In this document: piece after piece, positions 1 to 64,000 of the stretch
Numbering within the stretch: position 1 is the first letter of the stretch
Layout: the number at the start of each line of letters is the position of its first letter
Origin: Candidatus Saccharibacteria bacterium RIFCSPHIGHO2_12_FULL_47_16b
Lineage (GTDB): Bacteria; Patescibacteriota; Saccharimonadia; Saccharimonadales; UBA10212
Length of the DNA stretch: 64,000 nucleotides
Direction: 5' to 3'
NCBI GenBank assembly: GCA_001790525.1
Contig: MGCU01000023.1
Span: forward strand, 5,659 to 69,658
Position numbers and translations under genes: made by a program
Notes under the pieces: model-generated
Seen by the model: only the letters and a program-made list of their open reading frames with translations
Told to the model about the DNA's origin: nothing
Databases searched by the model: none

Positions 1-121
1 TGGTCGCCTCCTTAATTGGCTCCTTACTGCGGTTATGGGCAATGACTTGATGGTTGTCCTCGGCCAGCTTTTGGGTAATTTGGGTGCCCATTCGACCAAG
101 ACCAGCTATAGCTATCTTCAC
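1..121 (-). CDS. gnd: 6-phosphogluconate dehydrogenase-like NAD-binding protein, N-terminal fragment (continues past window edge)
   Basis: rc of 1-121 translates VKIAIAGLGRMGTQITQKLAEDNHQVIAHNRSKEP (Rossmann GxGxxG, 6PGDH-type N-terminus). GTG start at 119-121 with GGAGG 5 nt upstream. Adjacent to pgl. Confidence 0.5.
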   Translation of the reverse strand, partial: MKIAIAGLGRMGTQITQKLAEDNHQVIAHNRSKEPIKEAT

Positions 122-284
122 GACACGCCTCCTAGCGTCGGCTTAAATTCTAAGTTCGAATTTCTAATTTCTAAACAATTATCAAATTCTAAGCACCAAA
201 TTCTAAATATTTGGGAATTAGAACTTAGATATTCGGATTTGTTTAGGATTTCGATATTAGATATTAGAAATTGGAGTAATGTAA

Positions 285-956
285 TCACGACGGCTCCCCT
301 CTGTAATCATTATATATGGTTAGTTTTTTGGCTGTCTTTAAGACTTGGGCTGGTTGTTTGTTTGGAGGGATGTCTTCATCGACAATTTGATCAATCAGCG
401 ACCATTTCTCTCGGCCAACCATATAGACGACTGCTTCATCCAAGTTAGTAAGCGAGCCAAGGGTCATAGTTATGCGTTGGAAATCCGCGGCCTGATAGCC
501 AACTACCAACTCTTGTGAATCAATGCCGATACTGCCGGGCATAACACCCAGCGTGTGTCCATCGGCGCCAATGCCAATGCAGGCAATTTTAAAATCGCAG
601 CTGGCAAATTCTTGCTTTAAGTACGCCGCAAAATCGGCAGTGGTTGAAGCGAAATCCTTATTTTCTAAGACCGGACGAAACTTGGCGCCGCTTAAGCTGA
701 AACCGGCATTGACTAATTTCTGCCAGTTAGAATCTGGATGTCCAATCGGCCCAAAACGCTCATCGGTTAAGCTGACAGTTAAATTCTGGACGTTTTGGCT
801 TTGGAGTCTTTTGGCTGTCTCAATTTGAATCGGCGTCAAAGAACCACCAGATAGTAGCCATAAAACCTTTGCACCGGCCGTCAATCTTTTAGCAATGGCC
901 TCATTTAAATAATCGACGACTACTTCACTACTGCCAATCTTTTGGAAACTGATCAC
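285..956 (-). CDS. pgl: 6-phosphogluconolactonase (NagB/Pgl family)
   Basis: Motifs LLSGGSLTP and GIGADGHTLG typical of 6PGL/glucosamine-6-P isomerase fold. Next to a gnd-like gene. Confidence 0.6.
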   Translation of the reverse strand: MISFQKIGSSEVVVDYLNEAIAKRLTAGAKVLWLLSGGSLTPIQIETAKRLQSQNVQNLTVSLTDERFGPIGHPDSNWQKLVNAGFSLSGAKFRPVLENKDFASTTADFAAYLKQEFASCDFKIACIGIGADGHTLGVMPGSIGIDSQELVVGYQAADFQRITMTLGSLTNLDEAVVYMVGREKWSLIDQIVDEDIPPNKQPAQVLKTAKKLTIYNDYRGEPS

Positions 957-1299
957 TTGCCTCGATTATACAGAAGTCACGTATTCCATGTGCTTGCATT
1001 TGAGTGCAGCGCAAATCTTTTTAAGACTTATCATATTTGGGTGCGGTACAAGGAAGAAGCGAGCAACGAACTGAGATGTATACAGATATACTTTGAAGGA
1101 GTAGCGTAGCTTCTGACGATGTAATGCGTCAAAGATGTAAGTCGTCTGGAAATGAAAAGGCGCCCTTGTTTAAGGGGCGTCTTTTCTACAGTTTGGCTAC
1201 CGAAGTAGTTACGCTGTAGCCACCTCACGATGGCACATTACAATTTACGCCCAGTCGAAATAGCAGTCAATAACTTCTGCTGTGTATAAATGTTGTAGT

Positions 1300-1899
1300 T
1301 TATGCCTGGTTGTCAGCAAGAAACTTTTTAACCTTATCAAGTACCTTATGTGTAATAGCTTTTTCGGCCAGCAAAACATCAAGGGCTTCTCCCAAGGTAA
1401 AGACGGCATACAAGTTGTAGCCTCTTTCAGCCAGATTTTTTTTGGCTCCCTGCTCACGATCTAATAGAACTACAACGTCATTAACTTTCAATCCTTCTGA
1501 TTCAAACGGCTGAATAACCTCAAACTTGGAAGCGCCAGTCGTAACCATGTCATCTATCAAAACCACTGTTTCCCCAGGCTTATACTCTCCTTCGATTGGT
1601 TTCTTGATGCCGTGATCTTTGATCTCTTTGCGGGTGTAAATCCATGGTCGGTTGCTTACGAGCGATATGGCAGCCGTAATCGGCAGCGCGGTATATGGCA
1701 CAGCTCCCATCCTATCGAATTTCAATTTTGCCAAAATATCGCTATAGACCTTGGCTACTTTGCGCATAGTTGCCGGATAAGAAACTAGAACTCGTAAATC
1801 AATATAAATTGGTGAAACCAACCCGCTCTTAAGCGTGAACTGGCCAAACTTTATGACGCCGATGGAATTAAGCTCAATGATTAAATCTTTATGCTCCAT
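1300..1899 (-). CDS. pyrE: orotate phosphoribosyltransferase
   Basis: PRTase motif [13 protein letters not shown]. Overlaps pyrF by 11 nt. Confidence 0.85.
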
Positions 1900-2629
1900 T
1901 GATTACTCCCTTGATGTCATCAATAATTTTAGCGAAAGCGGTTGCCGGGTCGCTAGCTTGAGTGATCTCTCGGCCGATGACCAGTAAATCAGCACCGGCG
2001 GCAATTGTTTCGGCTGGCGTAGCGACCCTGGCCTGATCAACCGTTTGAACACGGGTCGAACGTGCGCCAGGGATCATGGTCAAGAGGTTCTTGGTCTTTT
2101 CGTTTTGTTTGATCATACTAACTTCCTGTGGTGAAGCGACAATGCCGGCTAAGCCGGCCGTCGCCGCTGACTGCGCCAGTTCCAATACTTTTTCTTTAGC
2201 CGTGGAGCCATAAATACGCTGACACTCTTCATCACTTAGAGATGTTAAAACAGTGACTCCAAATATCTTAACTTGCCCGGCTTTGGCTTGGGCTCCTAGC
2301 ATGGCTTGATGACCGGCTGTGGTGTGAATTGTAATAGCATATGGTGAGTGGGTCAGTTTAACTAAACTGGCCACGCTGGCTGAAGTTGTATTTGGAATAT
2401 CATCCAATTTGGCATCTGCCACCCAGTCTAATTGATGCTTTTTGGCTAGCTTGGCGCACCATTGCCAGCTCTTGGCCGTGGCTAGCTGTAAACCGAACTT
2501 GATATAGATTGCTCCTGCTGATTTGGCCAACTCGGCAAGTTTTTCAGCCTCTGCTGCATTGGCAGTATCAATCGCCAATATAATTCTATTGGCCACCTCG
2601 TGCTTACTTTGAAAAGTCGGCATTGTCAC
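1889..2629 (-). CDS. pyrF: orotidine 5'-phosphate decarboxylase
   Basis: ILAIDT...K..D.PNT family signature. Pyrimidine gene context. Confidence 0.8.
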
Positions 2630-2647
2630 TTAGTATAGTAAGAAGTT

Positions 2648-3745
2648 ATGGGAAAAACCACTACCGCGCTCAAAGCCTTCTACGATCCGACTAAGACCTA
2701 TGACGATAATTTCGATGATGGCCCAACCTTAGTTTCTTCCGACGATAAACCCTTTCAAAATCTTGGTGAACCAAAATTTACTTTCCTTGGCAAGAAGCTA
2801 TATTCACCTTTTGGTATTCCAGCTGGACCAATTCTGAACAGCAAATATGTCAAGTATGCTTTTGAGCGCGGCTTTGATGTGGTTACATACAAAACTCAAC
2901 GAAGTGTAGAATTTAACGTTAACCAATTTCCCAACGTCCTTTATGTTGATATAGATGGCGATCTAACTTTAGATAAAACCTCAAAACCGTTACTTGGCTC
3001 GACCAAAACGAATAAACCATCTAACAAATTTTCTATTACCAATTCATTCGGTAATCCCTCCCGTGGTCCGGCCTTTTGGGTAGCCGACACTAAAAAAGCC
3101 CACAGTTATCAAGGCAAGGGCCAACTGCTAGTGTCAAGCGCCGTCGGCACTATTAATGAAGGCTTCACTAACGAAGATTATTATGAAGATTTTGCGCTGA
3201 CAGCTGGACTAGCTAAATCATCTGGCGTTGAAGCCATCGAAATTAACCTGTCCTGCCCCAACGTTGCCAATGAAGGAATTTTGTGCTACACGCAGAAGGC
3301 TGTGGTTGACATTGTCCGCCGGGTCAAAGACCGAATTGGCAATAAGCCATTAATTGTCAAAGTTGGCTATTACACGCCCGAGCAGCAGTCATTATTAGAG
3401 AATATTATGAAGGAAATAGCTCCTTACATTGCTGCCATCTCGGCAATCAATACTATCCCCGCTCCGGTTGTAGATAAAAATGGTAAACAAGCTCTACCCG
3501 GTCCAAACCGCTTAGTCAGCGGCATTTGCGGGGTGGCTATTAAATGGGCTGGACTGGATATGGTCAAACGTTTGAATGAACTTCGCCGTAAAACAAAAGC
3601 AGAGTTCGAGATTGTCGGCGTTGGTGGTGTAATGACTCCGGACGATTTTTGGCAGTACCGTAGAGCTGGTGCGGATAACGTTCAGTCGGCCACTGGCGCC
3701 ATGTGGAATCCAAAGCTGGCAGCCAAGATAAAAGCTACACTTTAG
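2648..3745 (+). CDS. pyrD: dihydroorotate dehydrogenase
   Basis: EINLSCPN active-site signature. Divergent from pyrF. Confidence 0.8.
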   Translation: MGKTTTALKAFYDPTKTYDDNFDDGPTLVSSDDKPFQNLGEPKFTFLGKKLYSPFGIPAGPILNSKYVKYAFERGFDVVTYKTQRSVEFNVNQFPNVLYVDIDGDLTLDKTSKPLLGSTKTNKPSNKFSITNSFGNPSRGPAFWVADTKKAHSYQGKGQLLVSSAVGTINEGFTNEDYYEDFALTAGLAKSSGVEAIEINLSCPNVANEGILCYTQKAVVDIVRRVKDRIGNKPLIVKVGYYTPEQQSLLENIMKEIAPYIAAISAINTIPAPVVDKNGKQALPGPNRLVSGICGVAIKWAGLDMVKRLNELRRKTKAEFEIVGVGGVMTPDDFWQYRRAGADNVQSATGAMWNPKLAAKIKATL

Positions 3746-3790
3746 AAAAATTGTTGTTTGATAAAAATCAAACTGTTACACTACTGCTAG

Positions 3791-4777
3791 ATGGGAGCAT
3801 CATCAGCCTTAACTATACCTGCTCATAAAAAGGAGCTGCACATAATAAGTGGCTCTAGCCATCGTGAATTGGCCGGAATGGTCGCCAAGAAACTCGGTAC
3901 TGAATTAAGTCAGGTTGAACTTACCCACTTTGCCAACGGCGAAATCATGTGCAAACTAGAAGAGTCGGTCCGCGGGGCCGACGTTTTTGTTTTTCAAAGC
4001 CATTTTAATCCGGTTAATGATGCCATCATTGAGCAAGCGATTATTATCGATGCCTGCAAACGGGCCTCAGCGGCTCGCATTACGGCCGTTTGTCCACTAT
4101 TTGGCTATGCTCGGCAAGACCGTAAATCTTCGGGACGCGAACCGATTGCCGCTAGATTGATGATTGATATATTAGCCACAGCCGGCGCCAACCGCATCGT
4201 TAGTCTTAATTTACATAGCGGCCAAATCCAAGGTTTTTTCAGCGGACCGTTTGATCACTTGACTGCACTACCGGCCCTAGCCGAACATCTAAAATCAAAG
4301 TTTGGTACCGATTTTGTCATCGTCTCGCCTGACACAGGCAGGGTTAAAATGGCCGAACGCTATGCTACCTATCTTGGAACTGATTTAGCAATTGTCCATA
4401 AACGCCGGGTTGGTAAAAACGTGGCAGAGGCACTAGATGTAATTGGCGATGTTAAAGGTAAGAACTGTGTGATTATTGATGACATGATTGATACGGCCGG
4501 GACGATGTGTGCCGCTGCTGAACAGCTTAAAAAACACGGTGCCGCCAAAATTTCGGCTGTTTCGTCTCATGGGCTATTTTCGCCGCCAGCTAAAGAAAGG
4601 CTAGATAATTCGCCGATTAACTTTATTATCGTAACCGACACTGTTCCGCAGACACTTAAATTCAAGAATGCCAAGCTGGAAGTCGTGACTGTATCAGATT
4701 TATTAGCCTCGGCCGTTAAAGCCATCTTTGAGGATAGTTCGGTTTCTGCCATCTTCGGCGGCCTTAACCAGATATAG
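3791..4777 (+). CDS. prs: ribose-phosphate pyrophosphokinase
   Basis: Prs N-domain HFANGEI and PRPP-binding loop IIDDMIDTAGT. Confidence 0.85.
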   Translation: MGASSALTIPAHKKELHIISGSSHRELAGMVAKKLGTELSQVELTHFANGEIMCKLEESVRGADVFVFQSHFNPVNDAIIEQAIIIDACKRASAARITAVCPLFGYARQDRKSSGREPIAARLMIDILATAGANRIVSLNLHSGQIQGFFSGPFDHLTALPALAEHLKSKFGTDFVIVSPDTGRVKMAERYATYLGTDLAIVHKRRVGKNVAEALDVIGDVKGKNCVIIDDMIDTAGTMCAAAEQLKKHGAAKISAVSSHGLFSPPAKERLDNSPINFIIVTDTVPQTLKFKNAKLEVVTVSDLLASAVKAIFEDSSVSAIFGGLNQI

Positions 4778-4890
4778 AAATTGAAGGACAACCTGCGGTT
4801 TTCCTTCAACGCGCCTTTTGGAATGAATTCAAATTCGGCTAATGCCGAACCGGCGCTACTACCTTTCCCTTTTTAAGCTACACTAGGAAT

Positions 4891-5271
4891 ATGAAGTTAC
4901 CGACAAAGATTGGCGGGATGACTGCTCGGTTTGATGGTCGGGGGCGCAGCCTTGGCTATCCAACGGCCAATCTTAGGAAAACAAATGTTTCGGTCGACGA
5001 TGGCGTTTATTTTGGTTTTGCCACGCTTGGCAAATTTAAAAGTGAACCAGCTCTAATTTTTATTGGTGCGCCGGAAACTTTTGGTAAAAACGAACGTCGA
5101 GTCGAAACCTATCTTTTGGATATACCGGATGAGGATCATTATGACCAAAAATTAATGTTAAGTTTGGAAAAGTTCTGGCGGCCGTCTAAAAAATTTACAT
5201 CAATCAACGAATTAAAACACGCTATGCGCGACGATGAACTGGCCGCGCGCAAGTGGTTTGTCAATCACTGA
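4891..5271 (+). CDS. riboflavin kinase domain protein (RibF C-terminal-like)
   Basis: GRGRSLGYPTANL matches the riboflavin-kinase GxGRGxxLGFPTAN motif. Standalone 126-aa ORF. Confidence 0.55.
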   Translation: MKLPTKIGGMTARFDGRGRSLGYPTANLRKTNVSVDDGVYFGFATLGKFKSEPALIFIGAPETFGKNERRVETYLLDIPDEDHYDQKLMLSLEKFWRPSKKFTSINELKHAMRDDELAARKWFVNH

Positions 5272-5430
5272 TGGCTGGGGAGGAGGGATTTTCGACCCAC
5301 AAATATTTTTCCTGACGGAAAAATTTCGCGGGCCCACCTCGCCGCCGTTGCGGCTGCGGTTTCCGGACTGCCACTGGCAGTTCTCACCCCGAATGCCGGG
5401 ACACCAGCACTAAAAATTATTCTATTTATT

Positions 5431-5504
5431 TGGCTTCGGGACTTGGACTCGAACCAAGATTGCTGGGACCAAAACCCAGTGTCCTACCATTAGACGATCC
5501 CGAA
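5431..5504 (-). tRNA. tRNA-Gln (anticodon UUG)
   Basis: Hand-folded cloverleaf: acceptor TTCGGGA/TCCCGAA, anticodon loop TTTTGGT, T-arm CTTGG-TTCGAGT-CCAAG, discriminator G plus encoded CCA. Confidence 0.75.
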
Positions 5505-5546
5505 TTATTTTAATGCTGGGCAAGCAAAACCCTGTGCCTTATTTTA

Positions 5547-5613
5547 CCCCGCTTATTTTCGTGAGTAGAATAGTCTGCAACCAGATTATGGAACTTCTAA
5601 AAAATGTGCGGGG
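5547..5613. repeat. ~70-nt hairpin mini-element, copy 1 (CCCCGC...GAGTAGAATAGTCTGCAACCAGATTATGGAACTTC...GCGGGG)
   Basis: Shares a GAGTAG(T)CTGCAA(T/C)CAGATTATGGA(G/A)CTTC core and GC-rich inverted termini with copies at 43044-43111 and 44140-44208. Confidence 0.5.
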
Positions 5614-5698
5614 CCGCTTGGCTACTCCCCACCGAAGCTTTGTTATTGTAACACCTTTAACGGTTAAGTTTTACAGATGAATCTAAAGTAATTATAAT

Positions 5699-6652
5699 TT
5701 GTTGATAGGAATGACAAAAGCCGAGAAAAAACCGGCTGATTATATTCAGCCGCTATATATCAATGGACTTCATGGCCGCCTGCTTCGCTTGCCACCACCC
5801 AAAGGCAAGAAGCGGGAGATTATGTATATTTACGGTCATCACTCCAGCATTGAGCGTAACTTTGGCTTGGCTTTATATTTGAACCGTTATGGCGGTGTGA
5901 CGGCGCCAGATCTACCCGGTTTTGGCGGTATGGATCCTTTTTATAAGATCGGTGAAAAGCCGACGCTTGATAACCTGGCGGATTATTTAGCCAGTGTGAT
6001 TAAGCTACGCTACCGTGGCCAGCGATTTAGCCTAACGGGCTTGAGTCTCGGCTTTACTATCATTACCAGGATGTTGCAAAAATATCCTCAAATTGCCAAA
6101 CAGATAGATTACTTGGTTAGTTTTGCTGGCTTTGCTCACAAGGACGATTTCAAGTACAAGCCCCGCACTTATTGGTTCTTCCGCGGTCTAACTTGGCTAT
6201 GCTCGCATCGTCTACCGGCAGCGTTTGTAAAATACTTTATCTTGCGCGGGCCGCTGATTCGTTTGGCCTACGCCGTTCTTGAACCACTATTTGTCAAAGA
6301 AACCAACACCAAAGTACGTGGTGTTGATGAGATGGAGCGAAAAAAACGAATCGATTTTGAGGTTTATCTTTGGAAGTGCAATGACCCGCGGACTTATATA
6401 TCTGTTGCGCACACTATGTTGATGTTAGATCTGTCTGGCCAGCATATTGATAAAAAGGTTTACCATGAGGCAATCGACACCGATAGATATTTTGATAATG
6501 TCAGGGTCGAACAGCATATGCGAGCTATCTATAAGGACTTTCACTTGGTTAAAGCCGGGATGCCGGCTCATGCGCCGTCGATAATCGCTACCGCCGAAGA
6601 GGCAGCACCATTCGTTCCATCACATATAAGACGGTTGTTAAGCAAGGATTAA
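5699..6652 (+). CDS. alpha/beta hydrolase fold protein
   Basis: HGxxS-like GHHSS and nucleophile elbow LTGLSLG (GxSxG). Confidence 0.55.
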   Translation: MLIGMTKAEKKPADYIQPLYINGLHGRLLRLPPPKGKKREIMYIYGHHSSIERNFGLALYLNRYGGVTAPDLPGFGGMDPFYKIGEKPTLDNLADYLASVIKLRYRGQRFSLTGLSLGFTIITRMLQKYPQIAKQIDYLVSFAGFAHKDDFKYKPRTYWFFRGLTWLCSHRLPAAFVKYFILRGPLIRLAYAVLEPLFVKETNTKVRGVDEMERKKRIDFEVYLWKCNDPRTYISVAHTMLMLDLSGQHIDKKVYHEAIDTDRYFDNVRVEQHMRAIYKDFHLVKAGMPAHAPSIIATAEEAAPFVPSHIRRLLSKD

Positions 6653-6661
6653 AGTATACTA

Positions 6662-6831
6662 GACATGAACAGGTTCATGCATTTACAATTTACCATTTAC
6701 CATTTATCATTAATTTCCCATTTGTCATTTACCAAACAAACTGCAACTGATATCTGTAAATTGCTAAATGATAAATCATTGAGAATTGAAAAATGTGAAT
6801 TGATAATTGCGCCGACACAAGGAGGCGCGGT
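6662..6831 (+). repeat. Dispersed intergenic module (family 2), forward orientation, upstream of the glycosyltransferase gene
   Basis: TTTACCATTTACCATTTATCATTAATTTCCCATTTGTCATTTACCAAACAAACTGCA...TGTGAATTGATAATTG...GGAGGCG is near-identical to the rc of the rpsH-rplF spacer (43013-43241). Confidence 0.7.
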
Positions 6832-8079
6832 GTGAAGATCGGGTTGGTCTGTCCCTATAATATGTTCGATAGAACTGGCGGTGTCCAACAGGTTGTCCAG
6901 CACCTCCACGATGGTCTGACCAAAAAAGGTCACATCGTCAAAATTATTACCCCAAAGCCACCGGGCTTTAAAAATGAGGCGCCAGATGACTACATTATTT
7001 TAGGCTCAACCACCAATTTTACAGCCGGTTTTGGTGCCGCCGGCAACTGGGGCTTGCCTACCGATAGTAAGGAAATGGCCCAAATTTTAAAAAAAGAAAA
7101 ATTCGACGTTATTAACTTCCATGAACCCTGGGCACCGTTACTGGCCTGGCAAATGATCAGACAAACTAAAGCGGCCTTTGTGGGCACCTTTCATGCCAAC
7201 TTATTCGATAGGCCGTCAACCTCTTCCTGGGTTAATGTGTTTACACCTTACGCTCGGAATTTGGGCAAGCGTTTGCACGTTATAACCGCTGTCTCACCGG
7301 CGCCAGCTGCCCTAATGATTCAAAAAGCTCAAACTAGTTTTGAGAAAAGAATGGTTGCCGATATTAAGTACATTCCTAACGGTGTTGACCTTAATATTTA
7401 TAAACCATTCAAAAAACGCCTGCCGCTTAACGGCCCAGACACTAAAACTGTTCTTTATGTTGGCCGGCTAGACAGGCGAAAAAATGTTGAAGCTTTAATA
7501 AGAGCCTTTGCTTTAGTTGAGGCTAAAATGCCCAAGGCCTACTTAAATATCGCTGGTGAAGGTTCCAGGCGCGGTAGTCTGGATCAACTGGCTAAAACTT
7601 TAGGCATTAAAAACATTCATTTTAGCGGTTATGTTAACGAAGACGAAAAGCGACGTTTAATGGGTAATGCTGACGTTTTTTGTAGCCCCGCGATCGTTGG
7701 TGAAAGTTTTGGCATAGTCTTGATTGAAGCCATGGCAATGGGTTGTCCGGTAGTGGCTGGTAGAAATTCCGGCTACATTCATGTTTTGACCAATACCGGT
7801 AGAGTCGGCCTAGTTGATCCTAAAGCGACCGAGGACTTTGCCGAACGTTTGATGGTTATAATAAGCGACGGCAAACTAAGTAGTACGCTTCGGGCCTGGG
7901 GCTTAGCCGAAGTTAAAAAGTTTGATTACACCAAAATAATTGATCAATATGAAAAGACCTATATGGAGGCTTATATCAAGTGGCGGATAGAGCAGCATCT
8001 TAACGGTGTTAATAGCAAGAATGCAAAGAAATTCTGGAAAACTAAGCGTCGCTTTCCTTTACGACGATTCTTTAGATAG
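6832..8079 (+). CDS. GT4-family glycosyltransferase
   Basis: GT-B/GT4 architecture. EX7E-like region GESFGIVLIEAMAMGCPVV. N-terminal GGVQQVV. Confidence 0.75.
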   Translation: MKIGLVCPYNMFDRTGGVQQVVQHLHDGLTKKGHIVKIITPKPPGFKNEAPDDYIILGSTTNFTAGFGAAGNWGLPTDSKEMAQILKKEKFDVINFHEPWAPLLAWQMIRQTKAAFVGTFHANLFDRPSTSSWVNVFTPYARNLGKRLHVITAVSPAPAALMIQKAQTSFEKRMVADIKYIPNGVDLNIYKPFKKRLPLNGPDTKTVLYVGRLDRRKNVEALIRAFALVEAKMPKAYLNIAGEGSRRGSLDQLAKTLGIKNIHFSGYVNEDEKRRLMGNADVFCSPAIVGESFGIVLIEAMAMGCPVVAGRNSGYIHVLTNTGRVGLVDPKATEDFAERLMVIISDGKLSSTLRAWGLAEVKKFDYTKIIDQYEKTYMEAYIKWRIEQHLNGVNSKNAKKFWKTKRRFPLRRFFR

Positions 8080-9184
8080 GCCCGATGGCGTCTCACAATA
8101 CGTCAGGACGTTGGGGGCTTGGCTAGCTAAAGGCGGCCATAAAGTTACCTATTTAGTCGGTCAATCAAAACTGCCATCATACGCTGGCGGCAAGGTCTAT
8201 TCCTTAAGCAAAAATCTACCCGTTAGTTGGGGCGGTAGTCGCTTATCAATTTCAGTTTTTCCAAAATTGAAGGCCATAAAAAAAATTCTCGATCAAGAAG
8301 ATTTTGATGTAATTCATGTCCAATTTCCTTACTCGCCTTTTATGGCAAAGTTGGTAATTAATGCTGCCAAACCGCAAACGGCAATTGTCGGCACGGTTCA
8401 TATATATCCTGCCAACCGACTGGCAGTGGATGGCTCGCGAGCCTTAAAGATAATTTATGGCAAAAGTCTTAAGCGGATTGATAAAGTAATTAGCGTTAGC
8501 CGGGCTGCAGCCAACTATGCTGATGATGTTTTCAAGCTGCAGACTGATATTTTACCGAACGTGGTTGATCTAGCAAAATATCAATCCACCGCAATGGTCA
8601 GCCAACAACAATCTAAACACATTGTTTTTTTAGGCAGGCTGGTTAAACGTAAAGGCTGCCAACAGCTACTAGAGGCCTTTCGATTACTTTTGAAAAAAGA
8701 TGCCGATGTGCACTTGAGCATTGGCGGCCAGGGTCCGTTGCGAACTAAACTCGAGCGCTACGCTAAAAACTATGGTCTTGAAAACAATGTTAAATTCTTG
8801 GGTTTTGTGCCTGAAGAAGCTAAGCCGTCTCTACTGGCTAGTGCGGCCATTGCCTGCTTCCCTTCTCTTTATGGCGAATGTTTCGGGATTGTCTTAATTG
8901 AGGCCATGGCGGCTGGTAGCGGCGTAGTTATCGGCGGTGATAATGAAGGCTATCGCAGCGTGCTTGGAAGCCGACCGAGCCTGTTAGTCAATCCTAGGGA
9001 ACCTCAAGACTTTGCCGACAGATTGTATCAGCTATTAAACAATAGCGCTTTAGCCAAAAAACTACATCAGTGGCAACAAGCAGAAATTAATCAATACGAC
9101 GTTGCAGTAGTTGGTCCAAAGCTAGTGGAACTTTATAAAGAGACAATTGCCAAGCGCCGCTCAAGCATGCATAATTTAGGTTAA
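8006..9184 (+). CDS. GT4-family glycosyltransferase (second tandem copy; 5' end overlaps the previous gene by 74 nt)
   Basis: GECFGIVLIEAMAAGSGVV and N-terminal DGVSQYV...KGGHKV. Paralogous to the upstream glycosyltransferase. Confidence 0.7.
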   Translation: MLIARMQRNSGKLSVAFLYDDSLDRPDGVSQYVRTLGAWLAKGGHKVTYLVGQSKLPSYAGGKVYSLSKNLPVSWGGSRLSISVFPKLKAIKKILDQEDFDVIHVQFPYSPFMAKLVINAAKPQTAIVGTVHIYPANRLAVDGSRALKIIYGKSLKRIDKVISVSRAAANYADDVFKLQTDILPNVVDLAKYQSTAMVSQQQSKHIVFLGRLVKRKGCQQLLEAFRLLLKKDADVHLSIGGQGPLRTKLERYAKNYGLENNVKFLGFVPEEAKPSLLASAAIACFPSLYGECFGIVLIEAMAAGSGVVIGGDNEGYRSVLGSRPSLLVNPREPQDFADRLYQLLNNSALAKKLHQWQQAEINQYDVAVVGPKLVELYKETIAKRRSSMHNLG

Positions 9185-10260
9185 TGGAGAGACCGAGAAA
9201 GATAACGGTCGCGGTGACTAACCGGACAATGGTCCGAGCCATCTTCTGGCTGGCTGTCGCCGTGCTTGGTTATAAATTTATCGGCATGGTTTCTCATGTA
9301 CTGACTTTAATCGCCGCGGCTGTCTTTGTGGCTCTAGCGCTTAATCCGGTAGTCAGTGCCATTAGCCGACGCCTGAAAGTTCATAGTCGGATTCGGGCCA
9401 CTGCTTCAGCCTATTTACTGGTGGTGGCAGTTCTAACACTGTTCTTCGTATTAGTTATTCCGCCGCTAGTACAACAAACTCGGGATTTTATTAGAGATGT
9501 TCCGCAAAAAGTTCAGAATTTCCAAGATCAGGATAATAGTCTGTCTCGAGCGGTCAAGCGCTACGATTTAGACGAAAAGTTAAACCAAGCCGCTAAAGAC
9601 TTTGCCTCTAATTACGGTGGCTTTGGCTCCAAATTACTCGATACCGGCCGGCGGGTAGTTGAGGCGCTAGTTTCAGTATTAGTGGTTTTGGTTTTGGCCT
9701 TTATGATGCTAGTTGAGGGTCCGGCCTGGCTAGAAACTTACTTTAAGGTTTTGCCAGAAAGAAAGCGTGAGCATCACCGGCGCCTAGCTCATAAAATCTA
9801 CCGAGCGGTTACAGCCTTCGTCAACGGCCAGGTCATATTAGCTGCCGTGGCTGGTCTGTTTGCTTTTATCGCTCTAGAAATTGCTGGTCAGGTGCTGAAT
9901 ATACCGACTAACGCGGCGGCTTTAGCTGGTATTGTGGCGGTCTTTGGGATCATTCCATTATTTGGCAACCCGATTGCTGCCAGCGTTGTGGTACTGGTTA
10001 GCCTGCTAAATTCAGGGGCTCTAGCTGTCGTCATGGCTATTTACTTCATCGTCTACTTCTTTATTGAAAATCATACCTTCCAACCTTACATCCAATCTAA
10101 GTTAAGTGAACTAACCCCGCTAACGGTCTTTATAGCGGCTTTGATTGGTATTGGCTTTGGCGGAATTTTAGGTGCGATCGTGGCAATTCCGGCAGCTAGC
10201 ACCGTTAAGATCATAATCGAAGATTACGTCCGACGTCGCCGTCAAGTTGTTGGCAGTTAA
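9184..10260 (+). CDS. AI-2E family (PerM/UPF0118) membrane transporter
   Basis: ~8 hydrophobic segments. Size and topology match the AI-2E family. Start overlaps the glycosyltransferase stop. Confidence 0.55.
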   Translation: MERPRKITVAVTNRTMVRAIFWLAVAVLGYKFIGMVSHVLTLIAAAVFVALALNPVVSAISRRLKVHSRIRATASAYLLVVAVLTLFFVLVIPPLVQQTRDFIRDVPQKVQNFQDQDNSLSRAVKRYDLDEKLNQAAKDFASNYGGFGSKLLDTGRRVVEALVSVLVVLVLAFMMLVEGPAWLETYFKVLPERKREHHRRLAHKIYRAVTAFVNGQVILAAVAGLFAFIALEIAGQVLNIPTNAAALAGIVAVFGIIPLFGNPIAASVVVLVSLLNSGALAVVMAIYFIVYFFIENHTFQPYIQSKLSELTPLTVFIAALIGIGFGGILGAIVAIPAASTVKIIIEDYVRRRRQVVGS

Positions 10261-11627
10261 GCTCGATACCAAATTGGACCAAGTTCTGTATCGTTAAGTT
10301 CAATTTTTTGACTTTTTAACTGCTGACGCAGCTCATCAGCTTTGGCCCAGTTTTTTGAAACTCTAGCCTCTTCCCGCTTCGTAATAAGTTGTTTTTGCTC
10401 TGGTGTGATATCGTTTGATTTGAGAAGTTCAAGACCGAAAACCAAATCTAAGAATTCAAGAAATTGATTTAGCTGATTTAGGGTTCGAGTTGGATCAACG
10501 CCGCTACTGCCGACTAAGTCAATTATTTTGTCCAGTTTAGCTAGGGCGGTTGGTGTAGCGAGATCGTTAGATAAATCTGCTAAGATCGACTCTTGTTGCT
10601 CGGTAAAATAATCATCGGGGGTTGAGGTAGCACCCGGCTGGGTTTGAAAACGTAAATCGGCAAAAGCTTGTAGACTTTTAAGGTTAGTTTGAGCGGCGCC
10701 AATCGAATCCCAGGTAAAGTTCAACTGGCTGCGGTAGTGGGCTTGCAGAAATAATAGACGCAGAGCTATCGGATCAAAACCTTTAGCGATGACATCCTCG
10801 AGAGTCAGAAAATTATTTAGACTTTTACTCATTTTTCGACCATCGACTAAAAGATGTTCAGCATGGACGAAAAAGCTGGCCAACTCCTTACCAGTGGCCG
10901 CCCGGCTTTGGGCGATTTCATTTTCGTGATGGGGGAACTTCAAATCGACACCGCCAGTATGAATATCAAAAGGCTGGCCGAGATACTTTACTGACATGGC
11001 TGAACATTCAATATGCCAGCCCGGCCTTCCTTCTATATTTTTGCCATCGATCTTGAAGTCCCAGCTAGGTTCGTCTGGCTTTTTAGCTTTCCAGAGGGCA
11101 AAGTCGGCCACGTGCTCTTTATCATATTCATCGTTATTAATTCGGTGGTGCTGGTGGCTACGATCAAGTGTCACAAACCGTCCATAATCTTTATAGTTAC
11201 CTATGTCAAAATAGACGCCATCATCCTCAATATACCTATTGGGAATTTGACGTATTAGTTCCTGCATCTCGGTAATCGCTTGACTGGCCCGAATCAGCTT
11301 AGATTCGTGTAGATCTATCCTTATCTTGGAAATGTCTTTGAGGAATATTTTTTCGTATTTCGCAGTCAAAATCTTGAAGTCTTGATTAGTCTGATTGGCT
11401 CGGGCAAAGATTTTGTCTTCAATATCAGTGATGTTCATAACGTGCTTAACCCCATAACCAGTAGCCTTGAGTGCGCGTCGTAACGTGTCTTCGAAAACAT
11501 AAGTTCGTAAATTCCCAATATGGACATGGTCATAAACCGTTGGGCCGCAGGTATAAAGTAAAACCTGACCCTTTTTAATGGGCGAAAATTCTTCTATTTT
11601 TTGAGTCAGGCTATTAAATAGTTTCAC
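10257..11627 (-). CDS. cysS: cysteinyl-tRNA synthetase
   Basis: Class I HIGH (HIGNLRTY) and KMSKS (KMSKSLNN) motifs plus the CysRS C-terminal domain. Confidence 0.9.
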   Translation of the reverse strand: MKLFNSLTQKIEEFSPIKKGQVLLYTCGPTVYDHVHIGNLRTYVFEDTLRRALKATGYGVKHVMNITDIEDKIFARANQTNQDFKILTAKYEKIFLKDISKIRIDLHESKLIRASQAITEMQELIRQIPNRYIEDDGVYFDIGNYKDYGRFVTLDRSHQHHRINNDEYDKEHVADFALWKAKKPDEPSWDFKIDGKNIEGRPGWHIECSAMSVKYLGQPFDIHTGGVDLKFPHHENEIAQSRAATGKELASFFVHAEHLLVDGRKMSKSLNNFLTLEDVIAKGFDPIALRLLFLQAHYRSQLNFTWDSIGAAQTNLKSLQAFADLRFQTQPGATSTPDDYFTEQQESILADLSNDLATPTALAKLDKIIDLVGSSGVDPTRTLNQLNQFLEFLDLVFGLELLKSNDITPEQKQLITKREEARVSKNWAKADELRQQLKSQKIELNDTELGPIWYRA

Positions 11628-12636
11628 CGGCCTTCTCTTTTTCGCTTTCGTCTAACAACTTGGTGGCAATCTTAATAGTTTCTACCTTAATTTCATCAAA
11701 AGCTCGACCGTTAGTAATTTTAAAACCGGCGGCTAGGGGATGGCCGCCACCGCCAAAATGCTCGGCTAACTTATCGGCAATGCCGTAGCCATAGTTAGAG
11801 CGGATTTTGGCTGTTATTTTACTAGCTTTATATTTTTTAAAACAAATGGCCACTTCAGTATTTTTAGCTAGTCGCATGTCATCAATGACGAGCATTGGTG
11901 GATTGTAAAGCGGACTATAGCGCTCAATTTCTTCCCATGGGATTGTGACAGTAGCAATACGTTCATCGCTATGAAACTCAACGCGCTTTAGCAGCTCGCC
12001 TTTATAGTGGATTAGCTCGGCCTCACGCCGCAACGTCTCGCGTCTAGCGCTTTCCAGCTCGGGCAGCTTAACGCCTTTTTCGACCAATTCGGCAATGATA
12101 TGAATCGAGCGGGCGGTGGTTGAAGCACTCATCAGCCCCAAGCTATCGCTTAATATAGCCACGGCGATTAAATCCATGGCTTCGCGGTCAAGTTGCCAGT
12201 TCAACTTATCCGCCAGTTCATAGATTATTTCGCCGGTGGCCACGGCTGCGGGTCGATAAATAACATCAGCTAACGAAATACTGGCGTCAGAAGCGTGGTG
12301 GTCGAGTACGATGACCGGCCTAGCCGCCAACCATGGCTTAGTGCCGCTTTTACTAAGCTGCTCGAGCAAATCTTCCGAAGCTGTATCAACGATGATTGCC
12401 CCGTCAAAATTTTTAGGTAGTTCTTTAAGTACCCTACCCCAACCTGGCAAATAATGAAGGTAACTTGGTAAATCGACACCACAATAGAGACTTACTTTTT
12501 TGCCCTGATTCTCCAAGATAGACTCTAAGGCCAGAGCGCTGGCCAGAGAATCGGCATCCGGATTGTCGGCTTGAATTATGACAATCTGCTTGGCGTCGTT
12601 AATAATTTGGCGGATTTTAGCCGGTTCGTCAGACAT
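11614..12636 (-). CDS. DHH/DHHA1 phosphoesterase (NrnA-like nanoRNase/pAp phosphatase)
   Basis: DHH motif (VLDHHASD) and DHHA1 GGGGH motif. Confidence 0.7.
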   Translation of the reverse strand: MSDEPAKIRQIINDAKQIVIIQADNPDADSLASALALESILENQGKKVSLYCGVDLPSYLHYLPGWGRVLKELPKNFDGAIIVDTASEDLLEQLSKSGTKPWLAARPVIVLDHHASDASISLADVIYRPAAVATGEIIYELADKLNWQLDREAMDLIAVAILSDSLGLMSASTTARSIHIIAELVEKGVKLPELESARRETLRREAELIHYKGELLKRVEFHSDERIATVTIPWEEIERYSPLYNPPMLVIDDMRLAKNTEVAICFKKYKASKITAKIRSNYGYGIADKLAEHFGGGGHPLAAGFKITNGRAFDEIKVETIKIATKLLDESEKEKAGETI

Positions 12637-12689
12637 ATTTAGAGTATAAACTTCAATACTTGTAACATCTAGTTTCTAAATTCCAGATT
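12637..12689 (-). repeat. AT-rich TTCTAAA/TTTAGAA intergenic repeat (family 1)
   Basis: TAGTTTCTAAATTCCAGATTCTAAATTTTTT between the recR stop and the start of the DHH gene. Confidence 0.5.
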
Positions 12690-13298
12690 CTAAATTTTTT
12701 GTCGGCCTTCTAAAGCCCGTGTCAATGTAATCTGATCGGCGTATTCAAGATCTAAACCAACCGGCAGCCCCCTGGCCAGGCGGGTAATTTTAATTTTACG
12801 TTTGTTTAATTTTTGGGCGATTAATAAAGTTGTGCTTTCGCCTTCGACGCTAGCGTTAGTCGCCAATATTAGTTCAGATACTTTATCTTCATCGACTCGC
12901 TTAATTAGTTCTTTAATTCGCAATTGATCCGGGTCGACGCCCTCAATCGGCGATACTAGACCGCCCAGCACATGGTAGGTTCCATTAAAAGTGCCAGTTT
13001 TTTCAATAGCCATGATATCAAAAGGGTCGGCCACAACCGCCACCAGTTTTTTATCTCGCTTGGGGTCTAGGTAGAGAGAGCTAACGGTCTGTGAAGAGTC
13101 AATCAGGGCAAATGTTTTTGGGCAGTATTTAATTTTGGCGTGGAGCAGAGTTAGGGCGGATGCTAGTTGGGTTGATTTGGCCGGATCGGCTTTTAGTAAA
13201 AAATAAGCATAACGTTCGGCCGTGCGCGGGCCGACACCGGGTAGAGCAGCTATGGCCTCGATCAGCTGGGCCAGCGGCGGCGGAATAACACTTCTCAC
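12690..13298 (-). CDS. recR: recombination protein RecR
   Basis: HhH N-terminus (LPGVGPRTAER) and Toprim domain. Classic dnaX-ybaB-recR neighbourhood. Confidence 0.85.
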   Translation of the reverse strand: MRSVIPPPLAQLIEAIAALPGVGPRTAERYAYFLLKADPAKSTQLASALTLLHAKIKYCPKTFALIDSSQTVSSLYLDPKRDKKLVAVVADPFDIMAIEKTGTFNGTYHVLGGLVSPIEGVDPDQLRIKELIKRVDEDKVSELILATNASVEGESTTLLIAQKLNKRKIKITRLARGLPVGLDLEYADQITLTRALEGRQKI

Positions 13299-13591
13299 AG
13301 CCCCAATCCGCTTAAGGCGCCCATCATCGGTTTCATCTTTTCGGCTGCAAGTTGCTGCGATTTAGTAATAGCTTCTTTAACTGCGTCTTCCAACCACATC
13401 TCAAGTTGTTCAATGTCATCAAGATTGACCCTCTCTGGGTCGATGTCGATTCTTTTAATTTTCTGTTCACCGGAAATTTCGATTCTGACAGCCCCGTCAC
13501 CGGCTTCGACTGTAATAATTTCCCGCTGTAACTCTTTTTGTAGTTTACGAGCCTTCATTAGCAATTTCGCCTGGTCGAATTTAGTCACCAT
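13295..13591 (-). CDS. ybaB: nucleoid-associated protein YbaB/EbfC
   Basis: 98-aa YbaB-like sequence. Overlaps the recR start by 4 nt. Confidence 0.85.
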   Translation of the reverse strand: MVTKFDQAKLLMKARKLQKELQREIITVEAGDGAVRIEISGEQKIKRIDIDPERVNLDDIEQLEMWLEDAVKEAITKSQQLAAEKMKPMMGALSGLGL

Positions 13592-13676
13592 ATACTCCTT
13601 TTAGTCGCTCGATTAACAAAAAACAAAGAACAATAAACAAAAATGATTGTTGCTTATTGCTGATTGCTCATTGTCA

Positions 13677-14855
13677 TCATTTTATCACGTAAATCATTCG
13701 CGTTTCGGGCGTATTCGGCCAAGCTAACAACGAATAATTAAAGCCATAAATTAAATGAATGAGAGATAGTGCCAAGATTAAAACGTAGGCAAAGTTTCTT
13801 GGGATGGGATTTTTCGGAAATACATTTTGCCACTCCAAATACAAAAAACGTAGGCCAGCTGAGGCAATAACGGCTAGTGGCGTAAGTGCAAAGATCAGAA
13901 ATATAGACAGGTTGTTTAATCCAGAAAAGATGACGGCGCCTATTACCATACAAAGCAGCCAGTATAATTTTTTGCGAGACGATGATTGCATGGCATAAAC
14001 ACCGAAAATCATTAAAACAGACACTAGTGTGGTAAGAATCGGTAACCGCCCAATAATAAATTCCATTTGTTCCTTGGCACGAACAAATAAAGTCAATACT
14101 GACCAGCCAATATTTTTTAGAAAATCGGTTACGGTTGGTAAATCGTTCGGGATAAGAGCTAATGATTTTAGCAGATTAGGGCTAACCACCAGACTGTAAA
14201 TAAGCGGTGACAAAATTAGAACAGACAATAAAAAGCCGCCCATAAAAGTCAACTTACTGAGCCGTTTGACATTGAACCAGAGAATCTTACGGCTGACGAT
14301 TAAAGCTGCCAGGAACAGCCAGATTAGGCCGGGTATATAGAGACTGGCGGCAATAATAAAACAAAATACCAACCAAGCTATGTTCACTCTATTTTTGGTT
14401 CTAGCTAGCCAATAATAACTGGCCAAAACTAAAACCGGTGACAGAAACAGGATGAATGGAGTGCCGCTGCGGCCAAAAATAATAGTCCAAGGTAAAGATG
14501 CGAAGATGATCGTTGCAGCTAGAGCGATAATTTTACCGAACCATTTGGCGCTAATCAAGTAAAAACAGACGATAAAAAGCACTGCCAAAATAACAGAGGT
14601 CAATCGCAGACTAAAGGCCGAAAATTCAAATAAATTCTGCAAGCCATACTGAATTAGCTTATGCGGACCATACAATGGATTATCAATAATCGCCTTAATT
14701 GAGGAGCTGTTGCCGGCAGCTGTAGTTTCACTATTACTAAGACCAAGATAATCTAATCGCCAGATAAATAATAAATAAAAAAGGCCGCTGCTCAGAACTA
14801 TGAAAAAGACTAACCGAGGGTTTATTTTTGTCAGCCGCCCTAACCGACTTAGCAT
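13677..14855 (-). CDS. polytopic membrane protein (possibly a GT-C-type glycosyltransferase)
   Basis: ~11 predicted TM helices with aromatic-rich loops. No diagnostic motif identified. Confidence 0.45.
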   Translation of the reverse strand: MLSRLGRLTKINPRLVFFIVLSSGLFYLLFIWRLDYLGLSNSETTAAGNSSSIKAIIDNPLYGPHKLIQYGLQNLFEFSAFSLRLTSVILAVLFIVCFYLISAKWFGKIIALAATIIFASLPWTIIFGRSGTPFILFLSPVLVLASYYWLARTKNRVNIAWLVFCFIIAASLYIPGLIWLFLAALIVSRKILWFNVKRLSKLTFMGGFLLSVLILSPLIYSLVVSPNLLKSLALIPNDLPTVTDFLKNIGWSVLTLFVRAKEQMEFIIGRLPILTTLVSVLMIFGVYAMQSSSRKKLYWLLCMVIGAVIFSGLNNLSIFLIFALTPLAVIASAGLRFLYLEWQNVFPKNPIPRNFAYVLILALSLIHLIYGFNYSLLAWPNTPETRMIYVIK

Positions 14856-14875
14856 GTAGCTAAGTATAACAAAGG

Positions 14876-16246
14876 TTAGGTTTCGAAAGGTTCTTCGTGC
14901 TTAGTGTCTAAATCTCGTATCTGCTGTCTAACACGGTCGAAATAGACTTCCAAGTTAGCCACCGGACCATTGCGGTGCTTCTTGACCATTAGATCCATAA
15001 TGTTTTGCCGTCCGGTATCTGGGTTATAGTACTCTTCGCGGTATAAAAAGACGACTATGTCAGCATCCTGCTCAATTGAACCCGATTCGCGCAAGTCGGC
15101 CAGTTGCGGTATTTGCGGGCTTCGGCTTTCAACGGAGCGAGAAAGCTGAGAAGCTGCCACTACCGGAACATTTAATTCTCGGGCTAGGATTTTCAAACTC
15201 CGGCTGATCTCGGAAATCTCTTGGACGCGGTTGGCCACCGTCGCAAAGCGCGATCCGCCACTCATCAGCTGTAAATAATCAACCATAATGACCGAAAGGG
15301 GGTGCTGATGATGCAACCGCCGGGCTTTAGTTCGAAGGTCCGATACTGTAATGCCAGAAGTATCATCAATGTATACAGGCGCTTCCGCTAGCTCGCCCAT
15401 AGCAGTGCTTAACTTTTCAAAATCACTATCAGTTAAACCGTCGCCGGTCCGCAGTTTCCAAGCATCGACTCCAGCTTGAGCTGCCAGCAAGCGATCAACC
15501 AACTGCTCCTTACTCATTTCCAGGCTAAAATATAGTACTGTGCCATGTTCAGCTTGGGTGGCAATGTTAAGTGCCATATTAAGCATCAAGGCGGTTTTAC
15601 CCATTGATGGTCGGGCGGCAATCACGTCAAGATCAGACCGTTGTAGGCCAGCCAGCAATTTATCGAGATCGCGCATTCCGGTTGCCAGGCCGCGCAATCG
15701 GCCTTTGTGGCGATGCAGATCATCTAACCTATCAAAACTTTCGCCTAGGATTGATTCCAACGGTGTTATGTCTTGTTTGACACTGCGTTGGGAGACTTCG
15801 AATAGACGAGCTTCGGCTTCTTCGATTAACTCCTGCAGGCTTTTGCCCTCTTGTTGACTGATATTAGCGATTGACTCCGAGGCCTCAATTAGCCGCCGTC
15901 GGATTGATTTTTCGGCCACGATTTCAGCATAGTGTTCGACGTGCGATGAGGTTGGCACAAAGTTAGTCAGTTCGGTCAAGTAACCGGCGCCACCGACATC
16001 ATCTAAATCGCCATTACTTTTAAGTTGCTCGGATAAGGTTAAGATGTCAATTGGTCGGTGTTTTTCGAAAAGTTTACGCATCGAAGCGAAAATTCGTCGG
16101 TGCTGCTCATTAAAAAAATCTTCGGCTTTTATCGAATCAGCAATTTTAATAAAAGCTTCGCTATCGATTATTAAACTACCAAGTAAGCTGGCTTCAGCGT
16201 CAGCACTTTGCGGAACGGATGTTTTTTTAGCGTCCATCAGACGCAC
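14876..16246 (-). CDS. dnaB: replicative DNA helicase DnaB
   Basis: DnaB N-domain plus RecA-like domain with Walker A (ARPSMGKTA) and GLATGMRDLD. Confidence 0.9.
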   Translation of the reverse strand: MRLMDAKKTSVPQSADAEASLLGSLIIDSEAFIKIADSIKAEDFFNEQHRRIFASMRKLFEKHRPIDILTLSEQLKSNGDLDDVGGAGYLTELTNFVPTSSHVEHYAEIVAEKSIRRRLIEASESIANISQQEGKSLQELIEEAEARLFEVSQRSVKQDITPLESILGESFDRLDDLHRHKGRLRGLATGMRDLDKLLAGLQRSDLDVIAARPSMGKTALMLNMALNIATQAEHGTVLYFSLEMSKEQLVDRLLAAQAGVDAWKLRTGDGLTDSDFEKLSTAMGELAEAPVYIDDTSGITVSDLRTKARRLHHQHPLSVIMVDYLQLMSGGSRFATVANRVQEISEISRSLKILARELNVPVVAASQLSRSVESRSPQIPQLADLRESGSIEQDADIVVFLYREEYYNPDTGRQNIMDLMVKKHRNGPVANLEVYFDRVRQQIRDLDTKHEEPFET

Positions 16247-16352
16247 CTTTCGGGCTTAATTCTCAGTTTACAATTTACAGTTTTCATTATTTTTTCATTG
16301 ATAATTGAACATTGATCATAGATCATTGTGAATTGGAGAAATTTCATTGCGA
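16247..16352 (-). repeat. Family-2 intergenic module (TTTACAATTTACAG / CATTGATAATTG / GAGAAATTTCATTGCGAC palindrome at the dnaX stop)
   Basis: Direct repeats TTACAATTTACA and CATTGA tandems. Palindrome GCAATgaaATTTC-type adjacent to the upstream stop codon. Confidence 0.55.
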
Positions 16353-17777
16353 CTATGATTCTAGCATCTCAGCCGGACCGAAAATATTGCTTATGGTTTG
16401 ATAATTGTCGGTCGAATCCTGAGTGAGTGTCTGTCGATGTTCAATCGGCGCGGTGGCATCTTTTTCGACTACACAGTCGATAGTCACAGAATTACCGGAT
16501 ATTTCTTTTATAATCTTGGCTAAACGTTGGATGTTATCGGCCTGCTTGACTTTATTAAGATGAAACGGAAAGGCAAAAGCTAGTCGTAAAACTCCGTTTT
16601 TGTAAGAAGGCGCCGCTAGTCGTAAAGCCGAATGGAGCGACCCGGCTTGATCTTTAACTGCTTGCAGAATTTTTGGCCAAATTTCCAGCGAGAAGATATT
16701 TGGATTGTCTTTTATTCTTGGCGGCTTTTTGACATTCGGCGAAGTTAGCTGAGCGGCAACTTCAACTTTGGCTAGCACTGGCTTAATCGGCCTGCTCGGT
16801 TGACTTAATTGGAAGTTCGGTGAGTTGACAGCCGCTTCGAATAGAACAATTTCTAGCTTATCAGCTGGATGTTTAGCAGCCGATACTTCACCGAGTTGTT
16901 TTAAAAGATCGGTTAGCCAAATGGCGTTATCAGCTTTAGCATTAATTAAATCGTCTCTGATTGATCGAGCCATTTGATTAGCAACGTAGACTGAATTGAT
17001 GGAGCTGCCTTTAATTTCTTCTATTAACCCGGCAATCTTGGCTAAGTCGGCGCGGTAAGTACTTTGCTTGAGCTGCTCGATTATATATGATGACGGTAGT
17101 CCGAGGAGCTTAAGTATTTTGGCGACGGTTATTTTACCCTTACTAGCACTAAGTTGATCAAGCAGACTAATGCTATCTCTAAAACTGCCTTCACCAAACT
17201 CGGCCAGTAGCTGCAATGCCTCGCGTTCGATAGCCAGTTTTTCTTTAGTAGCGATATTGCTAATATGTTTGGTCGCCTCAACTACCCCAACCGGTTTAAA
17301 GTTAAATCTTTGAGTTCGACTAACAATTGTTTCGGGTAGTTTATGCGGTTCGGTGGTAGCTAGGATAAAAATACAATGAGCCGGCGGTTCCTCCAGGGTC
17401 TTAAGCAGGGCATTGAAAGCTTCTTTGGTTAGCATGTGCACTTCGTCGATGATATAGACTTTGTATTTAGCCACAGTTGGCACGGTACTGACCTTGTCTC
17501 GTAAATCACGGATTTCATCAATCCGACGGTTACTGGCCGCATCAATTTCGATGATATCAAGATGAACCGTCTCACCACTGTAGGGTAGTTGGTTGACTTC
17601 GTGAGCTAGGATTCTAGCGACGCTGGTTTTGCCGACTCCGCGAGGGCCAGAAAATAAGTAGGCATGGCTAATTCGGCCGTCTTTGACAGCTTTAGCCAAG
17701 GTCTCGATAACAGCTGATTGACCAACCACTTCAGCAAATTTACGTGGTCTGTATTTGCGATATAAAGCCTGCCCCAT
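16353..17777 (-). CDS. dnaX: DNA polymerase III subunit gamma/tau
   Basis: AAA+ clamp-loader motifs (GPRGVGKT, SRTQRF-like SRC) plus C-terminal domains. Confidence 0.85.
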   Translation of the reverse strand: MGQALYRKYRPRKFAEVVGQSAVIETLAKAVKDGRISHAYLFSGPRGVGKTSVARILAHEVNQLPYSGETVHLDIIEIDAASNRRIDEIRDLRDKVSTVPTVAKYKVYIIDEVHMLTKEAFNALLKTLEEPPAHCIFILATTEPHKLPETIVSRTQRFNFKPVGVVEATKHISNIATKEKLAIEREALQLLAEFGEGSFRDSISLLDQLSASKGKITVAKILKLLGLPSSYIIEQLKQSTYRADLAKIAGLIEEIKGSSINSVYVANQMARSIRDDLINAKADNAIWLTDLLKQLGEVSAAKHPADKLEIVLFEAAVNSPNFQLSQPSRPIKPVLAKVEVAAQLTSPNVKKPPRIKDNPNIFSLEIWPKILQAVKDQAGSLHSALRLAAPSYKNGVLRLAFAFPFHLNKVKQADNIQRLAKIIKEISGNSVTIDCVVEKDATAPIEHRQTLTQDSTDNYQTISNIFGPAEMLES

Positions 17778-17852
17778 ATGCTTATATTATAACTTCTAGG
17801 CTTAGGCTTGATTGTTGTGATTCTTGCTAAGCTAAAGCCTATGTTAAGCCGC

Positions 17853-18365
17853 CTAAAGAGCGGCTTCTAGAGCAGCCCATTCGGTATTAACGCTGTCGTC
17901 AGCCGGAATATTGACACTAACTTGATCACCGGGCTTTGCTTTAAAATAGGTCACCGACGCTAATAATACGCGGTACTGTTTTTTACCAACGTCTACGTAA
18001 TAATGACCATCCTTCTGACTTAGGAGACCAACTACTTGTTTACGTGGAATTGGCCCGATTTGCTTATACATAAAAGCCCCGTCATCACCGATAGTAAGTT
18101 TTAAAATGTCGCCTTGGACCAGCTTAGATTTTGAAGCATAATTGGCCGGTACAGGATATGTCTTGCCGTCGGAACCAACCATATTTTGACCGTCAAATAC
18201 GCCTTCAATAACCTTGCCGAGAGAGTCTTCCTTAACTTTTTTGGTTAGCACTTTATCGTCACCGACTAAACTAACCAATAGTTCCTTAGCTGCGGCCAAG
18301 GAAGTTTCAGCTTCAGTAATCAAAGCTTTCAGACGTTTGACCTGTTTTTCTGGTATATCTGTCAT
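17853..18365 (-). CDS. hypothetical protein
   Basis: 170-aa ORF with coherent codon usage between rplL and dnaX. No recognisable motif. Confidence 0.45.
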   Translation of the reverse strand: MTDIPEKQVKRLKALITEAETSLAAAKELLVSLVGDDKVLTKKVKEDSLGKVIEGVFDGQNMVGSDGKTYPVPANYASKSKLVQGDILKLTIGDDGAFMYKQIGPIPRKQVVGLLSQKDGHYYVDVGKKQYRVLLASVTYFKAKPGDQVSVNIPADDSVNTEWAALEAAL

Positions 18366-18576
18366 TTTGTTTACGTTTTACCTCTTAAGTCTCACATTCA
18401 CGTATTTGTTTGAATTTAAGACTCTTAATCGCAATCGTACCATAGGTGTTTATGATCGTCAAAGTGTCAAGCGAATTCTTGTGGATAATTTTTTTATTCG
18501 TAGGCGGTGTCTAACTTGGCGTCAAGCCAGGTTGCATATAAAAAATATCCAAAGACTATGTAATCGTTCGTATTTA

Positions 18577-19179
18577 CTAGCTTAGTTCGACTGTCGCGCC
18601 AGCTTCTTCCAGGGCCTTTTTCGCCTCTTCGGCTTCGTCTTTTTTGACTTTTTCTTTGACTGGCTTGGGGGCGGCGTCAACAATGGCTTTAGCTTCACCA
18701 AGACCTAGTCCTGTAACGTCTTTGACCGCTTTAATTACGGCGACTTTTTGCGAACCGGGGTCTTTAAGGATGACGTCAAACTCACTTTTTTCTTCAGCGG
18801 CGGGACTGCCGGCTTCACCGCCGGCTGCTGGTGCTGCCACGGCACTAACTGGCGCAACGGCACTAACTCCCCAGTGTTCCTCCAAAACTTTGATAAACTT
18901 GCTTACTTCTAGGGCGCTCAGTTTATCGAGTTCTTTGACCAGGCCTTCAAACTCTTTCGGAATTTCAAGCTTGGCTTTAGCTGGTTTTTCTTCTGGTTTT
19001 GGCTTGGAGTCTGCCTTAACCTCTGTCTTTGGTGCTTCAGCCGGGGCTTCTTCCTTAGTATGAGCCTCGGCCGGTGCGTCGGCGACTTTTTCGGTTGCCT
19101 CTACAGCCGTTTCAGCTTTCATTTCTTCCTTAACTTTTTCTTCTGACTTAGTTGCCTTTTCGGCTTCTTCGTTTGCCAT
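18577..19179 (-). CDS. rplL: 50S ribosomal protein L7/L12 with ~75-aa acidic/lysine-rich N-terminal extension
   Basis: L12 N-terminal dimerisation segment [16 protein letters not shown] and C-terminal domain [17 protein letters not shown]. Preceded by an E/K/A/P-rich low-complexity extension. Confidence 0.85.
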
Positions 19180-19204
19180 CTTAGTTCTCCTTCATTTAGT
19201 TAAT

Positions 19205-19735
19205 TTAGGTTGTTTGACTTGCTCGGGCTTTGAGTAAGTACAATATCCGACGATTACTAGCTGATAGGACTCCGACTAAATTATTGAACGGTGCTGACAG
19301 CGTAGCGATTAATTGGCCTCGGAGTTGTTCCTTTGTCGGCAAGCTGGCTAGCATTACTAAATCGCTAGATTCGATTATTTGACCGTCGGAGTTGAGGGCG
19401 GCTACTAATTCAATCTGCGGATTGGTTTTGGCAAAATTAGCCAAGGCTTGAGCTGGGGCCACTTCATCGTCAGGATTAAAAGCAAAGACTAGCTGTCCGC
19501 TTAACGGCATAGATTCGGCTGCAACCTTAAAGCCGCTATCGATTAAAGCTCTTTTAAACAACCGATTTTTAACTACCATTATGGTAGTTCCGCTGTCTTT
19601 GGCCTGGTGTCGTAGCTGCAGCATTTGTGTCACCTTGGTGCCACTATAGTGAGCGGCCACTGTCAATTTTGACGAACTAAGTAGAGATTTAACTTCATCA
19701 ACCACCTGGTTCTTGGATTCTTTAGTCCGAGCCAA
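19205..19735 (-). CDS. rplJ: 50S ribosomal protein L10
   Basis: L10 family. Immediately upstream of rplL. Confidence 0.85.
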   Translation of the reverse strand: MARTKESKNQVVDEVKSLLSSSKLTVAAHYSGTKVTQMLQLRHQAKDSGTTIMVVKNRLFKRALIDSGFKVAAESMPLSGQLVFAFNPDDEVAPAQALANFAKTNPQIELVAALNSDGQIIESSDLVMLASLPTKEQLRGQLIATLSAPFNNLVGVLSASNRRILYLLKARASQTT

Positions 19736-19922
19736 TTTTGTCCTTTCTTAACAGCCATGACAATTAAAAAATCTTTGGCTATTTAAACCAAAGACTGTCT
19801 TAGGCGAAGCTTAATTTACCTCGGTAGCGGATTAAGTTCGGGGTTATCCGGACAGCTACTGTCTTTGGTCTTGCCCGCTATCTTAACATACTCTAGTCTA
19901 GCTAAGCAACTCTTTATTTTTT
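19736..19922 (-). promoter_or_regulatory. rplJ leader with a long-range helix (candidate L10 autoregulatory leader)
   Basis: 187-nt 5' UTR. ACCAAAGACAG...CAGTCTTTGG complementary segments about 90 nt apart, as in L10(L12)4-binding leaders. Confidence 0.35.
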
Positions 19923-20678
19923 CTAGTTTTTACTTGGTTCTTTGGAGTTTTTGTTAGTTGATTTATCGTCTGTTAATTTGACGGTCAGAGGCTTGGGCTC
20001 GTTCGGTGGATTAGGCGGCAGCAAGGGTTTTATCTCTTTCCAAATGGAGTTGCTAATTTGTCTAACAGCGAGTTGATGGCCCTTTTTGGCGCAGTTTATC
20101 TTAGTAAAATCTTTTGGGAAAAGACTGCAAAGTAATTCATAGGTGGCAATTGTGTTAATTAGATGCTCTTCGTCAGCTTCGTGCTCATCAGCTAAACCGG
20201 CACGGGTCTTAATACGTTGATTGGCAATACCGATTGGCAAATGCAGGTAAATGTTGAGATCTGGCCGCGGAATACCAAGCAGTTCATACTCTAAACTTTC
20301 GGCCCAAATAAAAAAGCCGCGTTTTTCGCCGCCGCTAGCAAATTTGGAGCCTTGATGGGCCATATTAGAACCAACATAGCGATCGGCTAGAACTAACTTA
20401 CCTTCTTTGAGGGCGTTGCTGATTTTAGTAGCTGCCTCGTACCTGTCGACAGCGTAGAATAATGAGGCTGTGTAGGGGCTGATTTCCGAAGCAGGGCCAT
20501 ACGCGCCAGCCAAATATTGTCTGATGAAATAACTAGATTTCGCCCGGTAGCGGGGAAAACTAACCGTTGCCACCTCATAACCCAAGGCCATCAGGCGACC
20601 CTCTGTCAGTTTTAGTTGAGTTGATTTACCTGCTCCATCCGAACCTTCTAGGACAATAAACAAACCTGGGTGGTTCAC
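19923..20678 (-). CDS. tmk: thymidylate kinase with Pro/Lys-rich C-terminal tail
   Basis: P-loop LEGSDGAGKST and DRY motif. Tail PPNPPNEPKP... Confidence 0.85.
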   Translation of the reverse strand: MNHPGLFIVLEGSDGAGKSTQLKLTEGRLMALGYEVATVSFPRYRAKSSYFIRQYLAGAYGPASEISPYTASLFYAVDRYEAATKISNALKEGKLVLADRYVGSNMAHQGSKFASGGEKRGFFIWAESLEYELLGIPRPDLNIYLHLPIGIANQRIKTRAGLADEHEADEEHLINTIATYELLCSLFPKDFTKINCAKKGHQLAVRQISNSIWKEIKPLLPPNPPNEPKPLTVKLTDDKSTNKNSKEPSKN

Positions 20679-20879
20679 CGCATACTCCGCACCGCCGCCC
20701 TGCCAGCCAGCCGAGCCGGCTGCACCGGCGGCTCTTGGCGCATTACGGCGTCAGAGCCTGCGGTACTCCTTCGCGCCGTATGTTCATATACAGCGAAGTA
20801 AAGGTCCTCGACTCTTCCTTGTACTGCATCCAAGTGCGAAGATGCGGTAATCGGTTCACACAGTCTGAAGATGAACATT

Positions 20880-21605
20880 TTAGAGCGCTTTCAGGCCTTT
20901 GATTTTGGGCGGTTTGGTGCGCGAATCTTTATAGGCTTTAGGTAGCATTTGTTCCGGTGTCCATTCTCTTATAAGTTTGTCAAGGTTGGTCCCCGATTGA
21001 TACTTACCGGAAAAGCCGCTGTGGCGACCTCTGCCATAATTTCCCTCAACTGGTCCGGTTTCGTGAAAGACAGCCTGAGCGATTCGTTCGCCAACCGGTA
21101 GCAAAACGATATCTTTTTGATTTAAATTGTAAATCTCCATTGTGAGGCGGTTGATATAGCCCGGATCAACCCAGCCAGCATCAAAGACTGCCGCTATACC
21201 ATTGCGCCCCCAGCTAGAGCGCGACTTAACCTCATAGGCCCCCGGGGGCAATATACCGAAAAATTCATGGGTATGGGCCAGTATCCTCTCGCCGGGCTTC
21301 AGCGGGATTACCGGGTGATTTGGCGGAATGCCGGCCAGCAGACTGACGCCATTTTGTTTGCACCACTCGGCGTGTTTGACAGCCGTGAACGGTCCTTCGA
21401 AATACCGCGCGACGTCGGCTTTATCAAAAGGGTTGTAAACACGCTTATCGCCGACTTTTTCGGTCCGGTAATAGTAGTGTCCAAGAGTTACGTCCAGGCT
21501 GGCATGCGAGACGTGCTTTTGGTTGAATGGCTGGCAAATTATATGGCCCTCGGCAATTGCCTGTCTAATCTGTAGGTTACTGAAAACTCCCATAGGTTCC
21601 TTCAA
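20880..21605 (-). CDS. dcd: dCTP deaminase / dUTPase-superfamily protein
   Basis: SRSSWGRNGI..VDPGY...LEI.N motifs characteristic of dCTP deaminase. Confidence 0.65.
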   Translation of the reverse strand: MKEPMGVFSNLQIRQAIAEGHIICQPFNQKHVSHASLDVTLGHYYYRTEKVGDKRVYNPFDKADVARYFEGPFTAVKHAEWCKQNGVSLLAGIPPNHPVIPLKPGERILAHTHEFFGILPPGAYEVKSRSSWGRNGIAAVFDAGWVDPGYINRLTMEIYNLNQKDIVLLPVGERIAQAVFHETGPVEGNYGRGRHSGFSGKYQSGTNLDKLIREWTPEQMLPKAYKDSRTKPPKIKGLKAL

Positions 21606-21659
21606 ATATTAGTTTATAACTTAGAGCTGTTGCCAAGCAAGAAAACGGCTGTTGTAGTA

Positions 21660-22187
21660 TTAGCGTTTGACTGCTTTTACTCTGATGGGGCGCTTTTGAC
21701 CTTTATATTTTTCGACCCGATTATTTATAAGCTCAAATTTAACACCAGCTGTCTTAAAGATGGCTTTAGTTCGCTGGCCGGCATGGTAGTCGTTAAGTGC
21801 TACCACTCGCTCAATGCCGGCGTTGATTATCATCTTAGCGCAGGCGTAACAAGGCGTCATTTTGCAATAAAGTGTGCCACCCTCCAAGGCAATCCCTAGG
21901 CGGGCGGCATGAGCAATGGCGTTTTGCTCGGCGTGAGCGGTCCGTACGCAATGCTTTGAAATAGTGCCATCGGCATTTAGAGCTTCCATAAGCTCATGGC
22001 CGTCTTTGTCGCAGTGTGGAGTGCCGGCTGGAGAACCGACATAGCCGGTAGCCAGTATCCGCTTATCACGAGCAATAACACAGCCTGACTGTCCTCTTTC
22101 GCAGGTGGCTCGTTTAGCCACGGCTGCCATAATTTCTAAAAAATATTCGTCCCAGCTTGGTCGGGCCACAGCTATCTCTTTCGTCAT
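21660..22187 (-). CDS. dCMP deaminase (ComEB-like cytidine/deoxycytidylate deaminase)
   Basis: Zinc-binding HAEQNAI and PCYACAKMIINAGI motifs. Confidence 0.8.
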   Translation of the reverse strand: MTKEIAVARPSWDEYFLEIMAAVAKRATCERGQSGCVIARDKRILATGYVGSPAGTPHCDKDGHELMEALNADGTISKHCVRTAHAEQNAIAHAARLGIALEGGTLYCKMTPCYACAKMIINAGIERVVALNDYHAGQRTKAIFKTAGVKFELINNRVEKYKGQKRPIRVKAVKR

Positions 22188-22208
22188 TAGTATATCTAAG
22201 CCTTGCTA

Positions 22209-23183
22209 TTAGCTCAAAGCCAGTCTGATTGACGGGCCCATGCTGGTTGTTAGGTAAACTGAGCTTATGTACGCACCTTTTACGGAGGCCGGCTTGGCGG
22301 CCTTGAGGCTTTTTATAACCGCCTCGGCGTTAGCCACTAGTTTGTCTTTACCAAAACTAACTTTGCCGATCGCCAAGTGGACAATTCCGGCTTGATCGAC
22401 TCGATATTCAACCTTGCCGGCTTTGGCGGCTTTGACCCCAGCCGTAATATCGGTGGTAATGGTGCCGCTTTTCGGATTTGGCATTAGGCCTTTCGGGCCG
22501 AGTAACTTAGCGTACTTGCCAAGCTGCGGCATCATAGCTGGTGTTGTTAACAGGATGTCAAAAGCAATTTCCGACTTATCTAGTTTGGCTAGCAGATCGT
22601 CACTACCAGCCATGTCGGCGCCAGCGGCCTTGGCTTTTTTTATGTCAGTCTCATCGGCAAAGACTGCCACTCGGACTGTTTTGCCAGAACCAGCTGGTAA
22701 ATTAACAACATCACGAACGTTCTGATCGGCCAGTTTAGGATCAACATTAAGATTAAAATGCATCTCGACCGAGGCGTCGAACTTAACCGGGCTAGTCTTA
22801 ATCGCCAATTCTACCGCTTCAGCCAATTCGTAAACTCTACCTTTTTCAACCAACTTAGCAACATCACGGAACTTTTTACCGGCTCGTTCTAATTTTGAAC
22901 GCGGTGGTTTTTGCTTGGGTTTTGGTTTGGCTTCGGCCTCGCCAGCAACTACCTTAGCTTTACGGGCTTGTTTGGCTTCTAAATCTTCAGCTTCCTTTGC
23001 GGCCTTAGCGCTTCGCTTCCCCGCCTTAGCAACGGATGTTTTAGCATCCGTAGTCTCTAGTCTCGAGTCATTAGTCTCCTGTTCTGCTTTCTTTGCATCA
23101 TCTTTTTTATTTTTACTAGAGACTGATGACTGTCGACTGGTGACTTTTCTTTTGGGTTTAACACCAGTTTTCTTATCTACCAT
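22209..23183 (-). CDS. rplA: 50S ribosomal protein L1 with ~95-aa Lys/Ala/Glu-rich N-terminal extension
   Basis: The L1 core begins around LERAGKKFRDVAKLV. The N-terminus is a histone-H1-like low-complexity tail (KPKPKQKPP...). Confidence 0.85.
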   Translation of the reverse strand: MVDKKTGVKPKRKVTSRQSSVSSKNKKDDAKKAEQETNDSRLETTDAKTSVAKAGKRSAKAAKEAEDLEAKQARKAKVVAGEAEAKPKPKQKPPRSKLERAGKKFRDVAKLVEKGRVYELAEAVELAIKTSPVKFDASVEMHFNLNVDPKLADQNVRDVVNLPAGSGKTVRVAVFADETDIKKAKAAGADMAGSDDLLAKLDKSEIAFDILLTTPAMMPQLGKYAKLLGPKGLMPNPKSGTITTDITAGVKAAKAGKVEYRVDQAGIVHLAIGKVSFGKDKLVANAEAVIKSLKAAKPASVKGAYISSVYLTTSMGPSIRLALS

Positions 23184-23185
23184 TT

Positions 23186-23611
23186 TTACTCAATCTCCAC
23201 GCCCATACTTCGGGCGGTGCCGGCCACCATTTTTTTAACGGCTTCAATATCATCTGTATTCATATCATCAGCCTTAGCTTGGGCAATTTCGGTCAGCTGC
23301 GATTGGCTTAATTTTTTCTCGAGTTTGGTTTTATTTGGCTCACCAGAGCCCTTGTCTTCTTTAAGGGCTTTAAGTATCAGTTCGTCTGTTGGTGTGCCAA
23401 CCACTTGCCAAGTCATAGTTCGGTCATCATAAATCGTAATGTGGACTGTCAGATTTTGCCCCATCCGGTCCTTGGTTTGTTCGTTAAACGGATTGACAAA
23501 GTCCATCATGTTAACGCCGTATTGGCCCAAGGTTGAACCGACCGGCGGTCCAGCGTTTGCTTGTCCGCCCGGAATTTTCATTTTTAGATTAGACGCTACT
23601 TTCTTAGCCAT
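23186..23611 (-). CDS. rplK: 50S ribosomal protein L11
   Basis: L11 N-domain PPVGSTLGQYGVN. Directly upstream of rplA. Confidence 0.9.
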   Translation of the reverse strand: MAKKVASNLKMKIPGGQANAGPPVGSTLGQYGVNMMDFVNPFNEQTKDRMGQNLTVHITIYDDRTMTWQVVGTPTDELILKALKEDKGSGEPNKTKLEKKLSQSQLTEIAQAKADDMNTDDIEAVKKMVAGTARSMGVEIE

Positions 23612-23731
23612 CAGTGTCGCTCCTTTCAGTCGCTTCCAAGCTCGAAGTTCTAAACACTAGGGTTTGAAATTTAGAATTTAGAATTTGAAATTTGTTTATG
23701 ATTTCGGGTTTAGTATTCAGGGTTTTCATCT
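23612..23731 (-). repeat. Family-1 AT-rich repeat spacer upstream of rplK (TTCTAAA / TTTGAAATTTAGAATTTAGAATTTGAAATTTG)
   Basis: Tandem and inverted ATTTAGAA/TTCTAAAT motifs. Conserved AGCGACTGAAAGGAGCG leader next to the start codon. Confidence 0.55.
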
Positions 23732-24274
23732 TCACACTCGCTTTACCTGCAGGCCATCGAGCTCAACCGGCGTTTCCCGGCCGAACATATTAACTAGTAC
23801 CTTAAGTTTACCTTTCTGGGCGTCAATTTCATTGATAGCACCGTCAAAGCCTTTAAAAGGCCCGTCAATGATGTTAACCACTTCGCCAACTTGGAAATCA
23901 AACTTATGCTTAGGTTCTTCCCGGCCCATCCGCTTCATGATTTTTTCAATTTCATCTTCACCTAGAGGCGTCGGTTCAGTGCCGGTTCCAACAAAACCGG
24001 TAACGTTTGGTGTGTTGCGAACAATGTACCAAGCATCTTCGGATAGCTTCATCTCAACCAGGACATAACCTTGAAAGATGCGCTTTTCGACAACCTTTCG
24101 CTTACCGTTTTTAATCTCAATCATTTTCTCTTTTGGTACTAACACTTGGAAAATCTTATCGCCCATATCAAGCGATTCGGCCCGCTGGCGAATGCTCTCC
24201 GCCACCTTTTCTTCGTATCCAGAATAAGTGTGGATAGCATACCATTGCTTACTTGAATCGTATCGTTTATTCAC
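23732..24274 (-). CDS. nusG: transcription antiterminator NusG
   Basis: NGN domain (WYAIHTYSGYE) plus KOW domain (GPFKGFDGAI). Confidence 0.9.
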   Translation of the reverse strand: MNKRYDSSKQWYAIHTYSGYEEKVAESIRQRAESLDMGDKIFQVLVPKEKMIEIKNGKRKVVEKRIFQGYVLVEMKLSEDAWYIVRNTPNVTGFVGTGTEPTPLGEDEIEKIMKRMGREEPKHKFDFQVGEVVNIIDGPFKGFDGAINEIDAQKGKLKVLVNMFGRETPVELDGLQVKRV

Positions 24275-24368
24275 AAGACTCTCCTTTTAGCCGCAGAAAC
24301 TAGAAAATAGGAACTAGGAAGTAGTATTACTAATTCCTGATTGCTGATTTCTAATTGCTTGATCTGAA
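24275..24368 (-). repeat. Family-3 imperfect long hairpin spacer (AACTAGAAAATAGGAACTAGGAAGTAG / TACTAATTCCTGATTGCTGATTTCTAATT)
   Basis: The left half is ~70% complementary to the right half. Homologous copies at 43632-43728 and 59567-59665. Confidence 0.55.
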
Positions 24369-24716
24369 TCATTTTAGGATTACTCGTTTAAAAAATTCAT
24401 CGATGCCTTTGTCGACACCTGCCGCCAAGCCGCCAAAAATGATCGCAAAAATAAAAACCGCCAGTGTCAGTCGCCAAGTTTCTCGTCGCGATGGCCACGT
24501 CACTTGCCGGACTTCGCGCCAGGCATTGATAAAATAGCGCGGTAAAATCCAGCTTAAAACTTTTTTGAAAGGCATAAAGATAAAACCGAACAATCTAAAA
24601 AGCGGCTTTAAAAAACTTAGTCTTGACGGCTTGACAGCCTGAACCGGTTGAGCTTGCGACTCAACAATTTCCCGCGTTGGCGGTGCTTTACGAATTCTCG
24701 GCTTTCGATCAGCCAC
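24369..24716 (-). CDS. secE: preprotein translocase subunit SecE (N-terminally extended)
   Basis: C-terminal NAWREVRQVTWPSRRETWRLTLAVFIFAIIFG is the conserved SecE TM segment. Confidence 0.75.
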   Translation of the reverse strand: MADRKPRIRKAPPTREIVESQAQPVQAVKPSRLSFLKPLFRLFGFIFMPFKKVLSWILPRYFINAWREVRQVTWPSRRETWRLTLAVFIFAIIFGGLAAGVDKGIDEFFKRVILK

Positions 24717-24827
24717 TCGTCTCTCCTTTACCGCAAAAAATCCTTAGATATTTTATATGAGCAATAAAATAACCTACCTTAAATGGTAGGCCTTCACTGT
24801 CAATAGTACCAAAAATTGTTGCTTTGT

Positions 24828-25538
24828 TCAATAGTTGCTAATGGGTCTCAAGGCTGGCCCGATGCGTCGAAGTTGCTTACGAAAAGCTTGTGTATTTGGT
24901 TCCAAACTCTCCATTAACTGCCAAAAATTGGGGTTGTGACTCATATGTTTAGTGTGGGCCAGTTCATGCAGGATTACATAATCCATTAGTTCGTCTGGCA
25001 GTTGCACCAAGAAAAGACTAAGTGAAATGTTGCCACTGGCTGAACAACTACCCCACCGGGATGTCATTTTACGGATTCTTAATTTATTGAATTTTAAGTT
25101 GGTAATTTTAGATAATCTATCAACACGATTTGGCAGGATGTCGTGAGCCTGCATTTTGAGACTGGCTTCTGCTGCCAGCTGCAGTTTTTTTTGCAGTTCC
25201 CTTGAATTCCAAGCCAAGACTGAAGTGACTATTATTTGATTAGCTTCAACCTTTATAACCGTCCGACCGGCTTCTCGTTGCTCAAATTTGACTTTAGCTA
25301 ACCGACCGATCCTGTCGCCCGGTTTGATGACAACAGTTTTGACCTTACTTTTTTGTCGCATAATCCAATCCGAGTGTTTAACAGCAAACCGCTCGGCAGT
25401 TCTAAACGACGTCCAGCGAGGTAGGTTTACTCTTATAGTACCGTTGGCTAAAACGGAAATCCGAATGTTACGCATACCAGTGCGTTTTGCTAGCAGGACT
25501 GGCCCAATCTCAGCTATTTCTATTTCTTTTTTAGGCAT
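24828..25538 (-). CDS. YgjP/DUF45-family predicted zinc metallohydrolase
   Basis: WGSCS...ISLS and HELAH(x5)H motifs typical of the DUF45/M48-like family. Confidence 0.65.
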   Translation of the reverse strand: MPKKEIEIAEIGPVLLAKRTGMRNIRISVLANGTIRVNLPRWTSFRTAERFAVKHSDWIMRQKSKVKTVVIKPGDRIGRLAKVKFEQREAGRTVIKVEANQIIVTSVLAWNSRELQKKLQLAAEASLKMQAHDILPNRVDRLSKITNLKFNKLRIRKMTSRWGSCSASGNISLSLFLVQLPDELMDYVILHELAHTKHMSHNPNFWQLMESLEPNTQAFRKQLRRIGPALRPISNY

Positions 25539-25542
25539 TAAG

Positions 25543-26202
25543 CTAAGTGATTGATATGTTGCGTCGGCTTAGGTCAACCCGCCCGGCAGCTGGATTCGGT
25601 ACTAGATTAACTAGTCCCGGCTTGGCGATATTTTGCTGGACAACAGTAGAAGCCACCAATCCCGTTTGATAGAGTCGATTTATCAGAGTACTTTTTTGAG
25701 TAACAAAAGCGTGTTTGCCGGAAATAACTAAGTATTCTTCGTCTTTAGGGTTTTGCATATTGGCAACTGCTTGTTCAAACGACTGCTTGGAATGCGGTTG
25801 GGCATATTTATCATCATAGGTTCGCTTGTCGCGACGTTGAGTCCGCTCGTAAGCACTGTCAGTATCAATTTGAAGCCAGACCAGCAAATAGGCAGCTCTA
25901 TGCTTAAGGGCTAATTGACGCAAGCGAGATCTTTGACCGGCTCGTTGGACATTGATGTCATAGATAACACTCACCCCAGCAGTCAAGAGGGACTCAGCTA
26001 AGTAGTTCATTAGGTGTAAAATTACGGCGTTTTCCTGACTATCAAAACGAGGGTTTCTAAATAACTCACCACGGATCCGGTCGGCATCTAAATGTGCTAA
26101 CTGAATGTGCTCACATAAGTTGCGAGCCAGAAAAGTTTTTCCAGAGCCAGAAAAACCGTATAAACAAATCAGAATAGGTTTGTTCAGCAAAATCTTTGTC
26201 AT
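25543..26202 (-). CDS. P-loop NTPase / predicted kinase (AAA_33-like)
   Basis: Walker A GFSGSGKT and Walker B VIYDIN. ~220-aa size typical of small nucleotide/metabolite kinases. Confidence 0.5.
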   Translation of the reverse strand: MTKILLNKPILICLYGFSGSGKTFLARNLCEHIQLAHLDADRIRGELFRNPRFDSQENAVILHLMNYLAESLLTAGVSVIYDINVQRAGQRSRLRQLALKHRAAYLLVWLQIDTDSAYERTQRRDKRTYDDKYAQPHSKQSFEQAVANMQNPKDEEYLVISGKHAFVTQKSTLINRLYQTGLVASTVVQQNIAKPGLVNLVPNPAAGRVDLSRRNISIT

Positions 26203-26316
26203 CTCTTTGATACTAACATCGGTAACGGAGAAGATAAAGCTCTAATGGTCCTTCAACTAGGCTTAGCATCATTCATATCACAGAAGGTTTATCATGAGCG
26301 AGCGGAGCGAGTCGAA

Positions 26317-26393
26317 TGGCAGGGGTGGAGGGACTTGAACCCCCTACCTTCGGTTTTGGAGACCGACGCTCTAGCCAGATGAGCTACACCCCT
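26317..26393 (-). tRNA. tRNA-Trp (anticodon CCA)
   Basis: Cloverleaf: acceptor AGGGGTG/CACCCCT, anticodon loop CTCCAAA, T-loop TTCAAGT, CCA encoded. Confidence 0.8.
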
Positions 26394-26536
26394 TCGCAAT
26401 GGCTACATTATATCTGAATTTGTGTTTTGGGGCCCCCATTGTGCGGATTGTGTGCAATGGGGTTAAGCGTAAGGACGTGTGGATGCTGAAAGTAATTGAA
26501 GAAATACAATTACGAAAGCTGAAGTCGCAGCTTAAG

Positions 26537-26740
26537 CTAGCGGCGGACTGGAACGACATTGCGGCCAAGGTTCTTTTTGGTTTCGGTTTGTTTAGTTCGA
26601 ACTCGTTTAACCGGACAATATTTTATTAGCGCGATTTTGTCGGGTACGTTCATAGTGTTTTTGGTCGTATAGTAATGTCGACCGCCGCAGGCCTTACAAA
26701 CCAAACCAACAATTTTCCGCTTTTCACTCTTCTTGGCCAT
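26537..26740 (-). CDS. rpmG: 50S ribosomal protein L33
   Basis: MAKKSEKRKIVGLVCKACGGRHYYTTKNTMNVPDKIALIKYCP matches the L33 zinc-ribbon pattern. Confidence 0.8.
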   Translation of the reverse strand: MAKKSEKRKIVGLVCKACGGRHYYTTKNTMNVPDKIALIKYCPVKRVRTKQTETKKNLGRNVVPVRR

Positions 26741-26782
26741 ATCCCAAAGATATTACCAAATAACAGATGTAAAAACAACCTC

Positions 26783-26856
26783 TGGAGCCGTGAACGAGAA
26801 TCGAACTCGTGTTTACGCCTTACCATGGCGTCGCTCTGCCACTGAGCTATCACGGC
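26783..26856 (-). tRNA. tRNA-Thr (anticodon GGU)
   Basis: Cloverleaf: acceptor GCCGTGA/TCACGGC, anticodon loop ATGGTAA, T-loop TTCGATT, CCA encoded. Confidence 0.8.
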
Positions 26857-26868
26857 ATGCAAGCAGGA

Positions 26869-27930
26869 TTATTTTATCAAACCTAGCAAACTGATGGTTT
26901 TTTCAATAGTTGCTATGGCGTCTAAAATGCTCTCGGCTCGGATGTTTTTGGCACCTGCGGCCTGTTTATGCCCTCCTCCACCTAATTTAGCGGCAATCTG
27001 TGAAACATCAACTCCGCCACTAACTGACCTAAAAGAAGCCGAATATGAAATTGGCTCGCTTAAAAGCTCTGGATAAACTACAAATCCCCAAAAATTGTTA
27101 TCTAGATTTCGAAGATATTGGTTAGTAAAAATATCACAGCCGGCTTTGAGGTCCATATCCGGTTTGACATCCGATTGCCAGTCTTTGGCAAATTGATCGT
27201 CAATAAAGCTGTAGGTATAGCCTTTACCGTTATCGGTTGCATTTTCAAGTAGGTGGGCTAAGACAACCAGCTCATCTTTAGTAAATCGGTTTAATCGAAA
27301 TTCGAGTTGTTCAATGCTGGCTCCGGCCTCAATTAACTGGCTAACGATTCGGAAGGTGTTTTTATAATCCGGATTATCGTATTTAAAGCGGCTGGTGTCT
27401 CTTAAAATCCCAAGCAGGGCCGTCTTGGCATAACCTTCAGGCTTTTGGAAGTCTAACTGCTCGAAGCAAAGTTCATAAATTTGTTGAGCCGTAGACGATT
27501 TGCCTTCGTTGATATAAATGTCGCCCTGGAAAGAACCGTCATCAGGATGATGATCGATAACAGCTACTTTTGACTTCAAATGCTCGTGAATTAACTTAGA
27601 AAGTTCGTCGGTTTTATTTCTAGAGACTCGGGCTAGTGAATTTCCATCGACGATAACAACTAAATCTGGCTTAAAATCGGAAGCGGCTTCAAAGACCGGT
27701 GCAAATTTAATTTCGCTATAACCACCCAAAAAACTTAGATCTTGAGAGGTATTTTCTTCAAGCACCATTTGGATTTGCTTATCCGGAAAATTTGCCTGCA
27801 ACGTCCTACCCATCAACAAGACCGAACAAACCGCATCCGGATCCGGCGATATATGTGAAGTTACCAAAATTCGGTTAGCTGCCTTAACTAAACTTTGAAA
27901 TTGTTGAGTCAAAATGGCCCCTGCCACCAA
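26869..27930 (-). CDS. DHH/DHHA1 phosphoesterase (second NrnA-like paralog)
   Basis: DHH (VIDHHPDD) and GGGGH motifs. Confidence 0.7.
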   Translation of the reverse strand: MVAGAILTQQFQSLVKAANRILVTSHISPDPDAVCSVLLMGRTLQANFPDKQIQMVLEENTSQDLSFLGGYSEIKFAPVFEAASDFKPDLVVIVDGNSLARVSRNKTDELSKLIHEHLKSKVAVIDHHPDDGSFQGDIYINEGKSSTAQQIYELCFEQLDFQKPEGYAKTALLGILRDTSRFKYDNPDYKNTFRIVSQLIEAGASIEQLEFRLNRFTKDELVVLAHLLENATDNGKGYTYSFIDDQFAKDWQSDVKPDMDLKAGCDIFTNQYLRNLDNNFWGFVVYPELLSEPISYSASFRSVSGGVDVSQIAAKLGGGGHKQAAGAKNIRAESILDAIATIEKTISLLGLIK

Positions 27931-28130
27931 TCACTAAACACGTAATCAGTAACCTTAATACTCTTGTACTTCACTATTAGGATGCTAAAAGTTACGAATA
28001 AAGAACCAGGTATTATCATAATAACTCCAATTAGTTTTCCGCTCGCAAATCCCATGTAAATAACTCCGAAACCAATAAGAGCAAGGATTATCGCAAAACA
28101 ATACAGTCCATAAAGTTTTAACTTTTTCAT
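27909..28130 (-). CDS. small membrane protein (2 TM), cassette gene 1
   Basis: 73 aa with two hydrophobic helices. Preceded by conserved element A. Confidence 0.4.
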   Translation of the reverse strand: MKKLKLYGLYCFAIILALIGFGVIYMGFASGKLIGVIMIIPGSLFVTFSILIVKYKSIKVTDYVFSDWWQGPF

Positions 28131-28169
28131 ACAGATTCTATGGTGCAGCGTAGTTGCCGAAGCTAGGAC
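28115..28169 (-). repeat. Cassette-associated element A (GTTTTAAC...TGGTGCAGCGTAGTTGCCGAAGCTAGGAC)
   Basis: Shares the core TGGTGCAGCGTA plus GTT(C/T)TAAC / GCTAG(G/A)AC termini with elements B and C. Confidence 0.55.
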
Positions 28170-28228
28170 GCTGTTCCTTGTTTAACTTTGGTAATTCCTC
28201 TGTCCCCGCTATTAAGGTGACGTACTTG

Positions 28229-28501
28229 TTATGAACCTGTTCCTTCTGCGGAATAACGCAGTTTGTTTTCTATGTTCCACTTGTTTACCCACGCACCCGA
28301 TTCGAGCATTGCGCTTGTTGCCAAAAGACCCAACACTACGGCTGTGTGATATCGCCCATCAACTGTAATTTCGGCAACACCGACACCCACAAAGGCTGCA
28401 ACCGCCAAACCATGAAATGTATCTTTGGCAAAGCGACACGCCTCGACATAGCTTGAATCACTATTCGTAAGTAAATCTAAACCTCTTCTAATATAGCCCA
28501 T
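28229..28501 (-). CDS. small membrane protein, cassette gene 2
   Basis: 90 aa. Hydrophobic core GLAVAAFVGVGVAEI...VVLGLLATSAML. Preceded by element B. Confidence 0.4.
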   Translation of the reverse strand: MGYIRRGLDLLTNSDSSYVEACRFAKDTFHGLAVAAFVGVGVAEITVDGRYHTAVVLGLLATSAMLESGAWVNKWNIENKLRYSAEGTGS

Positions 28502-28546
28502 AGCTCAATTATAGCAGTCGTAGATTTTCCAAAAAAGTATGGAGTA

Positions 28547-28605
28547 GGTTCTAACGTTCACAATGCTCTAATCTGTGGTGCAGCGTAATAAACGATGCTA
28601 GAACC
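28547..28605 (-). repeat. Cassette-associated element B, 59 nt with 9-bp terminal inverted repeats (GGTTCTAAC ... GCTAGAACC)
   Basis: GGTTCTAACgttcacaatGCTCTAATCTGTGGTGCAGCGTAataaacgatGCTAGAACC. The termini are 8/9 reverse-complementary. Confidence 0.6.
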
Positions 28606-28627
28606 ATTTTAACCCAGCATCAGTCGT

Positions 28628-29260
28628 TTAGTCCGTGTAATAATCTTCGCCATAGACAATATCCGGCCTAATTTTACCTAACGCTACTGTATCGGGCAGA
28701 AGTTTCTCTAATTCATTCAGTGGTTCTTCTGATGGAAGTTCACCAACTAACGGATGAACATATCCTAGCGTAATATCTGGAGTATAGACACCATGAGGAA
28801 CTTCCACGCCAAGTTCTCTGGCAAGATTCTCTAAATACACTGCCCGTTCTGCATCAAGGATACTTTCTTCATCGTCTAGTATAACTCGAATTTTGTACTG
28901 ATTCTGATACCTCTGCCCATGAGGAACCTTAGTGTATTGAACAGCTTCAAGTGGAAATTCTAACCTCTCTTTTGCATTAACGGCCGGTGGGTTCATAACG
29001 CGAGATAGGGCGACTGATGGGGGGAGAAAAAGAAAATCTACATCGTCTAGCTCTGCCAAAATATCTCTCGTTTCATAGTGACTCACAAGCCCAAGAGTAG
29101 GGGCTATCGCTCTCTTACCGATTAATTTGTATTCAGGGTAGTTACTGTTAAATTTTAGGCGTTCGGTCTCTCCTAATACTCCTGCGATCTGCCTTCTCTG
29201 AACACGTAAACTATATATCAATTCACTTTGGTCCGGACTTGAGTGTTGCTCGCTCGTCAT
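28628..29260 (-). CDS. hypothetical protein, cassette gene 3
   Basis: 210-aa ORF. No recognisable motif. Preceded by element C. Confidence 0.45.
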   Translation of the reverse strand: MTSEQHSSPDQSELIYSLRVQRRQIAGVLGETERLKFNSNYPEYKLIGKRAIAPTLGLVSHYETRDILAELDDVDFLFLPPSVALSRVMNPPAVNAKERLEFPLEAVQYTKVPHGQRYQNQYKIRVILDDEESILDAERAVYLENLARELGVEVPHGVYTPDITLGYVHPLVGELPSEEPLNELEKLLPDTVALGKIRPDIVYGEDYYTD

Positions 29261-29273
29261 AGTTATTCTAATA

Positions 29274-29360
29274 GTTCTAACATACCGATTGCTCTAATCT
29301 GTGGTGCAGCGTAGTTGCCGACCTGTCCTCCGAGACCTTGGTGAAGGGGGAAGCTAGGAC
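29274..29360 (-). repeat. Cassette-associated element C (GTTCTAAC...GCTCTAATCTGTGGTGCAGCGTAGTTGCCGAC...GAAGCTAGGAC) with a 29-nt internal insertion
   Basis: Same core and termini as A and B. Contains the TAG stop of the 58-aa ORF. Confidence 0.55.
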
Positions 29361-29530
29361 AATCTTAAATCTGGGTCAGTTGGGCTAATTAACTCGTTAT
29401 GTTCATGGACTCTGATTTCGTAAGCCTTTCTGCCCTCAAGTGCAGTAGAGTACCAACTTGCAGCTTCGGGTTCTCCTGCCTCTATCCAATAGTCACGATT
29501 CGCAGCGGCATTACGCTTCGCGGTTTCCAT
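29354..29530 (-). CDS. possible small ORF (58 aa), cassette gene 4
   Basis: ATG at 29528-30 (METAKRNAAANRDYWIEAGEPEAASWY...) to TAG at 29354-56. The frame is open a further ~50 codons upstream with no ATG. Confidence 0.25.
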   Translation of the reverse strand: METAKRNAAANRDYWIEAGEPEAASWYSTALEGRKAYEIRVHEHNELISPTDPDLRLS

Positions 29531-29713
29531 GACATCTTGAGGAAACGTACCTGAAGCAACGATATTTACGATGTTTGCACTCCCTTGCCGAGCGATGGCA
29601 ATTGGGCTAAGAGGGTCTTCAGCTGGTGGTCTTACTGATTTAAATGCTTCTCTCGTATTTACTCCTAATGAATTACTATTTTATACTTTTACAGTAGAAA
29701 TGCAAATAAAAAA

Positions 29714-29750
29714 GTTCTAACGTCCCGAATGCTCTTATCTTATGATGGTC
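29714..29750 (-). repeat. Partial cassette element D (GTTCTAACGTCCCGAATGCTCTTATCTTATGATGG)
   Basis: Left arm and GCTCT(A/T)ATCT core conserved. The right arm is replaced by the CCCTCGACAAGCTCGGGGTT motif. Confidence 0.4.
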
Positions 29751-29829
29751 CCTCGACAAGCTCGGGGTTATTCGACTCGGCGTAAATGGTTTACTGCGAG
29801 CGAGGCAGGAGTATTTCTGCCGAGTTGAG

Positions 29830-29878
29830 TGGTGCTGGTCTTCGACGTGGCTCAGGCTAAAGGGGAGGGATTCTGACC
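29830..29878 (-). pseudogene. tRNA-Tyr 3'-end fragment (T-arm/acceptor copy interrupted by a 23-nt insert); att-like direct repeat
   Basis: TGGTGCTGG-[23 nt]-GGGGAGGGATTCTGACC compared with the tRNA-Tyr 3' end TGGTGCTGGGGGAGGGATTCGAACC at 30036-30060. 20 of 26 positions are identical. Confidence 0.5.
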
Positions 29879-29984
29879 TTGCCAGCAAATCAAATTTAGA
29901 TTTGCTAAGGCAACCCCGATTTGTCACAGCCCCAAGTCGGGGCTCTGGGCGGGGTATGCCACCGGCATACCCGTTCTCATCCCT

Positions 29985-30035
29985 CCACAAAAACAAGCGA
30001 CTTATTAATGAGCACAAGGCTCATTGCCAAGTCGC
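29985..30035 (-). terminator. Rho-independent terminator immediately after tRNA-Tyr
   Basis: The minus strand reads GCGACUUGGCAAUGAGCcuuguGCUCAUUAAUAAGUCGC followed by UUGUUUUUGU. Confidence 0.55.
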
Positions 30036-30122
30036 TGGTGCTGGGGGAGGGATTCGAACCCCCGAAGGCGTAAAGCCGTTTGATTTACAGTCAAATGCGT
30101 TTGGCCACTTCGCTACCCCAGC
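30036..30122 (-). tRNA. tRNA-Tyr (anticodon GUA), type II long variable arm
   Basis: Acceptor GCTGGGG/CCCCAGC, anticodon loop CTGTAAA, long variable arm, T-loop TTCGAAT, discriminator A, CCA encoded. Confidence 0.75.
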
Positions 30123-30124
30123 GC

Positions 30125-30201
30125 TGGAGCCGACGAGCGGATTCGAACCGCTGACATGCTGTTTACAAAACAGCTGCTCTGGCCAGCTGAGCTACGTCGG
30201 C
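30125..30201 (-). tRNA. tRNA-Thr (anticodon UGU)
   Basis: Acceptor GCCGACG/CGTCGGC, anticodon stem GCTGT/ACAGC with loop TTTGTAA, T-loop TTCGAAT, CCA encoded. 2 nt from tRNA-Tyr. Confidence 0.75.
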
Positions 30202-30232
30202 ATTAACCACAAAGAGTTTAACAAAACAGGGG

Positions 30233-30883
30233 TCAGATTACAACTCGGCGGGGGCGGACTAGTCTTTTGGGTTGGCTGGCCGCCGCTAGGCGGTTTAGTT
30301 TTTTACGTACCCTGGCGGTTTCGTCCTTCATCCCTCGCTCTTCATAGGCGTTTAACAGCAGGTTGTAACTTTCGGCGGTCGGTTCTATTCTAGCCGCAAC
30401 TTCTAGTTCATGCATCATATGTTTATCATTACCTAGCTTTTCCTGAACTTTGGCATAAGCAATATGCCGAGCCGCCAAATTATCTTCGAGTCTTAAGGCT
30501 TGCTCAAAAGCGGTAGCGGCCTTAGGGTAATTTTCCGTCTCGTAGTAAATCAGTCCTAGATTGTGCAAACTTGAGGCGCTTGGCTCGATAGAGCTAGCTA
30601 TCTCAAAACAATCAATGGCGTCGCGGTATTCGCGTTGCTTGGCGTAAAGGATGCCGAGCCGGTTGTAGGCGGCAGCATTTTTTTCATCTATTTTTAAGAT
30701 TGTCAGCAAGGCTTTTTCAGCCCGCAATAGGCGATTTTCACGCATACCATAATGGGCAATTTCCCATAATTTGCTTAATCGATTACCGATGAAGCGTGGC
30801 ACTTCCGTTAAGGTGGTTATCGATTTGGCGCCGTGATAATAAACAAGATAGGCAAAAATCAAAAATAAAAGGACTGAATACAT
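30233..30883 (-). CDS. TPR-repeat protein with N-terminal membrane anchor
   Basis: N-terminal hydrophobic helix followed by several 34-aa TPR-like repeats (AAYNRLGILYAKQREYRDAIDCFEIA...). Confidence 0.6.
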   Translation of the reverse strand: MYSVLLFLIFAYLVYYHGAKSITTLTEVPRFIGNRLSKLWEIAHYGMRENRLLRAEKALLTILKIDEKNAAAYNRLGILYAKQREYRDAIDCFEIASSIEPSASSLHNLGLIYYETENYPKAATAFEQALRLEDNLAARHIAYAKVQEKLGNDKHMMHELEVAARIEPTAESYNLLLNAYEERGMKDETARVRKKLNRLAAASQPKRLVRPRRVVI

Positions 30884-31034
30884 CAGGCGCTCGCTACTCT
30901 CGCTTCAATTTACAATTTACAATTTTCAATGAAACATCAATGGAGTAATGATTCATAGAATTGGCACATTGATTACTTGAGCATTCATTGAGTCTTGACC
31001 ATAGGGCATTGAGCATTGATAAGATTATAACAGT
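30884..31034 (-). repeat. Family-2 intergenic module (CAATTTACAATTTACAATTTTCAATG / CATTGAGCATTGATAAG)
   Basis: Tandem TTTACAAT and CATTGA(G) repeats between the holB stop and the TPR gene start. Confidence 0.5.
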
Positions 31035-31937
31035 TCAGACCTTTAGATTAAGGCAGAGCGACAGATAGATAGCCCTGGTGTTGCTGTTATTTTCTAATGA
31101 TAGCTTTAAATTCTGAATTAGTTTTAGCGAACTAATGAACTTTTTATGCAGATCAGCGCTCGGCTTAGATGAAGGCTGACTGATCGTTAGACTTTGCAAG
31201 GCGTGCAAAACCAGACCGAGAGCATCTAAAAATAATGATAGGCTTTCCCTATCCGTTGATACTGATGAGCTATCCAGAAGACGTTCGTACTTTGACTGGC
31301 TGATAAATTGTTTAGCCAATCTTACGGCTTGCCTTAACTCGTGATCTTCCTCGTTTAACAGCAGAGTCTGCATTAAACCCGGGCGGCCACCGCTAATCTG
31401 CCAAGCATTGGTAATCTCTATTTTTGGAAATTGCTTTGCAAAAAACTTTTGGCTATCGGCTAAACTAACAGGCAGCAACTCTATTAATCTGGCTCGAGAC
31501 ACGACCGTCCCTGTTAAATTTGATGAACTGTCAACAGTCAGGATAAAAACTGTATCAACTGGCGGTTCTTCGAGGGTTTTAAGAAAGGCATTTTGGGCCT
31601 CCTCGCTCATATGTTGGGCGTTTTCGACCACCACCAGTCTTCTAATTTCGCCTTTGCCGGTGGTGTGTAGTTTGAGTTTAGAAATTACGTCCCGGATTGC
31701 ATCAATCGAAATATCTTTCTTATCTTTTTGTCGCTTAATGTGAATAAAGTACGGATAACTAAATAAAGCTTTATAGTCTAATAAGCCAAGCAGTTGGCAG
31801 CCTATAAACTGACTAACTTGAAATTTACCGATTCCGCTTGGACCGGCCAATAATAAAAAGTGTCTGGGTTTTCTGATAAATAGTTCGATTTGCGACGCAG
31901 CTGCTGGATTAAGCAAGAGTTTTAGATTCGACTTCAC
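31035..31937 (-). CDS. holB: DNA polymerase III delta' subunit-like AAA+ protein
   Basis: Degenerate Walker A (LLLAGPSGIGKF), Walker B VVVENA, and clamp-loader size. Confidence 0.65.
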   Translation of the reverse strand: MKSNLKLLLNPAAASQIELFIRKPRHFLLLAGPSGIGKFQVSQFIGCQLLGLLDYKALFSYPYFIHIKRQKDKKDISIDAIRDVISKLKLHTTGKGEIRRLVVVENAQHMSEEAQNAFLKTLEEPPVDTVFILTVDSSSNLTGTVVSRARLIELLPVSLADSQKFFAKQFPKIEITNAWQISGGRPGLMQTLLLNEEDHELRQAVRLAKQFISQSKYERLLDSSSVSTDRESLSLFLDALGLVLHALQSLTISQPSSKPSADLHKKFISSLKLIQNLKLSLENNSNTRAIYLSLCLNLKV

Positions 31938-32806
31938 TAAACAAACTCCTTAAATTTTGCCGACAGCGGCGCTTCAAATTTTTTAAGTACGCCATTCGGT
32001 AGTTTAATCTCAAGATTTTTAGCGTGTAACCGCATTTGACCCCCGGCTTTACCATAGACTGAATCTCCCACTATCGAGTGGCCGATGAATGAGCAATGGA
32101 CTCGTAGTTGGTGCGTGCGGCCAGTTTCTGGACTTAGCTCCACCAAAGAATAAATCTTATCATTTATATTCATCGATTTAATTAAGCGGTATTTGGTTTG
32201 AGCAGTTTTACCCAGTGAACTGACTTTAAAAGTCTGCGGCTTTTTAGGATTACGGGCAATTGGCGCATCGATTATAGCTGTCGGTTCCTTTGGCTTACCT
32301 TCTAAAACCGCCAGGTAGGTTTTTTTAACTTTACGGTTAGCAAATTGTTTTTGCAGCCACTGCCGAACTGATTCATTCTTGGCAGCAATAATTACGCCGC
32401 TGGTTTCTCGATCAAGCCGGTGAACGATGCCGGCGCGATTACTAGATGGTTTATCAGTTAGTTTCGGCCTAATGAAACTAGCCACAGTCGCTTCAGTGTT
32501 AATGGCGCCCTTGGAATGCGTCAAGATACCACTCGGTTTATCTATTACTATTACGTCTTTATCTTCATAAATAATCGGCAGCTCTATTTTTGGCGGCCGT
32601 TTGGTTAATGCTGATTTATCGATAGATATTGTCTGGCCGGGTCTTAATTTGTGACCCGGTTTAGCCGGTTTGCCATTGATGTTTACTAGGCCTTGCATGA
32701 ATAGTAGCTTAAGCGATGAACGGCTAAATTTAGGGTTGTGACTAGCTACAAACACATCAGCCCTGACACCGGAATATTTATCTGTTACAGTCAATTTTTG
32801 CATCAA
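31937..32806 (-). CDS. rluD: RluA-family 23S rRNA pseudouridine synthase (RluD-like, S4 domain)
   Basis: Catalytic HRLDRETSGVIIAAK motif and N-terminal S4-like segment. Confidence 0.8.
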   Translation of the reverse strand: MMQKLTVTDKYSGVRADVFVASHNPKFSRSSLKLLFMQGLVNINGKPAKPGHKLRPGQTISIDKSALTKRPPKIELPIIYEDKDVIVIDKPSGILTHSKGAINTEATVASFIRPKLTDKPSSNRAGIVHRLDRETSGVIIAAKNESVRQWLQKQFANRKVKKTYLAVLEGKPKEPTAIIDAPIARNPKKPQTFKVSSLGKTAQTKYRLIKSMNINDKIYSLVELSPETGRTHQLRVHCSFIGHSIVGDSVYGKAGGQMRLHAKNLEIKLPNGVLKKFEAPLSAKFKEFV

Positions 32807-32817
32807 CTTTGATGGGT

Positions 32818-33897
32818 TCAGAGCGGCCGAAGACCAACTGCTTTCTGAACCTTTAGGAGTGTGGCCTCGGCAACTTGGCGCATAGCCAATTCGTCAGCCT
32901 CTAGTTTTTGCATTAACTCTCGATCATCAACAGCTTTGAGTTTAGCATGAAGGTTTGACAGAAAAGCACTGACGTTTTTAGCGACTAGTTGCTTGAAATC
33001 TTCGTAGTTCATCTCGCTGACGTTGGCTTCGGAGCCAGGGCTCAGTAGTTTCAAGATTTGTAGCAGATTAGCGATACCCGGCCGCGACTCAAAATCGGGG
33101 CTACCAACCTTAGCTTGGTTGTCAGTCGTGGCTGTCATTATTTTCTTAGCCGCTTCTTCGGGCTTATCGCTGAGCATGATAGTACCAGCTGGGTCATCAA
33201 TGCTTTTGCTCATTTTCCTGTCCGGATTACGCAGACTGCGGATACGTACAGGCTCCTGTGTACCAACAAATTTAGCCTGTTCTTTAATGGTTGCCGGTAA
33301 CACAAACATCTCGCCAAAGCGCTTGTTAAAGCGCTCGGCTAGATCACGAGTAAACTCCAGATGCTGACGCTGATCTTCGCCGACAGGGACGTATTTGGCA
33401 CCATAAAGAAGAATATCGGCTGCCATCAACACCGGGTAATTGAAAAGGCCGACATTGGCCGTACCGCCAGCCAGCATCATTTCTTTAACCCGCTCGATGT
33501 CGCTAGTAATCTGTTCGGCGTCATTGCCGGCTTTAGCGGCTTTATCTTTAAACTGTGTCATCCGGTTAAGCTCACCCAGATAGGTGAAGCAGTCCAATAT
33601 CCAAGTCAGCTCGGAATGAGCCGGTATATAGCTTTGGCGGTAAATAAACGTATCAGGCTGGTCGATATCTAGTCCGGCAGCAACGAAAACTTTCAGATTT
33701 TGGTGGGTTTGGTCGTAGAGCGTACCATGATCGATTGGTGTGGTAAAGCTATGTAAATCCGGAATAAACATATTCAGCTGATACTCGCCCGCATGTTTCT
33801 GTTGGAGTTTTACCATAGGCAAGATAGCACCGAGGTAATTGCCTAGGTGAAACTCATCATTGGACCTAAGCCCAGTTAAAATAACCTCTTTGTTCAT
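32818..33897 (-). CDS. trpS: tryptophanyl-tRNA synthetase
   Basis: Class Ic: HLGNYLGAI (HIGH-like) and KMSKS (RKMSKSIDD). Confidence 0.85.
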   Translation of the reverse strand: MNKEVILTGLRSNDEFHLGNYLGAILPMVKLQQKHAGEYQLNMFIPDLHSFTTPIDHGTLYDQTHQNLKVFVAAGLDIDQPDTFIYRQSYIPAHSELTWILDCFTYLGELNRMTQFKDKAAKAGNDAEQITSDIERVKEMMLAGGTANVGLFNYPVLMAADILLYGAKYVPVGEDQRQHLEFTRDLAERFNKRFGEMFVLPATIKEQAKFVGTQEPVRIRSLRNPDRKMSKSIDDPAGTIMLSDKPEEAAKKIMTATTDNQAKVGSPDFESRPGIANLLQILKLLSPGSEANVSEMNYEDFKQLVAKNVSAFLSNLHAKLKAVDDRELMQKLEADELAMRQVAEATLLKVQKAVGLRPL

Positions 33898-33906
33898 TGT
33901 GTCTAA

Positions 33907-34176
33907 TTATATCGTATCCTGTTGTCTAGCATCTAAATCCTTCAGGAAGGCCAGAATTTCTTCAGGCGAACGAGCATCATCAGTGATTTCAACACCCATA
34001 TGCTTCAACTCTGATAAAGCCTGATCGCGAGCCTCTATCCTTGCAAGCATGGACTGAGTGATCATTGCTTCATCCTCAGTCGCAATACCTACCGCTAGCC
34101 TCACCGCATAGTAACCAGGCATACCGGATAGCACAGTCCTTTCGACGGGCTGATCTTCGCTATTACTTGAATTCAT
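33907..34176 (-). CDS. hypothetical protein
   Basis: 89-aa ORF 9 nt upstream of trpS. No motif. Confidence 0.4.
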   Translation of the reverse strand: MNSSNSEDQPVERTVLSGMPGYYAVRLAVGIATEDEAMITQSMLARIEARDQALSELKHMGVEITDDARSPEEILAFLKDLDARQQDTI

Positions 34177-34198
34177 ATTCCTACCTTTCTTTAAAATT

Positions 34199-34226
34199 AA
34201 AAAAACCGCCTGGTGGCGGTTTTCTG
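34199..34226. terminator. Hairpin terminator (AAAAAACCGCC-TGGT-GGCGGTTTTCT), strongest on the minus strand
   Basis: GC stem CCGCC/GGCGG flanked by an A-run and a T-run. Lies downstream of the minus-strand ORF 34301-34537. Confidence 0.5.
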
Positions 34227-34300
34227 TGTACTTTGGTTAATATTTTGAGTAACTTTAGCAATACCGCCACGTCATGGTGTGAGTCCAGTAATAAAATCTG

Positions 34301-34537
34301 TTAAACTTGTGACTCATTTTTCACTTTCACTGCTTCGAAATCGACATATGCTCCGTTGAGCTTAACTGCACCTTCGCCTGCAGCTAAGACTCCTGGCGGT
34401 AGATCACCTATATCTCTGTATCTAACCAGAACTTCTATCATGCGGTCGCCTAAAGGATCCGGCCAAGGCCAGGCTAATCTCCGGTCGCTGTACCCCTTTG
34501 TTATGGGAGCGTTTTCAAATACATTTTGTCCTCTCAT
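34301..34537 (-). CDS. hypothetical small protein (78 aa) bracketed by two terminators
   Basis: AAGGA SD 7 nt upstream of the ATG. No homology recognised. Confidence 0.35.
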   Translation of the reverse strand: MRGQNVFENAPITKGYSDRRLAWPWPDPLGDRMIEVLVRYRDIGDLPPGVLAAGEGAVKLNGAYVDFEAVKVKNESQV

Positions 34538-34552
34538 TTGTTATCCTTTTCT

Positions 34553-34580
34553 AAATTAAAAAACCCGCCTTTTGGGCGGT
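34553..34580 (-). terminator. Rho-independent terminator ending the rplM-rpsI transcription unit
   Basis: The minus strand reads CCGCCCAAAAGGCGGG followed by UUUUUUAAUUU. Confidence 0.55.
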
Positions 34581-34721
34581 TAGTTCTTGATTAATTTTAT
34601 GTTAATTATGCACGCATAGAAGAAACCGCCACTTGGTGGGTAATAAACCAGTAGAGATTCATAATTCGCATAACCATGCGCCTAAATTAGCAACATTTTA
34701 CAGCAAATGCAAGCATAAACA

Positions 34722-35123
34722 TTACCGTTTGGAGTATTGTTGCTTTTTGCGAGCTCCTCTTAGGCCGTATTTTTTGCGTTCTTTCTCGCGCGGATCACGA
34801 CCTAGTAAAGCTGATTTTTTCAAACTGCCGTGGAAATCGGGATTCATCTCGACCAGTGCTTTAGCGATGCCTAATCGAATGGCACCGGTTTGACTGGGAT
34901 GACCGCCACCATTGACCCTGACATTAACATCGTACTTTTCTGGGTCTAATTCCAAAGTGTGGAAGGGTTTTAAGGCTTGGTGCTGTAAGTATTTACTATC
35001 GGCGAAGTATTCCTTCCAGCCCTTATTATTGACGGTAAATAAGCCTTTGCCGTTAGATAATCTGACGCGGGCGGTCGAACTTTTGCGTCTACCAAGGCCG
35101 TAAAAGTAACTGGCTACCATCAC
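34722..35123 (-). CDS. rpsI: 30S ribosomal protein S9
   Basis: C-terminal GGGHPSQTGAIRLGIAKAL and ...KKYGLRGARKKQQYSKR. Confidence 0.9.
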   Translation of the reverse strand: MMVASYFYGLGRRKSSTARVRLSNGKGLFTVNNKGWKEYFADSKYLQHQALKPFHTLELDPEKYDVNVRVNGGGHPSQTGAIRLGIAKALVEMNPDFHGSLKKSALLGRDPREKERKKYGLRGARKKQQYSKR

Positions 35124-35560
35124 TTAACCTCTTTATTAAAGTAATCGATGGGTTTTTGACCGCTGTGATTATGCTCGCTACCGGCATAAACCTTTAATCG
35201 CTTCAGACGAGCCGGGCGCAGCTTATTAACAGGTAACATGCCACGGACCGATCTCATGATTACTTTTGTCGGATTACGCTTTGTTTGATCGGCTAAGCTA
35301 CGTTTATAAAGTCCGCCAGGGTAACCGCTATGACGATAAAAAATTTTATCGCGCATTTTATTACCAGTAATCTTAAGCTTTGAGGCGTTGATGACAATTA
35401 CATAGTCACCGCTATCTACGTGCGGTGTTTGAGTGGTTTTATCTTTACCGATTAATAATCGGGCAGCCACCGTGGATAATCGTCCAAGCGGCAGCTTGGT
35501 GGCATCCAGGAGATACCACTTACGTGTAACATCCTTTGCTTTAGCAGCATACGTTTTCAT
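35120..35560 (-). CDS. rplM: 50S ribosomal protein L13
   Basis: L13 family. Overlaps rpsI by 4 nt. Confidence 0.9.
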   Translation of the reverse strand: MKTYAAKAKDVTRKWYLLDATKLPLGRLSTVAARLLIGKDKTTQTPHVDSGDYVIVINASKLKITGNKMRDKIFYRHSGYPGGLYKRSLADQTKRNPTKVIMRSVRGMLPVNKLRPARLKRLKVYAGSEHNHSGQKPIDYFNKEVK

Positions 35561-36027
35561 GAACGGACCTTAGCCTTGGCTTTAGTTGGCGTCTTGGCTT
35601 TTTTAGCAGTTATGTCAGCGGCTTTCTCAGCTTTTGACTTGCCGGGTGAAGCTGTCTGTTCTTGTTTGGCCGGCTTGATTTTTCTTAAGTCATCGACAAA
35701 TTTGACCTCTGCAAGTTGGGTAGCGTCGCCTCGACGTAAAGCGCTTTTACTAATACGGAAATAACCACTATTTCGAGCGGTCAACTTTGGCGTTAACTCC
35801 TCAACCAGTTTATGGGCGGCTTCTTTGCTAGCCAGAGCTTGGATAACCTGACGCCGGCTAGCTAAGTTGGTCGTTTTAGCTTTGGTGATTAGTTTTTCGG
35901 TATAGCTAACCACGGCTTTGGCTTTTGGCAAACTGGTCTTTAACGATTCGTTTAATATTAAGGAGTCAGCTAAAGACTTTATCAGGGCTCGTCGTTGGTC
36001 ACGTTGACGGTGAAACTTCACATACAC
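35557..36027 (-). CDS. rplQ: 50S ribosomal protein L17 with Lys/Ala-rich C-terminal tail
   Basis: L17 core plus tail KPAKQEQTASPGKSKAEKAADITAKKAKTPTKAKAKVRS. Confidence 0.85.
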   Translation of the reverse strand: MYVKFHRQRDQRRALIKSLADSLILNESLKTSLPKAKAVVSYTEKLITKAKTTNLASRRQVIQALASKEAAHKLVEELTPKLTARNSGYFRISKSALRRGDATQLAEVKFVDDLRKIKPAKQEQTASPGKSKAEKAADITAKKAKTPTKAKAKVRS

Positions 36028-36184
36028 CTCCGGTGCTCGGTTTTCAGTTTACCGTTTACAGTCTTCAGTAAGTTGACAGTTTTCAATTTACAGTTATTCA
36101 GTGTTGCTACATTGATCATTGATAACTGATTGTTCATTGTGAATTGTGAATTGTAAATTGTAAATTGGAATGACGCAGTCATGA
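36028..36184 (-). repeat. Family-2 intergenic module between rpoA and rplQ
   Basis: GAATGACGCAGTCATGACTAG palindrome spanning the rpoA stop. (GAATTGT)/(AAATTGT) and CATTGA tandems. CACCTCCGGTGCTC SD hairpin next to the rplQ start. Confidence 0.6.
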
Positions 36185-37126
36185 CTAGAGCTCCAGGCTA
36201 GCTAGTTTCTCCTTAACCTCTTCCAGGGCCTTATTGCCAAAACCTTTTAGGTCACGCAGTTCGGCTTCGCTCAAAGATATTAAGTCCTTAATGGTATGAA
36301 TGTCATTGTTGATTAAGGCATTGGTGGTTCTGGCACTAAGGTTAAGATCTTCGATGGTAGTCATTAGTTCGGCCGGCTCTTCGCCCTCGGCGCTGACCTC
36401 GCTTATCTCTTCCGGCAAAATTGAACCAGCTTCGACGCGAGTTTGACCCGCTAAAGCCGTGTACTGGTTAACTAAAATGGCAGCGGCTTCTTCAAATGCT
36501 TCACGAGGCGTAATTGTGCCGTCTGTATTGATGGTGATAAGTAATTTATCGAGATCAGTCATTTGGCCGACACGGGTATTTTCCACCTTATAGCGAACCC
36601 TTAAGACCGGCGAGAATAGGGCGTCCATCAATATTAGATCGGTTGCCTTTTTGGTTGAGCCTTGTTCATCAAGCACGCGATAGCCGCGGCCGGCCTCAAC
36701 CATAATCTCGGCATTGAAAGTAGCTTTAGCATCGTCGATAGTGCAAATTAAATGGTCTGGGTTAACTACTTCTACGTCAGCGTTAAGTCGAATATCTTTG
36801 GCAGTTACTTTAGACTTGCCCTTTTTGGAAATTTTTAGGGTTTGCGGTTCATTGCTAAATACTTTAAATCTAATGCCTTTTAGGTTCATCATAATCGCTA
36901 CAACGTCTTCTTTAATGCCAGCTATGGTCGAGAATTCGTGGCTAACACCGTCAATTCTAAAGCCAGTCACGGCTGCACCGGAAATGCTCGATAGCAATAC
37001 TCGACGCAGGCTATTGCCAAGCGTCATACCATAGCCGGGGTGCAAAGGCTCGATGGCAAAGGTTGAACTATACGGTCCATGGTCATCGATTTTGGCTAGT
37101 GATGGGTTGTGAATATATTTAGTCAT
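36185..37126 (-). CDS. rpoA: DNA-directed RNA polymerase subunit alpha
   Basis: Alpha NTD plus CTD (HhH, KGFGNKALEEVKEKL). Confidence 0.9.
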   Translation of the reverse strand: MTKYIHNPSLAKIDDHGPYSSTFAIEPLHPGYGMTLGNSLRRVLLSSISGAAVTGFRIDGVSHEFSTIAGIKEDVVAIMMNLKGIRFKVFSNEPQTLKISKKGKSKVTAKDIRLNADVEVVNPDHLICTIDDAKATFNAEIMVEAGRGYRVLDEQGSTKKATDLILMDALFSPVLRVRYKVENTRVGQMTDLDKLLITINTDGTITPREAFEEAAAILVNQYTALAGQTRVEAGSILPEEISEVSAEGEEPAELMTTIEDLNLSARTTNALINNDIHTIKDLISLSEAELRDLKGFGNKALEEVKEKLASLEL

Positions 37127-37141
37127 ATATAAATCTCCTTG

Positions 37142-37771
37142 TTAACGTGAGTAAAACTCAATAATTAGTTGCTCTTTAATATCTGGCTCAGCGTCATCGC
37201 GGCTTGGTTGACCGCTAAGCTTTATCTTGAAGTTCTTTCTATCAACTTTCAGCCAAGCTGGAGTGGCTGAGGGTGCTGGCGAAAGCTCATCTATATTTTT
37301 GAAGTAACTGGTTGTTTTAGCAGAATCACGGAGTACTAACTCGTCACTAATGTCTAATCTGATTGATGGTATGTCTGTCCGGCGGCCATTTAACATAAAG
37401 TGGCCGTGGCTGACTAGTTGACGGGCTGCCGGCCTGGAAACAGCCAAACCAGCTCGATAGATAACATTGTCCAGCCGTCTTTCTAAAAATTCCAGTAGTT
37501 TTATGCCGGATTCACCTTTACTACGCAATGCCTCGTTTACCAACTTCACAAACTGTTTTTCTAATAACCCATAAAGCCGTTTAACTTTTTGCTTTTCCCG
37601 CAGTTGAAGGGCATATTGGCTGGGTTTTCTGGGCCGGCCACCACCACCTGGCGTCGTACCGGGAGCGGTCGTTCTTTTGACCAAGACCTTATGGGCTTTT
37701 GGATGAAGTGCATAGCCCTCGCGGCGAGACCGTTTTACGATGGAACCTAGGTCCCTAGCCATCAGGCGCAC
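37142..37771 (-). CDS. rpsD: 30S ribosomal protein S4
   Basis: S4 family with S4 RNA-binding domain. Confidence 0.9.
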   Translation of the reverse strand: MRLMARDLGSIVKRSRREGYALHPKAHKVLVKRTTAPGTTPGGGGRPRKPSQYALQLREKQKVKRLYGLLEKQFVKLVNEALRSKGESGIKLLEFLERRLDNVIYRAGLAVSRPAARQLVSHGHFMLNGRRTDIPSIRLDISDELVLRDSAKTTSYFKNIDELSPAPSATPAWLKVDRKNFKIKLSGQPSRDDAEPDIKEQLIIEFYSR

Positions 37772-37865
37772 ATCCGGTGCTCAAAATTCAAAAACCAAAT
37801 ACCAAACATCAGAGGGTTTGAACTTTGAAATTTGAAAATTGAAGTTTGGAATGACGCAGTCATGA
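37772..37865 (-). repeat. Intergenic module between rpsK and rpsD (GAATGACGCAGTCATGACTAG palindrome plus TTTGAAATTTGAAAATTGAAGTTTGG repeats plus GAGCACCGGATGTGC SD hairpin)
   Basis: Same terminal modules as at 36028-36184, with a family-1-like AT-rich core. Confidence 0.55.
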
Positions 37866-38321
37866 CTAGTTCCTTTTAGCCTTTCTTGGTCGAGTGCCGC
37901 CGTGCGGAATGCCAGTCTTATCTCTTATGGTTTCGACGGTTAGTCTCTGATTAATCAATGTCCGGATGGCCGAATCACGGCCCAAGCCAATGCCAGTGAC
38001 GATAACATCTACTTTGGCAATACCGAATGTTTTGGCGTCAGTCAGCGCTTTTTCAGTAGCCACTTGGGCGGCATAAGCTGTTCCTTTTTTCGAACCCCTA
38101 AAGCCGCTGCTGCCGGCACTAGCTGAAGCCAAAACGTTGCCTTGCTCATCGGTTACAGACACAACTGTGTTATTAAAACTTGCCAAAATATGAACTTGAC
38201 CGCGACTAACTTGACGCTTTAGCTTTTTGCGCTTGGTTACGGTCTTTGGTTTTTCGTCAGTAATTTCTGCCGTTTCAACCGGTTTTACTTGTTCACTGCT
38301 TTGACCTTCTTTAACTACCAT
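37866..38321 (-). CDS. rpsK: 30S ribosomal protein S11 (N-terminally extended)
   Basis: S11 core HILASFNNT...; ~25-aa N-terminal extension. Confidence 0.9.
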   Translation of the reverse strand: MVVKEGQSSEQVKPVETAEITDEKPKTVTKRKKLKRQVSRGQVHILASFNNTVVSVTDEQGNVLASASAGSSGFRGSKKGTAYAAQVATEKALTDAKTFGIAKVDVIVTGIGLGRDSAIRTLINQRLTVETIRDKTGIPHGGTRPRKAKRN

Positions 38322-38441
38322 ACGCTCCTTTCAGTCGCTTTAGGGTCTAGGGTGTAGGCTATAGGGGATAGTTTGCCAAAAAGTATTTCTAGACCCTTGC
38401 CCCTTGCCCCTAGTCCCTGATGATGAATGCAATGAATCATC
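38322..38441 (-). repeat. Intergenic inverted repeat spacer (CTAGGGTCTAGGGTGTAGG ... CCCTTGCCCCTTGCCCCTAGTCCC)
   Basis: TAGGG direct repeats on the left mirrored by CCCTAG/CCCCTTGCC on the right: a long imperfect hairpin between rpsM and rpsK. Confidence 0.5.
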
Positions 38442-38828
38442 TTATGTTTTACTCGGTGCTTTCCTAGCGGTTCCACCTACTGTTATACGCTTACCGCGAC
38501 GAGTCCGGGCGTTAGTTCTGGTGCGCTGGCCACGGGTTGGTAAATTAGCAGCGTGGCGTAAGCCACGATAAGCATTGATGTCCTTCAAGCGCTTAATATT
38601 AGCGGTTACTGTTTTATGGAGCTCACCTTCAATGGTGTAATCGCTAGTGATAACATCTTGCAGTTTTGAGATTTCGCTATCTGTCAACTTTTTTACCCTA
38701 ATAGTTGGTTCAATGTTGGCTTTATCAAGGATTTGATGGCTAATCTTTGGACCAATGCCGTAGATGTAAGTTAAAGCTACTTGAACTTGTTTTTCGTCTG
38801 GAATTACCACACCGGCTAGTCGAGCCAT
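38442..38828 (-). CDS. rpsM: 30S ribosomal protein S13
   Basis: S13 family (MARLAGVVIPDEKQVQVALTYIYGIG). Confidence 0.9.
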   Translation of the reverse strand: MARLAGVVIPDEKQVQVALTYIYGIGPKISHQILDKANIEPTIRVKKLTDSEISKLQDVITSDYTIEGELHKTVTANIKRLKDINAYRGLRHAANLPTRGQRTRTNARTRRGKRITVGGTARKAPSKT

Positions 38829-38965
38829 CAGACGTTCTCTCCGGTCGCTTCAAACCCTAAGTTCGAAGTTCTAAACTCTAAAGTTTGGTAATTGGAATTT
38901 AGGATTTGGAAATTGTTTAGAAATTCGGGTTTAGAAATTAGGTATTGGAATGTCGAAGGCATGAC
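38829..38965 (-). repeat. Family-1 AT-rich repeat spacer between rpmJ and rpsM
   Basis: TTCTAAACTCTAAAGTTTGG ... ATTTGGAAATTGTTTAGAAATTCGGGTTTAGAAATTAGG, an inverted TCTAAA/TTTAGA arrangement. Confidence 0.55.
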
Positions 38966-39082
38966 TTAACCTTGCCTCTGTTTATTACGAGGTTTCTTTT
39001 TATTAATCACATAAACTCGGCCTTTGCGACGAACAATGATGTCGCTTGGGCTGATTTTTTTTACGCTAGCACGCACCTTCAT
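38966..39082 (-). CDS. rpmJ: 50S ribosomal protein L36
   Basis: Hand-translated [38 protein letters not shown] (38 aa). Below the ORF-track size cutoff. Confidence 0.8.
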
Positions 39083-39233
39083 TCAGAACTGGTTCTCCCT
39101 TGTTATTCCAGATTTTTCAAAATCGATGCAGTTTGGAGTGAAGACCGAGGATCGTAAGCAAGCTGTATTGCGTAATACTGCGAGTGCGACCCGGAGGTTT
39201 TCGCCCAAAATGCGCGATTTGTGAAAGATCTGG

Positions 39234-39455
39234 TTAATTTTCGCGGTAGGTTATCCGACCCTTCGTCAGATCGTAAGGTGTCAATTCTACCTTAACGCGG
39301 TCGCCAGGCACTAGGCGGATATAGTGTTTCCGCATGCGTCCAGCGATGTGAGCTATAATTTTATGGCCGTTTTCCAATTCGACTTTGAACTGGGTACCTG
39401 GCAGGGCTTCAACAACAGTCCCGGCCAGCTCAATTACCTCTTTTTCACGAACCAT
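39234..39455 (-). CDS. infA: translation initiation factor IF-1
   Basis: S1-like OB fold [31 protein letters not shown]. Confidence 0.9.
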
Positions 39456-39514
39456 AAATATAACCTGAAGATTATATCAAGTCGGAAGGTTTTTTGCAAA
39501 GTGTTTTTAAAGAG

Positions 39515-41038
39515 TTACTTTCGGCGGAAACGAGGCAAACGGGGTCTTGGGATAAAGCGCAGGCGCTTGGCGGCTGTTCCAGGTGGGTAGCTTTCTTCAT
39601 AAAAGTAATCGGGCTGTTCGTATTGATCATAGGTTATCATCAGGGCTCTTGATTCAATTTGACGTAAGGTCTCAAGTGAAACTGATACCAAAATCAGAAT
39701 GCTGGTACCGCCAATAGCTATACTTTGGGTTAAATAGATTTGAGCGATAATTGGCATAACTGCCAAAATGCCTAGAGCGATGGCACCAAACAAAGTCAGG
39801 CGGTTTACAATTTTGCTTAAGTATTTTTCGGTTTGTTTACCAGATCGGACGTTGGCAATAAAACCGCCTTGCTTTTGCAGATTTTCGGCGATCTCTTTAG
39901 AGTTGAAGGTCACGCTAGTATAAAAATAAGTGAAAACAAAAACTAGCAAGAAATAGGTCGCCGGATAAACCCAAGGCTTCCAGCCGCCGGCGGCAAAAGT
40001 AGCCGCGGTGGGGTTTTGAAATAGTTCTGATAAACGAACGCCTAGCTGTTCCCAGCCAGTTTGAGCGGCGTAGGCTACGCCTTGGCCGCGAGTTAAAAGT
40101 TGGCCGGCAAAGCTTGGTACACTCAAAAAAGCTACAGCAAAAATTATCGGGATAACGCCGGCCGTAATTAATTTTACGGGCAAGGTGGTAGTTACTCCGC
40201 CATATGCCCGACTGCCTTGGACTCTTTTGGCGTAATTGACTGTTAGTCGCCGCGAGGCTTCATTTAGTTTCACCACCGCCCAAGTTACAAAAACAGTTGC
40301 TAGCGCTGTTAAACTGATGATTATCAGCCCCCGGCGGCTGAAATTGTGGTTAAAAAGGGTTACTTTGTCGGCCGTCAGATTGTTAGTCCAAGTCGTGACG
40401 CCAGCTAGTTCGGAAATAAAAGTCGGCAGCCGACTGACAATGCCAACAGTTATTAAAAGCGAAATGCCATTACCAATCGAGCGTTCGGTAATAAGTTCGC
40501 CTAACCACATCAGGACCATTGAGCCGCCGGTTAGAGCGGCAATCATCAAAAACCATTCGCCGCCCGAAGCATTAGCGGTTATATCACCGAGTCCGCCGAT
40601 AGCTGAAGCTTGTTGCCTAATAAGGTAGATTAGGCCGATTGACTGAACTATGGCTAAGGGAAAGGTAAGCATCCTGGTATATTGATTGATTTTTTTGCGG
40701 CCAAATTCGCCTTCTTTGTTCATGGCTTCAAACTTTGGAATAGCCCGTGTCAGTAGCTGCATGATAATTGAGGCATTAATGTAGGGGGCCAGCCCGACCA
40801 GCATAATTGAAAAATTAGCTAGCGCCCCGCCGGACAAAACGTTCAAAAAGCCAAGCAGTTGATTAGAGTTAGTTTGGGTATAGAGGTTCTCTAGAACTTG
40901 CTTGAGGGTTTCGGGATCAGATAAAGGTACCGGGATATGGGCTAAAATTCTAAAAACCAAAAGCATGCCCAGTACGGCCAAAATTCGCTTGCGCATTTCC
41001 GTGTGACCGAGCGATTTAAATATCAGCTTCCAATTCAA
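39515..41038 (-). CDS. secY: preprotein translocase subunit SecY with ~60-aa C-terminal extension
   Basis: 10-TM SecY core. The C-terminal extension is YDQYEQPDYFYEESYPPGTAAKRLRFIPRPRLPRFRRK. adk and map are absent between secY and infA. Confidence 0.9.
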   Translation of the reverse strand: MNWKLIFKSLGHTEMRKRILAVLGMLLVFRILAHIPVPLSDPETLKQVLENLYTQTNSNQLLGFLNVLSGGALANFSIMLVGLAPYINASIIMQLLTRAIPKFEAMNKEGEFGRKKINQYTRMLTFPLAIVQSIGLIYLIRQQASAIGGLGDITANASGGEWFLMIAALTGGSMVLMWLGELITERSIGNGISLLITVGIVSRLPTFISELAGVTTWTNNLTADKVTLFNHNFSRRGLIIISLTALATVFVTWAVVKLNEASRRLTVNYAKRVQGSRAYGGVTTTLPVKLITAGVIPIIFAVAFLSVPSFAGQLLTRGQGVAYAAQTGWEQLGVRLSELFQNPTAATFAAGGWKPWVYPATYFLLVFVFTYFYTSVTFNSKEIAENLQKQGGFIANVRSGKQTEKYLSKIVNRLTLFGAIALGILAVMPIIAQIYLTQSIAIGGTSILILVSVSLETLRQIESRALMITYDQYEQPDYFYEESYPPGTAAKRLRFIPRPRLPRFRRK

Positions 41039-41088
41039 AACAGACTTACCCTCTCAATTTTTAATAGTATAGCAGGCGCCTTTACTTT

Positions 41089-41553
41089 TTAAGCCTTGGT
41101 TTTAGGGCGGGCCTGACGTTCAATCTTTGTAAAGCTGCCGCCGGCTTTTTTAACAGCCGCTATCGCTGCCTGACTAGCCGATTGTAGCTTTACTTCTTTT
41201 TTCGAACTAAAATCTCCTTTAACAACCAGCTTAACCTTGGTGTACGGGCTCTCAACCAATCCGACGTCAAATAAGGCTTGATTATCAATTGTCGGCTTTT
41301 TAACGAGCGGAAGTTGAGAGGTATAGACGGTTTCGGTCTTTGGCCGGTGGCTGGTAAAACCACGCAGATGGGGCAAGCGCATATAAATTGGCATTTGACC
41401 ACCTTCAAAGCCGGGTCGAACTCCGCCGCTTTTTCGGGCGCCCTGGCCCTTGGTGCCGCGTCCGGCAGTTTTGCCTCCACCGGCACTTATACCCCGGCCG
41501 ACCCGCTTAGCAGATTTTAGTCGCTTGGTTTTTAACTCGTGGTACTTGGTCAT
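41089..41553 (-). CDS. rplO: 50S ribosomal protein L15
   Basis: Gly/Arg-rich L15 N-terminus [19 protein letters not shown]. Confidence 0.85.
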
Positions 41554-42095
41554 CTAACTGTCCTCTTCTTGGATTTGCTTGACGGCGTCTTAGCGGGTTG
41601 ATTTTTACGTGTCACCCAACTGCTTGGAGCAGTCATAGAAGTTAAAGCAGCAATTGTGGCATAAGCCATATTAACTTTGTTGTTTCTACCTAAAGATTTA
41701 CTTAGGGCATTTTCATAGCCGGCCACCTCCAGCAGGGTTCTGATCACACCGCCGGCAATCAAACCAGTCCCAGGCGATGCCGGCTTGATTAGGATATGCG
41801 AACCACTAACCTTAGCTTCTACTTCATGGGTCAGAGTACCGTTTCTAATTGGTAATTTAACCATGTCTTTTTTAGCGACATTAGTGGCTTTGGTAATAGC
41901 GGCAGTAACATCTGCGCCTTTACTCACACCCATACCAACTTGCCCCCCGTGATCACCAACAACAACTAAGGCTTGAAAACGAAAGCGGCGCCCGCCTTTG
42001 ACTACTCGAGCTACCCGATTAACAAACAAAACTCTCTCATCAAAAGTTTTGTCATCTGACGGTAAAGTTGTAGGACCGATTCTTTTATTAATCAT
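41550..42095 (-). CDS. rpsE: 30S ribosomal protein S5
   Basis: S5 dsRBD-like N-domain and C-domain. No rpmD (L30) follows. Confidence 0.9.
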
Positions 42096-42452
42096 CTAAA
42101 ATTCCATCCCGCCTTTGCGAGCGGCTTCGGCTAAGGCGGCTATCCGACCATGATATTTTTTAGGCCCGCGGTCAAAGACGACTTGTTTTACTTTAGCTTT
42201 CTTAGCTGCCTGGGCTAATTGCTCACCAACCCAGCTGGCTTTAGCAGTTAGATTAACAGACGGGCCGGACTTAGTCACTGATGTTACATAGACTATTGTT
42301 TGACCGCTATTATCATCAATTATTTGAGCCAACACCTGGCGATTACTAATATGAACGCTTAACCTAGGCAATTTGCCAGTTGTTTTTAGCTGGCTGCGGA
42401 CGCGATACGTCCGACGATTAGCAGTTCTGATTTTATGGACTAATCTGGTCAT
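42096..42452 (-). CDS. rplR: 50S ribosomal protein L18
   Basis: L18 family. Confidence 0.85.
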   Translation of the reverse strand: MTRLVHKIRTANRRTYRVRSQLKTTGKLPRLSVHISNRQVLAQIIDDNSGQTIVYVTSVTKSGPSVNLTAKASWVGEQLAQAAKKAKVKQVVFDRGPKKYHGRIAALAEAARKGGMEF

Positions 42453-42454
42453 GG

Positions 42455-43012
42455 TTACGCCGCTGTTGCCTCCTTGCCGCTCTTACCACTTTTACGGATA
42501 ATCTGTTCACCCTCGTAGCTTATTCCCTTGCCTTTGTATGGTTCAGGCTTTTTAAAGGCTCGAATCTCGGCCGCCACCTGACCCACTTTTTGCTTGTCGG
42601 CGCCGCTGACGGTAATAATATTTTGATCAACAGATAGACTTACACCCTCCGGAATTTTATAAATAACATCATGTGATAAGCCTAGGTTCATTTTAAGGTC
42701 AGTGCCTGATAATTGGCTACGGTAACCAACTCCACTTAATTCAAGTTTTATGTCATAACCTTGGCTGACGCCGGCAATCATATTTTTAAGTAGCGAACGC
42801 ATGAGACCGTGCTTGGCTCTGGTAATCGCTGTCTCATTTTGGCGATTAACTTGCAATTGATTATCCTTAACCGTTACTGTTATGTCGGCCAGCTTGGCTT
42901 GCTTAAGTTTACCTTTTAGTCCTTCAATATAAATAAAGTCTTTATCTACGATTACAGACACGCCAGGCGGTACAGCAATTGGTTGTTTACCGATACGACT
43001 CACAGAAGGCAC
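42455..43012 (-). CDS. rplF: 50S ribosomal protein L6
   Basis: Two L6 alpha/beta repeat domains. Confidence 0.9.
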   Translation of the reverse strand: MPSVSRIGKQPIAVPPGVSVIVDKDFIYIEGLKGKLKQAKLADITVTVKDNQLQVNRQNETAITRAKHGLMRSLLKNMIAGVSQGYDIKLELSGVGYRSQLSGTDLKMNLGLSHDVIYKIPEGVSLSVDQNIITVSGADKQKVGQVAAEIRAFKKPEPYKGKGISYEGEQIIRKSGKSGKEATAA

Positions 43013-43241
43013 CTCCGGTGCTCAATTATCAATTCACAATTATCCCCACACCAAAAACTTGAAGCTCCATAATCTGATTGCAGACTACTCCGCTCAGGTT
43101 TTGGTGCAGGGTAAGCAATGCTCAATGAATTATCAATTAGCAATTTGCAACTACTGGCTGCAGTTTGTTTGATAAATGACAAATGAGAAATTAATGGTAA
43201 ATGGTAAATGGTAAATGGTAAATGGAATGATGGAGTCATGA
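43013..43241 (-). repeat. Family-2 intergenic module between rpsH and rplF, carrying a nested ~70-nt hairpin mini-element
   Basis: The rc matches the 6662-6831 element module by module (AAATGGTAAATGG tandems, CATTTGTCATTTATCAAACAAACTGCA, CAATTATCAATTCACAATTATC, GCACCGGAGGTGC) with an extra insert at 43044-43111. Confidence 0.7.
43044..43111. repeat. ~70-nt hairpin mini-element, copy 2 (inverted relative to copies 1 and 3)
   Basis: CCCCACACCAAAAAC...CATAATCTGATTGCAGACTACTCCGCTCAGG...GTTTTGGTGCAGGG. The core is the rc of GAGCGGAGTAGTCTGCAATCAGATTATG. Confidence 0.55.
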
Positions 43242-43631
43242 CTAGTAGACCTCGCAAATTAATTCGCCGCCAATACCCTTTTTTCTAGCAGCCAAGCCGC
43301 TCATGATGCCTTGGGAAGTTGATAAAACTACTATACCGCGGCCAGCTTTGATGCTTGGAATCTCCGAGGCTTTAACATAATGGCGCCGGCCTGGGCGACT
43401 GACTCGTTTAAGTTCTGTTATAAGCGGCGACTGATCTAGTCCGTAAAGGAGAATTTGCAACTCTTTTCGATCATCCACTTGATTTGCCTTAACACTCGCC
43501 AAAAAGCCACTTTGTACTAAAACTTGAGCTACATCGTGCTTGATTTTTGAATGTGGCAAATTAACTTCATTTTTGCCGGTTGCCAAGGCGTTGCGAATTC
43601 GTGCTAACATATCGGCGATTGGATCAGTCAT
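43242..43631 (-). CDS. rpsH: 30S ribosomal protein S8
   Basis: S8 family. The stop lies in the GAATGATGGAGTCATGACTAG palindrome. Confidence 0.9.
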   Translation of the reverse strand: MTDPIADMLARIRNALATGKNEVNLPHSKIKHDVAQVLVQSGFLASVKANQVDDRKELQILLYGLDQSPLITELKRVSRPGRRHYVKASEIPSIKAGRGIVVLSTSQGIMSGLAARKKGIGGELICEVY

Positions 43632-43728
43632 ACGCCACTCCTTTCAGTCGCTCTAGAAACTAGGAAATAGGAAATAGGAAATAGTGATTTTACTAATTTC
43701 TGATTACTAATTTCTAATTTCATAATCC
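43632..43728 (-). repeat. Family-3 imperfect long hairpin spacer (AACTAGGAAATAGGAAATAGGAAATAG / ACTAATTTCTGATTACTAATTTCTAATTTC)
   Basis: Homologous to 24275-24368 and 59567-59665. Confidence 0.55.
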
Positions 43729-43998
43729 TTACCAGCTGCTTTTAGTTACACCCGGTATTTCGCCTTTGGCAGCATGTTCTCTAAAAGCAATCCGGCTTAA
43801 ACCAAACTGACGCATATAACCACGGGGCCGGCCAGTTTCAGCGCAGCGGTTTTTACGACGAGTCGGCGACGAATTACGGGGTAGTTTGGCTAAGCCAGCA
43901 TAATCACCAATAGCCTTGAGCTGGGCTCTTTTAGCAGAGTATTTTTCAATCAGTTGCAAACGCTTAGCATCGCGGGCCAGATTTGATTTTTGGGCCAT
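43729..43998 (-). CDS. rpsN: 30S ribosomal protein S14 (long, non-zinc form)
   Basis: S14 family. 89 aa, no C4 cluster. Confidence 0.85.
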
Positions 43999-44236
43999 CA
44001 GGCAACTCCTTCCGTCGTTGCAATTATCAATTCACAATTATCAATTTTCAACGATTTATCAAATATCAATTTACAGATTAAAGCAGAGGTTGCAGCTAGT
44101 TTGGTAAATGGTAAATGAGAAATTAATGGTAAATGCCTGCCCCGCATCAAATCCTGAGCGGAGTAGTCTGCAATCAGATTATGCAGCATCAAGATTTGGT
44201 GCCGGGGGTAAATGGTAAATGGTAAATGGAGCAATT
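43999..44236 (-). repeat. Family-2 intergenic module between rplE and rpsN, carrying nested hairpin mini-element copy 3
   Basis: CAATTATCAATTCACAATTATCAATTTTCAACG..., (AAATGGTAAATG) tandems, and the GCAATTTCATTGC palindrome at the rplE stop. Confidence 0.6.
44140..44208. repeat. ~70-nt hairpin mini-element, copy 3
   Basis: CCCCGCATCAAATCCTGAGCGGAGTAGTCTGCAATCAGATTATGCAGCATCAAGATTTGGTGCCGGGGG. The termini are an imperfect inverted repeat. Confidence 0.55.
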
Positions 44237-44833
44237 TCATTGCGACCTCTCCTTTTCAAACGGCATGCCTAATTTCTCCAGTAAGGCCTTGGATTGCTCA
44301 ACCGATGAGCTTGATATATTGAAGGTTATTTCCAGGCCGTGTGGTATAGCTGTATCCTCGTACGTTAATTCCGGAAAAACAGTTTGATCGGCTAGTCCGA
44401 TAGTATAATTGCCCTGGCTATCAAACGATTTGTTGCTTAAACCGTGGAAGTCACGCAAGCGAGGTAGGACTAAGTTTACCAAACGATCAGCAAATTCGTA
44501 CATTCTTTGACCGCGCAGGCTTACTTTTAGACCAATTACCACACCCTGTCGAAGTTTAAATGCCGCAATCGCTTTTTTAGATAAGGTCTTAACTGGCTTT
44601 TGCCCGCTGATTTTCATGAGCGTATTTTCCGCTACATCTATCAGCTTTTTATCGTCTTTAGCTTTACCTAGGCCGACGCTAACAATAACTTTTTCTAGCC
44701 TTGGTACCTGATGAAGACTTTTAAGTCCCAGTTGGCCCTTAAGTTCAGGCGCGTACTGCTCTTTAAACAACGAGCCTAGCCTAGCTTTATAGGCCGGAGG
44801 TGCTTTTTTAGTAGTCTGTGCTTGAGCAACCAT
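44237..44833 (-). CDS. rplE: 50S ribosomal protein L5
   Basis: L5 family. Confidence 0.9.
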   Translation of the reverse strand: MVAQAQTTKKAPPAYKARLGSLFKEQYAPELKGQLGLKSLHQVPRLEKVIVSVGLGKAKDDKKLIDVAENTLMKISGQKPVKTLSKKAIAAFKLRQGVVIGLKVSLRGQRMYEFADRLVNLVLPRLRDFHGLSNKSFDSQGNYTIGLADQTVFPELTYEDTAIPHGLEITFNISSSSVEQSKALLEKLGMPFEKERSQ

Positions 44834-45150
44834 TATTTAATTTCCTTGCCGGAAGTCTTTAAGAGTCTAATCTTGCTGCCATCTTCATCGACTTTATAAG
44901 CAACCCGTGAAGCTTTTTTGGCCGATGAGTCATATAGACCGACTTTACTTACGAAAATAGGTTTGGTTAATTCAATCACTCCGCCTTGAGGTTTGGTTCG
45001 GCTTGGCTTAAAGTGTCGTTTGACTATATTAACGCCCTCAACCGTGATTTTATTCAGCTTTGGATGAACAGCCAAAACTTTACCGATATGTCCTTTATAT
45101 TTACCAGACCGAATTATCACTGCATCACCCTTCTTCAAACGAATCTTCAT
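44833..45150 (-). CDS. rplX: 50S ribosomal protein L24
   Basis: KOW motif (GDAVIIRSGKYKGHIGKV). Confidence 0.9.
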   Translation of the reverse strand: MKIRLKKGDAVIIRSGKYKGHIGKVLAVHPKLNKITVEGVNIVKRHFKPSRTKPQGGVIELTKPIFVSKVGLYDSSAKKASRVAYKVDEDGSKIRLLKTSGKEIK

Positions 45151-45521
45151 TACAGTACCTCCGGCGCCAGTGAAGCAATTTTAGAAAAACCCTTTCGGCG
45201 AAGCTCGCGTGGGACTGGGCCAAAAATACGAGTGCCTCTTGGCGACCGGCTATCTTCGGCTAGCAAGACAGCGGCATTATCATCAAAGCGGATTATCGAG
45301 CCGTCTTTGCGCTTAATCGGGCTGCGGGTTCTGACAATAACGGCTTTGACTACACTTTTGCGCTTGACGCCACCAGTTGGGTTGGCCGTCTTAACGCTAG
45401 CTACTATCAGGTCGCCGACGCCACCATAGCGACGACCACTGCCGCCAAGAACTCGTATACAAAGAAGCTCGCGAGCACCGCTGTTATCAGCAGCGATTAA
45501 GCGGCTCTGTTGCTGTATCAT
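45150..45521 (-). CDS. rplN: 50S ribosomal protein L14
   Basis: Start refined to the internal ATG ([18 protein letters not shown]..., 123 aa). The ORF-track frame is open 39 codons further upstream with no plausible start. Confidence 0.9.
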
Positions 45522-45573
45522 AAAGCTCCTTTCTGCCGCAGTAGTGAGTAGACAGTAGTGAGTAGTAAGTAAT

Positions 45574-46053
45574 TCACTTTTTAGACTCCTTCGGTGAACT
45601 TTTTTCGGAAAGTTGGTCCTTGCTTGCTGGCTTAGCATTTTGTTTGTCTTTTACTGTCGCCTGCCTGCTGTCCACTGGTTTCTGTCCAGTCTCTTCTGGA
45701 CTCTGGACTCGGGACTCTGGACTCTTTGCCTTAAGCTTCGGTTGGGGCTGTTGCTTTTTTGTAAGTTCTTCAATTGGCACATCGGCAGTAACGTCAGTTT
45801 CTTTATAGCCAATGCGAGCTTTATCGACAATTTTTTCCAGAACAAAATGCTTACGAGCACTTAATGGTCGGCTTTCACGAATAATAACTTTATCGCCAGT
45901 TTTAGCTTCGTTCTTCTCGTCATGGGCCATAAGCTTTTTACTAACGGAATACCGCTTCTTGTAAACAGGATGCGTCTTAGCAGAAGTCACCATAACGACG
46001 ATGCTTTTATCATTCTTATCACTCACTACCATACCTAAAATTAAGCGGGCCAT
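45574..46053 (-). CDS. rpsQ: 30S ribosomal protein S17 with ~75-aa Lys/Pro/Ser-rich C-terminal extension
   Basis: S17 OB-fold core in the first ~85 aa. The tail is ...[61 protein letters not shown]. Confidence 0.85.
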
Positions 46054-46253
46054 TACATTTTCTCCTTGGCCAATTGTTCACTCATAACCGTCATCATCCT
46101 GGCCAGATCTCTACGCTTAGTCCGGATAACCCGGACATTAGCTAACTCACCGCTATATAGGCGAAGCTTTAGTTCAGTAATTTCATCTCGAAGTTTAGCT
46201 GACTCCTTGACCAGATCGCCAGTGTCTAATTTACGAATATCAGCTATTTTCAT
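46053..46253 (-). CDS. rpmC: 50S ribosomal protein L29
   Basis: 66-aa helical L29 family. Overlaps the rpsQ start. Confidence 0.8.
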
Positions 46254-46675
46254 TAGGCCACCTCTTTAGCCAGAAATTCAGTTTGGACCGGTAATTTATG
46301 GCCAGCTAGGCGCATTGCCTCACGGGCGATCTCTTCGCTAACGCCATCCATTTCAAACAAAACCGTACCGGGTTTAACCTTGGCCACGAAAAACTCTGGG
46401 TTACCCTTACCGCTGCCCATCTTGACGTCTTGTGGTTTACGAGTAACTGGCGTATGCGGAAAGATACGAATCCAAATTGAGCCGCCGCGCTTGACATAGC
46501 GAGTCATGGCTTGTCTGGCAGACTCGATTTGACTGGCGCTTATCCTATCGGAGTCCAAACTGATAAGGCCGTATCGGCCATAAGCTAGCTCATTTATCGA
46601 AGTGGCTCGGCCGCCATGAATACGCCCTTTCCTTACTTTTCGGTACTTGGAACGTGATGGCATTAGCATACGCAC
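46253..46675 (-). CDS. rplP: 50S ribosomal protein L16
   Basis: L16 family (RGGRATSINELAYGRYGL). Confidence 0.9.
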   Translation of the reverse strand: MRMLMPSRSKYRKVRKGRIHGGRATSINELAYGRYGLISLDSDRISASQIESARQAMTRYVKRGGSIWIRIFPHTPVTRKPQDVKMGSGKGNPEFFVAKVKPGTVLFEMDGVSEEIAREAMRLAGHKLPVQTEFLAKEVA

Positions 46676-46832
46676 CTCCGGTGCTCAATTACCAATTCAC
46701 AATTTACATTTTTCAATAAGTTTTCATTTATCAATTTATAAATAGAAAATAAGTCTGCAGCCAGTTTGTTAAATGACAAATGCAAAATAAATGGTAAATG
46801 GTTAATGGAAAATGGAAAATGGAATGACGCAG
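46676..46832 (-). repeat. Family-2 intergenic module between rpsC and rplP
   Basis: GCACCTCCGGTGCTCAATTACCAATTCACAATTTAC..., (AAATGG)n tandems, and the GAATGACGCAGTCACGA palindrome variant at the rpsC TGA stop. Confidence 0.6.
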
Positions 46833-47465
46833 TCACGATAACTCCCCCCGATATATCCAAACCTTCACGCCAATTAGTCCAGCGCCTGGGTAAAGGGCGC
46901 TGGCTTTAGCAAAATCAACATCAGCTCTAATAGTATGAAGCGGCACGCTACCTTGAACTTCCTTCTCGCGTCGGCTCATCTCGGTACCGCCCAGTCGGCC
47001 GGAGACTTCAATCCGAACTCCTTTAGCTCCGGCGCGCATGGATGATGCCGCTGCAGCTTTGACAGCTCGCCGAAACATAATTCTTTTTTCAAGCTGATGA
47101 GCAATATTCTCAGCCACCAATTTGGCCTGCAATTCCGGTCGTTTAATCTCTTCGATGTTGACCCTAACCGGAACTTTAAAGATCTTTTCAATCGCCTGCT
47201 TTAGTTCAGTTGCGCCGGTACCGCCTCGACCTATTACTACACCAGCTTTTGCGGTCTGTAGGGTGACAGTTACAAGATTGGGCGAGCGCTCAATGTCAAT
47301 TTTACTAACAGCCGCCCGCGAGCCAAGTTTAACTTCAATCAGCTTGCGAGCAGCTAGGTCTTGCCGCAAAAACTGGGCATAATCCTTTTTAGAGGCAAAC
47401 CATTTACTGCGCCAGTCTTTAGTGAGCGGTAAACGCATGTTGATTGGGTTAACCTTCTGCCCCAT
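46833..47465 (-). CDS. rpsC: 30S ribosomal protein S3
   Basis: KH domain plus S3 C-terminal domain. Confidence 0.9.
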   Translation of the reverse strand: MGQKVNPINMRLPLTKDWRSKWFASKKDYAQFLRQDLAARKLIEVKLGSRAAVSKIDIERSPNLVTVTLQTAKAGVVIGRGGTGATELKQAIEKIFKVPVRVNIEEIKRPELQAKLVAENIAHQLEKRIMFRRAVKAAAASSMRAGAKGVRIEVSGRLGGTEMSRREKEVQGSVPLHTIRADVDFAKASALYPGAGLIGVKVWIYRGELS

Positions 47466-47586
47466 CAGACGCTCCTCCCAGTCGCTTCAAGCTCTAAACT
47501 CGAAGCTCGAAACCCTAAAATTCGGAATTTAGAACTTAGTGTTTGGGATTTGTTTAGAAATTCGGGTTTAGAAATTAGAGTTTCCA
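47466..47586 (-). repeat. Family-1 AT-rich repeat spacer between rplV and rpsC
   Basis: CTCTAAACTCGAAGCTCGAAACCCTAAAATTCGG ... ATTTGTTTAGAAATTCGGGTTTAGAAATTAG. Conserved leader AGCGACTGGGAGGAGCG next to the ATG. Confidence 0.55.
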
Positions 47587-47967
47587 TTATTTAACTTTCT
47601 TTGTATGTTCGGACGATGGCTTTTTAACAACTCTCTTTTCTCCGTCAACTAACACTTTGATGTGGCTAGTTTTATGCTGGTATGGCAAAGCTCGGCCTCG
47701 GGCCGCTGGTCGGTATCGTTTAAGACGTAAACCAGCGCCAACTGTTATTTGGCTAATGTATAGGCTATCCGGCTTGTAGTTGTGATCGTGCACGGCATTG
47801 GCTCTAGCGCTAACAATAACTTTTTTTATGGTAACGGCCGCTCGCCGAGGCGTATGCTCTAGGATGGTAATAGCGTCATTGACAGATCGGCCACGTACCA
47901 AAGAGGCCACTAGTGCGGCCTTGCGCGGACTAACTCGAGCGCTACGATATTCGGCTTTAACTGGCAT
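47587..47967 (-). CDS. rplV: 50S ribosomal protein L22
   Basis: L22 family. Confidence 0.85.
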
Positions 47968-48376
47968 CGGTTTGGCCTTCCTCTGGTTGAGCTGTTACAC
48001 CTTCGGCTGATTCTTCCTTAGCCGCCTCCGGTTTGGCAGCTTCAGCTTTACCGGTTTTACCAGCCTCGGTAGCTGGTGCAGCTGTCTTCATCGCTTCGGC
48101 TTCTTCTAGGCTCTTGGCTAGTTTGCCGCCGTGAACCTTAAACTTTCGAGTTGGGGCAAATTCACCTAGCTTGTGACCGACCATATTTTCTGTAATAAAG
48201 ACCGGTATATGGACTTTGCCATTATGTACGGCAATAGTTCGCCCAACGAATTCCGGCGGAATCGATGAAGCTCGAGCCCAGGTTTTGACAGCTGTTCGGT
48301 CGTCGGCCGACATAGCGGCTATCTTTTTGGCCAGCTTAAAATCAATAAACGGCCCTTTTTTGAGCGATCTACCCAT
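47957..48376 (-). CDS. rpsS: 30S ribosomal protein S19 with ~45-aa Ala/Glu/Lys-rich C-terminal extension
   Basis: S19 core ([33 protein letters not shown]). Tail [34 protein letters not shown]... Confidence 0.85.
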
Positions 48377-49234
48377 TTATTTTCTCCTGCCTTCGTGCCG
48401 CGCCCGGATGATGTACTTGTCCGTCGTTTTACGGCGCCGAGTTTTATAACCTAGTGTCTTTTGACCCCACGGCGTTGTCGGTGGTCTAGCCATTTTATGA
48501 CGACCGCCATCTCCACCACCATGCGGATGATCGGCTGCCGCCATAACTACACCTCTGACTGTTGGTCGAATGCCCCTGCGTCTGGTTCGACCGGCCTTGC
48601 CAACTTGAACATTTTGTTGCTGCTCATTGCCGACTGGTCCAATCGAAGCCATTGCTTCAGCTTGGAAAAGGCGTATTTCGCCGCTTGGTAAGCGGACCTG
48701 GGCAGATTTACCATCTTTGGCTAGTAGTTGAGCGGCAGTGCCGGCACCACGAGCTACTTGCGCACCGTGGCCAGGTGTAAGTTCTATGGCGTGGATAGTC
48801 GTGCCAGTCGGGATATTCTTAAGCGGTAATCGGTTGCCTCGGCTAATTGGCACTTCTTCATCAACTTTTACCTGTCGGCCAACCCGCATGCCTTTGCTGG
48901 CGATAATATAGTGGTAGTTGCCAGCTTGATCTTTTAGGCGGGCGATTTGGGCGCTCCGGTTAGGGTCGTATTCTATCTGTTCAACTGTGGCAACACTGCC
49001 GCGTGGTAGCTTAAAATTCACTTGTCGCCAAAACCGTTTGGCGCCACCACCACGGTGACGTGTGGTGATACGACCGCGGTTATTGCGAGCAACCGACGCT
49101 CGTTTTACTCTGACTAGACTCTTGAGCGGTTTTTTAGTCGTAATTTCCGAAAAATCGGGCGAGCTCATCCCACGTTGGGAGGGAGTAGTTGGCTTATATT
49201 CTCTAATAGCCATCTTATAGAACCTTTCTGTCAC
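48377..49234 (-). CDS. rplB: 50S ribosomal protein L2
   Basis: L2 family (HPHGGGDGG motif). Confidence 0.9.
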   Translation of the reverse strand: MTERFYKMAIREYKPTTPSQRGMSSPDFSEITTKKPLKSLVRVKRASVARNNRGRITTRHRGGGAKRFWRQVNFKLPRGSVATVEQIEYDPNRSAQIARLKDQAGNYHYIIASKGMRVGRQVKVDEEVPISRGNRLPLKNIPTGTTIHAIELTPGHGAQVARGAGTAAQLLAKDGKSAQVRLPSGEIRLFQAEAMASIGPVGNEQQQNVQVGKAGRTRRRGIRPTVRGVVMAAADHPHGGGDGGRHKMARPPTTPWGQKTLGYKTRRRKTTDKYIIRARHEGRRK

Positions 49235-49559
49235 TCTTTTTAACTTCTATATCTGATTTTTCAGTCTCCGTAAAAAACGGTAAACTCTGGCCGCTTTGCA
49301 AAGTTACATAAGCCTTCTTGTATGGTTTGTGATGAACCCTAATAAAGCGACCACGTTTCCGATAAAATCTTAACGGCTTAGCTGACGAAGCAGCTAGTCG
49401 GACAGTGCTAATCTCAACCTTATATTGTTTTGCAACCATATCAGCAACTTGTTGTCGGCTGGCATTTTTTGGGACAACAAAGATATAGGTATTTAGCTCC
49501 TGACTCTGCCGATAAGCCTTTTCGCTCATCTGTGGTTTGATAATTATCGCCGCCTTCAT
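49215..49559 (-). CDS. rplW: 50S ribosomal protein L23
   Basis: L23 family. Confidence 0.85.
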   Translation of the reverse strand: MKAAIIIKPQMSEKAYRQSQELNTYIFVVPKNASRQQVADMVAKQYKVEISTVRLAASSAKPLRFYRKRGRFIRVHHKPYKKAYVTLQSGQSLPFFTETEKSDIEVKKSDRKVL

Positions 49560-50215
49560 TTACTAGCCTCCCTAACGGTGGTTTTTTGACCAAGCCAAGC
49601 ATGGATAATTTCCACGGCTTTTTTGGATAAAACAATACTGTCTGCATTTAGCACATCAAAGACTGTCAAATAATTGGCGGCTACCGCTTGGACGTTGTCC
49701 AAATTCCTGGTAGCTCTATCAACTAACTCGTCCTTTTGTGAAACTACCAATAAGACCGAGCCTTTGGTGCCGATTTTCTGTAGCAGACTAATGGTTGGCT
49801 TAACTTGGCCGCTGGAACAATCGAAAGTTTCGATAACGCTAATTTTGTCGGAATTTGCGGCTAGGCTTAGAGCTTGACGCAACGCTTGGCGTTTAGTCTT
49901 GAGACCGATTTTACGCTGATAATTTTCGTAGCCAGTTGGACCAAAGGCCACACCGCCACCCCGCCAAATCGGGTTACGTCTGGAACCAAAACGCGCCTGT
50001 CCAGTACCCTTTTGGCGCCACGGTTTACGGCCGCCGCCGCGGACTTCGCCCCGTCTTTTAGTTTTAGCCAAGTTTGTTCTACCGCTCGATTGATAAGCCA
50101 GATAAGCATCCTGTAAAAGCTGATGGTTAATGTCGGTCTGACCAAATATAGACTTATCAAGCTTGGCTTCCGTCTCGGCTTTAGTGCCAGTTTTAGTATA
50201 GGTCGGTACCGCCAT
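49556..50215 (-). CDS. rplD: 50S ribosomal protein L4
   Basis: L4 family. Confidence 0.9.
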
Positions 50216-50336
50216 CAGGCGCTCCTTCCAGTTGCTTCAAGCTCTAAGTTCGAAGTTCTAAGCTCTAAATTTTGGTATTTAAAACTTCGAGTTTGGTATT
50301 TGTTTAGAGTTTCGAGTTTAGGAATTAAAGCTTTCT
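50216..50336 (-). repeat. Family-1 AT-rich repeat spacer between rplC and rplD
   Basis: AAGCTCTAAGTTCGAAGTTCTAAGCTCTAAATTTTGG ... TTTGTTTAGAGTTTCGAGTTTAGGAATTAAAG. Confidence 0.55.
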
Positions 50337-50951
50337 TCATTTGGCCTCCTTCAATAAAACCAGGCCCTTTCTTGGACCTGGAATTGCACCGGCTACGCCA
50401 ATGAGGTTGTGCTTTGGATCAACAATGGCGATTTTGAGGTTTTTGACTGTCACTTGCTGGCCGCCCATTCGGCCAGCCATTTTTTTACCGGGGAAAATCC
50501 GCTGTGGAAACATCGAACCGATTGAGCCTGGGCGTCGGTAACTGCGGCCACCATGAGTTTTACGGCCACGGGCAAAGCCATGTCTTTTAATAACACCGGC
50601 AAAGCCTTTACCTTTGTTAACAGCCGTTGCATCTACTAAATCGCCAACCGAAAAAATATCGGCGGCCAGTTGGTCGCCGATATTAAGTTCTAGTTCAGCT
50701 TCGTCCTTAATCCGAAACTCGCGCATAATCCTGGCATTAGCCTTGGACTTTATAAGATGGCCCTCTTGGGCTCTGCCGATTTTTTTAGATTGTTCAGCGC
50801 CTAGCTGTATTGCCTGATAGCCATCTGTATCACTAGATTTGATTTGAGTAACTATATTCGGAGCGGCGGTCAGTAAGGTCACTGCGGTAGCTGCGCCCTT
50901 GTCGGAGAGCGTTGTCGTCATACCCAACTTTCTGGTAATTAGTGCTTTCAT
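50337..50951 (-). CDS. rplC: 50S ribosomal protein L3
   Basis: L3 family. Confidence 0.9.
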   Translation of the reverse strand: MKALITRKLGMTTTLSDKGAATAVTLLTAAPNIVTQIKSSDTDGYQAIQLGAEQSKKIGRAQEGHLIKSKANARIMREFRIKDEAELELNIGDQLAADIFSVGDLVDATAVNKGKGFAGVIKRHGFARGRKTHGGRSYRRPGSIGSMFPQRIFPGKKMAGRMGGQQVTVKNLKIAIVDPKHNLIGVAGAIPGPRKGLVLLKEAK

Positions 50952-51139
50952 TAACCGCGTCCTTTGCGCGTTTGTTTGAACATATAGCCGTAAAAATTAT
51001 TGTTGGCATATTAAAAAACTCTCGGTTTTAGCAGTTTCCTTTGATGTACTTTGCGATATTGGACTTACATAAAACCAAGATTGCAGAACTGCAATAGTTA
51101 ACAGATTAACACAATTAATCGACACTGGTCAAGTTGTAG

Positions 51140-51171
51140 TAAAAATTACAGTCGGCCTCAGGTGAGGCCGG
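51140..51171 (-). terminator. Candidate terminator downstream of the yjbQ-like gene
   Basis: Perfect 8-bp hairpin CGGCCTCA-GG-TGAGGCCG followed on the minus strand by AUUUUUA. Confidence 0.4.
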
Positions 51172-51265
51172 AGGTCTGTCCTTGAACAAGGTAAGTGAAT
51201 AGTCGTTTTTACCAAAAAACACATTGCCTTTTTCAAGAACAGACCTCATCGCAAGGTCGGACCTC

Positions 51266-51655
51266 TTAAATTGTCGTTACTATTAATTGTCTGTCGCGAG
51301 GGCCGTCCAGCTCAACCAGCACAGCTCTTTGCCAAGTACCCAGAACTAGTTTTCCGTTTCGAACAGGTATACTTACGGAAGGTCCAATTATCGAACTGGC
51401 CAAATGGGCCGGCACATGAGCTGGATTATGTGGATGACGGTATTTGAGTTTTGGTATCATCTGCCAAACAGCGTCAAGTAAGTCGAGATCAGTTCCGGGA
51501 TCTAAATCGGCGGTCGTCACCGCACAAGTTGTATGCGCCGCGGAAACAATACATAATTTATCGCTAGCCTCAATTAGATTATTAACTTGCTCGGTAATGT
51601 CGATTACTTCTCGGTTTTGGCTGGTTTTTACTGTAAGCTCGATGGTTTTAGCCAT
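51266..51655 (-). CDS. YjbQ/UPF0047 family protein (secondary thiamine-phosphate synthase-like)
   Basis: 129 aa with the family pattern ...CIVSAAHTTCAVT...DLD...H...P.H... Inserted between rplC and rpsJ. Confidence 0.6.
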   Translation of the reverse strand: MAKTIELTVKTSQNREVIDITEQVNNLIEASDKLCIVSAAHTTCAVTTADLDPGTDLDLLDAVWQMIPKLKYRHPHNPAHVPAHLASSIIGPSVSIPVRNGKLVLGTWQRAVLVELDGPRDRQLIVTTI

Positions 51656-51679
51656 ACATCTATAATAACTAACTTTTGA

Positions 51680-52135
51680 TTGGCGGAGATAGTTGAGGCA
51701 TTATATAAGCATATGCAGATTTATAGAGATGGTGATTCATATGTCGTTGTTCTAAAACTAGGCGAAGAGCTGTTTGAATCCCTGACTAATTTTGTTAAAC
51801 AAAATGAACTAAAGTCTGCTTGGTTTGATGGCCTTGGCGCCGCCAAAGAAGTTGAGCTTGGTTATTACCGGCTAGACGATAAGCAGTACTCCTGGAAAAC
51901 TTTTGTCGGACCATTAGAGATTACCGGTTTGCACGGTAACATGGTTTTAAAAGATGGCCAGCCAGTCTTTCACGCCCATGGTTCCTTCGCCGACGGATCT
52001 TATAAGGTCATTGGCGGTCATATAAAAAGACTTATGGTCGCCGGCACCTGTGAAATTTTGGTTTCAAAACTCAATTTAGCTCTGACTCGTAAGTTTGACG
52101 ATGAAGTCGGTCTCGAGCTACTTGAAACGAATTAA
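51680..52135 (+). CDS. PPC/DUF296 domain protein (AT-hook-associated PCC fold), opposite strand inside the S10 cluster
   Basis: DUF296-like segments YVVVLKLGEELFESL...GLGAAKEVELGYY...GHIKRLMVAGTCEIL. TTG start on the track; alternative ATG at 51713. Confidence 0.5.
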   Translation: MAEIVEALYKHMQIYRDGDSYVVVLKLGEELFESLTNFVKQNELKSAWFDGLGAAKEVELGYYRLDDKQYSWKTFVGPLEITGLHGNMVLKDGQPVFHAHGSFADGSYKVIGGHIKRLMVAGTCEILVSKLNLALTRKFDDEVGLELLETN

Positions 52136-52267
52136 CCTAATTAACCTAATTTCTAATTAACCTAAATAATGACCTAATGTGCCAATGACTTAATGAGTAA
52201 AGTTTGGGATTAGGGTTTTGAATTTGTTTAGAGCAATTAGAACAATTAGTGCAATTAGAAATTTAAT
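52136..52267. repeat. Convergent-terminus spacer with TAATTAACCTAA (x3), TGACCTAATG/TGACTTAATG and CAATTAG(A/T) (x3) direct repeats
   Basis: Short direct repeats visible by eye. Between the PPC-gene stop and the rpsJ stop. Confidence 0.45.
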
Positions 52268-52603
52268 TTACATCTTGATCTCAGCATCGCACCCGGCTGG
52301 AAGGGTGAGATTCATAAGGGAATCGACAGTTTTCGGCGTTGGGTCGGTAATATCGATTAATCTTTTATGAACGCGCATTTCGTACTGTTCGCGGCCTTTT
52401 TTGTAAACATGGGGGCTTTTGACAACTGTAAAGGTACTTTTGCGGGTTGGCAGAGGTATTGGTCCGGCAATGTTAGCGCCGGTTCTTAAAGCTGTCTCGA
52501 TTATTTGTTTAGCTGATTGGTCTATAACCTTATGGTCATAGGCCTTCAGACGGATCCTTATCCGTTGCTTAATTTCTGACTCGTTTTTTTTGCTATCCGC
52601 CAT
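52268..52603 (-). CDS. rpsJ: 30S ribosomal protein S10
   Basis: [16 protein letters not shown] is the S10 signature. Start placed at the internal ATG (MADSKK..., 111 aa), 4 nt after the upstream ORF stop. The track ORF extends to 52660. Confidence 0.8.
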
Positions 52604-52607
52604 AGTT

Positions 52608-52856
52608 TTATCGTGGTAAGGTGACCCCGGCCTGTTTAGCGGCTTCCAGTAGTTCGGCATTAAGCCTTAGAAGTTTAGCCTCCACACTAACTTTGGCGAA
52701 GTTTTTGTCAGTTATCACGCTACTTTTCATCTGTTTCAACATCGCATATATCTCTTTAACATCATTCTCTATAGCTTCGAGCTTGCCTTCGAGCGGCTTC
52801 AGCTCTTCGCGCATAATTGAACGAATTTCGCTTAAATCAGTTGCGGTCAAACTCAT
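52608..52856 (-). CDS. hypothetical coiled-coil protein (82 aa)
   Basis: Heptad-like [25 protein letters not shown]. Positioned for translational coupling with rpsJ. Confidence 0.4.
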
Positions 52857-52924
52857 AGTGTTGAGTATTCTAACATTAATTTGATCCGCTGCTTTATTTC
52901 CGGCTCAGCTTTTTTATCTGCCAT

Positions 52925-53230
52925 TTAGTGTCCAATCCTTATTACTTGACCGGGTTTTAGGTCGACTTTACGTTGAGTAGCCAGCATAAAGTTCTTCACG
53001 ATTACCTCAGCTGAGTCATCGTAAGCGATATCCTCATAGCCAACACGTTCACTCTCACTCTCCGGTGGAAAAACAACTTGTGGAGAGTTTTTTGTGTGCC
53101 AATAAACCGTAACTGAGCCATCAGCCTCCGCCATCATTGCGCCTGAGACGCCAGCATATGAGAAAATGCGTCGGAATGGGTCCTCGTCCGTTATGCGATA
53201 TGGAGCTCCGTGGAATTCGACTTTGCTCAT
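52925..53230 (-). CDS. hypothetical protein (101 aa) immediately downstream of tuf
   Basis: Starts 9 nt after the tuf stop. No recognisable motif. Confidence 0.4.
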   Translation of the reverse strand: MSKVEFHGAPYRITDEDPFRRIFSYAGVSGAMMAEADGSVTVYWHTKNSPQVVFPPESESERVGYEDIAYDDSAEVIVKNFMLATQRKVDLKPGQVIRIGH

Positions 53231-53239
53231 TAAATTAGT

Positions 53240-54421
53240 CTATTTTACGATTTTGGTAACGACGCCGGCGCCGACAGTTCGGCCGCCCTCGCGAATGGCA
53301 AACCGCAGACCTTGCTCCATGGCGATTGGTGCTTGCAATTTTACTTTGAAGGTAACAGTGTCGCCGGGCATGACCATCTCTTTATCGGCTGGTAGTTCAA
53401 CTTCGCCGGTTACGTCTGTCGTGCGGAAGTAAAACTGCGGTTTGTAGCCTTTGAAAAACGGCGTGTGACGACCGCCTTCTTCTTTGGTCAGAATGTAAAC
53501 TTCGCTGTCAAATTCAGTGTGCGGCGTAATTGAACCGGGCTTAGCTAGAACCTGGCCGCGCTCGATGTCATCGCGTTCGATTCCGCGCAGCAGTACACCA
53601 ACGTTGTCGCCAGCTTGACCTTGGTCAAGATTCTTCTTGAACATTTCAACACCGGTTACAACCACTTTCTTGGTTGGGCGAATACCGACGATCTCAACTT
53701 CCTCGTTGACTTTGACTACGCCGGTTTCCACACGACCGGTGGCAACTGTACCACGGCCTTTGATAGAGAACACATCTTCGACGGCTAACATAAAGGGTTT
53801 ATCAAGATCGCGCTTGGGCTCGGGAATGTAGTCATCCATCGCCTTAAGCAACTCCATTACAGCCTCTTCATTGGCGGCGTCACCCTCTAGGGCTTTAGTG
53901 GCCGAACCCTTAATGATTGGGCAATCCCTGTCAAATTCGTATTTTTTAAGCAGATCGCGCACGTCTTCTTCGACTAAATCAACTAGTTCAGGGTCGGCCA
54001 AGTCCATTTTGTTTAAGAAAACCAGAATACTTGGCACACCAACCTGTTTGGCCAGCAGCACATGCTCACGAGTTTGGGGCATCGGACCATCAGCCGCGCT
54101 AACAACTAAGATAGCGCCATCAATTTGGGCGGCACCGGTAATCATGTTTTTGATGTAGTCGGCGTGGCCGGGCATGTCAACGTGAGCATAGTGACGTTTT
54201 TCGGTCTCATACTCTTGATGAGATGTGGCAATGGTAATACCTCGGGCTTTTTCTTCTGGAGCGTTATCAATCTGTTCATAAGAAACCGGCTTATTGATAT
54301 CACTTGGTAGCTTTTTAGATAAGACGCTAGTAATAGCGGCTGTTAATGTAGTTTTGCCATGATCAACGTGGCCAATAGTGCCAACGTTAAGATGGGTCTT
54401 AGTCCGATCAAAATCTGCCAT
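53240..54421 (-). CDS. tuf: elongation factor Tu
   Basis: G1 [10 protein letters not shown]3 DMPGHADY, G4 NKMD. 393 aa. Confidence 0.95.
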
Positions 54422-54639
54422 TTTCTCTCCCTTTGCCCACCTAAACTTTTTTAAAGTTTGCGCGGGTTTTCATTATTAGATTAATTATTAAATGCATGAG
54501 TTGTTATCTTACCATGTGGCCGCCGTCCCGCCAGGGCGGGATTGCACCTGAACATGAGAATACTAATCACCCCCATGCGGATATGCGAGAATTATAGATA
54601 AACCTAAACGCTTTGTAAAGTGTAATTAGACAGGAATTC

Positions 54640-55638
54640 TTACGAAATTTCGTCCGGCTTTCTACCAGGCGTGCTATAATCACCGACCGGATGGATTATT
54701 GCGTATGGACCTAAGTCGAAATCTCCAAGCGAATTACTCATTGAGTCTCCAGGACCAAGGTCATAATGATCGACTACTCCTCTGTTGCGCGCGTAATTTA
54801 CACACCCAGTTAGATTAGTTGGTTTGGTCGTTTGCAGGACTAAGTTATTGATTATCGTCTTAGCGCGTCGCATGGGCCTAGCCGTCCTTGTCGCAATAAT
54901 TTCTAAAGTGCTATCTTTGACGCCACCTTCCCTTAGGATTTCGTCCATCATGTAAGCCAATTTTTCTTCAGTAGCTTTTACAAATTTACCGTGAGGCGGA
55001 AACGGCAAGTTATCCAACGCAATCACCCTTCTGACACCAGGAATATCCTCAAGCGCTGCCTTTAATGCAACTTTTTCCTCATTGACATATGTCACCATAG
55101 TTTTAAAAGGTGTGTGTTCACCTCCTAGATGCGAATTCTCAAATTCTTTTACAGTTTTTTTAATAGTGTGTTTCAATCTTTTTGGAGGTGCACTCCGATC
55201 GTGTATGACAACAAAACCCCCGCCCTTTCCGCCAGCTTCTTCTACCTGTGAGCGACCTCTTTCATACGCAGTTATAGCCGCATCACGAAGTGAAATCGCT
55301 CCACCGATAGCAGCCGCCGTGAACTCCCCGGAACTAACGCCTATAAGGTAATCAGTAAAAATCCCACATTCATTGAGTGCTTTGGCGCGGGCGTATCCAA
55401 CTCCGACATTGACCGCTTGGATCACCGCAGGGTCGGTAACGGCTATTTCGCTTCGGCAAACATCAATCACATCTACGCCCGTAGCTATTCCAATTTCTTC
55501 ATAGATTCTGTGTGTTTCCGAGCCCTCTGATAAAAGATCTTGGCCGTCTTTAAAGCTTTTTATGCCTTGGCCTGGAGCATAAAAGGCTATTCTGCGCTTA
55601 ACGGGCGGAGAAGTGAACTCCGCCACTCTACTTGACAT
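54640..55638 (-). CDS. FabD-like acyltransferase-domain protein (malonyl-CoA:ACP transacylase superfamily, GHSxG with His replaced by Val)
   Basis: N-terminal oxyanion-hole motif FYAPGQG and nucleophile elbow GVSSGE (GxSxG), then ...AAAIGG, as in FabD. Confidence 0.55.
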   Translation of the reverse strand: MSSRVAEFTSPPVKRRIAFYAPGQGIKSFKDGQDLLSEGSETHRIYEEIGIATGVDVIDVCRSEIAVTDPAVIQAVNVGVGYARAKALNECGIFTDYLIGVSSGEFTAAAIGGAISLRDAAITAYERGRSQVEEAGGKGGGFVVIHDRSAPPKRLKHTIKKTVKEFENSHLGGEHTPFKTMVTYVNEEKVALKAALEDIPGVRRVIALDNLPFPPHGKFVKATEEKLAYMMDEILREGGVKDSTLEIIATRTARPMRRAKTIINNLVLQTTKPTNLTGCVNYARNRGVVDHYDLGPGDSMSNSLGDFDLGPYAIIHPVGDYSTPGRKPDEIS

Positions 55639-55653
55639 ACTTTTATTATAGCA

Positions 55654-56424
55654 TTATTTGCCAGATTTGGCAAAATCGGCTGCCACATTTCTGACTGGAT
55701 CAGTTAGTGAGGGCAAAATCAAGCTACACTTACGAAAGCTTGCGATTTTCTGAGCCCGCTGGTGGTGAGGGGTTAAGGGGTCTACAACTATTAGATTGGT
55801 TTCTTCTGGCTGAGTTTGATTTAAATTAACGTAGCCTACCGCTAATACAACGTGCTCTGGTAAGTCCATGCTTAATACGCTGCCTCTTGATAACTCTGTC
55901 AGAGCAACTCTAGCCAAATCTTCCCCGGCGAATTGAACATCGTAATAAGAAAAGTCAGCATCAGGAACGATTTCTTCAAAGTGTTCGCTAATCGCCAAAT
56001 TGCCAATTTTTACAACTTGATTTGATAGGATCAGTAGTTCAGCGTCGTTAAAGTATGACCTCAGCTCATCAGTCAAACTAGCATTAACGCGCTCGGCCGT
56101 TACCTGACTTATCTGCCCTTGCCAAAGCATGGCATTAAGTTGATTTGTGTTAACGCAGCTATGTATATCATTATTCTTGCTGTGTTGAGCTAATGGTGTT
56201 ATTTCGGCTGCCGGCTCTATATAATGCGTGACCGATAGATCAGTCATGCCTAATTCGTGTGAGCGGTATAGGAATAAAAGATAAGCCGCCCTTGATCTTT
56301 CCTCTTCCCAAATTTGACCGAGGGTCCTTGTAACAAGTGTCTCAGGACCAATCGTAATAGCTGGCTTGGGACCTACAATAATTGGCGCCTTTCGTCCAGC
56401 GGGCCTAAAACGAGGGTCTTCCAT
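55654..56424 (-). CDS. hypothetical protein with Cys...His...Asp pattern (possible NAT/BtrH/transglutaminase-like acyltransferase fold); C-terminal 13 aa copied from EF-G
   Basis: HSCVNTNQLNAML, HVVLAVGYVN and NLIVVDP spacing resembles arylamine N-acetyltransferase triads. C-terminus ...VRNVAADFAKSGK versus EF-G ...[15 protein letters not shown]. Confidence 0.45.
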   Translation of the reverse strand: MEDPRFRPAGRKAPIIVGPKPAITIGPETLVTRTLGQIWEEERSRAAYLLFLYRSHELGMTDLSVTHYIEPAAEITPLAQHSKNNDIHSCVNTNQLNAMLWQGQISQVTAERVNASLTDELRSYFNDAELLILSNQVVKIGNLAISEHFEEIVPDADFSYYDVQFAGEDLARVALTELSRGSVLSMDLPEHVVLAVGYVNLNQTQPEETNLIVVDPLTPHHQRAQKIASFRKCSLILPSLTDPVRNVAADFAKSGK

Positions 56425-56439
56425 AAGAGATACTATAAA

Positions 56440-58527
56440 CTATTTGCCGGATTTGGCAATTAGGCCGGCTGCCACATTGGCCGGCACATCGGCATAGTGG
56501 TCCAGTTCCATCGATGACGAAGCCCTGCCCTGAGTCATGCTCCTAAGATTGGTGACATAGCCGAACATCTCGCCCAGCGGCGCAAAAGCCGTGATCTCTT
56601 TGATTCCAGGTGATAGATCTACCATCGATTCAATACGACCACGTTTAGAGTTAAGATCGCCAATCACATCACCCATAAACCCCTCAGGCGTGACAACCAC
56701 GATTTTCATAATTGGTTCCAGCAAAACCGGTGAGGCTTTTTTGACAGCATCCTGGAGGGCGGCCGAGCCGGCGATTTTAAAGGCTACTTCGCTCGAATCA
56801 ACGTCGTGATAGGAGCCATCATATAGCTCAACTTTAACGTCAACTACCGGATAACCGGCGATCACGCCATTAGCCATAGCTTCCTCGATACCAGATTTTA
56901 TGGCCGGAATAAACTCGCTCGGGATGGAGCCGCCTTTAATGCTGTTAATGAACTCAAAGCCCTTGCCAGCTTCATTTTGGAAAAGCCGTAGCCAACAGTG
57001 GCCGTACTGACCACGACCACCGGTTTGACGAATGTATTTACCTTCGGCCTCAACGCCGTCTTTACGAATGGTTTCGCGGTAAGCAACCTGCGGCTCACCG
57101 ACATTAGCATCAACTGTAAACTCGCGTTTCATTCGATCGGCGATTATTTCAAGGTGCAGCTCGCCCATTCCAGAAATGATTGTCTGACCGGTTTCATGGT
57201 CGATTTTCATCCTAAAAGTTGGATCTTCTTCAGCCAGCCGTTGCAAGGCTTGGCTCATTTTTTCCTGATCGGCCTTAGTTTTAGGTTCAATGGCAATACT
57301 GACTGGTGGATCGGGAAAAGTGATACTTTCTAAAACAATCGGGTGCGTTGGATCACAAAGCGTATTGCCGGTTGTAGTACCCTTAAGACCAACTATAGCG
57401 GCAATGTCGCCGGCTTCAATTTCGCTAACATCTTCGCGCTTGTTAGCGTGTAACCTAACAATTCGGCCAATTCTCTCTTTTTCTCCTGTGGAACTGTTGA
57501 GGATGTAGCTACCGGCTTCTACCTTTCCGGAATAGGCTCTAAAGAAGGCCAGTTTGCCAACAAAGGGGTCGGTGGCAATCTTGAAGGCTAAAGCTGCAAA
57601 TGGTTCGGAGGCGTCCGGCTTACGCTCAATTTTATCGCCGTTTTTAGGGTTTACTCCCCAAGTCGAGCCACGGTCCAACGGGCTAGGTAGAAAATCAGTT
57701 ACAGCGTCGAGTAATTTCTCAACGATGACGCCCCGGCCATCCCCGCCAGAAACGGCAAAAAACTTACCGGTCAACACCGCCGTGCGGATAGCCTTACGAA
57801 TTTCATCTTCCGAGAGTCCCTCTTCGCCAACCTCCAAATACTTTTCAAGCATTTGCTCATCTTCAGCCACAGCATTCTCAACCAAAAGCGAACGGTATTT
57901 TTTGACTTGATCGGTCATATCGGCTGGTATCTCGCCTTCTATCAAGTTCTTGTCATGGTACTCCTTATAGATGTAAGCCTTCATGGTAATCAGATCGACC
58001 ACGCCATTGACATTTTGTTCAAAGCCAATTGGTAGATGAATCGGAAAGGCTCGTTTGGAAAGTCGGTGATGGATACTGTCCAAGCTTTTATAAAAATCGC
58101 CGCCGGTCTGGTTGATTTTGTTAATAAAACAAAGCCGCGGCACGTTATATCTATCGGCCTGGCGCCAAACGGTCTCGGACTGTGATTCGACGCCCATCTT
58201 GCCATCAAAGACAACCACCGCGCCGTCTAATACTCGTAAGCTGCGCTCGACCTCAACCGTAAAGTCAATGTGGCCGGGCGTATCAATGATGTTAATTTTT
58301 TTATCTTTCCAAAAACAAGTCACGGCGGCAGCTGTAATGGTAATACCGCGCTCTTTTTCTTGGGCCATCCAGTCAGTTGTGGTATCCCCGGTATGGACTT
58401 CACCGATTTTATGCTTTAAGCCGGTTCGATAAAGGATAGCCTCGGTGGTGGTCGTCTTGCCCGCATCAATGTGAGCAATAATGCCGATGTTCCGTAGATT
58501 CTCTAATGGGTATTTTTTATCTACCAT
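56440..58527 (-). CDS. fusA: elongation factor G
   Basis: G1 [21 protein letters not shown]. 695 aa, five-domain EF-G. Confidence 0.95.
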
Positions 58528-58532
58528 ACTAG

Positions 58533-58985
58533 TTATATCTCTATAGTTCTATCGATTATTTTACGGCTCATCCTTGAAGCTGCTTTTTGCACTGCTTCGT
58601 CATGTCGCGTCTTACGCTCCTCAATCTCAGCAACAGGTTGTTTTGATAAATTTTTTCTCTCTAATAACATTTGTACGGCAAGGCATTTTTTTGGTCTTTC
58701 GCCGATAGCCGGCATAAGGCAACCTTGCATGGCTTCAGCAACTTCTTCTGGAGTTGCATCTTTAGAAGATAATCCTAGATCTATTCGAGATATAAGTCTT
58801 CGCGAGCTCAGAGCGACTATCGCCAATCGTTCTGTGTTTGATGAGAAACCTTGAGCTATACTCTGCCACGAACCGGATTGCTTCATATACTTATCGATTT
58901 CATAGCCTAGCGGAGAATTTCCCAGTCTCCTTCTGAAGACACATCGGGCACAAGGCTCCACCATAATTCTTTCGGCGCCTATCAT
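58533..58985 (-). CDS. hypothetical protein (150 aa) between rpsG and fusA
   Basis: Fills an unusually long (559 nt) rpsG-fusA spacer. N-terminal CxRCV and later C residues. No assignable family. Confidence 0.35.
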
Positions 58986-59086
58986 AATTTAAGACCTCGC
59001 AAAGTGGGCCCCTCGACTACGCTCGGGGTTCATTTTACTTTTATTATTTCGTAACTCTTGACTCATTACTCTTTACTCCAGGGCGT

Positions 59087-59566
59087 TTATGATCTTGCAA
59101 AATGAGCAAATGCCCTATTGGCTTCGGCCATTTTATGAACATCTTCTTTTTTCTTAACGGCTGCGCCGGTGCCGTTGTAAGCATCGACCAGTTCGGCAGT
59201 AATTCGTTTTTCCATGGGCATGCCTTTACGATCGCGGGCGGCGGCCACAAACCACATTATTGTTAGGTGTTGCTGACGCTGGCCTTTAACTTCAACCGGA
59301 ATTTGGTAATTAGCGCCGCCGATCCGCCGAGCCCTAGTCTCAAGATGAGGTTGGATATTGGCAAAACCTTTTTCCAGTACCTCCAGCGGGTTATCAACTT
59401 TTAATTTATCTGCAGCCTGTTGCATGCCGCCGTAGACTAGTCGTTCGGCCAGTTGCTTTTTGCCGTTTAACATCACTCGATTAATTAGTTTACTTACCAG
59501 TTTGCTGTTATATAGACGATCTGGCTCAACATCGCGCACCAAAGATTTTGTAGTCTTACGCGGCAC
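59087..59566 (-). CDS. rpsG: 30S ribosomal protein S7
   Basis: S7 family (MPRKTTKSLVRDVEPD...). Confidence 0.9.
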   Translation of the reverse strand: MPRKTTKSLVRDVEPDRLYNSKLVSKLINRVMLNGKKQLAERLVYGGMQQAADKLKVDNPLEVLEKGFANIQPHLETRARRIGGANYQIPVEVKGQRQQHLTIMWFVAAARDRKGMPMEKRITAELVDAYNGTGAAVKKKEDVHKMAEANRAFAHFARS

Positions 59567-59665
59567 GGTGACCTCCGGTCAGAGTAACTAGAAAATAGGA
59601 ACTAGGAAATAGTAAAGCTAATTCCTGATTGCTAATTACTAATTTCTTAAAAATGCGTAGCATTT
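59567..59665 (-). repeat. Family-3 imperfect long hairpin spacer between rpsL and rpsG
   Basis: AACTAGAAAATAGGAACTAGGAAATAG / CTAATTCCTGATTGCTAATTACTAATTTC. Third copy of this family. Confidence 0.55.
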
Positions 59666-60076
59666 TTATTTACCCTTCTTGACGCCGTACTTACTGCGGC
59701 CTTTTTTACGATCCTGAACACCTTGCAGATCCAGATGGCCGCGGACAATGTGATAACGCACGCCGGGCAAGTCCTTAACTCGACCACCTCGAACTAATAC
59801 CACGGCGTGCTCCTGTAAATTATGCCCTTCACCGCCAATATAAGCCCAAACTTCATGGCCGTTAGTTAAACGCACACGGGCGACCTTACGCAGCGCCGAG
59901 TTTGGTTTTTTAGGAGTCTTGGTGGTAACCCGAATACAAACGCCGCGTTTAAACGGCGACGGTTTTTCATAACTTTTGGTTTTAAGGTTGTTAACCACGC
60001 GCTGCAGCGCCGGCGATTTGGTTTTGGCTTTGGCCGATTTACGAGGCTTCTTAACAAGTTGATTAATGGTTGGCAT
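59666..60076 (-). CDS. rpsL: 30S ribosomal protein S12
   Basis: Start refined to the ATG at 60074-76 ([10 protein letters not shown]...). The track ORF begins at an upstream [11 protein letters not shown] motif present. Confidence 0.9.
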
Positions 60077-60187
60077 CAGACGCTCCCTTCGGTCGCTCAA
60101 ACAACAAAAAGCAAAAATCAAAAATCAAACTTTGGAATTTGAAATTTGAATTTTTTTTGAAGTTTGAAGTTTGGAGTTTGGAGTTTA
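60077..60187 (-). repeat. AT-rich repeat spacer between rpoC and rpsL (AAATCAAAAATCAAA / TTTGGAATTTGAAATTTGAA / GAAGTTTGAAGTTTGGAGTTTGGAGTTT)
   Basis: Tandem 8-9-nt repeats. The conserved leader GAGCGACCGAAGGGAGCGTCTG abuts the rpsL ATG. Confidence 0.55.
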
Positions 60188-63100
60188 TCACTGTTTCTCC
60201 TCTGTTTCAACTGGCTCCTCATCTGTTCTAGCACCTGTGCCGACTGGTATCAGCCGGCCTAAAATAACGTTTTCTTTCAAACCATAAAGCTTATCAACTT
60301 TACCGCTAGTAGCCGCGGCAATTAACACCCTGGTTGTATCCTGGAACGAGGCCGCACTTAAGAAGGAATCAGTGCTAAGCGAGGCTTTGGTTATACCGAG
60401 TAACAGCTGATTGTATTGAGCCGGTTTTTTCTTTTCTTTAACCAGCCTCTCATTAGCCTCAACCACTGCTAGTTTACTGACAATATCACCGGTAATAAAT
60501 TCGGAATCACCGGAATCTTCAATCTGCACCCGGCTGAACATTTGCCGAATGATAACTTCCAGGTGTTTATCGGCAATCGTCTGACCTTGGCTGGCAAAGA
60601 TGTAAAGCACTTCGTTCATGATGTAACGTTGGGTTTCCTCAATACCAGATAGGCGCATCAGGTCATGCAGGTTAATAGAACCATTGGTTAAGCGTTGTCC
60701 AGCTTCAACAATATCGCCGTCTTTGACAACTATCTGCCTAAAGCTTGGGATTTCGTATCGGACTACGCTTTTGGCGGTTGGCGTAATGGCAATAATCTTT
60801 TTACCTAGTTTAACTTTGCCGACTGTCGTCGCCAGTAGCGGCTCACTGCCGTCTTCGACGGCGGCGATAACATCTCCGATATTGACTTCATCGCCATCGG
60901 CAACTTTAGCAATTCTTTCACCAAGCGTTACTTCTACCGGCTTGCGCTTTTTAGCGGTAATTTGGACTATGTACTGCTCGTCTTCTTCCCAGGTGTTAAC
61001 CGTGCCGGTGATATCAGCCAAATAGGCTTGACCTTTTGGTGTGCGAACTTCCAGAATTTCCTCAACGCGGGTTAGGCCTTGGGTAACGTCATCGCCAGCC
61101 GTAACGGCGCCGGCCCGGTGCTTGGAATCGAGTGACAGCTGGGTGCCTGGCTCGCCAATACTTTGAGCAGCGATTACGCCAATTGGATAATCGCTAGCAA
61201 CCAGCCGGCCGGTAGCCAAATCAAGCCCATAGGATTTGCGGCTGACGCCGCGGACTGACTCGCAAGATAAAACGCTCATAATTCGGACTGTTTCAATCGA
61301 ACTATCTTCACCGATAGCCCGGGCCGCTTCCGGCGTAATCATCTCACCGGCTTTAACATAGCGTTTAACATTTTCGGCTGCGTAGCGGCCAGCCAAGCGG
61401 TTGCCAAAATTGACATTAATATTTTCGGAATCACTGCGGTAAATTGGAAAGCCACCATCTTCGGCTTCGGGTTCGACAGTGAAGACATCTTGGGCTACAT
61501 CAACCAAACGTCTGGTTAGGTAGCCGGAGTCGGCTGTTCTTAGAGCAATGTCAATCAAAGACTTACGTGTGCCTCGGGTAGCCGTAAAGTACTCTAGCGG
61601 CGTCAAGCCATACTTATAGTTGGAACGTACCGGCAGCTCAATCGCCCGACCAGTCGCATCAGCAAACATACCGAGCATTCCGACTGATTTTTTCATCTGC
61701 GAAATGTTGCCACGCGCGCCGCTAGCTACGGCAATCGACATAGTGTTATCCTCGGTTGCAAATTGCTCGGCCAGAGCTTGCTCGACTTTTGTATCAACGT
61801 CAGTCCAGGTATCAACCGTTAAGCGATAGCGCTCGTCATCAGTGATAAAGCCTTCAGCATACTGGCGGGAAATTTCGGTAGCCTTGGCTTCGCCCTGACT
61901 GACAATTGATTGCAAGTCTTTAAGGTCGCTAAAGTCATCCATGCCAATAGACAGTCCCGAATAAGTCGCAAAGTAAAAGCCTAGGTCTTTCAAGTCGTCA
62001 GCTATCAAGGCTGTCTGATCTTGACCATATTTCTCGTAAACTGCCGACATGACTTTTTCCAGTTTTTTATTGGTCATAGCTTCGTTTTGAAAAGCAAAGT
62101 CTTCTGGAAAGATTTCGTTAAAGATTAAACGCCCGACTGTGGTATCTCTTAGTTGGCCTCGATATGGCACCTCAACCCGACTTTGCAGATTAAGCTTACG
62201 CTCGTCAAGAGCTTTTAAGACTTCCTCGTAGCTGCTGTAGACAATCGCCTTCTGGGCCTGTCCGCCATGTCGCTCGTAGGTTAGGTAGTAACAACCAAGC
62301 ACGATGTCTTGCTCAACATGCAAGATAGGCGAGCCATCGGCCGGCTTAAGCAAGTTGCGATTAGAAGCCATGATCTCGTGAGCTTCTTTTTGCGAAGCTT
62401 CGCCAAGTGGCAAGTGAACCGCCATTTGATCGCCATCAAAATCGGCGTTAAAGCCTTTGCAAACCAAGGGGTGTAGTTGAATGGCCTTACCTTCAATTAA
62501 AACCGGCTGAAAGGCTTGGATACTCAAGCGGTGTAAGCTTGGCGCCCGGTTAAGTAGAACGTACTTATCTTTAATGACTTCATCCAGCGCATCCCAGACG
62601 GCTGACTCGCTAGTTTCAATCATCCGAGTAGCACTGCGAATATTATGGGCCAGCTCTTTATCAATTAGATGGCCAATCACAAACGGTTTAAACAGCTCCA
62701 AGGCCATGGTCTTAGGCAGACCACACTGATACATCTTAAGTTCTGGTCCAGAGACGATCACACTTCGACCAGAATAATCTACGCGCTTGCCAAGCAGGTT
62801 TTGGCGAAAACGACCCTGTTTGCCGCGCAACATATCGCTTAAAGATTTTAGGCGGCGGCGCTGGCCAGTGGCCGCCACGGCTCGACCGCTTCGGGCATTA
62901 CTGTTGTCGATCAAAGCATCGACCGCTTCTTGCAGCATACGCATTTCATTACGTCGGATAACCTCCGGCGCTTTGAGTTCGATCAATTTTTTTAACCGGT
63001 TATTACGGTTAATCACCCGCCGATACAGATCGTTAAGGTCGGAAGTGGCAAACCGGCCACCGGTCAATTGCACCATCGGCCGCAGATCCGGCGGGATAAC

Positions 63101-63997
63101 CGGCAACACCGACAGACACATGCTGGACGGTTTAATACCAGCCCGCTGCATACTCTCGAGTAGGCGCAAGCGCTTCATAATTTTTTTCTTGCGCTGGCCG
63201 CGGGCGTCTTCGGCTTCTTTAGATAAATCGTCGATTAATTTAGCAATGTCAATTTCATCAAGCAGCTGTTTTAAAGCCTCGCCGCCCATGCCGACTTTAA
63301 TCAGCGACTGCAGCTCGTTTGGCAGGGCCCGATAGTCAGTTTCGGTCAGCAGGTTCAGTTTTTCCAACATATTAATTTGAGTCCGCCAGGCCTCGGCTTG
63401 GCTGGTTAGTTCTTCTAGCTCCTTATTGTAAGTGGCAGCTAGCTCCTTAATATCGGCGTCTTTTTTGGCAGCTGCTTTGTCATGTCGAGACTTGATAGCC
63501 GCTTCGGCAGCTTTGAATTCGGCTTCTTTATCGTCAACCAGCTTTTGCTTCTTGTCGGCCTCGATATCAGTGATGATGTAACTGGCAAAATAAGCGATTT
63601 TTTCCAAACTCTTGACGGTCAGGCCAAGCAGCAAGCCAATGGCGCTCGGCGTGCCGCGCAAAAACCAAATGTGGGCTACCGGCGAGGCCAGGCTGATATG
63701 GCCCATCCGCTCCCGGCGGACGATGCTGCGAGTAACAATTTCGCCTCTCTTATCAACTGCCATATCCCGACTGCGGATGCCTTTATATTTAGCATCGTGC
63801 GGATTGATGTCTTTAACCGGTCCAAAGATTCGCTCATCAAACAAGCCGTCGCGTTCCGGCTTTTGCGTTCGGTAGTTAATGGTCTCCGGCTTGGTTATTT
63901 CGCCGTAGCTCCATTCCAATATGTCATCAGCGCTAGCGATGGCTAAGCGAACAGCATCAAAATCGGCAATGTTAGTTCCAGGAGCGTAATAACGCAC
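60188..63997 (-). CDS. rpoC: DNA-directed RNA polymerase subunit beta'
   Basis: 1269 aa with the NADFDGDQM catalytic motif plus trigger-loop and bridge-helix regions. rpoB is expected just beyond the window end. Confidence 0.95.
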   Translation of the reverse strand: MRYYAPGTNIADFDAVRLAIASADDILEWSYGEITKPETINYRTQKPERDGLFDERIFGPVKDINPHDAKYKGIRSRDMAVDKRGEIVTRSIVRRERMGHISLASPVAHIWFLRGTPSAIGLLLGLTVKSLEKIAYFASYIITDIEADKKQKLVDDKEAEFKAAEAAIKSRHDKAAAKKDADIKELAATYNKELEELTSQAEAWRTQINMLEKLNLLTETDYRALPNELQSLIKVGMGGEALKQLLDEIDIAKLIDDLSKEAEDARGQRKKKIMKRLRLLESMQRAGIKPSSMCLSVLPVIPPDLRPMVQLTGGRFATSDLNDLYRRVINRNNRLKKLIELKAPEVIRRNEMRMLQEAVDALIDNSNARSGRAVAATGQRRRLKSLSDMLRGKQGRFRQNLLGKRVDYSGRSVIVSGPELKMYQCGLPKTMALELFKPFVIGHLIDKELAHNIRSATRMIETSESAVWDALDEVIKDKYVLLNRAPSLHRLSIQAFQPVLIEGKAIQLHPLVCKGFNADFDGDQMAVHLPLGEASQKEAHEIMASNRNLLKPADGSPILHVEQDIVLGCYYLTYERHGGQAQKAIVYSSYEEVLKALDERKLNLQSRVEVPYRGQLRDTTVGRLIFNEIFPEDFAFQNEAMTNKKLEKVMSAVYEKYGQDQTALIADDLKDLGFYFATYSGLSIGMDDFSDLKDLQSIVSQGEAKATEISRQYAEGFITDDERYRLTVDTWTDVDTKVEQALAEQFATEDNTMSIAVASGARGNISQMKKSVGMLGMFADATGRAIELPVRSNYKYGLTPLEYFTATRGTRKSLIDIALRTADSGYLTRRLVDVAQDVFTVEPEAEDGGFPIYRSDSENINVNFGNRLAGRYAAENVKRYVKAGEMITPEAARAIGEDSSIETVRIMSVLSCESVRGVSRKSYGLDLATGRLVASDYPIGVIAAQSIGEPGTQLSLDSKHRAGAVTAGDDVTQGLTRVEEILEVRTPKGQAYLADITGTVNTWEEDEQYIVQITAKKRKPVEVTLGERIAKVADGDEVNIGDVIAAVEDGSEPLLATTVGKVKLGKKIIAITPTAKSVVRYEIPSFRQIVVKDGDIVEAGQRLTNGSINLHDLMRLSGIEETQRYIMNEVLYIFASQGQTIADKHLEVIIRQMFSRVQIEDSGDSEFITGDIVSKLAVVEANERLVKEKKKPAQYNQLLLGITKASLSTDSFLSAASFQDTTRVLIAAATSGKVDKLYGLKENVILGRLIPVGTGARTDEEPVETEEKQ

Positions 63998-64000
63998 TAG

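Follow-up and report, generated by a model that had tools for sequence, protein, structure and literature searches.

A structured segment ending in a copy of the tRNA-Tyr 3' end in a Saccharibacteria genome, a possible counterpart of RtT RNA

Why should a second copy of the 3' end of a tRNA-Tyr gene lie just downstream of the intact gene in a member of the Saccharibacteria, separated from it by a run of stable hairpins? Islands in tRNA genes are bounded by attL/attR direct repeats, and integrase-less elements of the CIME type, with tandem accretion, are also known. The initial annotation of the 64-kb stretch of DNA analysed here (the window) read the duplication as the classic attL/attR signature and offered two identities for the segment: a remnant of an excised or decayed element, or a hairpin-rich non-coding RNA. 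The comparisons described here speak against the first identity and favour the second. The segment between tRNA-Tyr and the copied end, which we call the tail, is selected for structure and is not a decayed island. We lean, with some reserve, towards regarding it as the Saccharibacteria counterpart of the RtT-type tRNA-trailer module, here in an ultra-small (CPR) bacterium. Coordinates of all features are collected in Table 1.

Table 1. Features of the tRNA-Thr/tRNA-Tyr locus, its trailer module and the downstream array (window coordinates)
Feature	Position	Strand	Evidence or remark
tRNA-Thr(UGU), leading gene of the pair	30125..30201	-	ARAGORN; Rfam tRNA, 69.2 bits
tRNA-Tyr(GUA), CCA encoded, donor of the copied 3' end	30036..30122	-	ARAGORN; Rfam tRNA, 62.9 bits
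Terminator-like two-tier hairpin and U-rich tract UUGUUUUUGU	29987..30035	-	MFE structure
Antisense T-arm segment (P1 5' strand) GGAGGGAU, 29979-29986, and junction	29973..29986	-	Antisense to tRNA positions 77-70; P1 pairs
P2 hairpin, 9 bp, GGU triloop	29952..29972	-	One compensatory pair
Conserved junction CGCCCAGA ahead of P3	29944-29951	-	Family A comparison
P3 hairpin, 10-11 bp, conserved loop GGGCUGUGA	29913..29943	-	Three compensatory pairs
P4 hairpin, 12 bp, 2-nt bulge, 7-nt loop	29880..29912	-	Six compensatory pairs
Tail part 1, GGUCAGAAUCCCUCCCC	29862..29878	-	Copies tRNA-Tyr T-loop, T-stem 3' strand and start of acceptor strand
P1 3' strand, AUCCCUCC	29864-29871	-	Within tail part 1
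23-nt insertion dividing the tail	29839..29861	-	Lineage-specific; missing from the contiguous L107 tail
Tail part 2, CCAGCACCA	29830..29838	-	Identical to the 9 terminal nt of tRNA-Tyr, CCA included
Possible second, more degenerate short unit	29746..29829	-	Weak; read from sequence
Trailer motif UCAUAAGAUAAGAGCA-N6-ACGUUAGAAC	29714..29745	-	nhmmer E = 1.5e-7
Junction repeat 2, ..CUACGCUGCACCA + CAGAUUAGAGCA-N6-AUGUUAGAAC	29265..29312	-	E = 1e-13
Junction repeat 3, ..UUACGCUGCACCA + CAGAUUAGAGCA-N6-ACGUUAGAAC	28542..28586	-	E = 3.6e-13; z = -3.1
Junction repeat 4, CAGCGU-CCUAGCUUCGGCAACU-ACGCUG-CACCA	28140..28186	-	Minihelix-like hairpin ending ACCA

The 3' end of tRNA-Tyr has indeed been duplicated. 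On the plus strand, positions 29830-29838 (TGGTGCTGG) match the last 9 nt of the tRNA (30036-30044) at 9 of 9 bases, and 29862-29878 (GGGGAGGGATTCTGACC) match 30044-60 at 15 of 17, giving 24 of 26 identical positions for the split tail overall. This alignment stands well above chance: with at most two mismatches, the 17-mer pattern occurs at two sites only in 64 kb, both of them these, against an expectation of 0.03, and the full 25-mer with up to three mismatches has no further copy in the window. The interruption of the tail had also been read correctly as an insert, because the same element in the relative L107 carries an unbroken tail, GGTCAGAATCCCTCCCCCAGCACCA, that runs to CCA; the 23 nt are therefore a lineage-specific insertion. 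Two differences in the T-loop (UUCGAAU to UCAGAAU) are common to the window, L027 and L107, which come from three Saccharibacteria lineages and form what we call family A, and are therefore not random decay. Elsewhere the copy is exact (L011, L020, L045, L054, L060, L062 and L079). It is split in the window, truncated in L027 and mutated in L058, while the scaffold is intact in all three, and so the CCA tail may be dispensable.

The string of hairpins is equally real. The 211-nt stretch has a fold energy of -84.6 kcal/mol (z = -4.6), and none of 200 shuffles folds as well. Its core, the module proper, spans ~155 nt (29830-29986, minus strand) and is predicted to form a four-way junction, P1-P4. 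In the closing helix P1, the antisense T-arm at 29979-29986 pairs with the T-loop/T-stem copy at 29864-29871; in the intact form, represented by L107, the copy continues unpaired through the acceptor 3' strand to CCA. Among the four stem-loops drawn originally, the hairpins as such hold, but the short AGCCCC/GGGGCT stem is better drawn as the helix of 10-11 bp at 29913-29943, which has three compensatory pairs. Conserved single-stranded junctions comprise CGCCCAGA, GGGCUGUGA and UCAGA, and the antisense segment with its junction (29973-29986) reads GGAGGGAUGAGAAC and contains GAUGAGAA, a motif also present in E. coli RtT. Between tRNA-Tyr and the module stands a terminator-like hairpin (29997-30035), in which GCGACUU..AAGUCGC encloses AAUGAGC..GCUCAUU; L027 and L107 carry an equivalent two-tier hairpin of different sequence. 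A simple terminator scan did not include the two-tier hairpin at 29987-30035 among its listed terminators. The interval between this hairpin and the module has no space for a promoter of its own, which weighs against the RNA reading favoured here. Beyond the tail, the stretch 29746-29829 contains the hairpins ACUCGGC/GCCGAGU and GGCAG/CUGCC and ends in ..GUCGAAUAACCCC..GGGACCA.

Comparison within family A separates selection from decay. Between the window and L027, all 37 pairs remain paired (100%), with 10 double changes, 1 A-U to G-U change and 0 broken pairs, and a control with slid partners gave no double changes. Across the window, L027 and L107 together, 40 pairs are predicted in the same four-way junction, 10 of them compensatory. 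In the adjacent TPR gene, identity at four-fold degenerate sites is 20-41%, the level of saturation; the scaffolds are 67-77% identical. Compensatory pairs occur in other element families too. The sense strand is the better folder in 8 of 10 elements, which favours an RNA on the tRNA strand; in family A the antisense strand folds equally well, which does not. The structure of family A is maintained by compensatory substitutions despite saturated neutral sites. With such pairs present, slid controls empty and neutral sites saturated, the decayed-island reading is unsupported. The same evidence bears on the wider proposal that the segment is a functionless neutral scar, the decaying leftover of either a tandem tRNA-Tyr duplication or an excised island. 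Damage to the tail in the window, L027 and L058 is what such a scar would show, and the possible second, more degenerate unit at 29746-29829 would suit it as well. Yet the scaffold is still 70-77% identical where neutral sites are saturated, no stem substitution between the window and L027 breaks a pair and the same fold recurs in three lineages, so this proposal is highly improbable and already strongly disfavoured.

How widely is such a module found? Similar modules lie behind tRNA-Tyr in 10 of 61 related loci and behind tRNA-Thr(UGU) in 5 of 59, and behind none of 73 control tRNAs. Fourteen elements have a common plan, consisting of an antisense T-arm, a scaffold of 56-90 nt and a sense tail to CCA. 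Often they also carry a sense copy of the T-stem 5' strand; L011, L054, L060, L079, L018 and L061 have it, whereas the window and L027 do not. Two scaffold families are found with both tRNAs, each time with a tail of the element's own tRNA type, so that a scaffold is shared and the tail switched (L079-Tyr and L018-Thr; L045-Tyr and L113-Thr). The L113 tail fits the tRNA-Thr of another species and not the adjacent tRNA-Thr. An HNH endonuclease was noted in L112/L113. The initial annotation had set against an island a conserved structured RNA found in all relatives; conservation and structure are borne out, but only a minority of relatives carry the module. Comparison of the locus across genomes found the segment missing from the closest relative (L001/L101), in which the gene for a DHH protein begins 14 nt past the tRNA-Tyr CCA. 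In element-free relatives generally, the DHH start lies 3-14 nt beyond the tRNA, and many loci run directly from tRNA-Tyr to DHH. No gene follows the module in L011, L054, L058 and L107, where the end of a convergent TPR gene faces it. L107 itself was located via its neighbouring protein. Three other contigs with the same TPR protein, from the same strain, are 100% identical, and a metagenome scan for family A returned only sequences identical to the window and L027. Presence is patchy and element similarity disagrees with host similarity, a pattern for which a selfish mobile DNA would account just as well as a useful RNA would.

The possibility of mobile DNA deserves close consideration, given that a direct repeat of the tRNA 3' end flanks the insert and that empty and occupied sites coexist among relatives. 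A site-specific recombinase encoded elsewhere could have put a circle of ~170-215 bp into the T-loop/3' end of tRNA-Tyr, and the segment would be a miniature, non-autonomous integrative element or a remnant with attP alone. The element would then supply the new tRNA 3' end and the terminator, the downstream copy would be the displaced original end (attR) and the array of small genes farther on would have grown by a series of such events. Several features agree with this explanation and with tRNA-gene islands at large. First, the direct repeat (13-25 nt) is identical up to CCA and no further, and the tRNA is regenerated. Second, presence differs among close relatives, element and host similarity are in conflict, one scaffold stands behind both Thr and Tyr tRNAs and the L113 tail matches a foreign tRNA-Thr. 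Third, the variable gene region downstream has repeated att-like junctions: its ORFs are separated by GCUGCACCA repeats plus a trailer with two direct TTAGAnC boxes, and no trailer is present at the last junction, which is what an order of attL, attP-like junctions and attR would predict. Finally, contigs break at this locus in many metagenome-assembled genomes.

Other features are unlike those of an island. A scan for tyrosine and serine recombinase motifs, covering the 64-kb window and 80 related loci (~0.8 Mb), was negative, and no integrase or recombinase was found within or beside the insert, which offers only ~160 nt of structured non-coding cargo without a conserved ORF. The neighbours are TPR, holB-like and DHH protein genes and small ORFans, in housekeeping surroundings. 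Viral contigs scanned with four patterns (one for the tRNA-Tyr end, two for scaffold motifs and one for a junction motif) yielded unrelated phage tRNA arrays or nothing, and a phage or plasmid attP was rejected for want of a counterpart there. The repeat is of no fixed length (13-25 nt). The sense T-stem 5' copy is, in most elements, parted from the tail by the scaffold, an order that one crossover in the T-loop does not yield. The repeat also belongs to a conserved helix that includes an antisense T-arm, and strict compensatory evolution with a long-range P1 indicates a folded single strand. E. coli RtT, which has the same design, is known as a processed RNA. With no recombinase motif and no viral or attP counterpart found in these scans, a copied T-arm that serves as one strand of the closing helix and an E. 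coli RNA built alike, the classic attL/attR interpretation is unsupported, and the non-autonomous element described above is, in our judgement, unlikely.

Could the hairpins instead merely stop or pause read-through from the tRNA operon? If the segment were a compound transcription terminator or insulator, the tRNA-end copy would have arisen incidentally, through slippage or unequal crossing-over at the palindrome of the T-arm. The first hairpin and its U tract do resemble an intrinsic terminator, L062, L060 and L054 have a second terminator-like hairpin past the tail and L055 is a plain tandem duplication of tail and trailer. The DHH gene starts only 3-14 nt after the tRNA in element-free relatives, which fits this account too, as an insertion there must re-organise transcription. 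But a terminator needs no four-way junction with a conserved long-range closing helix, and the conserved single-stranded junctions, the antisense T-arm and the tail that tracks its tRNA would all be superfluous. We consider this account quite improbable.

Known RNA classes were also compared with the module. Searches of Rfam 15 at gathering or E-value thresholds gave nothing except a weak RtT match of L079, no known RNA family was found for the window module, and clan CL00001 had no matches besides true tRNAs. A tmRNA (including permuted forms) and a hidden or intron-containing tRNA were rejected, as ARAGORN (default and relaxed) and Rfam were blank in 10 elements. No 5' acceptor-stem partner for the tail is consistently present among the elements; this, with the lack of an ARAGORN match, also rejects a cloverleaf or tRNA pseudogene. 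The layout, a scaffold with a target-matching end, prompted consideration of group I/II introns, TnpB/IscB guide RNA and IS110 bridge RNA, which were ruled out by size, by the lack of an adjacent ORF and by the lack of an Rfam match. Only chance-level 8-mers connect the scaffold with other parts of the tRNA.

The small ORFs downstream are set apart by further repeats that resemble the tRNA-Tyr end. The trailer motif follows the tRNA-Tyr CCA directly in L005, L008 and L050. Junction repeat 2 sits between ORFs of 58 and 210 aa, junction repeat 3 is enclosed by an imperfect hairpin (GGUUCUAGC..GUUAGAACC) and junction repeat 4, which lacks the trailer motif, lies 10 nt upstream of the AUG of a 73-aa ORF; in L008, its stem has a compensatory variant (GCAU/AUGC). 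The small ORFs have no matches in Pfam, PHROG, NCBIfam or PADLOC, and the 210-aa protein has no homologue but itself among 5.8 billion proteins. Such an arrangement could point to a tRNA-like processing mark, at which, as at the ...GCACCA repeats farther on, RNase P and 3'-end enzymes would cleave a long transcript into separate short-leader mRNAs for the small ORFs. Junction repeat 4, with its stem of 6-7 bp and ACCA so close to an AUG, its compensatory variant in L008 and a spacing to the AUG equal to that between tRNA-Tyr and DHH in relatives, is what such punctuation would look like. Against it, the modules of L011, L054, L058 and L107 have no following gene, the tail of the window module is split and junction repeats 2 and 3 are either not significantly structured or far from the next start codon. 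As an explanation of the module it is very improbable.

We return to the RtT-type module, our preferred reading. RtT RNA has been known since 1991 and is regarded as a gammaproteobacterial curiosity; a connection with the stringent response has been made for the E. coli RNA, and its 3' end is described as set and protected by a tRNA-like ...ACCA tail. The E. coli unit contains an antisense GGGGAAGGAT, GAUGAGAA, a sense AAGGTTCGA, a scaffold of ~67 nt and a 19-nt tail, and the Rfam consensus structure for RtT is closed by a helix between the antisense arm and the tail. The consensus motif GGAUGAGAA after this closing helix corresponds to GGAGGGAUGAGAAC in the window, and L107 and L079 also carry the motif. 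For the L079 element, RF00391 is the top Rfam match, with a full-length alignment at 16.6 bits (E = 0.45) against a gathering score of 45. The window element does not reach this 45-bit threshold, and neither it nor L018 matches RF00391 even at E <= 10. In the other direction, the E. coli units score 8.1 bits against a covariance model of L079 and L018, a weak match with its register shifted. Because the covariance-model matches are weak, they do not demonstrate common descent with RtT, and convergence on one design is possible.

If this reading is right, the sequence suggests that the module acts as an RNA on the tRNA strand. That RNA may arise when transcription of the tRNA-Thr/tRNA-Tyr pair runs on past the leaky terminator, and tRNA-processing enzymes would separate it from the tRNA. 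In intact members, by analogy with E. coli RtT RNA, the tRNA-like ...ACCA tail may set and protect the 3' end. Our guess is that the released RNA titrates a tRNA-binding factor by mimicking the 3' end or elbow of a tRNA. Recombination at the shared T-loop sequence GGTTCGAATCC probably creates the modules and carries them from one tRNA gene to another, and recombination of the tail with the tRNA end could delete them, which would explain their patchy distribution. A bolder generalization, which we hold to be doubtful, is that RtT-like modules form a widespread class from CPR bacteria to Proteobacteria: semi-autonomous structured elements on a tRNA 3' half that spread and switch at the universal T-loop sequence, whose RNA mimics the tRNA 3' end or elbow to titrate a tRNA-binding factor, and whose recombination-prone tRNA-end repeats at this locus have also given rise to an integron-like array of ORFan cassettes and to repeated inversions of the tRNA block.

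These findings matter in several ways. The design combines an antisense T-arm with a tRNA 3' half whose T-loop is interrupted by a structured insert, and it ends in a tail with CCA. The Saccharibacteria modules fall into several scaffold families, evolve by compensatory changes and switch between tRNA-Tyr and tRNA-Thr. RtT would thereby gain a structural definition that is independent of sequence, and its purpose and origin would become testable across phyla. Comparative data can pinpoint the constrained parts, namely the closing helix, the junction motifs and GAUGAGAA. There is also a warning for annotation, in that a duplicated tRNA end need not be an island scar.

Apart from tRNA-gene islands, three known systems invite comparison. 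Beyond the module only, the array is like that of integron cassettes, in that single small ORFans are each followed by an imperfect palindrome, and the outer boxes GGTTCTAGC ... GTTAGAACC recall the R''/R' boxes of attC (RYYYAAC ... GTTRRRY). Unlike attC, these boxes are off the exact consensus, an integron integrase and attI were not found, only one of the four junctions, the one with these boxes, folds significantly (z = -3.1) and the core resembles the tRNA-Tyr 3' end. A second comparison is with 3'ETS-leuZ of E. coli, a short tRNA-trailer sponge RNA that acts by pairing with small RNAs. Like the RNA proposed here, it is a non-coding RNA from a tRNA 3' external spacer that is freed by tRNA processing; unlike the window module, it is short and has neither a tRNA-end copy nor a four-way junction.

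The closest comparison is with RtT (tyrT/tyrV, rttR), members of which are described as released from tRNA operon transcripts in E. coli and Pasteurellaceae and have been reported beside Asn and Lys tRNA genes (PMC4986893). The window family differs in lacking the sense T-stem 5' strand and start of the T-loop (AAGGUUCGA in E. coli) upstream of its scaffold, in scaffold hairpins that are unrelated in sequence and different in number, in the terminator-like hairpin ahead of the module and in consisting of a single unit, with no tpr-like ORF, rather than 178-bp tandem repeats. Its host is a CPR bacterium and not a gammaproteobacterium. What the two have in common is the design itself. Both lie directly 3' of tRNA-Tyr on the same strand and have members beside other tRNAs too. 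The E. coli unit closes with 19 nt copied from the 3' terminus of its tRNA through CCA; in L107 the corresponding copy is 25 nt long, with two T-loop substitutions, and in the window it is split. In both, a 5' antisense T-arm (GGGGAAGGAU in E. coli, GGAGGGAU in the window) pairs with the T-loop/T-stem copy in a closing helix that leaves the acceptor/CCA end unpaired, GAUGAGAA follows that helix in place of the exact antisense GAUUCGAA, and the internal hairpins sit where the T-loop would be.

Directly behind tRNA-Tyr(GUA), the window carries a structured trailer module that repeats the 3' end of that tRNA, folds in a conserved way, follows a modular plan also seen at other loci and has a parallel in E. 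coli. Read on the tRNA strand, the CCA is followed by a two-tier hairpin and U-rich tract, GGAGGGAUGAGAAC, three hairpins, GGUCAGAAUCCCUCCCC, 23 nt and CCAGCACCA. GGUCAGAAUCCCUCCCC is identical to the tRNA-Tyr 3' end at 15/17 positions and CCAGCACCA at 9/9, and the 17-mer class occurs in the 64 kb only in the tRNA and the copy (0.03 expected). The repeat reported in the initial annotation is thus real and tRNA-derived. The 211-nt stretch has a folding energy of -84.6 kcal/mol (z = -4.6).

Features of the tRNA-Tyr region of the window, in minus-strand order
Feature	Position	Strand	Remark
TPR gene	30233-30883	-	first in order
tRNA-Thr(UGU)	30125-30201	-	after TPR gene
tRNA-Tyr(GUA)	30036-30122	-	after tRNA-Thr(UGU)
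Module	29830-30035	-	directly after tRNA-Tyr
Two-tier hairpin	29997-30035	-	followed by U-rich tract
P1	29979-29986 with 29864-29871	-	family A fold
P2	29952-29972	-	family A fold
P3	29913-29943	-	family A fold
P4	29880-29912	-	family A fold
Partial separator repeat	29714-29745	-	
Separator repeat with trailer	29265-29312	-	
Separator repeat with trailer	28542-28586	-	
Last junction	28140-28186	-	minihelix-like hairpin ending ACCA, no trailer
Four small ORFs		-	between module and DHH-family gene
DHH-family gene	26869-27930	-	after small ORFs
tRNA-Thr(GGU), rpmG, tRNA-Trp			beyond DHH-family gene

The source of the window is a Candidatus Saccharibacteria (CPR) genome. Eighty related loci (L numbers denote these and further related loci) were collected through the neighbouring TPR protein; all are Saccharibacteria MAGs, and the TPR protein identical to that of the window is named from a RIFCSPHIGHO2 Saccharibacteria bin. 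Each tRNA of the related loci was searched downstream for a copy of its own last 13 nt. Tail copies of some grade follow tRNA-Tyr at 10/61 loci: exact or near-exact ones ending 148-191 nt downstream in L011, L020, L045, L054, L060, L062 and L079, and degenerate ones in the window, L027 and L058. Copies ending 74-179 nt downstream follow tRNA-Thr(UGU) at 5/59 loci (L018, L032, L055, L061 and L079). Essentially none were found behind tRNA-Thr(GGU) or tRNA-Trp of the related loci, and none behind 73 control tRNAs in unrelated viral tRNA arrays. In nearly every case identity between element and tRNA ends at the CCA; the exception is L055, a plain tandem duplication of tail and trailer. On sequence, the elements fall into small families: A (window, L027 and, added later, L107), B (L011, L058, L054), C (L079-Tyr, L018-Thr), D (L079-Thr, L032-Thr; short form) and E (L045-Tyr, L113-Thr; 67% identical, z about 9).

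Mapped in both orientations against their own tRNAs, the elements show a common plan. A terminator-like hairpin comes first and is followed by a segment antisense to the T-loop and T-stem. Most families then have, in sense orientation, a copy of the variable-arm 3' side, T-stem 5' strand and start of the T-loop. Scaffold hairpins of 56-90 nt come next, and last a sense copy running from the T-loop through the T-stem and acceptor 3' strands to CCA. In other words, an element is a tRNA 3' half whose T-loop is split by a structured insert, with an antisense 'splint' in front. The family A core is a four-way junction (P1-P4). Its tail is uninterrupted in L107 (GGUCAGAAUCCCUCCCCCAGCACCA), which identifies the 23 nt of the window (29839-29861) as a later insertion, and has lost its acceptor/CCA part in L027. 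All three members read UCAGAAU for UUCGAAU, so the T-loop 'mismatches' are a family A character; the T-loop/T-stem part forms one strand of P1, which explains its survival in members with a damaged acceptor part. Within family B, the L011 and L054 tails each agree with their own tRNA at three positions that differ between the two tRNAs. The L113 tail, however, differs at three positions from the adjacent tRNA-Thr and agrees with that of other species, so that tracking of the tRNA is usual, not universal. An 84-nt stretch with two hairpins and the end ..GUCGAAUAACCCC..GGGACCA (29746-29829) separates the module from the first trailer motif and may represent a second tail unit that is older and more degenerate.

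The fold bears the marks of selection. Between the window and L027, all 37 pairs (100%) are kept, with ten double changes, one A-U to G-U and none broken, whereas sliding the partners by 1-3 columns gives no double changes and 37-50% pairing. L107, reached through a closer TPR homologue (81% identity), retains the fold with 40 pairs, ten of them compensatory. Family A stems vary and junction strands are conserved (CGCCCAGA, loop GGGCUGUGA, UCAGA); compensatory pairs number 11/37 in family B and 7/30 in family C. Scaffolds are 67-77% identical in genome pairs whose four-fold degenerate sites in the adjacent TPR gene are saturated (20-41% identical). At such a distance nothing recognisable would be left of a non-functional scar. 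Either the element is constrained where it stands, or it spread recently as an active entity. Folding is better on the sense (tRNA) strand in 8/10 elements and in families B and C; for family A the preference is ambiguous.

The main rival, integrase-mediated insertion of an island at tRNA-Tyr, would account for the direct repeat, the patchy distribution and the variable region beyond the module, which all agree with the classic island signature. We nevertheless consider it unlikely, and the decayed island once proposed here unsupported: a motif scan of the window and of about 0.8 Mb of related loci turned up no recombinase, no viral counterpart was found, and the supposed cargo is a conserved fold in which the repeat itself is one helix strand.

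A trailer module of this kind would be transcribed by read-through from the tRNA pair and cut away by tRNA-processing enzymes, the structured RNA persisting and, in intact members, ending in a tRNA-like ACCA. One might speculate that this RNA mimics a tRNA 3' end or elbow. Recombination at a shared 11-nt T-loop sequence is the likely origin of the modules, and probably also of their transfer between tRNAs (families C and E) and of their removal; an exchange between tail and tRNA would delete the module and restore an intact tRNA. Element similarity does not follow host similarity: identity is 68% in the element and 70% in the TPR protein for L011 and L058, but 50% and 79% for L058 and L054. 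Some horizontal movement or repeated loss must therefore have taken place.

The surrounding locus is itself variable. In insertion-free relatives (L001, L010, L012, L016, L018, L019, L022), the DHH-family gene starts 3-14 nt past the tRNA-Tyr CCA, with neither Shine-Dalgarno sequence nor terminator at the junction; its mRNA 5' end would there be made by tRNA 3' processing, yielding a near-leaderless message. At 22/61 loci (among L001-L080 and L107), the tRNA-Thr(UGU)/tRNA-Tyr block and its downstream part lie inverted with respect to the TPR and DHH genes on either side. Both orientations are mixed among close relatives (window +, L107 -, for example), which implies recurrent inversion at the TPR-DHH site. 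Many contigs from MAGs or metagenomes break within or just past tRNA-Thr or tRNA-Tyr in L002, L006, L036, L052, L070, L072, L076-L078, L106, L110 and L111, suggesting strain-level heterogeneity or assembly-breaking repeats. The tRNA-Thr(UGU)-tRNA-Tyr spacer (noted for L017, L037, L045, L061, L071 and L074) is 2 nt long in the window and reaches about 560 nt elsewhere; tail elements account for only some of the long spacers. In two relatives the TPR gene and tRNA-Thr are separated by a free-standing HNH endonuclease ORF (L112 3954-4142, L113 2593-2991), and in L113 the neighbouring tRNA-Thr is the one that disagrees with the tail copy. A homing endonuclease may have driven replacement of the tRNA region. 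Elsewhere, an ordinary ribosomal protein L10 leader (19756-19886; RF00557, 46.5 bits) lies upstream of rplJ as expected.

Family searches gave no hits for the four small ORFs, of which the 210-aa one is an ORFan. Between them stand repeats reading ..(C/U)ACGCUGCACCA, then a trailer, CAGAUUAGAGCA-N6-ACGUUAGAAC, that includes two direct TTAGAnC boxes; the region (window 28140-29312 (-), L008 6693-7777, L005 7450-8103) shares a tRNA-Tyr-end-like core, GCUGCACCA, and the conserved trailer. The trailer also stands directly behind true tRNA-Tyr in L005, L008 and L050, while L007, L049 and L059 have a longer form of it there. The array has the look of successive insertions or duplications at the end of tRNA-Tyr, its layout resembling either an attL/attP-like junctions/attR series or an integron-like cassette array. 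The minihelix GCAGCGU-CCUAGCUUCGGCAACU-ACGCUGC-ACCA (window 28140-28186, L005 7452-7498, L008 6695-6741) has a 7-bp stem equal to a tRNA-Tyr acceptor stem but for one flipped base pair, a UUCG loop, an ACCA tail and, in L008, a compensatory GCAU/AUGC variant; in the window it ends 10 nt ahead of the AUG of a 73-aa ORF. The first cassette (58-aa ORF and upstream sequence, 29429-29740) is 67% identical to L008 6788-7130, there the second unit of an inverted array, and is the sole cassette shared among the 80 loci.

Known RNAs offer a parallel in plan. The window element matched nothing in Rfam 15, and ARAGORN found no tRNA or tmRNA in it. The 178-bp repeats of the E. coli tyrT locus, which end in the 3' end of tRNA-Tyr, are RtT units (RF00391, 133-137 bits). 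Mapped onto tyrV with the script used for the Saccharibacteria elements, one unit has the same plan: antisense GGGGAAGGAT (tRNA positions 77 to 68), GAUGAGAA, sense AAGGTTCGA (59-67), a scaffold of about 67 nt and a sense tail AATCCTTCCCCCACCACCA (67-85). In the Rfam consensus structure the antisense arm-tail helix closes and CCACCACCA is unpaired; the exact antisense GAUUCGAA is swapped for GAUGAGAA in E. coli, the window, L107 and L079 alike. RF00391 is the top Rfam match of the L079 element, aligned at full length, though its score is 16.6 bits (E = 0.45) against a gathering score of 45, and it does not match the window or L018 elements; a covariance model of L079 and L018 ranks RtT units first at the E. 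coli locus, weakly and with a shifted register. The resemblance is architectural; common descent with RtT would be one possible source of it, convergence another. RtT-family RNAs are freed from tRNA operon transcripts in processing and have been linked to the stringent response, a link attributed to Bosl and Kersten 1991 (PMC4986893); those of Pasteurellaceae adjoin Asn and Lys tRNA genes (PMC4986893), which fits the tRNA-Thr examples in Saccharibacteria. According to a 2024 preprint, how rttR acts is not yet known. The feature is best described as a tRNA-trailer module of RtT-like type, a kind that is known but little understood, here in a phylum from which it had not been recorded.

Follow-up and report, generated by a model that had tools for sequence, protein, structure and literature searches.

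Spacers in Saccharibacteria ribosomal-protein operons look like palindromic heptad cassettes read as tiny relay genes

In a Saccharibacteria (TM7) genome, spacers of 52-238 nt interrupt 11 junctions of the S10/spc/alpha cluster, whose genes lie on the minus strand. The favoured reading is that these are ORF-preserving, probably mobile palindromic cassettes that work as translational relays. Judged from their sequence, they look like inserts that persist in the operon by being translated as tiny relay genes.

Results

Organization of the spacers

We analysed a 64-kb stretch of this genome, hereafter the window. At the equivalent junctions in most of 80 other Saccharibacteria loci the genes are separated by -4 to about 30 nt, in agreement with the initial annotation, which had singled out the long gaps between ribosomal-protein genes. 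It had further concluded that the operon is not tightly packed, which is true of the ribosomal-protein genes themselves; at the level of open reading frames the operon is still tightly packed, because small ORFs overlapping both neighbours span the spacers. The AT-richness described for the spacers does not apply to all of them (GC 0.29-0.47, window mean ~0.45).

The elements of the cluster are as follows (gap lengths in brackets):

36018..36184, minus strand: rpoA>L17 cassette (157 nt), family 2; mini-ORF 36018..36182 (54 aa); leader TCATGACTGCGTCATTCC, left arm AATTTAC/AATTCAC, right arm GTAAAYT/GAAAACT, tail GAGCACCGGAGG
37762..37865, minus strand: S11>S4 cassette (94-103 nt); mini-ORF 37762..37863 (33 aa), its TGA overlapping the S4 ATG; same leader as the rpoA>L17 cassette (TCATGACTGCGTCATTCC), TTCAAAN arrays opposite TTTGRNN arrays
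38315..38441, minus strand: S13>S11 cassette (120 nt); mini-ORF 38315..38440 (41 aa); G+C-richer units, GGGGCAA opposite CCCTAGA
38828..38965, minus strand: L36>S13 cassette (147 nt), family 1; mini-ORF 38828..38962 (44 aa)
38966..39082: L36 gene
43000..43241, minus strand: S8>L6 cassette (229-238 nt), family 2; mini-ORF 43000..43239 (79 aa from ATG); left arm (CATTTAC)x4, right arm holding a nested 68-nt hairpin (43044-43111)
43628..43728, minus strand: S14>S8 cassette (97 nt), family 3; mini-ORF 43628..43723 (31 aa), ATGA overlap on S8; AGAAATT/AGTAATC arrays opposite CTATTTC arrays
43998..44240, minus strand: L5>S14 cassette (238 nt), family 2; mini-ORF 43998..44240 (80 aa), ATGA overlap with L5 and TGATG overlap with S14; left arm holding a nested 68-nt hairpin (44140-44207), orientation opposite to the S8>L6 copy
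45522..45573, minus strand: one-armed heptad array at S17>L14 (52 nt), ACTACTC-type units; stop-free, without a start codon of its own
45664..45727, minus strand: heptad palindrome in frame within the S17 C-terminal extension, GAGTCCA x4 opposite CTGGACA/GTGGACA
46663..46838, minus strand: S3>L16 cassette (157-166 nt), family 2; mini-ORF about 46663..46836 (57 aa from GTG); leader GTGACTGCGTCATTCC overlapping the S3 stop
47465..47587, minus strand: L22>S3 cassette (121 nt), family 1; mini-ORF 47465..47587 (40 aa), TAATG and TGATG overlaps
50215..50340, minus strand: L3>L4 cassette (121 nt), family 1; mini-ORF 50215..50340 (41 aa), ATGA and TGATG overlaps

Related elements lie elsewhere in the window:

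118..288, minus strand: family-1 cassette downstream of a 6-phosphogluconolactonase-like gene; 56-codon open frame
6653..6835, plus strand: family-2 cassette between a hydrolase gene and a glycosyltransferase gene (both plus strand); mini-ORF 6665..6835 (56 aa)
16237..16352, minus strand: dnaX>dnaB cassette, family-2-related; mini-ORF of 36 aa
23051..23139, minus strand: heptad palindrome in frame within the L1 N-terminal extension, CAGTCNN x3 opposite GAGACTA x4
23604..23735, minus strand: nusG>L11 cassette, family 1; 43-codon open frame
24271..24372, minus strand: secE>nusG cassette, family 3; mini-ORF of 33 aa
30884..31034, minus strand: holB-like>TPR cassette, family-2-related; ORF of 40 aa ending 10 nt before the downstream start
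59556..59665, minus strand: S12>S7 cassette, family 3; mini-ORF of 35 aa
60063..60191, minus strand: rpoC>S12 cassette, CAAACTY units opposite TTTGATT units; 42-codon open frame

The three module families of the initial annotation were recovered at most of its sites (family 1 at 38829, 47466, 50216, 23612 and about 130; family 2 at 36028, 43013, 43999, 46676, 16247, 30884 and 6653; family 3 at 43632, 24275 and 59567), while others need correction: the units at 37772 and 60080 are of the TTCAAA type rather than family 1, with a family-2 leader at 37772, and the 53-nt site at 12637 is a weak case. The fixed orientation relative to genes holds for all copies, including the sole plus-strand copy (6653-6831), which is oriented to transcription exactly as the minus-strand copies are.

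The modules are inverted pairs of tandem 7-nt arrays. This heptanucleotide periodicity is common to all module families and had been overlooked: period 7 accounts for 41 of the 58 TRF rows in the window, and autocorrelation of non-genic sequence rises to 0.355, 0.319 and 0.298 at lags 7, 14 and 21 (baseline about 0.26), a signal absent from coding sequence. The cassettes, which form several dispersed palindromic families of roughly 95-240 nt, share one order. At the sense 5' end the stop codon of the upstream gene is overlapped or closely trailed by an ATG or GTG; there follow a short leader, often a mini-hairpin (e.g., ATGAC-TGC-GTCAT), a left arm in which 7-nt units recur 3-8 times in tandem, a loop, a right arm whose 7-nt units are roughly complementary to these, a tail with a Shine-Dalgarno (SD) sequence (GCGACTGRAAGGAGCG or GAGCACCGGAGG) and a stop that overlaps the downstream start as TGATG, TAATG or ATGA.

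The complementarity of the two halves claimed earlier is evident. In a 61-position fold-back, 66% of cells pair in register, compared with 31-43% when the partner is slid, and CA...TG rungs at 7-nt steps are invariant in nine elements from four genomes. The duplex between arms of the same element (-26.6 kcal/mol) is more stable than that with arms from other genomes (-16.4 kcal/mol), the own pairing being stronger in 58/65 (p = 5e-11). Why this complementarity is kept is not covered by the open-frame model described below, and the palindrome may have a role at the DNA or RNA level.

A stop-free frame joins the upstream stop to the downstream start

Across 65 such spacers from 12 genomes, a stop-free frame occurs in 47 on the sense strand and in 9 on the antisense strand (Fisher p = 1e-11), with about 15 predicted by shuffles. 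The register of these frames is also constrained: in 41/48 the stop that closes the frame overlaps the ATG of the downstream gene (binomial p = 1e-13). Stops occur in the other two frames at 0.082 per codon; in the 238-nt L5>S14 spacer they contain 10 and 7 stops, and the relay frame none. Likewise, wherever a unit of the L22>S3 cassette would put TAA or TAG into the relay frame, the sequence has GAA, ACA, CGA or TCG instead. A fully open frame is absent from 18/65 spacers, several (not all) of which have gene starts estimated by tblastn.

Translation signals accompany the frame. The frame begins at a codon that touches or overlaps the upstream stop and in most cases follows an SD-like motif; of the 17 mini-ORF starts in the window, 11 have such a motif at -16 to -6 (background 10.6%) and six lack one, and some mini-ORFs begin with GTG or TTG or start 12-18 nt past the upstream stop. 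In the ORF listing of the window the mini-ORFs tile the operon with 1- or 4-nt overlaps, and public gene calls in other genomes have the same layout (ftsE, 48 aa, ftsX; S11, 48 aa, S4; S8, 54 aa, L6). These sequence statistics suggest that the cassettes are translated.

The 7-nt arrays probably grow by replication slippage. We propose that a cassette would persist in an operon only as long as one of its frames has no stop. Ribosomes done with the upstream cistron would re-initiate at the cassette start codon, read through both arms while unwinding the hairpin, and terminate a little beyond the cassette's own SD, where the stop codon overlaps the following start, so that translational coupling along the operon would be kept. 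Occasionally a cassette is joined in frame to an adjoining gene and forms a ribosomal-protein extension, as seen in S17 and L1.

Folding potential is not specific to the sense strand

The initial annotation read the spacers as long imperfect RNA hairpins. On this view the hairpins would serve in the polycistronic mRNA as RNase III/E/J sites, exonuclease stabilisers or insulators that set relative cistron expression, and the open frame would be secondary. We regard this as unlikely, even though the arms are complementary, the mean fold z-score is -2.3, the leader of some copies (e.g., S11>S4) can pair with the downstream SD and start-codon region, and the stem of the leader mini-hairpin, ATGAC..GTCAT in the window, is GATGC..GCATC in genome L027, a compensatory change. 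The minimum free energy is lower on the antisense strand in 47/65 spacers, and the antisense z-score (-2.55) does not differ significantly from that of the sense strand; since the antisense folds as well or better, the G-U signature of selection on a sense RNA is missing. The RNAalifold covariation terms (+2.44 and -0.19) are nil or unfavourable, about 66% of positions pair with mismatches recurring at 7-nt steps, and an Rfam search of the elements returned no family match. Nor does an RNA role account for the frame- and register-specific lack of stops. Hairpin potential and fixed orientation thus stand, whereas these results give no indication that sense-strand structure is the selected feature. 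Translating ribosomes would melt the hairpin, so that the functions suggested for the spacers (RNase processing, stabilisation, insulation or an array of protein-binding sites) are possible but neither required nor backed by the data; promoter-like and terminator-like sites are not enriched in the spacers.

Distribution and probable copying of the cassettes

Elements occupy 21 of the 77 co-directional junctions in the window and none of its 8 convergent or divergent ones. The modules are thus not specific to ribosomal-protein operons, being present at 11/27 co-directional junctions inside the cluster and at 10/50 elsewhere (Fisher p = 0.06), a distribution that largely tells against the initial reading.

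Several observations indicate that the cassettes are probably selfish or neutral, copy-prone elements. Genome L004 carries three near-identical copies of 103-106 nt at L23>L2, L5>S14 and S5>L15, where its sister L002 has a plain TAATG; related genomes show a simple SD-N5-8-TAATG overlap wherever the junction is empty. Element-bearing genomes are scattered across the Saccharibacteria tree, the occupied junctions differ from genome to genome, and the nearest relatives of the window genome lack the elements. Between genomes the left arms share 80-95% nucleotide identity, while the ribosomal-protein genes there share 64-75% (60-73% at the amino acid level). Yet the same family is also found at the same junction in non-sister genomes, the window sharing S8>L6 with L142 and L173, S11>S4 with L142 and L171, and S14>S8 with L159; this is not predicted by random transposition, and the flanking coding DNA of these genomes shows no raised identity. 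The 64-kb window contains no transposase, and the elements lack a clean target-site duplication; what is duplicated is the SD...ATG context.

It is improbable that the spacers are instead by-products of mutation in situ, formed in each lineage by heptanucleotide slippage and quasi-palindrome template switching, devoid of mobility and function, and purged wherever they break coupling. Such an origin would suit the one-armed array at S17>L14 and the skeleton kept while unit sequences vary between genomes, as well as the prevalence of heptanucleotides, the commonest long simple-repeat class in prokaryotes, ascribed to polymerase slippage (Mrazek 2007, as summarized in PMC4679880). It does not explain why the L004 copies are near-identical up to and including the last upstream codons and the downstream SD-ATG, why distant genomes are so similar within the elements, or why the same families sit at ribosomal and non-ribosomal junctions (ftsE>ftsX, secA>M16).

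The encoded peptides are not under selection

That the mini-ORFs are true small-protein genes of 31-80 aa, for instance ribosome-associated micro-proteins, with the repeats a coding quirk, seems very unlikely to us. They do possess a start codon, SD, open frame and overlapping stops, and 42 homologous ORFs with a near-invariant LKIVNCKL motif are present in the protein database. However, that motif is merely the in-frame reading of three AAATTGT units, and the two halves of the peptide are encoded by sequences complementary to each other. Across 23 distinct family-2 ORFs, mismatches are spread evenly over the codon positions (0.45/0.41/0.44) with a pN/pS of 1.18, whereas S14, L29, S8 and L14 at the same loci give about 0.2/0.17/0.58 and 0.03-0.12. 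Moreover, one architecture is common to several unrelated families, the elements are missing from the nearest relatives, Pfam and NCBIfam searches with the peptides gave no matches, and the AlphaFold prediction has low confidence (pLDDT 64.8, pTM 0.26). The peptides are not under selection as proteins, and each is a by-product because its sequence is not selected.

By analogy with HutP (NAG-N4 triplets), cold-shock domains and ToxR heptads, the spacers might be arrays of sites for a protein that reads a DNA or RNA motif every 7 nt, as the strict spacing and the invariant CA (left arm) and TG (right arm) of family-2-type elements in four genomes would allow, but this is extremely unlikely given that the units are unrelated between families (TTCTAAA, CATTTAC, AGAAATT, GACAAGA, AGTCCAA, GAATGAA and others) with no common motif, that we found no candidate protein and that the open frame is left unaccounted for.

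Discussion

Termination-reinitiation coupling at overlapping stop and start codons (ATGA, TAATG) is known in ribosomal-protein operons, and the same punctuation marks either end of the cassettes proposed here to be relays. The difference would be the non-functional cistron apparently interposed as a relay, an arrangement of which we know no described case.

Among dispersed repeats, REP, BIME and REPIN sequences are likewise extragenic palindromes inside operons, with long-hairpin potential and an effect on mRNA stability, but they consist of non-periodic, untranslated 20-40-nt units found in both orientations, with a conserved GTAG head, and are mobilised by RAYT transposases. ERIC, large BOX and Anabaena MITEs are small, non-autonomous, hairpin-forming, dispersed and co-transcribed with genes, and some carry ORFs of unknown function (PMC10969869). 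Unlike MITEs, the elements in the window lack a recognisable terminal inverted repeat with target-site duplication and a partner transposase, are strictly oriented with transcription, and have both ends at translation punctuation.

The closest known relatives, as far as analogy goes, appear to be the heptanucleotide repeats and the Rickettsia palindromic elements (RPE). The former include the TAACTGA repeats of Beggiatoaceae, cyanobacteria and Bacteroidetes (PMC4679880) as well as the cyanobacterial STRR, and also the heptamer repeats that Nostoc carries close to start codons (bioRxiv 10.1101/2022.06.06.494920). Like the cassettes, they are tandem, intergenic and gene-oriented, lie just upstream of starts and inside ribosomal-protein operons, and have a patchy phylogenetic distribution that suggests horizontal spread. 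They form, however, one direct array of one heptamer per genome, with no partner array or ORF reported, whereas here many different heptamers occur, always as two inverted arrays, and the frame that contains them has no stops and is equipped with a start and SD of its own.

The RPE (Ogata et al. 2000/2002, reviewed in PMC10969869) belong to a different host phylum and are unrelated in sequence (NCBIfam, including its RPE models, gave no matches to the elements), and the tandem 7-nt units are a feature of the cassettes. As the review presents them, RPE are inserted inside genes and their peptides are reported to be conserved, in contrast to the mostly separate mini-cistrons placed exactly between stop and start here, with a pN/pS of about 1. 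Common to RPE and the cassettes are multiple families of palindromic repeats of roughly 100-150 bp in a reduced genome, and a reading frame that stays open; RPE are translated together with their host genes, as the cassettes probably are, and two copies here are fused in frame into S17 and L1.

Long spacers in the ribosomal-protein operons

No bacterial gene arrays are more conserved or more compact than ribosomal-protein operons, and the genomes of Saccharibacteria are highly streamlined. Between 35 and 51 kb of the window every gene lies on the minus strand, in the order L3-L4-L23-L2-S19-L22-S3-L16-L29-S17-L14-L24-L5-S14-S8-L6-L18-S5-L15-SecY-IF1-L36-S13-S11-S4-RpoA-L17-L13-S9, with L30 absent. 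The initial annotation had singled out long gaps within this S10/spc/alpha cluster, and our measurements bear it out: at 11 junctions, written here as upstream gene>downstream gene, the genes are 52–238 nt apart, compared with mostly -4 to about 30 nt at the matching junctions of 80 other Saccharibacteria loci.

Gaps at the 11 junctions of the ribosomal-protein cluster
L3>L4, minus strand, 121 nt
L22>S3, minus strand, 121 nt
S3>L16, minus strand, 157–166 nt
S17>L14, minus strand, 52 nt
L5>S14, minus strand, 238 nt
S14>S8, minus strand, 97 nt
S8>L6, minus strand, 229–238 nt
L36>S13, minus strand, 147 nt
S13>S11, minus strand, 120 nt
S11>S4, minus strand, 94–103 nt
rpoA>L17, minus strand, 157 nt

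Seven contigs of this organism that were assembled independently (ENA, JGI, Logan) agree with the window to 99.9–100%, spacers included, and the gaps are therefore not assembly artefacts. These contigs display zero changes in spacer length, a comparison that is uninformative on turnover, and we set hypervariability between strains aside. Among 185,579 species genomes the closest L5 proteins, most of them labelled Saccharibacteria or Saccharimonadales, are only 61–66% identical, so that the window represents a Saccharibacteria (TM7) lineage with no close kin among sequenced genomes; the genome and metagenome collections contained nothing nearer than about 66% L5 identity, and no sister for allele comparison.

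The spacers are paired inverted arrays of heptamers

According to the initial annotation the spacers are built from three module families, namely TTCTAAA/TTTAGAA runs (family 1), CATTGA tandem-type repeats (family 2) and AACTAG-type hairpins (family 3), and all three proved to be dispersed repeats. Five family-1 copies align across about 130 nt with a mean identity of 67%, seven family-2 copies share a common backbone, and the leader TCATGACTGCGTCATTCC is found five times where 0.03 occurrences were expected. The list of family-1 sites stands in part, 37772 and 60080 carrying TTCAAA-type units and 12637 being marginal.

What had been missed is a period of seven: Tandem Repeats Finder gave period 7 in 41 of 58 rows for the window, and the base autocorrelation of intergenic DNA reaches 0.355, 0.319 and 0.298 at lags 7, 14 and 21 over a baseline of about 0.26, coding sequence having a 3-nt period only. 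Each element consists of a left array of three to eight heptamers and a right array of roughly complementary ones. At least eight different heptamer units are present in the window, always as inverted pairs; they are unrelated between families (TTCTAAA, CATTTAC, AGAAATT, GGGGCAA), and other genomes carry GACAAGA, AGTCCAA, CAGGTAT, GAATGAA or CAGTATT. A motif common to all families, CA/TG every 7 nt, was rejected, as it holds in family 2 only.

The elements lie within operons, being found at none of eight convergent or divergent junctions. The specificity for ribosomal-protein genes implied by the initial annotation was not upheld, with an element at 11 of 27 co-directional junctions in the cluster and 10 of 50 elsewhere (p = 0.06); those outside include dnaX>dnaB, holB>TPR, secE>nusG>L11, rpoC>S12>S7 and a plus-strand hydrolase>glycosyltransferase junction. 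Long intergenic regions without the period resemble ordinary operon boundaries.

Several neighbouring arrangements differ from this pattern. The S17>L14 spacer (45522–45573) holds a one-armed array of ACTACTC-type units with no partner arm, in which one frame is stop-free and has no start codon; it could be a cassette in decay or one in formation. The secY>infA spacer (39456–39514) is non-periodic, contains neither adk nor map, and harbours the region's best promoter-like site (TTGCAA-17-TATAAT with TG upstream, 39499–39471). The classical S10 operon is split in the window, since two genes, a UPF0047 gene (51266–51655, minus strand) and a PCC-domain gene (51680–52135, plus strand), part S10 (52268–52660, minus strand) from L3. 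At the convergent junction of S10 and the PCC-domain gene (52136–52267) lie inverted arrays of 9-nt units, AATTAACCT and TTAGAACAA, with a period other than 7 and no open frame, perhaps a terminator-like structure working in both directions, perhaps a repeat of a different kind.

One sense frame is kept open between neighbouring genes

Almost all heptad spacers have a single sense frame, here called the relay frame, that is free of stops from the upstream stop to the downstream start codon, a feature absent from the initial annotation; the remaining two sense frames meet a stop every 3–15 codons. Over 65 heptad spacers from 12 genomes, a stop-free frame was present on the sense strand in 47 and on the antisense strand in 9 (Fisher p = 1e-11), shuffles predicting about 15, and in 41 of 48 cases the open frame lay in the register terminated by a TGA or TAA that shares bases with the downstream ATG (binomial p = 1e-13). 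The two other frames contain 0.082 stops per codon, which puts the chance of an open frame at about 0.01 for 54 codons and about 0.001 for 80. Gene starts in the other loci were estimated by tblastn, which explains part of the 18 spacers whose frame is not open throughout.

The absence of stops is thus specific to frame and register, and translation signals accompany it. At the 5' end of the cassette the start codon either shares bases with the upstream stop (ATGA, TAATG) or lies 1–5 nt beyond it (TAG-TC-ATG), a few copies having 12–18 nt between the two, and a Shine-Dalgarno (SD)-like motif stands at -16 to -6 of 11 of 17 mini-ORF starts against a background of 10.6%. The ORFs form overlapping chains with their neighbours:

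50337–50951, minus strand, L3
50215–50340, minus strand, mini-ORF
49556–50215, minus strand, L4
44237–44833, minus strand, L5
43998–44240, minus strand, mini-ORF
43729–43998, minus strand, S14

The L22>S3 copy retains TAA and TAG in units falling in phases 1 and 2, and all would-be phase-0 stop units are replaced by GAA, ACA, CGA or TCG. Public gene calls in other organisms have the same layout (ftsE/48 aa/ftsX, S11/48 aa/S4, S8/54 aa/L6, L24/52 aa/L5 and L5/33 aa/S14), the overlaps always being 1 or 4 nt. Among long spacers without heptads in other Saccharibacteria, at ribosomal-protein junctions of six loci (L013, L050, L072, L058, L045 and L173), 13 of 41 are open in the same register, some over 67–89 codons, and the heptad cassettes may be only one type of a wider junction mini-ORF phenomenon.

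The predicted peptides evolve neutrally

A relay frame with start, stop and SD could encode a real small protein (for example the predicted peptide MTASFHLPFTIY...). A family-2 peptide profile retrieved 42 ORFs of 40–85 aa among 5.8 billion proteins, none with a Pfam domain and the few named ones called hypothetical, and the window peptides had no match in Pfam or NCBIfam at E <= 1 beyond noise. AlphaFold run on an alignment of 28 sequences returned a low-confidence model (pLDDT 64.8, pTM 0.26). In a set of 23 different family-2 ORFs, drawn from 12 genomes or more, mismatches are spread evenly over the codon positions (0.45/0.41/0.44) with a pN/pS of 1.18, as opposed to about 0.2/0.17/0.58 and 0.03–0.12 for S14, L29, S8 and L14 at the same loci; the near-invariant LKIVNCKL is simply three in-frame AAATTGT units. 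The purifying selection on amino acids that marks a conventional protein-coding gene was not seen. We therefore rejected the small-protein reading: the frame is kept open while the amino-acid sequence drifts freely.

The arms are complementary and the sense RNA has no folding advantage

The initial annotation had also proposed that the two halves of a spacer pair into long imperfect RNA hairpins. Complementarity of the arms is real, if imperfect: the duplex energy is -26.6 kcal/mol with a spacer's own arms and -16.4 with arms from other genomes, the own-arm duplex being better in 58 of 65 spacers (p = 5e-11). Nine family-2-type elements from the window and three other genomes (L004, L002 and L052) align with zero indels and with invariant CA...TG rungs every 7 nt; folded back over 61 positions they are 66% paired in register and 31–43% when slid. 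The hairpins in sense RNA fared less well. RNAfold, which the initial annotation had proposed for each spacer, gave z-scores from 0 to -3.7 in the window. Over the 65 heptad spacers the minimum free energy (MFE) is lower on the antisense strand in 47, and z-scores do not differ significantly (sense -2.3, antisense -2.55), so that there is no G-U signature in the sense RNA; a structure specific to that strand was rejected on these grounds. RNAalifold, run on family 1 and on the cross-genome family-2 alignment, gave no covariation support (terms +2.44 and -0.19). Promoter-like and terminator-like sites do not exceed shuffles and none falls within the arrays, the spacers lacking the G+C-rich stem and U tract of an intrinsic terminator, and Rfam had no match in 35900–50450 in gathering mode or at E <= 1. 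The palindrome may be a mere trace of how the elements arise or are copied, or may add a property at the RNA or DNA level.

The sole known cis-regulatory RNA detected in the window is an L10 leader (Rfam RF00557, 46.5 bits) at 19756–19886, upstream of L10.

Distribution is patchy and conservation exceeds that of the flanking genes

We compared 64 kb of the window genome with segments of at most about 20 kb from others. Of the first 81 sequences examined, 12 have heptad spacers; these belong to lineages scattered over the ribosomal-protein tree, and the window's nearest relatives (L001, L005 and L007) have zero. The filled junctions differ from genome to genome; within the L002/L004/L052 clade a junction filled in one genome can be a plain ...AAGGAG-N6-TAATG... 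overlap in its sister. L004 carries three near-identical copies of 103–106 nt, at L23>L2, L5>S14 and S5>L15, which have in common the final codons and the stop of the gene upstream (GGATTCCAAATGA) as well as the SD-ATG of the downstream one.

Families of the window recur in distant genomes at 80–95% nucleotide identity, the ribosomal-protein genes of which are 64–75% identical in nucleotides and 60–73% in amino acids. The left arm of the S8>L6 spacer, for instance, matches L142 at 88–90%, L171 at 91.5% and an ftsE>ftsX copy in L168 at 94.7%. When the window was compared junction by junction with L142, L171, L173, L159, L027, L004 and L002, the same family was found at the same junction in non-sister genomes (S8>L6, S11>S4, S14>S8 and S3>L16), at 80–94% identity for the cassettes and only about 60–75% for the adjoining coding DNA. 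Random transposition does not account for this sharing, and nor does simple vertical descent. For the shared S8>L6 elements, a recent transfer of an entire operon segment was rejected because identity of the flanking coding DNA is not raised. No transposase was found among about 60 genes scanned in the 64-kb window. Saccharibacteria take up DNA by natural transformation and recombine it (PMC10633639), which offers a possible route for cassette exchange.

Cassettes inside ribosomal proteins and a nested hairpin

Two ribosomal proteins contain an in-frame heptad palindrome: S17 in its C-terminal extension (45664–45727; 159 aa, where other Saccharibacteria have a median of 109) and L1 in its N-terminal extension of ~125 aa (23051–23139; 324 aa in all), which suggests that cassettes can be absorbed by neighbouring genes. 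Two further extensions have no heptad periodicity, a 48-aa Ala/Glu/Lys-rich one at the C terminus of S19 (47957–48376; 139 aa, median 91) and an acidic one of about 75 aa at the N terminus of the L7/L12 ORF (18577–19179).

A G+C-richer hairpin of 68 nt (CCCTGCACCAAAACC...GGTGTGGGG, MFE about -29 to -33 kcal/mol) is nested in opposite orientations in two family-2 cassettes (43044–43111 and 44140–44207), both of which are 72 nt longer with the relay frame still open. Between tRNA-Gln and a hydrolase gene there is a 27-nt partial copy (5571–5597), and the other loci retrieved contain none. The hairpin looks like a second, orientation-free mini-element.

A model for the cassettes

The spacers are best explained as ORF-preserving, heptad-periodic palindromic cassettes, whose translation, coupling and mobility we infer from sequence. 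Arrays would arise through 7-nt slippage, in keeping with heptanucleotides being the commonest long simple repeats in prokaryotes, as Mrazek 2007 is summarised in PMC4679880, and cassettes would then be copied from junction to junction and genome to genome. Ribosomes would re-initiate on the cassette and terminate at the next start, and the coupling so maintained would let cassettes persist in operons.

The cassettes stand a fair chance of being a distinct class, for which we use the term relay cistrons. The fuller proposal, to which we give somewhat less than even odds, is that these undescribed heptad-periodic palindromes spread among Saccharibacteria, insert exactly between cistrons and are tolerated there. 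Spread would perhaps proceed via natural transformation and recombination at the conserved SD-stop/start punctuation, and tolerance would come from the cassette's own stop, start, SD and open frame. From the presence of relay cistrons one would conclude that these ultra-small bacteria depend on unbroken termination-reinitiation to translate their operons, and some of the ribosomal-protein extensions that typify the candidate phyla radiation would stem from such cistrons as well.

It was unexpected to find apparently translated repeats at 11 operon junctions, adding roughly 500 codons per pass. If the relay reading is true, they amount to a natural experiment on how far downstream cistrons depend on coupling in the candidate phyla radiation, selfish DNA can colonise essential operons harmlessly, and lineage-specific ribosomal-protein extensions (S17 and L1 here) gain a concrete origin. 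Mini-ORFs are annotated as dozens of "hypothetical proteins" per genome, though neutral at the amino-acid level, and inflate protein-family counts in the candidate phyla radiation.

Comparison with known repeat systems

Full-text searches naming Saccharibacteria, Patescibacteria or Candidate Phyla Radiation turned up no account of elements of this sort. Closest to them is the Rickettsia palindromic element (RPE), a protein-coding palindrome found in frame in the genes of a reduced genome (PMC10969869). Like it, the window cassettes are dispersed palindromic repeats of about 100–150 bp in several families; they have no homology to RPE families in Pfam or NCBIfam at E <= 1 beyond noise, and their peptides are not conserved. 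Two copies (S17 and L1) are in-frame fusions of the RPE kind, and about 18 others are separate predicted mini-ORFs between genes. The heptanucleotide LSSR, STRR and TAACTGA repeats are likewise tandem 7-nt direct repeats, longer than chance and mostly intergenic, but are simple direct arrays of one heptamer per genome or lineage, whereas the window combines many units in inverted pairs. In Beggiatoaceae and cyanobacteria, TAACTGA repeats are found directly upstream of start codons and within ribosomal-protein operons (PMC4679880), and the Nostoc heptamer repeats (bioRxiv 10.1101/2022.06.06.494920) similarly recall the window arrays; both are single direct arrays of one unit for which no ORF or partner array is reported. 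A MITE has terminal inverted repeats flanked by a target-site duplication; the arms here are inverted arrays, the ends are a stop/ATG leader and an SD/ATG tail, and only the SD...ATG context is duplicated. Finally, REP/BIME elements are 20–40 nt long, RAYT-associated, headed by GTAG and found in both orientations, whereas the cassettes have no GTAG head, span 95–240 nt and keep to a single orientation.

Follow-up and report, generated by a model that had tools for sequence, protein, structure and literature searches.

A hairpin with stop and start codons heads open-frame, putatively translated spacers in ribosomal-protein operons of a Patescibacteria-like bacterium

A conserved hairpin at the stop codons of ribosomal-protein genes

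Why should the stop codons of rpoA, rpsK, rpsH and rpsC lie in or against the same small palindrome? To address this question, we analysed a 64,000-nt stretch of Candidatus Saccharibacteria bacterium RIFCSPHIGHO2_12_FULL_47_16b (contig MGCU01000023.1, positions 5,659 to 69,658; hereafter the window). A sequence-only reading of it had proposed that a conserved palindrome, with an ATGAC-GCA-GTCAT mini-hairpin, carries these four stops (TAG in three cases, TGA in one), and that a variant with a GCAAT-TTC-ATTGC hairpin lies at the stops of rplE and dnaX. This observation is confirmed. The exact 22-mer GGAATGACGCAGTCATGACTAG occurs at 36167-36188 and 37848-37869, and with two mismatches at 43224-43245, whereas none is expected in shuffled sequence. 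The 14-mer core also hits 46821-46834, and GTCATGAC occurs three times against 0.38 expected. Open reading frame prediction placed the stops as claimed: rpoA TAG at 36185-36187, rpsK TAG at 37866-37868, rpsH TAG at 43242-43244 and rpsC TGA at 46833-46835. An NCBIfam profile search confirmed rpoA, S11, S8 and S3, together with the downstream L17, S4, L6 and L16. The variant GAG(C/A)AATTTCATTGCGAC was found at 44229-44246 and 16336-16353, with the rplE TGA inside it and the dnaX TAG abutting it.

Some details of the earlier description required correction. All of these genes are on the minus strand, so the element as transcribed is the reverse complement and reads (G)TC-ATGAC-TGC-GTCAT-TCC, followed by 7-nt tandem repeats. 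We refer to this 18-19-base element as the cap (type A), since it forms the first bases of repeat-built spacers between the genes. Cap A lies at 36167-36184 after rpoA and, taken together with the abutting stop TAG, at 36167-36187 after rpoA and 37848-37868 after rpsK; after rpsH a variant (TC-ATGAC-TCC-ATCAT-TCC) plus the stop occupies 43224-43244. The rpsC stop sits in a different position from the other three: here the cap has a GTG start (TC-GTGAC-TGC-GTCAT-TCC, 46821-46838), and the stop is the TGA of the motif's own (A/G)TGA, overlapping the GTG at 46834-46836 as GTGA. In the rplE variant (cap B, TC-GCAAT-GAA-ATTGC-TCC, 44228-44245) the TGA at 44237-44239 overlaps an ATG at 44238-44240 as ATGA, and the dnaX-like gene ends in a TAG (16353-16355) directly before the cap B variant TCGCAATGAAATTTCTCC, the two together spanning 16335-16355. 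Three further copies had been missed. A diverged cap A (TC-ATGCC-TTC-GACAT-TCC, 38947-38964, minus strand) lies one base after the rpmJ stop TAA (38966-38968) in the rpmJ>rpsM spacer. A cap with a GTGAT/ATTAC stem (A', TC-GTGAT-TAC-ATTAC-TCC) is found at 273-290 on the minus strand and contains the stop TGA (285-287) of gene 285-956. A fourth stem type (cap D, GA-CATGAAC-AG-GTTCATG-C) lies on the plus strand at 6662-6680, 11 nt after a TAA.

To determine whether the association with stop codons could be a chance property of a generic repeat, which the sequence-only reading had named as its refuting condition, we scanned metagenomes with a pattern that did not include the stop. All 12 hits followed by 7-nt periodicity had the upstream gene's stop at or in the motif (8 at -3, 3 at the internal TGA and 1 at -4), whereas only 6 of 65 unrelated hits had a stop at -3. 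The window is full of 7-nt repeats in its spacers and the motif belongs to a repeat family, but no copy was found away from gene ends or in antisense orientation, the frame relation to the upstream gene is fixed and the result is replicated in independent genomes. A generic repeat that happens to lie near stops is therefore refuted.

The cap is predicted to form a 5-bp hairpin. In the alignment of caps 93% of cells are paired, four of five pairs change on both sides and the loop is variable. The flanks TC and TCC are invariant, a G at -1 is present in about 24 of 25 copies, and the G.U pairs in the stem fit the sense RNA strand. This covariation rests on only three to four independent stem types, and some rows were found with a search that required pairing. 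The hairpin is also weak (about -2.5 kcal/mol, z about -0.5 against shuffles).

Open reading frames bridging the spacers

We next asked what follows the cap. The motif's ATG (GTG at rpsC) opens an ORF that crosses the whole spacer and ends on the next gene's start codon. Between rpoA and rplQ, the ATG at 36182-36180 opens an ORF of 54 codons (36018-36182) whose TGA overlaps the rplQ GTG start as GTGA (start at 36021). The rpsK>rpsD ORF (37762-37863, 33 codons) ends in a TGATG overlap with the rpsD ATG (start at 37762). The rpsH>rplF ORF (43000-43239, 79 codons) ends with a TGA overlapping the rplF GTG (start at 43003). The rpsC>rplP ORF (46663-46836, 57 codons) has its TAA on the MLMP start region of rplP (ATG at 46669 and 46663). 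The cap B spacers behave in the same way, with 80 codons between rplE and rpsN (43998-44240) and 36 codons after the dnaX-like gene (16237-16347), both ending in a TGATG overlap with the next gene. For the three additional copies, the rpmJ>rpsM ORF (38828-38962, 44 codons) ends as TGATG, the ORF at 118-288 ends in a GTGA overlap with the next gene, and the plus-strand ORF at 6665-6835 (56 codons) ends in a GTGA overlap with gene 6832-8079. All nine capped spacers (4 cap A, 2 cap B, 1 diverged A, 1 A' and 1 D) lie between same-strand genes and have such an ORF, while the other frames carry 3-11 stops each; all family loci likewise lie between same-strand genes. In a few cases, namely the metagenome loci L019 and L052 and the window spacer rpoC>rpsL, the ORF stop lies 10-17 nt inside the next gene rather than on its start.

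To test this in sequences selected by the motif only, we examined 13 non-redundant loci from other metagenomes and MAGs. Samples holding this lineage include the Hainich groundwater sets behind loci L001, L027 and L052, JGI 3300002460 and SRR2090161. Their ORFs of 32-58 codons from the motif's ATG contain no stops, against 112 in the other two frames, and end with TAATG/TGATG/ATGA on rplQ, rplP, rplF or rpsE, or within 17 nt of the start. The same 18-mer sits at the orthologous junctions rpoA>rplQ, rpsC>rplP and rpsH>rplF in genomes whose rpoA, rpsC and rpsH proteins are 75%, 81% and 52-56% identical, respectively. These loci were found by exact match to the 18-mer, so its apparent perfect conservation is partly ascertainment. 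A scan of genome contigs with the exact 22-mer gave a single contig, of a Patescibacteria MAG, and a search for public contigs encoding rpsH returned only the same strain (99.95-100% identity) and hence no variation data.

Open frames were also more frequent than expected without reference to the cap. Among window spacers of at least 90 nt, 14 of 25 have a stop-free sense frame, compared with 3.5 ± 1.6 in mononucleotide shuffles (maximum 9 in 1000) and 5 of 25 on the antisense strand; in relatives, the figures are 24 of 35 against 8.7 ± 2.4. Of the 26 junctions from rplC to rplQ, 10 are tight overlaps, 12 are bridged spacers with stop and start overlapping or within a few nt at both ends of the spacer ORF, and only 4 are conventional spacers. 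A repeat-phase signature was seen as well, although it is descriptive because the ORFs were preselected: a stop triplet in a repeat unit is kept in the neighbouring unit 64 of 115 times when that copy is out of frame and 0 of 117 times when it is in frame (for example TAG,TAG,CAG).

An SD-like 4-mer lies 4-18 nt upstream of the cap start in 20 of 27 copies, against a 17% background (p=1e-10). The upstream gene is always in the frame of the cap's TGA and stops either at TAG/TAA directly before TC or at the cap's TGA. At the 3' end, a module of the form N5-6-C-GGA-G-N5-6 holds the SD of the downstream gene inside the spacer ORF, in a predicted hairpin. It was found in exactly the four cap-A spacers: CGAGCACCGGAGGTGT (GCACC-GGA-GGTGT, SD of rplQ) at 36024-36039, TGAGCACCGGATGTGC at 37768-37783, and TGAGCACCGGAGGTGC at both 43009-43024 and 46672-46687. 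This hairpin has 78% of cells paired against 56% in shuffles, and a covariation of 0.475 against 0.13 (0/500). Folding of whole spacers gave z-scores from +1 to -4, so a long hairpin is not a constant feature, and pairing of the cap with the 3' junction to close the spacer was predicted in only 2 of 16 folds (window spacer S2 and related metagenome locus L001) and is not general.

Could the spacer ORFs encode real small proteins, a family beginning MTASF...? They have starts, SD-like sequences and lengths of 30-80 codons, the predicted peptides include MTASFHLPFTIYHLP, some share peptide-like blocks (HLPLISHLSF, NCELII), and the 80-codon rplE>rpsN ORF is called as a gene in public assemblies. 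However, variation at codon positions 1/2/3 is 14/16/19, with no protein-type selection, and follows the 7-nt repeat phase instead. Searches found no Pfam or NCBIfam hit and no homologue in 5.8 billion clusters, and sequences at orthologous junctions are unrelated apart from the ends. We consider a protein-coding role very unlikely.

A proposed relay of ribosomes from gene to gene

The reading that we favour, with reasonable but not full confidence, is that the palindrome is the 5' end of a self-contained intercistronic cassette that is translated only to maintain translational coupling. On the mRNA the cassette would comprise the cap, (G)UC-[5-bp stem]-[3-nt loop]-[stem]-UCC, containing in one frame a UGA (often preceded by the host gene's own UAG) and, overlapping it as (A/G)UGA, a start codon served by the SD-like sequence in the last codons of the upstream gene; arrays of 7-nt repeats kept free of stops in that one frame; a 3' hairpin (for example GCACC-GGA-GGUGC) that holds the SD of the downstream gene; and a stop codon overlapping the downstream start. 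In this model, a ribosome finishing rpoA, rpsK, rpsH or rpsC would terminate in or at the cap hairpin, reinitiate 2 nt downstream or 4 nt upstream on the cap's AUG/GUG and translate the meaningless spacer ORF. While doing so it would melt the SD hairpin, terminate on the next gene's start codon and reinitiate there, so that the spacer would not break the chain of coupling and anti-polarity on which ribosomal-protein operons depend. The anatomy, the open frame, the stop/start overlaps, the SD enrichment, the conservation across genomes, the covariation in both hairpins and the absence of amino-acid-level selection are established by the sequence analysis. Translation of the ORF, its role in coupling (that is, dependence of downstream expression on it), the function of the cap hairpin and the way the cassette spreads are inferences from sequence, without ribosome profiling, peptide or reporter data. 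The cap hairpin can hardly block independent initiation given its weakness, so a gating role for it is speculative, and the invariant flanks and the conserved G at -1 are more than a stop/start overlap needs; something else, such as a protein or a mobility enzyme, may read the cap.

The sequence-only reading had interpreted the palindrome as a ribosome-release, operon-polarity or processing signal, or a protein operator, and this is only partly supported. It was right that the element is tied to translation termination, is structured and bears on operon polarity, but the specific functions proposed are not what the evidence points to, and it did not see the start codon. On our reading the element is a termination-reinitiation junction at the head of a translated spacer rather than a ribosome-release or processing signal. 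A related possibility, that the cap is an RNA signal acting independently of the spacer ORF (a processing or stability site for an RNase, or an operator for a ribosomal or other RNA-binding protein), draws support from the compensatory changes and invariant flanks, from conservation beyond what a start codon needs and from its location in ribosomal-protein operons, where autogenous RNA operators are common. Nevertheless, the stem has only 5 bp, a search against Rfam 15 at the gathering score matched only five tRNAs and the L10 leader in the window, there was no sign of a protein operator, and the cap also occurs after non-ribosomal genes. No terminator-like site, with a G+C-rich stem followed by a U run, was found at any cap, and the count in the region equals the shuffle expectation; promoters likewise showed no excess over shuffles and none at the caps. 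Complementarity or similarity of the cap to 16S rRNA (E. coli 1184-1202 and 1477-1486) was at chance level, with 70 of 500 shuffles scoring as high. This possibility also leaves unexplained the start codon, the SD, the fixed frame relation to the upstream gene and the open frame to the next start, and we regard it as unlikely.

If the spacer ORFs are translated, they are reading frames under selection only to stay open, a selection visible in the way each repeat copy that would place a stop in frame is the copy that has been changed. They would provide a natural, multi-copy example of the bicistronic-design principle and would show how repeats can invade ribosomal-protein operons without breaking translational coupling, a second, independent case besides MIRUs. 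The finding also bears on annotation, since gene callers already list at least one of these ORFs as a hypothetical protein and the true starts of the downstream genes are mis-set by longest-ORF rules. It offers a directly testable system for termination-reinitiation in ultrasmall bacteria, some of which are now genetically tractable (PMC10633639).

Related repeats and the possible mobility of the cassette

The principle has precedent. Mycobacterial interspersed repetitive units (MIRUs; Supply et al. 1997, summarised in PMC12548453 section 11 and PMC3184786) are short repeats between co-transcribed genes that contain an ORF in the direction of the flanking genes, with ends overlapping the neighbouring stop and start codons, so that insertion has little effect on downstream expression; their presence also differs between related genomes. 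The spacers studied here share the position between co-oriented genes and the sense ORF with overlapping ends (ATGA/GTGA/TAG+2 at the 5' end, TGATG/GTGA/TAATG at the 3' end). MIRUs, however, are G+C-rich tandem units of 40-100 bp with imperfect terminal inverted repeats and tetranucleotide direct repeats at filled sites (PMC3184786), whereas here A+T-rich 7-nt units lie between an 18-nt hairpin cap and an SD hairpin, in whole cassettes of 52-240 nt. By inspection, no matching 4-mers were seen at the two borders of spacers S1-S4 or of the L001 rplR>rpsE spacer, and the cap has no inverted copy, all hits being on one strand. The host is a Patescibacteria-like organism, the sites are mainly the S10/spc/alpha ribosomal-protein operons, and no sequence relationship to MIRUs is expected. 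Termination-reinitiation coupling and the synthetic bicistronic design (reviewed in PMC12548453) share the stop/start spacings (-4, -1 and +2, at both ends of the spacer ORF here), the SD of the second gene inside the upstream ORF in a hairpin that the translating ribosome must open, and a short ORF that serves only to deliver ribosomes. Here the delivering ORF would itself be coupled to an upstream gene, as a relay between two real genes; it is built from repeats, is 19-80 codons long and recurs at a dozen junctions of one operon cluster. The 7-nt units, the hairpin cap and the host are, as far as our literature search extended, undescribed for such elements.

The heptamer repeats recall the cyanobacterial STRR repeats with embedded small dispersed repeats (SDR; Elhai et al. 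2008, Genome Res 18:1484; cited in PMC3116915). These are reported to be tandem 7-nt repeats in intergenic DNA carrying dispersed elements of 21-27 nt that differ in sequence and share a hairpin supported by compensatory changes. The caps are 18-19-nt hairpins with compensatory changes at the head of heptamer arrays. SDRs belong to a different phylum, are described as inserted within arrays and other repeats in many contexts, and are not known to be linked to stop/start codons or spanning ORFs. A cyanobacterial origin of the present sequence, suggested by the likeness of the heptamer repeats to Nostoc STRR, was rejected, as rpsD lies between rpsK and rpoA, L30 is absent and the only genome hit of the 22-mer is the Patescibacteria MAG.

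REP/REPIN elements are small extragenic palindromes just downstream of, or overlapping, stop codons in operons, with effects on translation of the flanking gene, and a REP close to a stop is reported to stall ribosomes and lower expression (Liang, Rudd and Deutscher 2015). REPs are stable, G+C-rich imperfect palindromes of about 21-65 nt that occur in both orientations and in inverted pairs and go with a RAYT gene. The caps have a weak, A/U-rich stem, are single and sense to the flanking genes, and carry a start codon. Rickettsia palindromic elements (Ogata et al. 2000) are similarly reported to survive in essential, translated regions by keeping the reading frame open, but they insert in frame inside protein-coding genes and become part of the protein, whereas the present element is a separate mini-cistron between genes.

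These parallels raise the possibility that the cap is above all the recognition end of a mobile element, a hairpin with fixed flanks read on single-stranded DNA by a Y1/HUH-type or unknown enzyme, as for REP/RAYT or IS200/IS605-derived elements. Its position at stops would then reflect insertion next to TAG and survival only where a gene is not broken, with the open frame merely a tolerance feature. Several copies per genome do occur at non-orthologous junctions (ribosomal-protein genes, the dnaX-like gene, a glycosyltransferase-like gene and gene 285-956). Presence and absence differ between the window and L001 at rplE>rpsN, rpsH>rplF and rplR>rpsE, and cap type differs at rpsK>rpsD (A in the window, B in the related locus L002). 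In our model too, gain, loss and exchange between junctions in related genomes suggest a dispersed, possibly mobile repeat tolerated only in the relay form. There are hairpins at both ends, with no terminal inverted repeats and no target duplication. On the other hand, the element is held at the same junctions across genomes with 20-48% protein divergence, its orientation always follows transcription, including the one plus-strand case, the G.U pairs fit RNA and not the complementary DNA strand, and no transposase was found among the 20 window ORFs scanned, a minority of the total. Mobility is compatible with the relay model as an account of origin, but as the main explanation of the cap's conservation it remains doubtful. 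Equally tentative is the broader idea that hairpin-capped heptamer cassettes are a distinct class of dispersed relay elements in Patescibacteria, encoding nothing but an open frame with its own stop/start junctions and an SD hairpin, spreading between cistron junctions by a hairpin-directed mechanism and persisting in the most essential operons because the ribosome translates them and is handed on; the architecture shared with STRR/SDR would then point to a common, still unknown process that generates such repeats. A further point in favour of mobility is that a second small palindromic element, of about 68 nt, is nested in two spacers: it lies in the rpsH>rplF spacer at 43044-43111 (minus strand), and the same element lies in the opposite orientation at 44136-44207.

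Stop codons and bridging open reading frames at the repeat element

To validate the association of the palindromic element with stop codons, we searched the window for the motif and compared its frequency with shuffled sequences. The observation made in the sequence-only reading, that the stops of rpoA, rpsK, rpsH and rpsC lie at a conserved palindrome, is confirmed at all four sites. The 22-mer GGAATGACGCAGTCATGACTAG is exact at 36167-36188 and 37848-37869 and has two mismatches at 43224-43245, with none expected in shuffles. The core also occurs at 46821-46838, and GTCATGAC occurs three times against 0.38 expected. The ribosomal-protein genes are on the minus strand, and NCBIfam confirms rpoA, S11, S8 and S3 as well as their downstream neighbours L17, S4, L6 and L16. 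Read in the sense of the genes, the element is (C)TAG-TC-ATGAC-TGC-GTCAT-TCC, followed at once by 7-nt tandem repeats. The stops of rpoA, rpsK and rpsH are the TAG abutting the element, whereas the rpsC stop is the TGA inside it (TC-GTGA-C). The variant of the element described at rplE and dnaX is also real.

The sequence-only reading could not see that the element contains a start codon, from which an ORF runs to the start of the next gene. This ORF has 54 codons at rpoA>rplQ (ending GTGA), 33 codons at rpsK>rpsD (ending TGATG), 79 codons at rpsH>rplF (ending GTGA), 57 codons at rpsC>rplP (with TAA on the MLMP start), 80 codons at rplE>rpsN (ending TGATG) and 36 codons between the dnaX-like gene and the next gene (ending TGATG). 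The plus-strand case, at 6665-6835, ends GTGA. Three further copies that had been missed behave the same way, namely the diverged cap (the hairpin element heading the spacer) at rpmJ>rpsM (38947-38964), the copy at 273-290 and a different stem type, cap D, at 6662-6680, which heads the plus-strand case. The other two frames of these spacers hold 3-11 stops each.

Occurrence beyond the motif and in related genomes

The element is not a peculiarity of this genome. The exact 22-mer occurs in one species-representative genome, a Patescibacteria MAG (L001), where it sits at the TAG of rplR, a junction that has no spacer in the window. There it is followed by heptamers and by an ORF that ends TGATG on rpsE. 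A metagenome scan was then carried out using TCATGACTSCRTCATTCC, a pattern that leaves the stop out, and gave 98 hits. The hits followed by 7-nt periodicity (12 by an objective filter, plus two with imperfect arrays) all have the upstream gene's stop at or in the motif, compared with only 6 of the 65 unrelated hits having a stop at -3. In the 13 non-redundant motif-defined family loci, the ORF from the motif's ATG is 32-58 codons long and has no stop, against 112 in the other two frames. It ends on, or within 17 nt of, the start of rplQ, rplP, rplF, rpsE or another gene. This set was chosen without reference to ORFs and is therefore the unbiased test. The junctions recur (rpoA>rplQ, rpsC>rplP, rpsH>rplF, rpmJ>next), although rpoA, rpsC and rpsH are only about 75%, 81% and 52-56% identical to the proteins of the window, respectively.

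The phenomenon is wider than this motif. Of the same-strand spacers of at least 90 nt in the window, 14 of 25 have a stop-free sense frame, whereas shuffles give 3.5 ± 1.6 (maximum 9 in 1000) and the antisense strand gives 5. In eleven related contigs the figures are 24 of 35 against 8.7 ± 2.4. From rplC to rplQ, the 26 junctions comprise 10 tight overlaps (-20 to +2), 12 spacers bridged by such an ORF and four conventional spacers, around secY, infA, rpmJ and before rpoA. Within this region rpsE and rplO overlap by ATGA (41550-41553) with no rpmD (L30) between them, which fits a candidate-phyla-radiation genome. Within 36 bridging ORFs, the stop triplets fall 0/178/131 by frame. Where a repeat unit carries a stop triplet, the neighbouring unit keeps it 64/115 times if that copy is out of frame and 0/117 times if it is in frame, for example TAG,TAG,CAG and TGA,TGA,TGC; this last count is descriptive, because the ORFs were preselected. 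A second spacer type, without cap A or B (the ATGAC and GCAAT stem types), is found at 50215-50340, 47465-47587, 45518-45577, 43628-43723 and 38315-38440. It has two roughly complementary heptamer arrays and a 3' GAAGCGACTGRRAGGAGCG, or a GATGA...TCATC hairpin at rpsM>rpsK that recurs in the relatives L002 and L041. These spacers too are spanned by ORFs, with ATGA/TAATG/TGATG junctions.

Architecture of the cap and of the 3' end

The cap has a fixed architecture of TC, a 5-bp stem, a 3-nt loop, the other arm and then TCC, and is usually preceded by G. The stems seen are ATGAC/GTCAT (with loops TGC, TCC, TAT and TAC), GTGAC/GTCAT (with a G.U pair), GTGAT/ATCAC or ATTAC, and GCAAT/ATTGC. A search for the architecture alone finds 25 copies in the window and 14 relatives, of which 23 are sense, at gene ends and followed by heptamers. 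The window has 6, against 1.0 ± 1.1 in shuffles. On 12 distinct caps, 93% of cells pair, four of five pairs change on both sides and the covariation score is 0.55 against 0.31 in shuffles (0/500), while slid controls reach at most 0.19. However, some rows were found by requiring pairing, only 3-4 stem types are independent, and the stem is weak, at about -2.5 kcal/mol. In the frame that begins at TC there is always a TGA overlapping the start as (A/G)TGA, and the upstream gene is always in that frame. It ends either at the cap's TGA (rpsC, rplE, gene 285-956, rpsC of L001, and the relative L085) or at a TAG/TAA placed directly before TC; the preference for TAG over TAA fits the conserved G at -1. 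An SD-like 4-mer lies 4-18 nt upstream of the cap's start in 20 of 27 copies, against 17% for all ATG/GTG in the same contigs (p=1e-10, not fully independent). The rpsL>rpsG spacer (59648-59668, minus strand) begins with a perfect 9-bp hairpin, UAAAAAUGC-UAC-GCAUUUUUA, that contains both the rpsL stop and the spacer-ORF start (-6.4 kcal/mol, z -3.3).

At the 3' end, the four cap-A spacers, and only they, end with (T/C)GAGCACCGGAGGTGC. Across spacers and genomes the equivalent position is a hairpin N5-6-C-GGA-G-N5-6 in which the arms covary, examples being GCACC/GGTGC, GCCTCC/GGAGGC, AATCC/GGATT, GCCGCC/GGCGGC and GACC/GGTC. This hairpin holds the SD of the downstream gene, and shows 78% of cells paired against 56% in shuffles and covariation of 0.475 against 0.13 (0/500).

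We next asked whether the spacers encode a protein, a terminator or a known RNA. Substitutions among seven related spacers fall evenly on codon positions (14/16/19) and concentrate instead on positions 5-6 of the heptamer. In the ATTTACC-type arrays (for example 43193-43225 and 46789-46824) the variation among genomes is confined to unit positions 5-6 (ATTTNNC), and CATTT is nearly fixed. The peptides hit no protein family and no homologue was found. Public gene calls list the rplE>rpsN spacer ORF (43998-44240) as an 80-aa protein with no Pfam family in two public sequences (L100, 2275-2517; L101, 1449-1691). Such cassettes are likely to add spurious hypothetical proteins to databases, and they also push longest-ORF start calls of the downstream genes upstream (rplQ, rpsD, rplF, rplP). 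No terminator-like or promoter-like excess was found, and none at the caps. Rfam finds only tRNAs and the L10 leader, the latter at 19756-19886 (minus strand) upstream of rplJ and just above the gathering score (46.5 against 44). Similarity of the cap to 16S rRNA is at chance level.

Turnover of the cassettes and their inferred role

To determine whether the cassettes are stable between relatives, we compared the window with L001, whose proteins are 56-85% identical. The rpsC>rplP cap is shared, rplE>rpsN and rpsH>rplF carry cassettes only in the window, and rplR>rpsE carries one only in L001. The rpsN>rpsH junction has cap A in L001 but a different spacer type in the window, and at rpsK>rpsD L002 has cap B where the window has cap A. 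At the empty and filled rplR>rpsE sites the cassette sits exactly between TAG and ATG, and neither target duplication nor inverted termini were seen. A separate palindromic element of about 70 nt (core CTGAGCGGAGTAGTCTGCAATCAGATTATG) is nested inside two heptamer spacers in opposite orientations, at 43044-43111 and 44136-44207, and the bridging frame is still open in both.

Only translation reads a frame. The open frame, its SD, its start at the upstream stop and its stop on the downstream start therefore argue that ribosomes translate these spacers, and the lack of amino-acid-level selection argues that the product is irrelevant. The most economical function is to keep translational coupling, and so stoichiometric, polarity-free expression, across DNA that would otherwise separate the cistrons by 50-240 nt. 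In this view the 3' hairpin would make the downstream SD dependent on the arriving ribosome. The frames and junctions are read directly from the sequence, whereas translation and coupling are inferred from it, and the best-supported explanation is a translated relay cassette. The proposal of the sequence-only reading, a ribosome-release, operon-polarity or processing signal or a protein operator, is partly right. Keeping translational coupling in this way is how MIRUs are thought to be tolerated in mycobacterial operons (PMC12548453 section 11; PMC3184786), and it is the logic of synthetic bicistronic designs. The principle is already known, although no description of this cassette was found in the literature searched. 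Membership in the MIRU family is not claimed, because the unit size, terminal repeats and target duplications of MIRUs are not found here. The weak but conserved cap hairpin may keep the start from independent initiation, or it may be read by a protein. Alternatively, it may be the handle of a mobility mechanism, since the turnover and hairpinned ends of the cassette recall elements that move as single strands. The cassettes may also resemble cyanobacterial heptamer repeats with embedded small hairpin elements.

A UPF0047 gene (minus strand) and a PCC-domain gene (plus strand) sit at 51266-52135 between rpsJ (52268-52660) and rplC, interrupting the S10 cluster, and their spacers carry 9-nt repeats. 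Two non-ribosomal genes lie between fusA and tuf (54640-56424), one with a sub-threshold acyltransferase match and the other with no Pfam hit.
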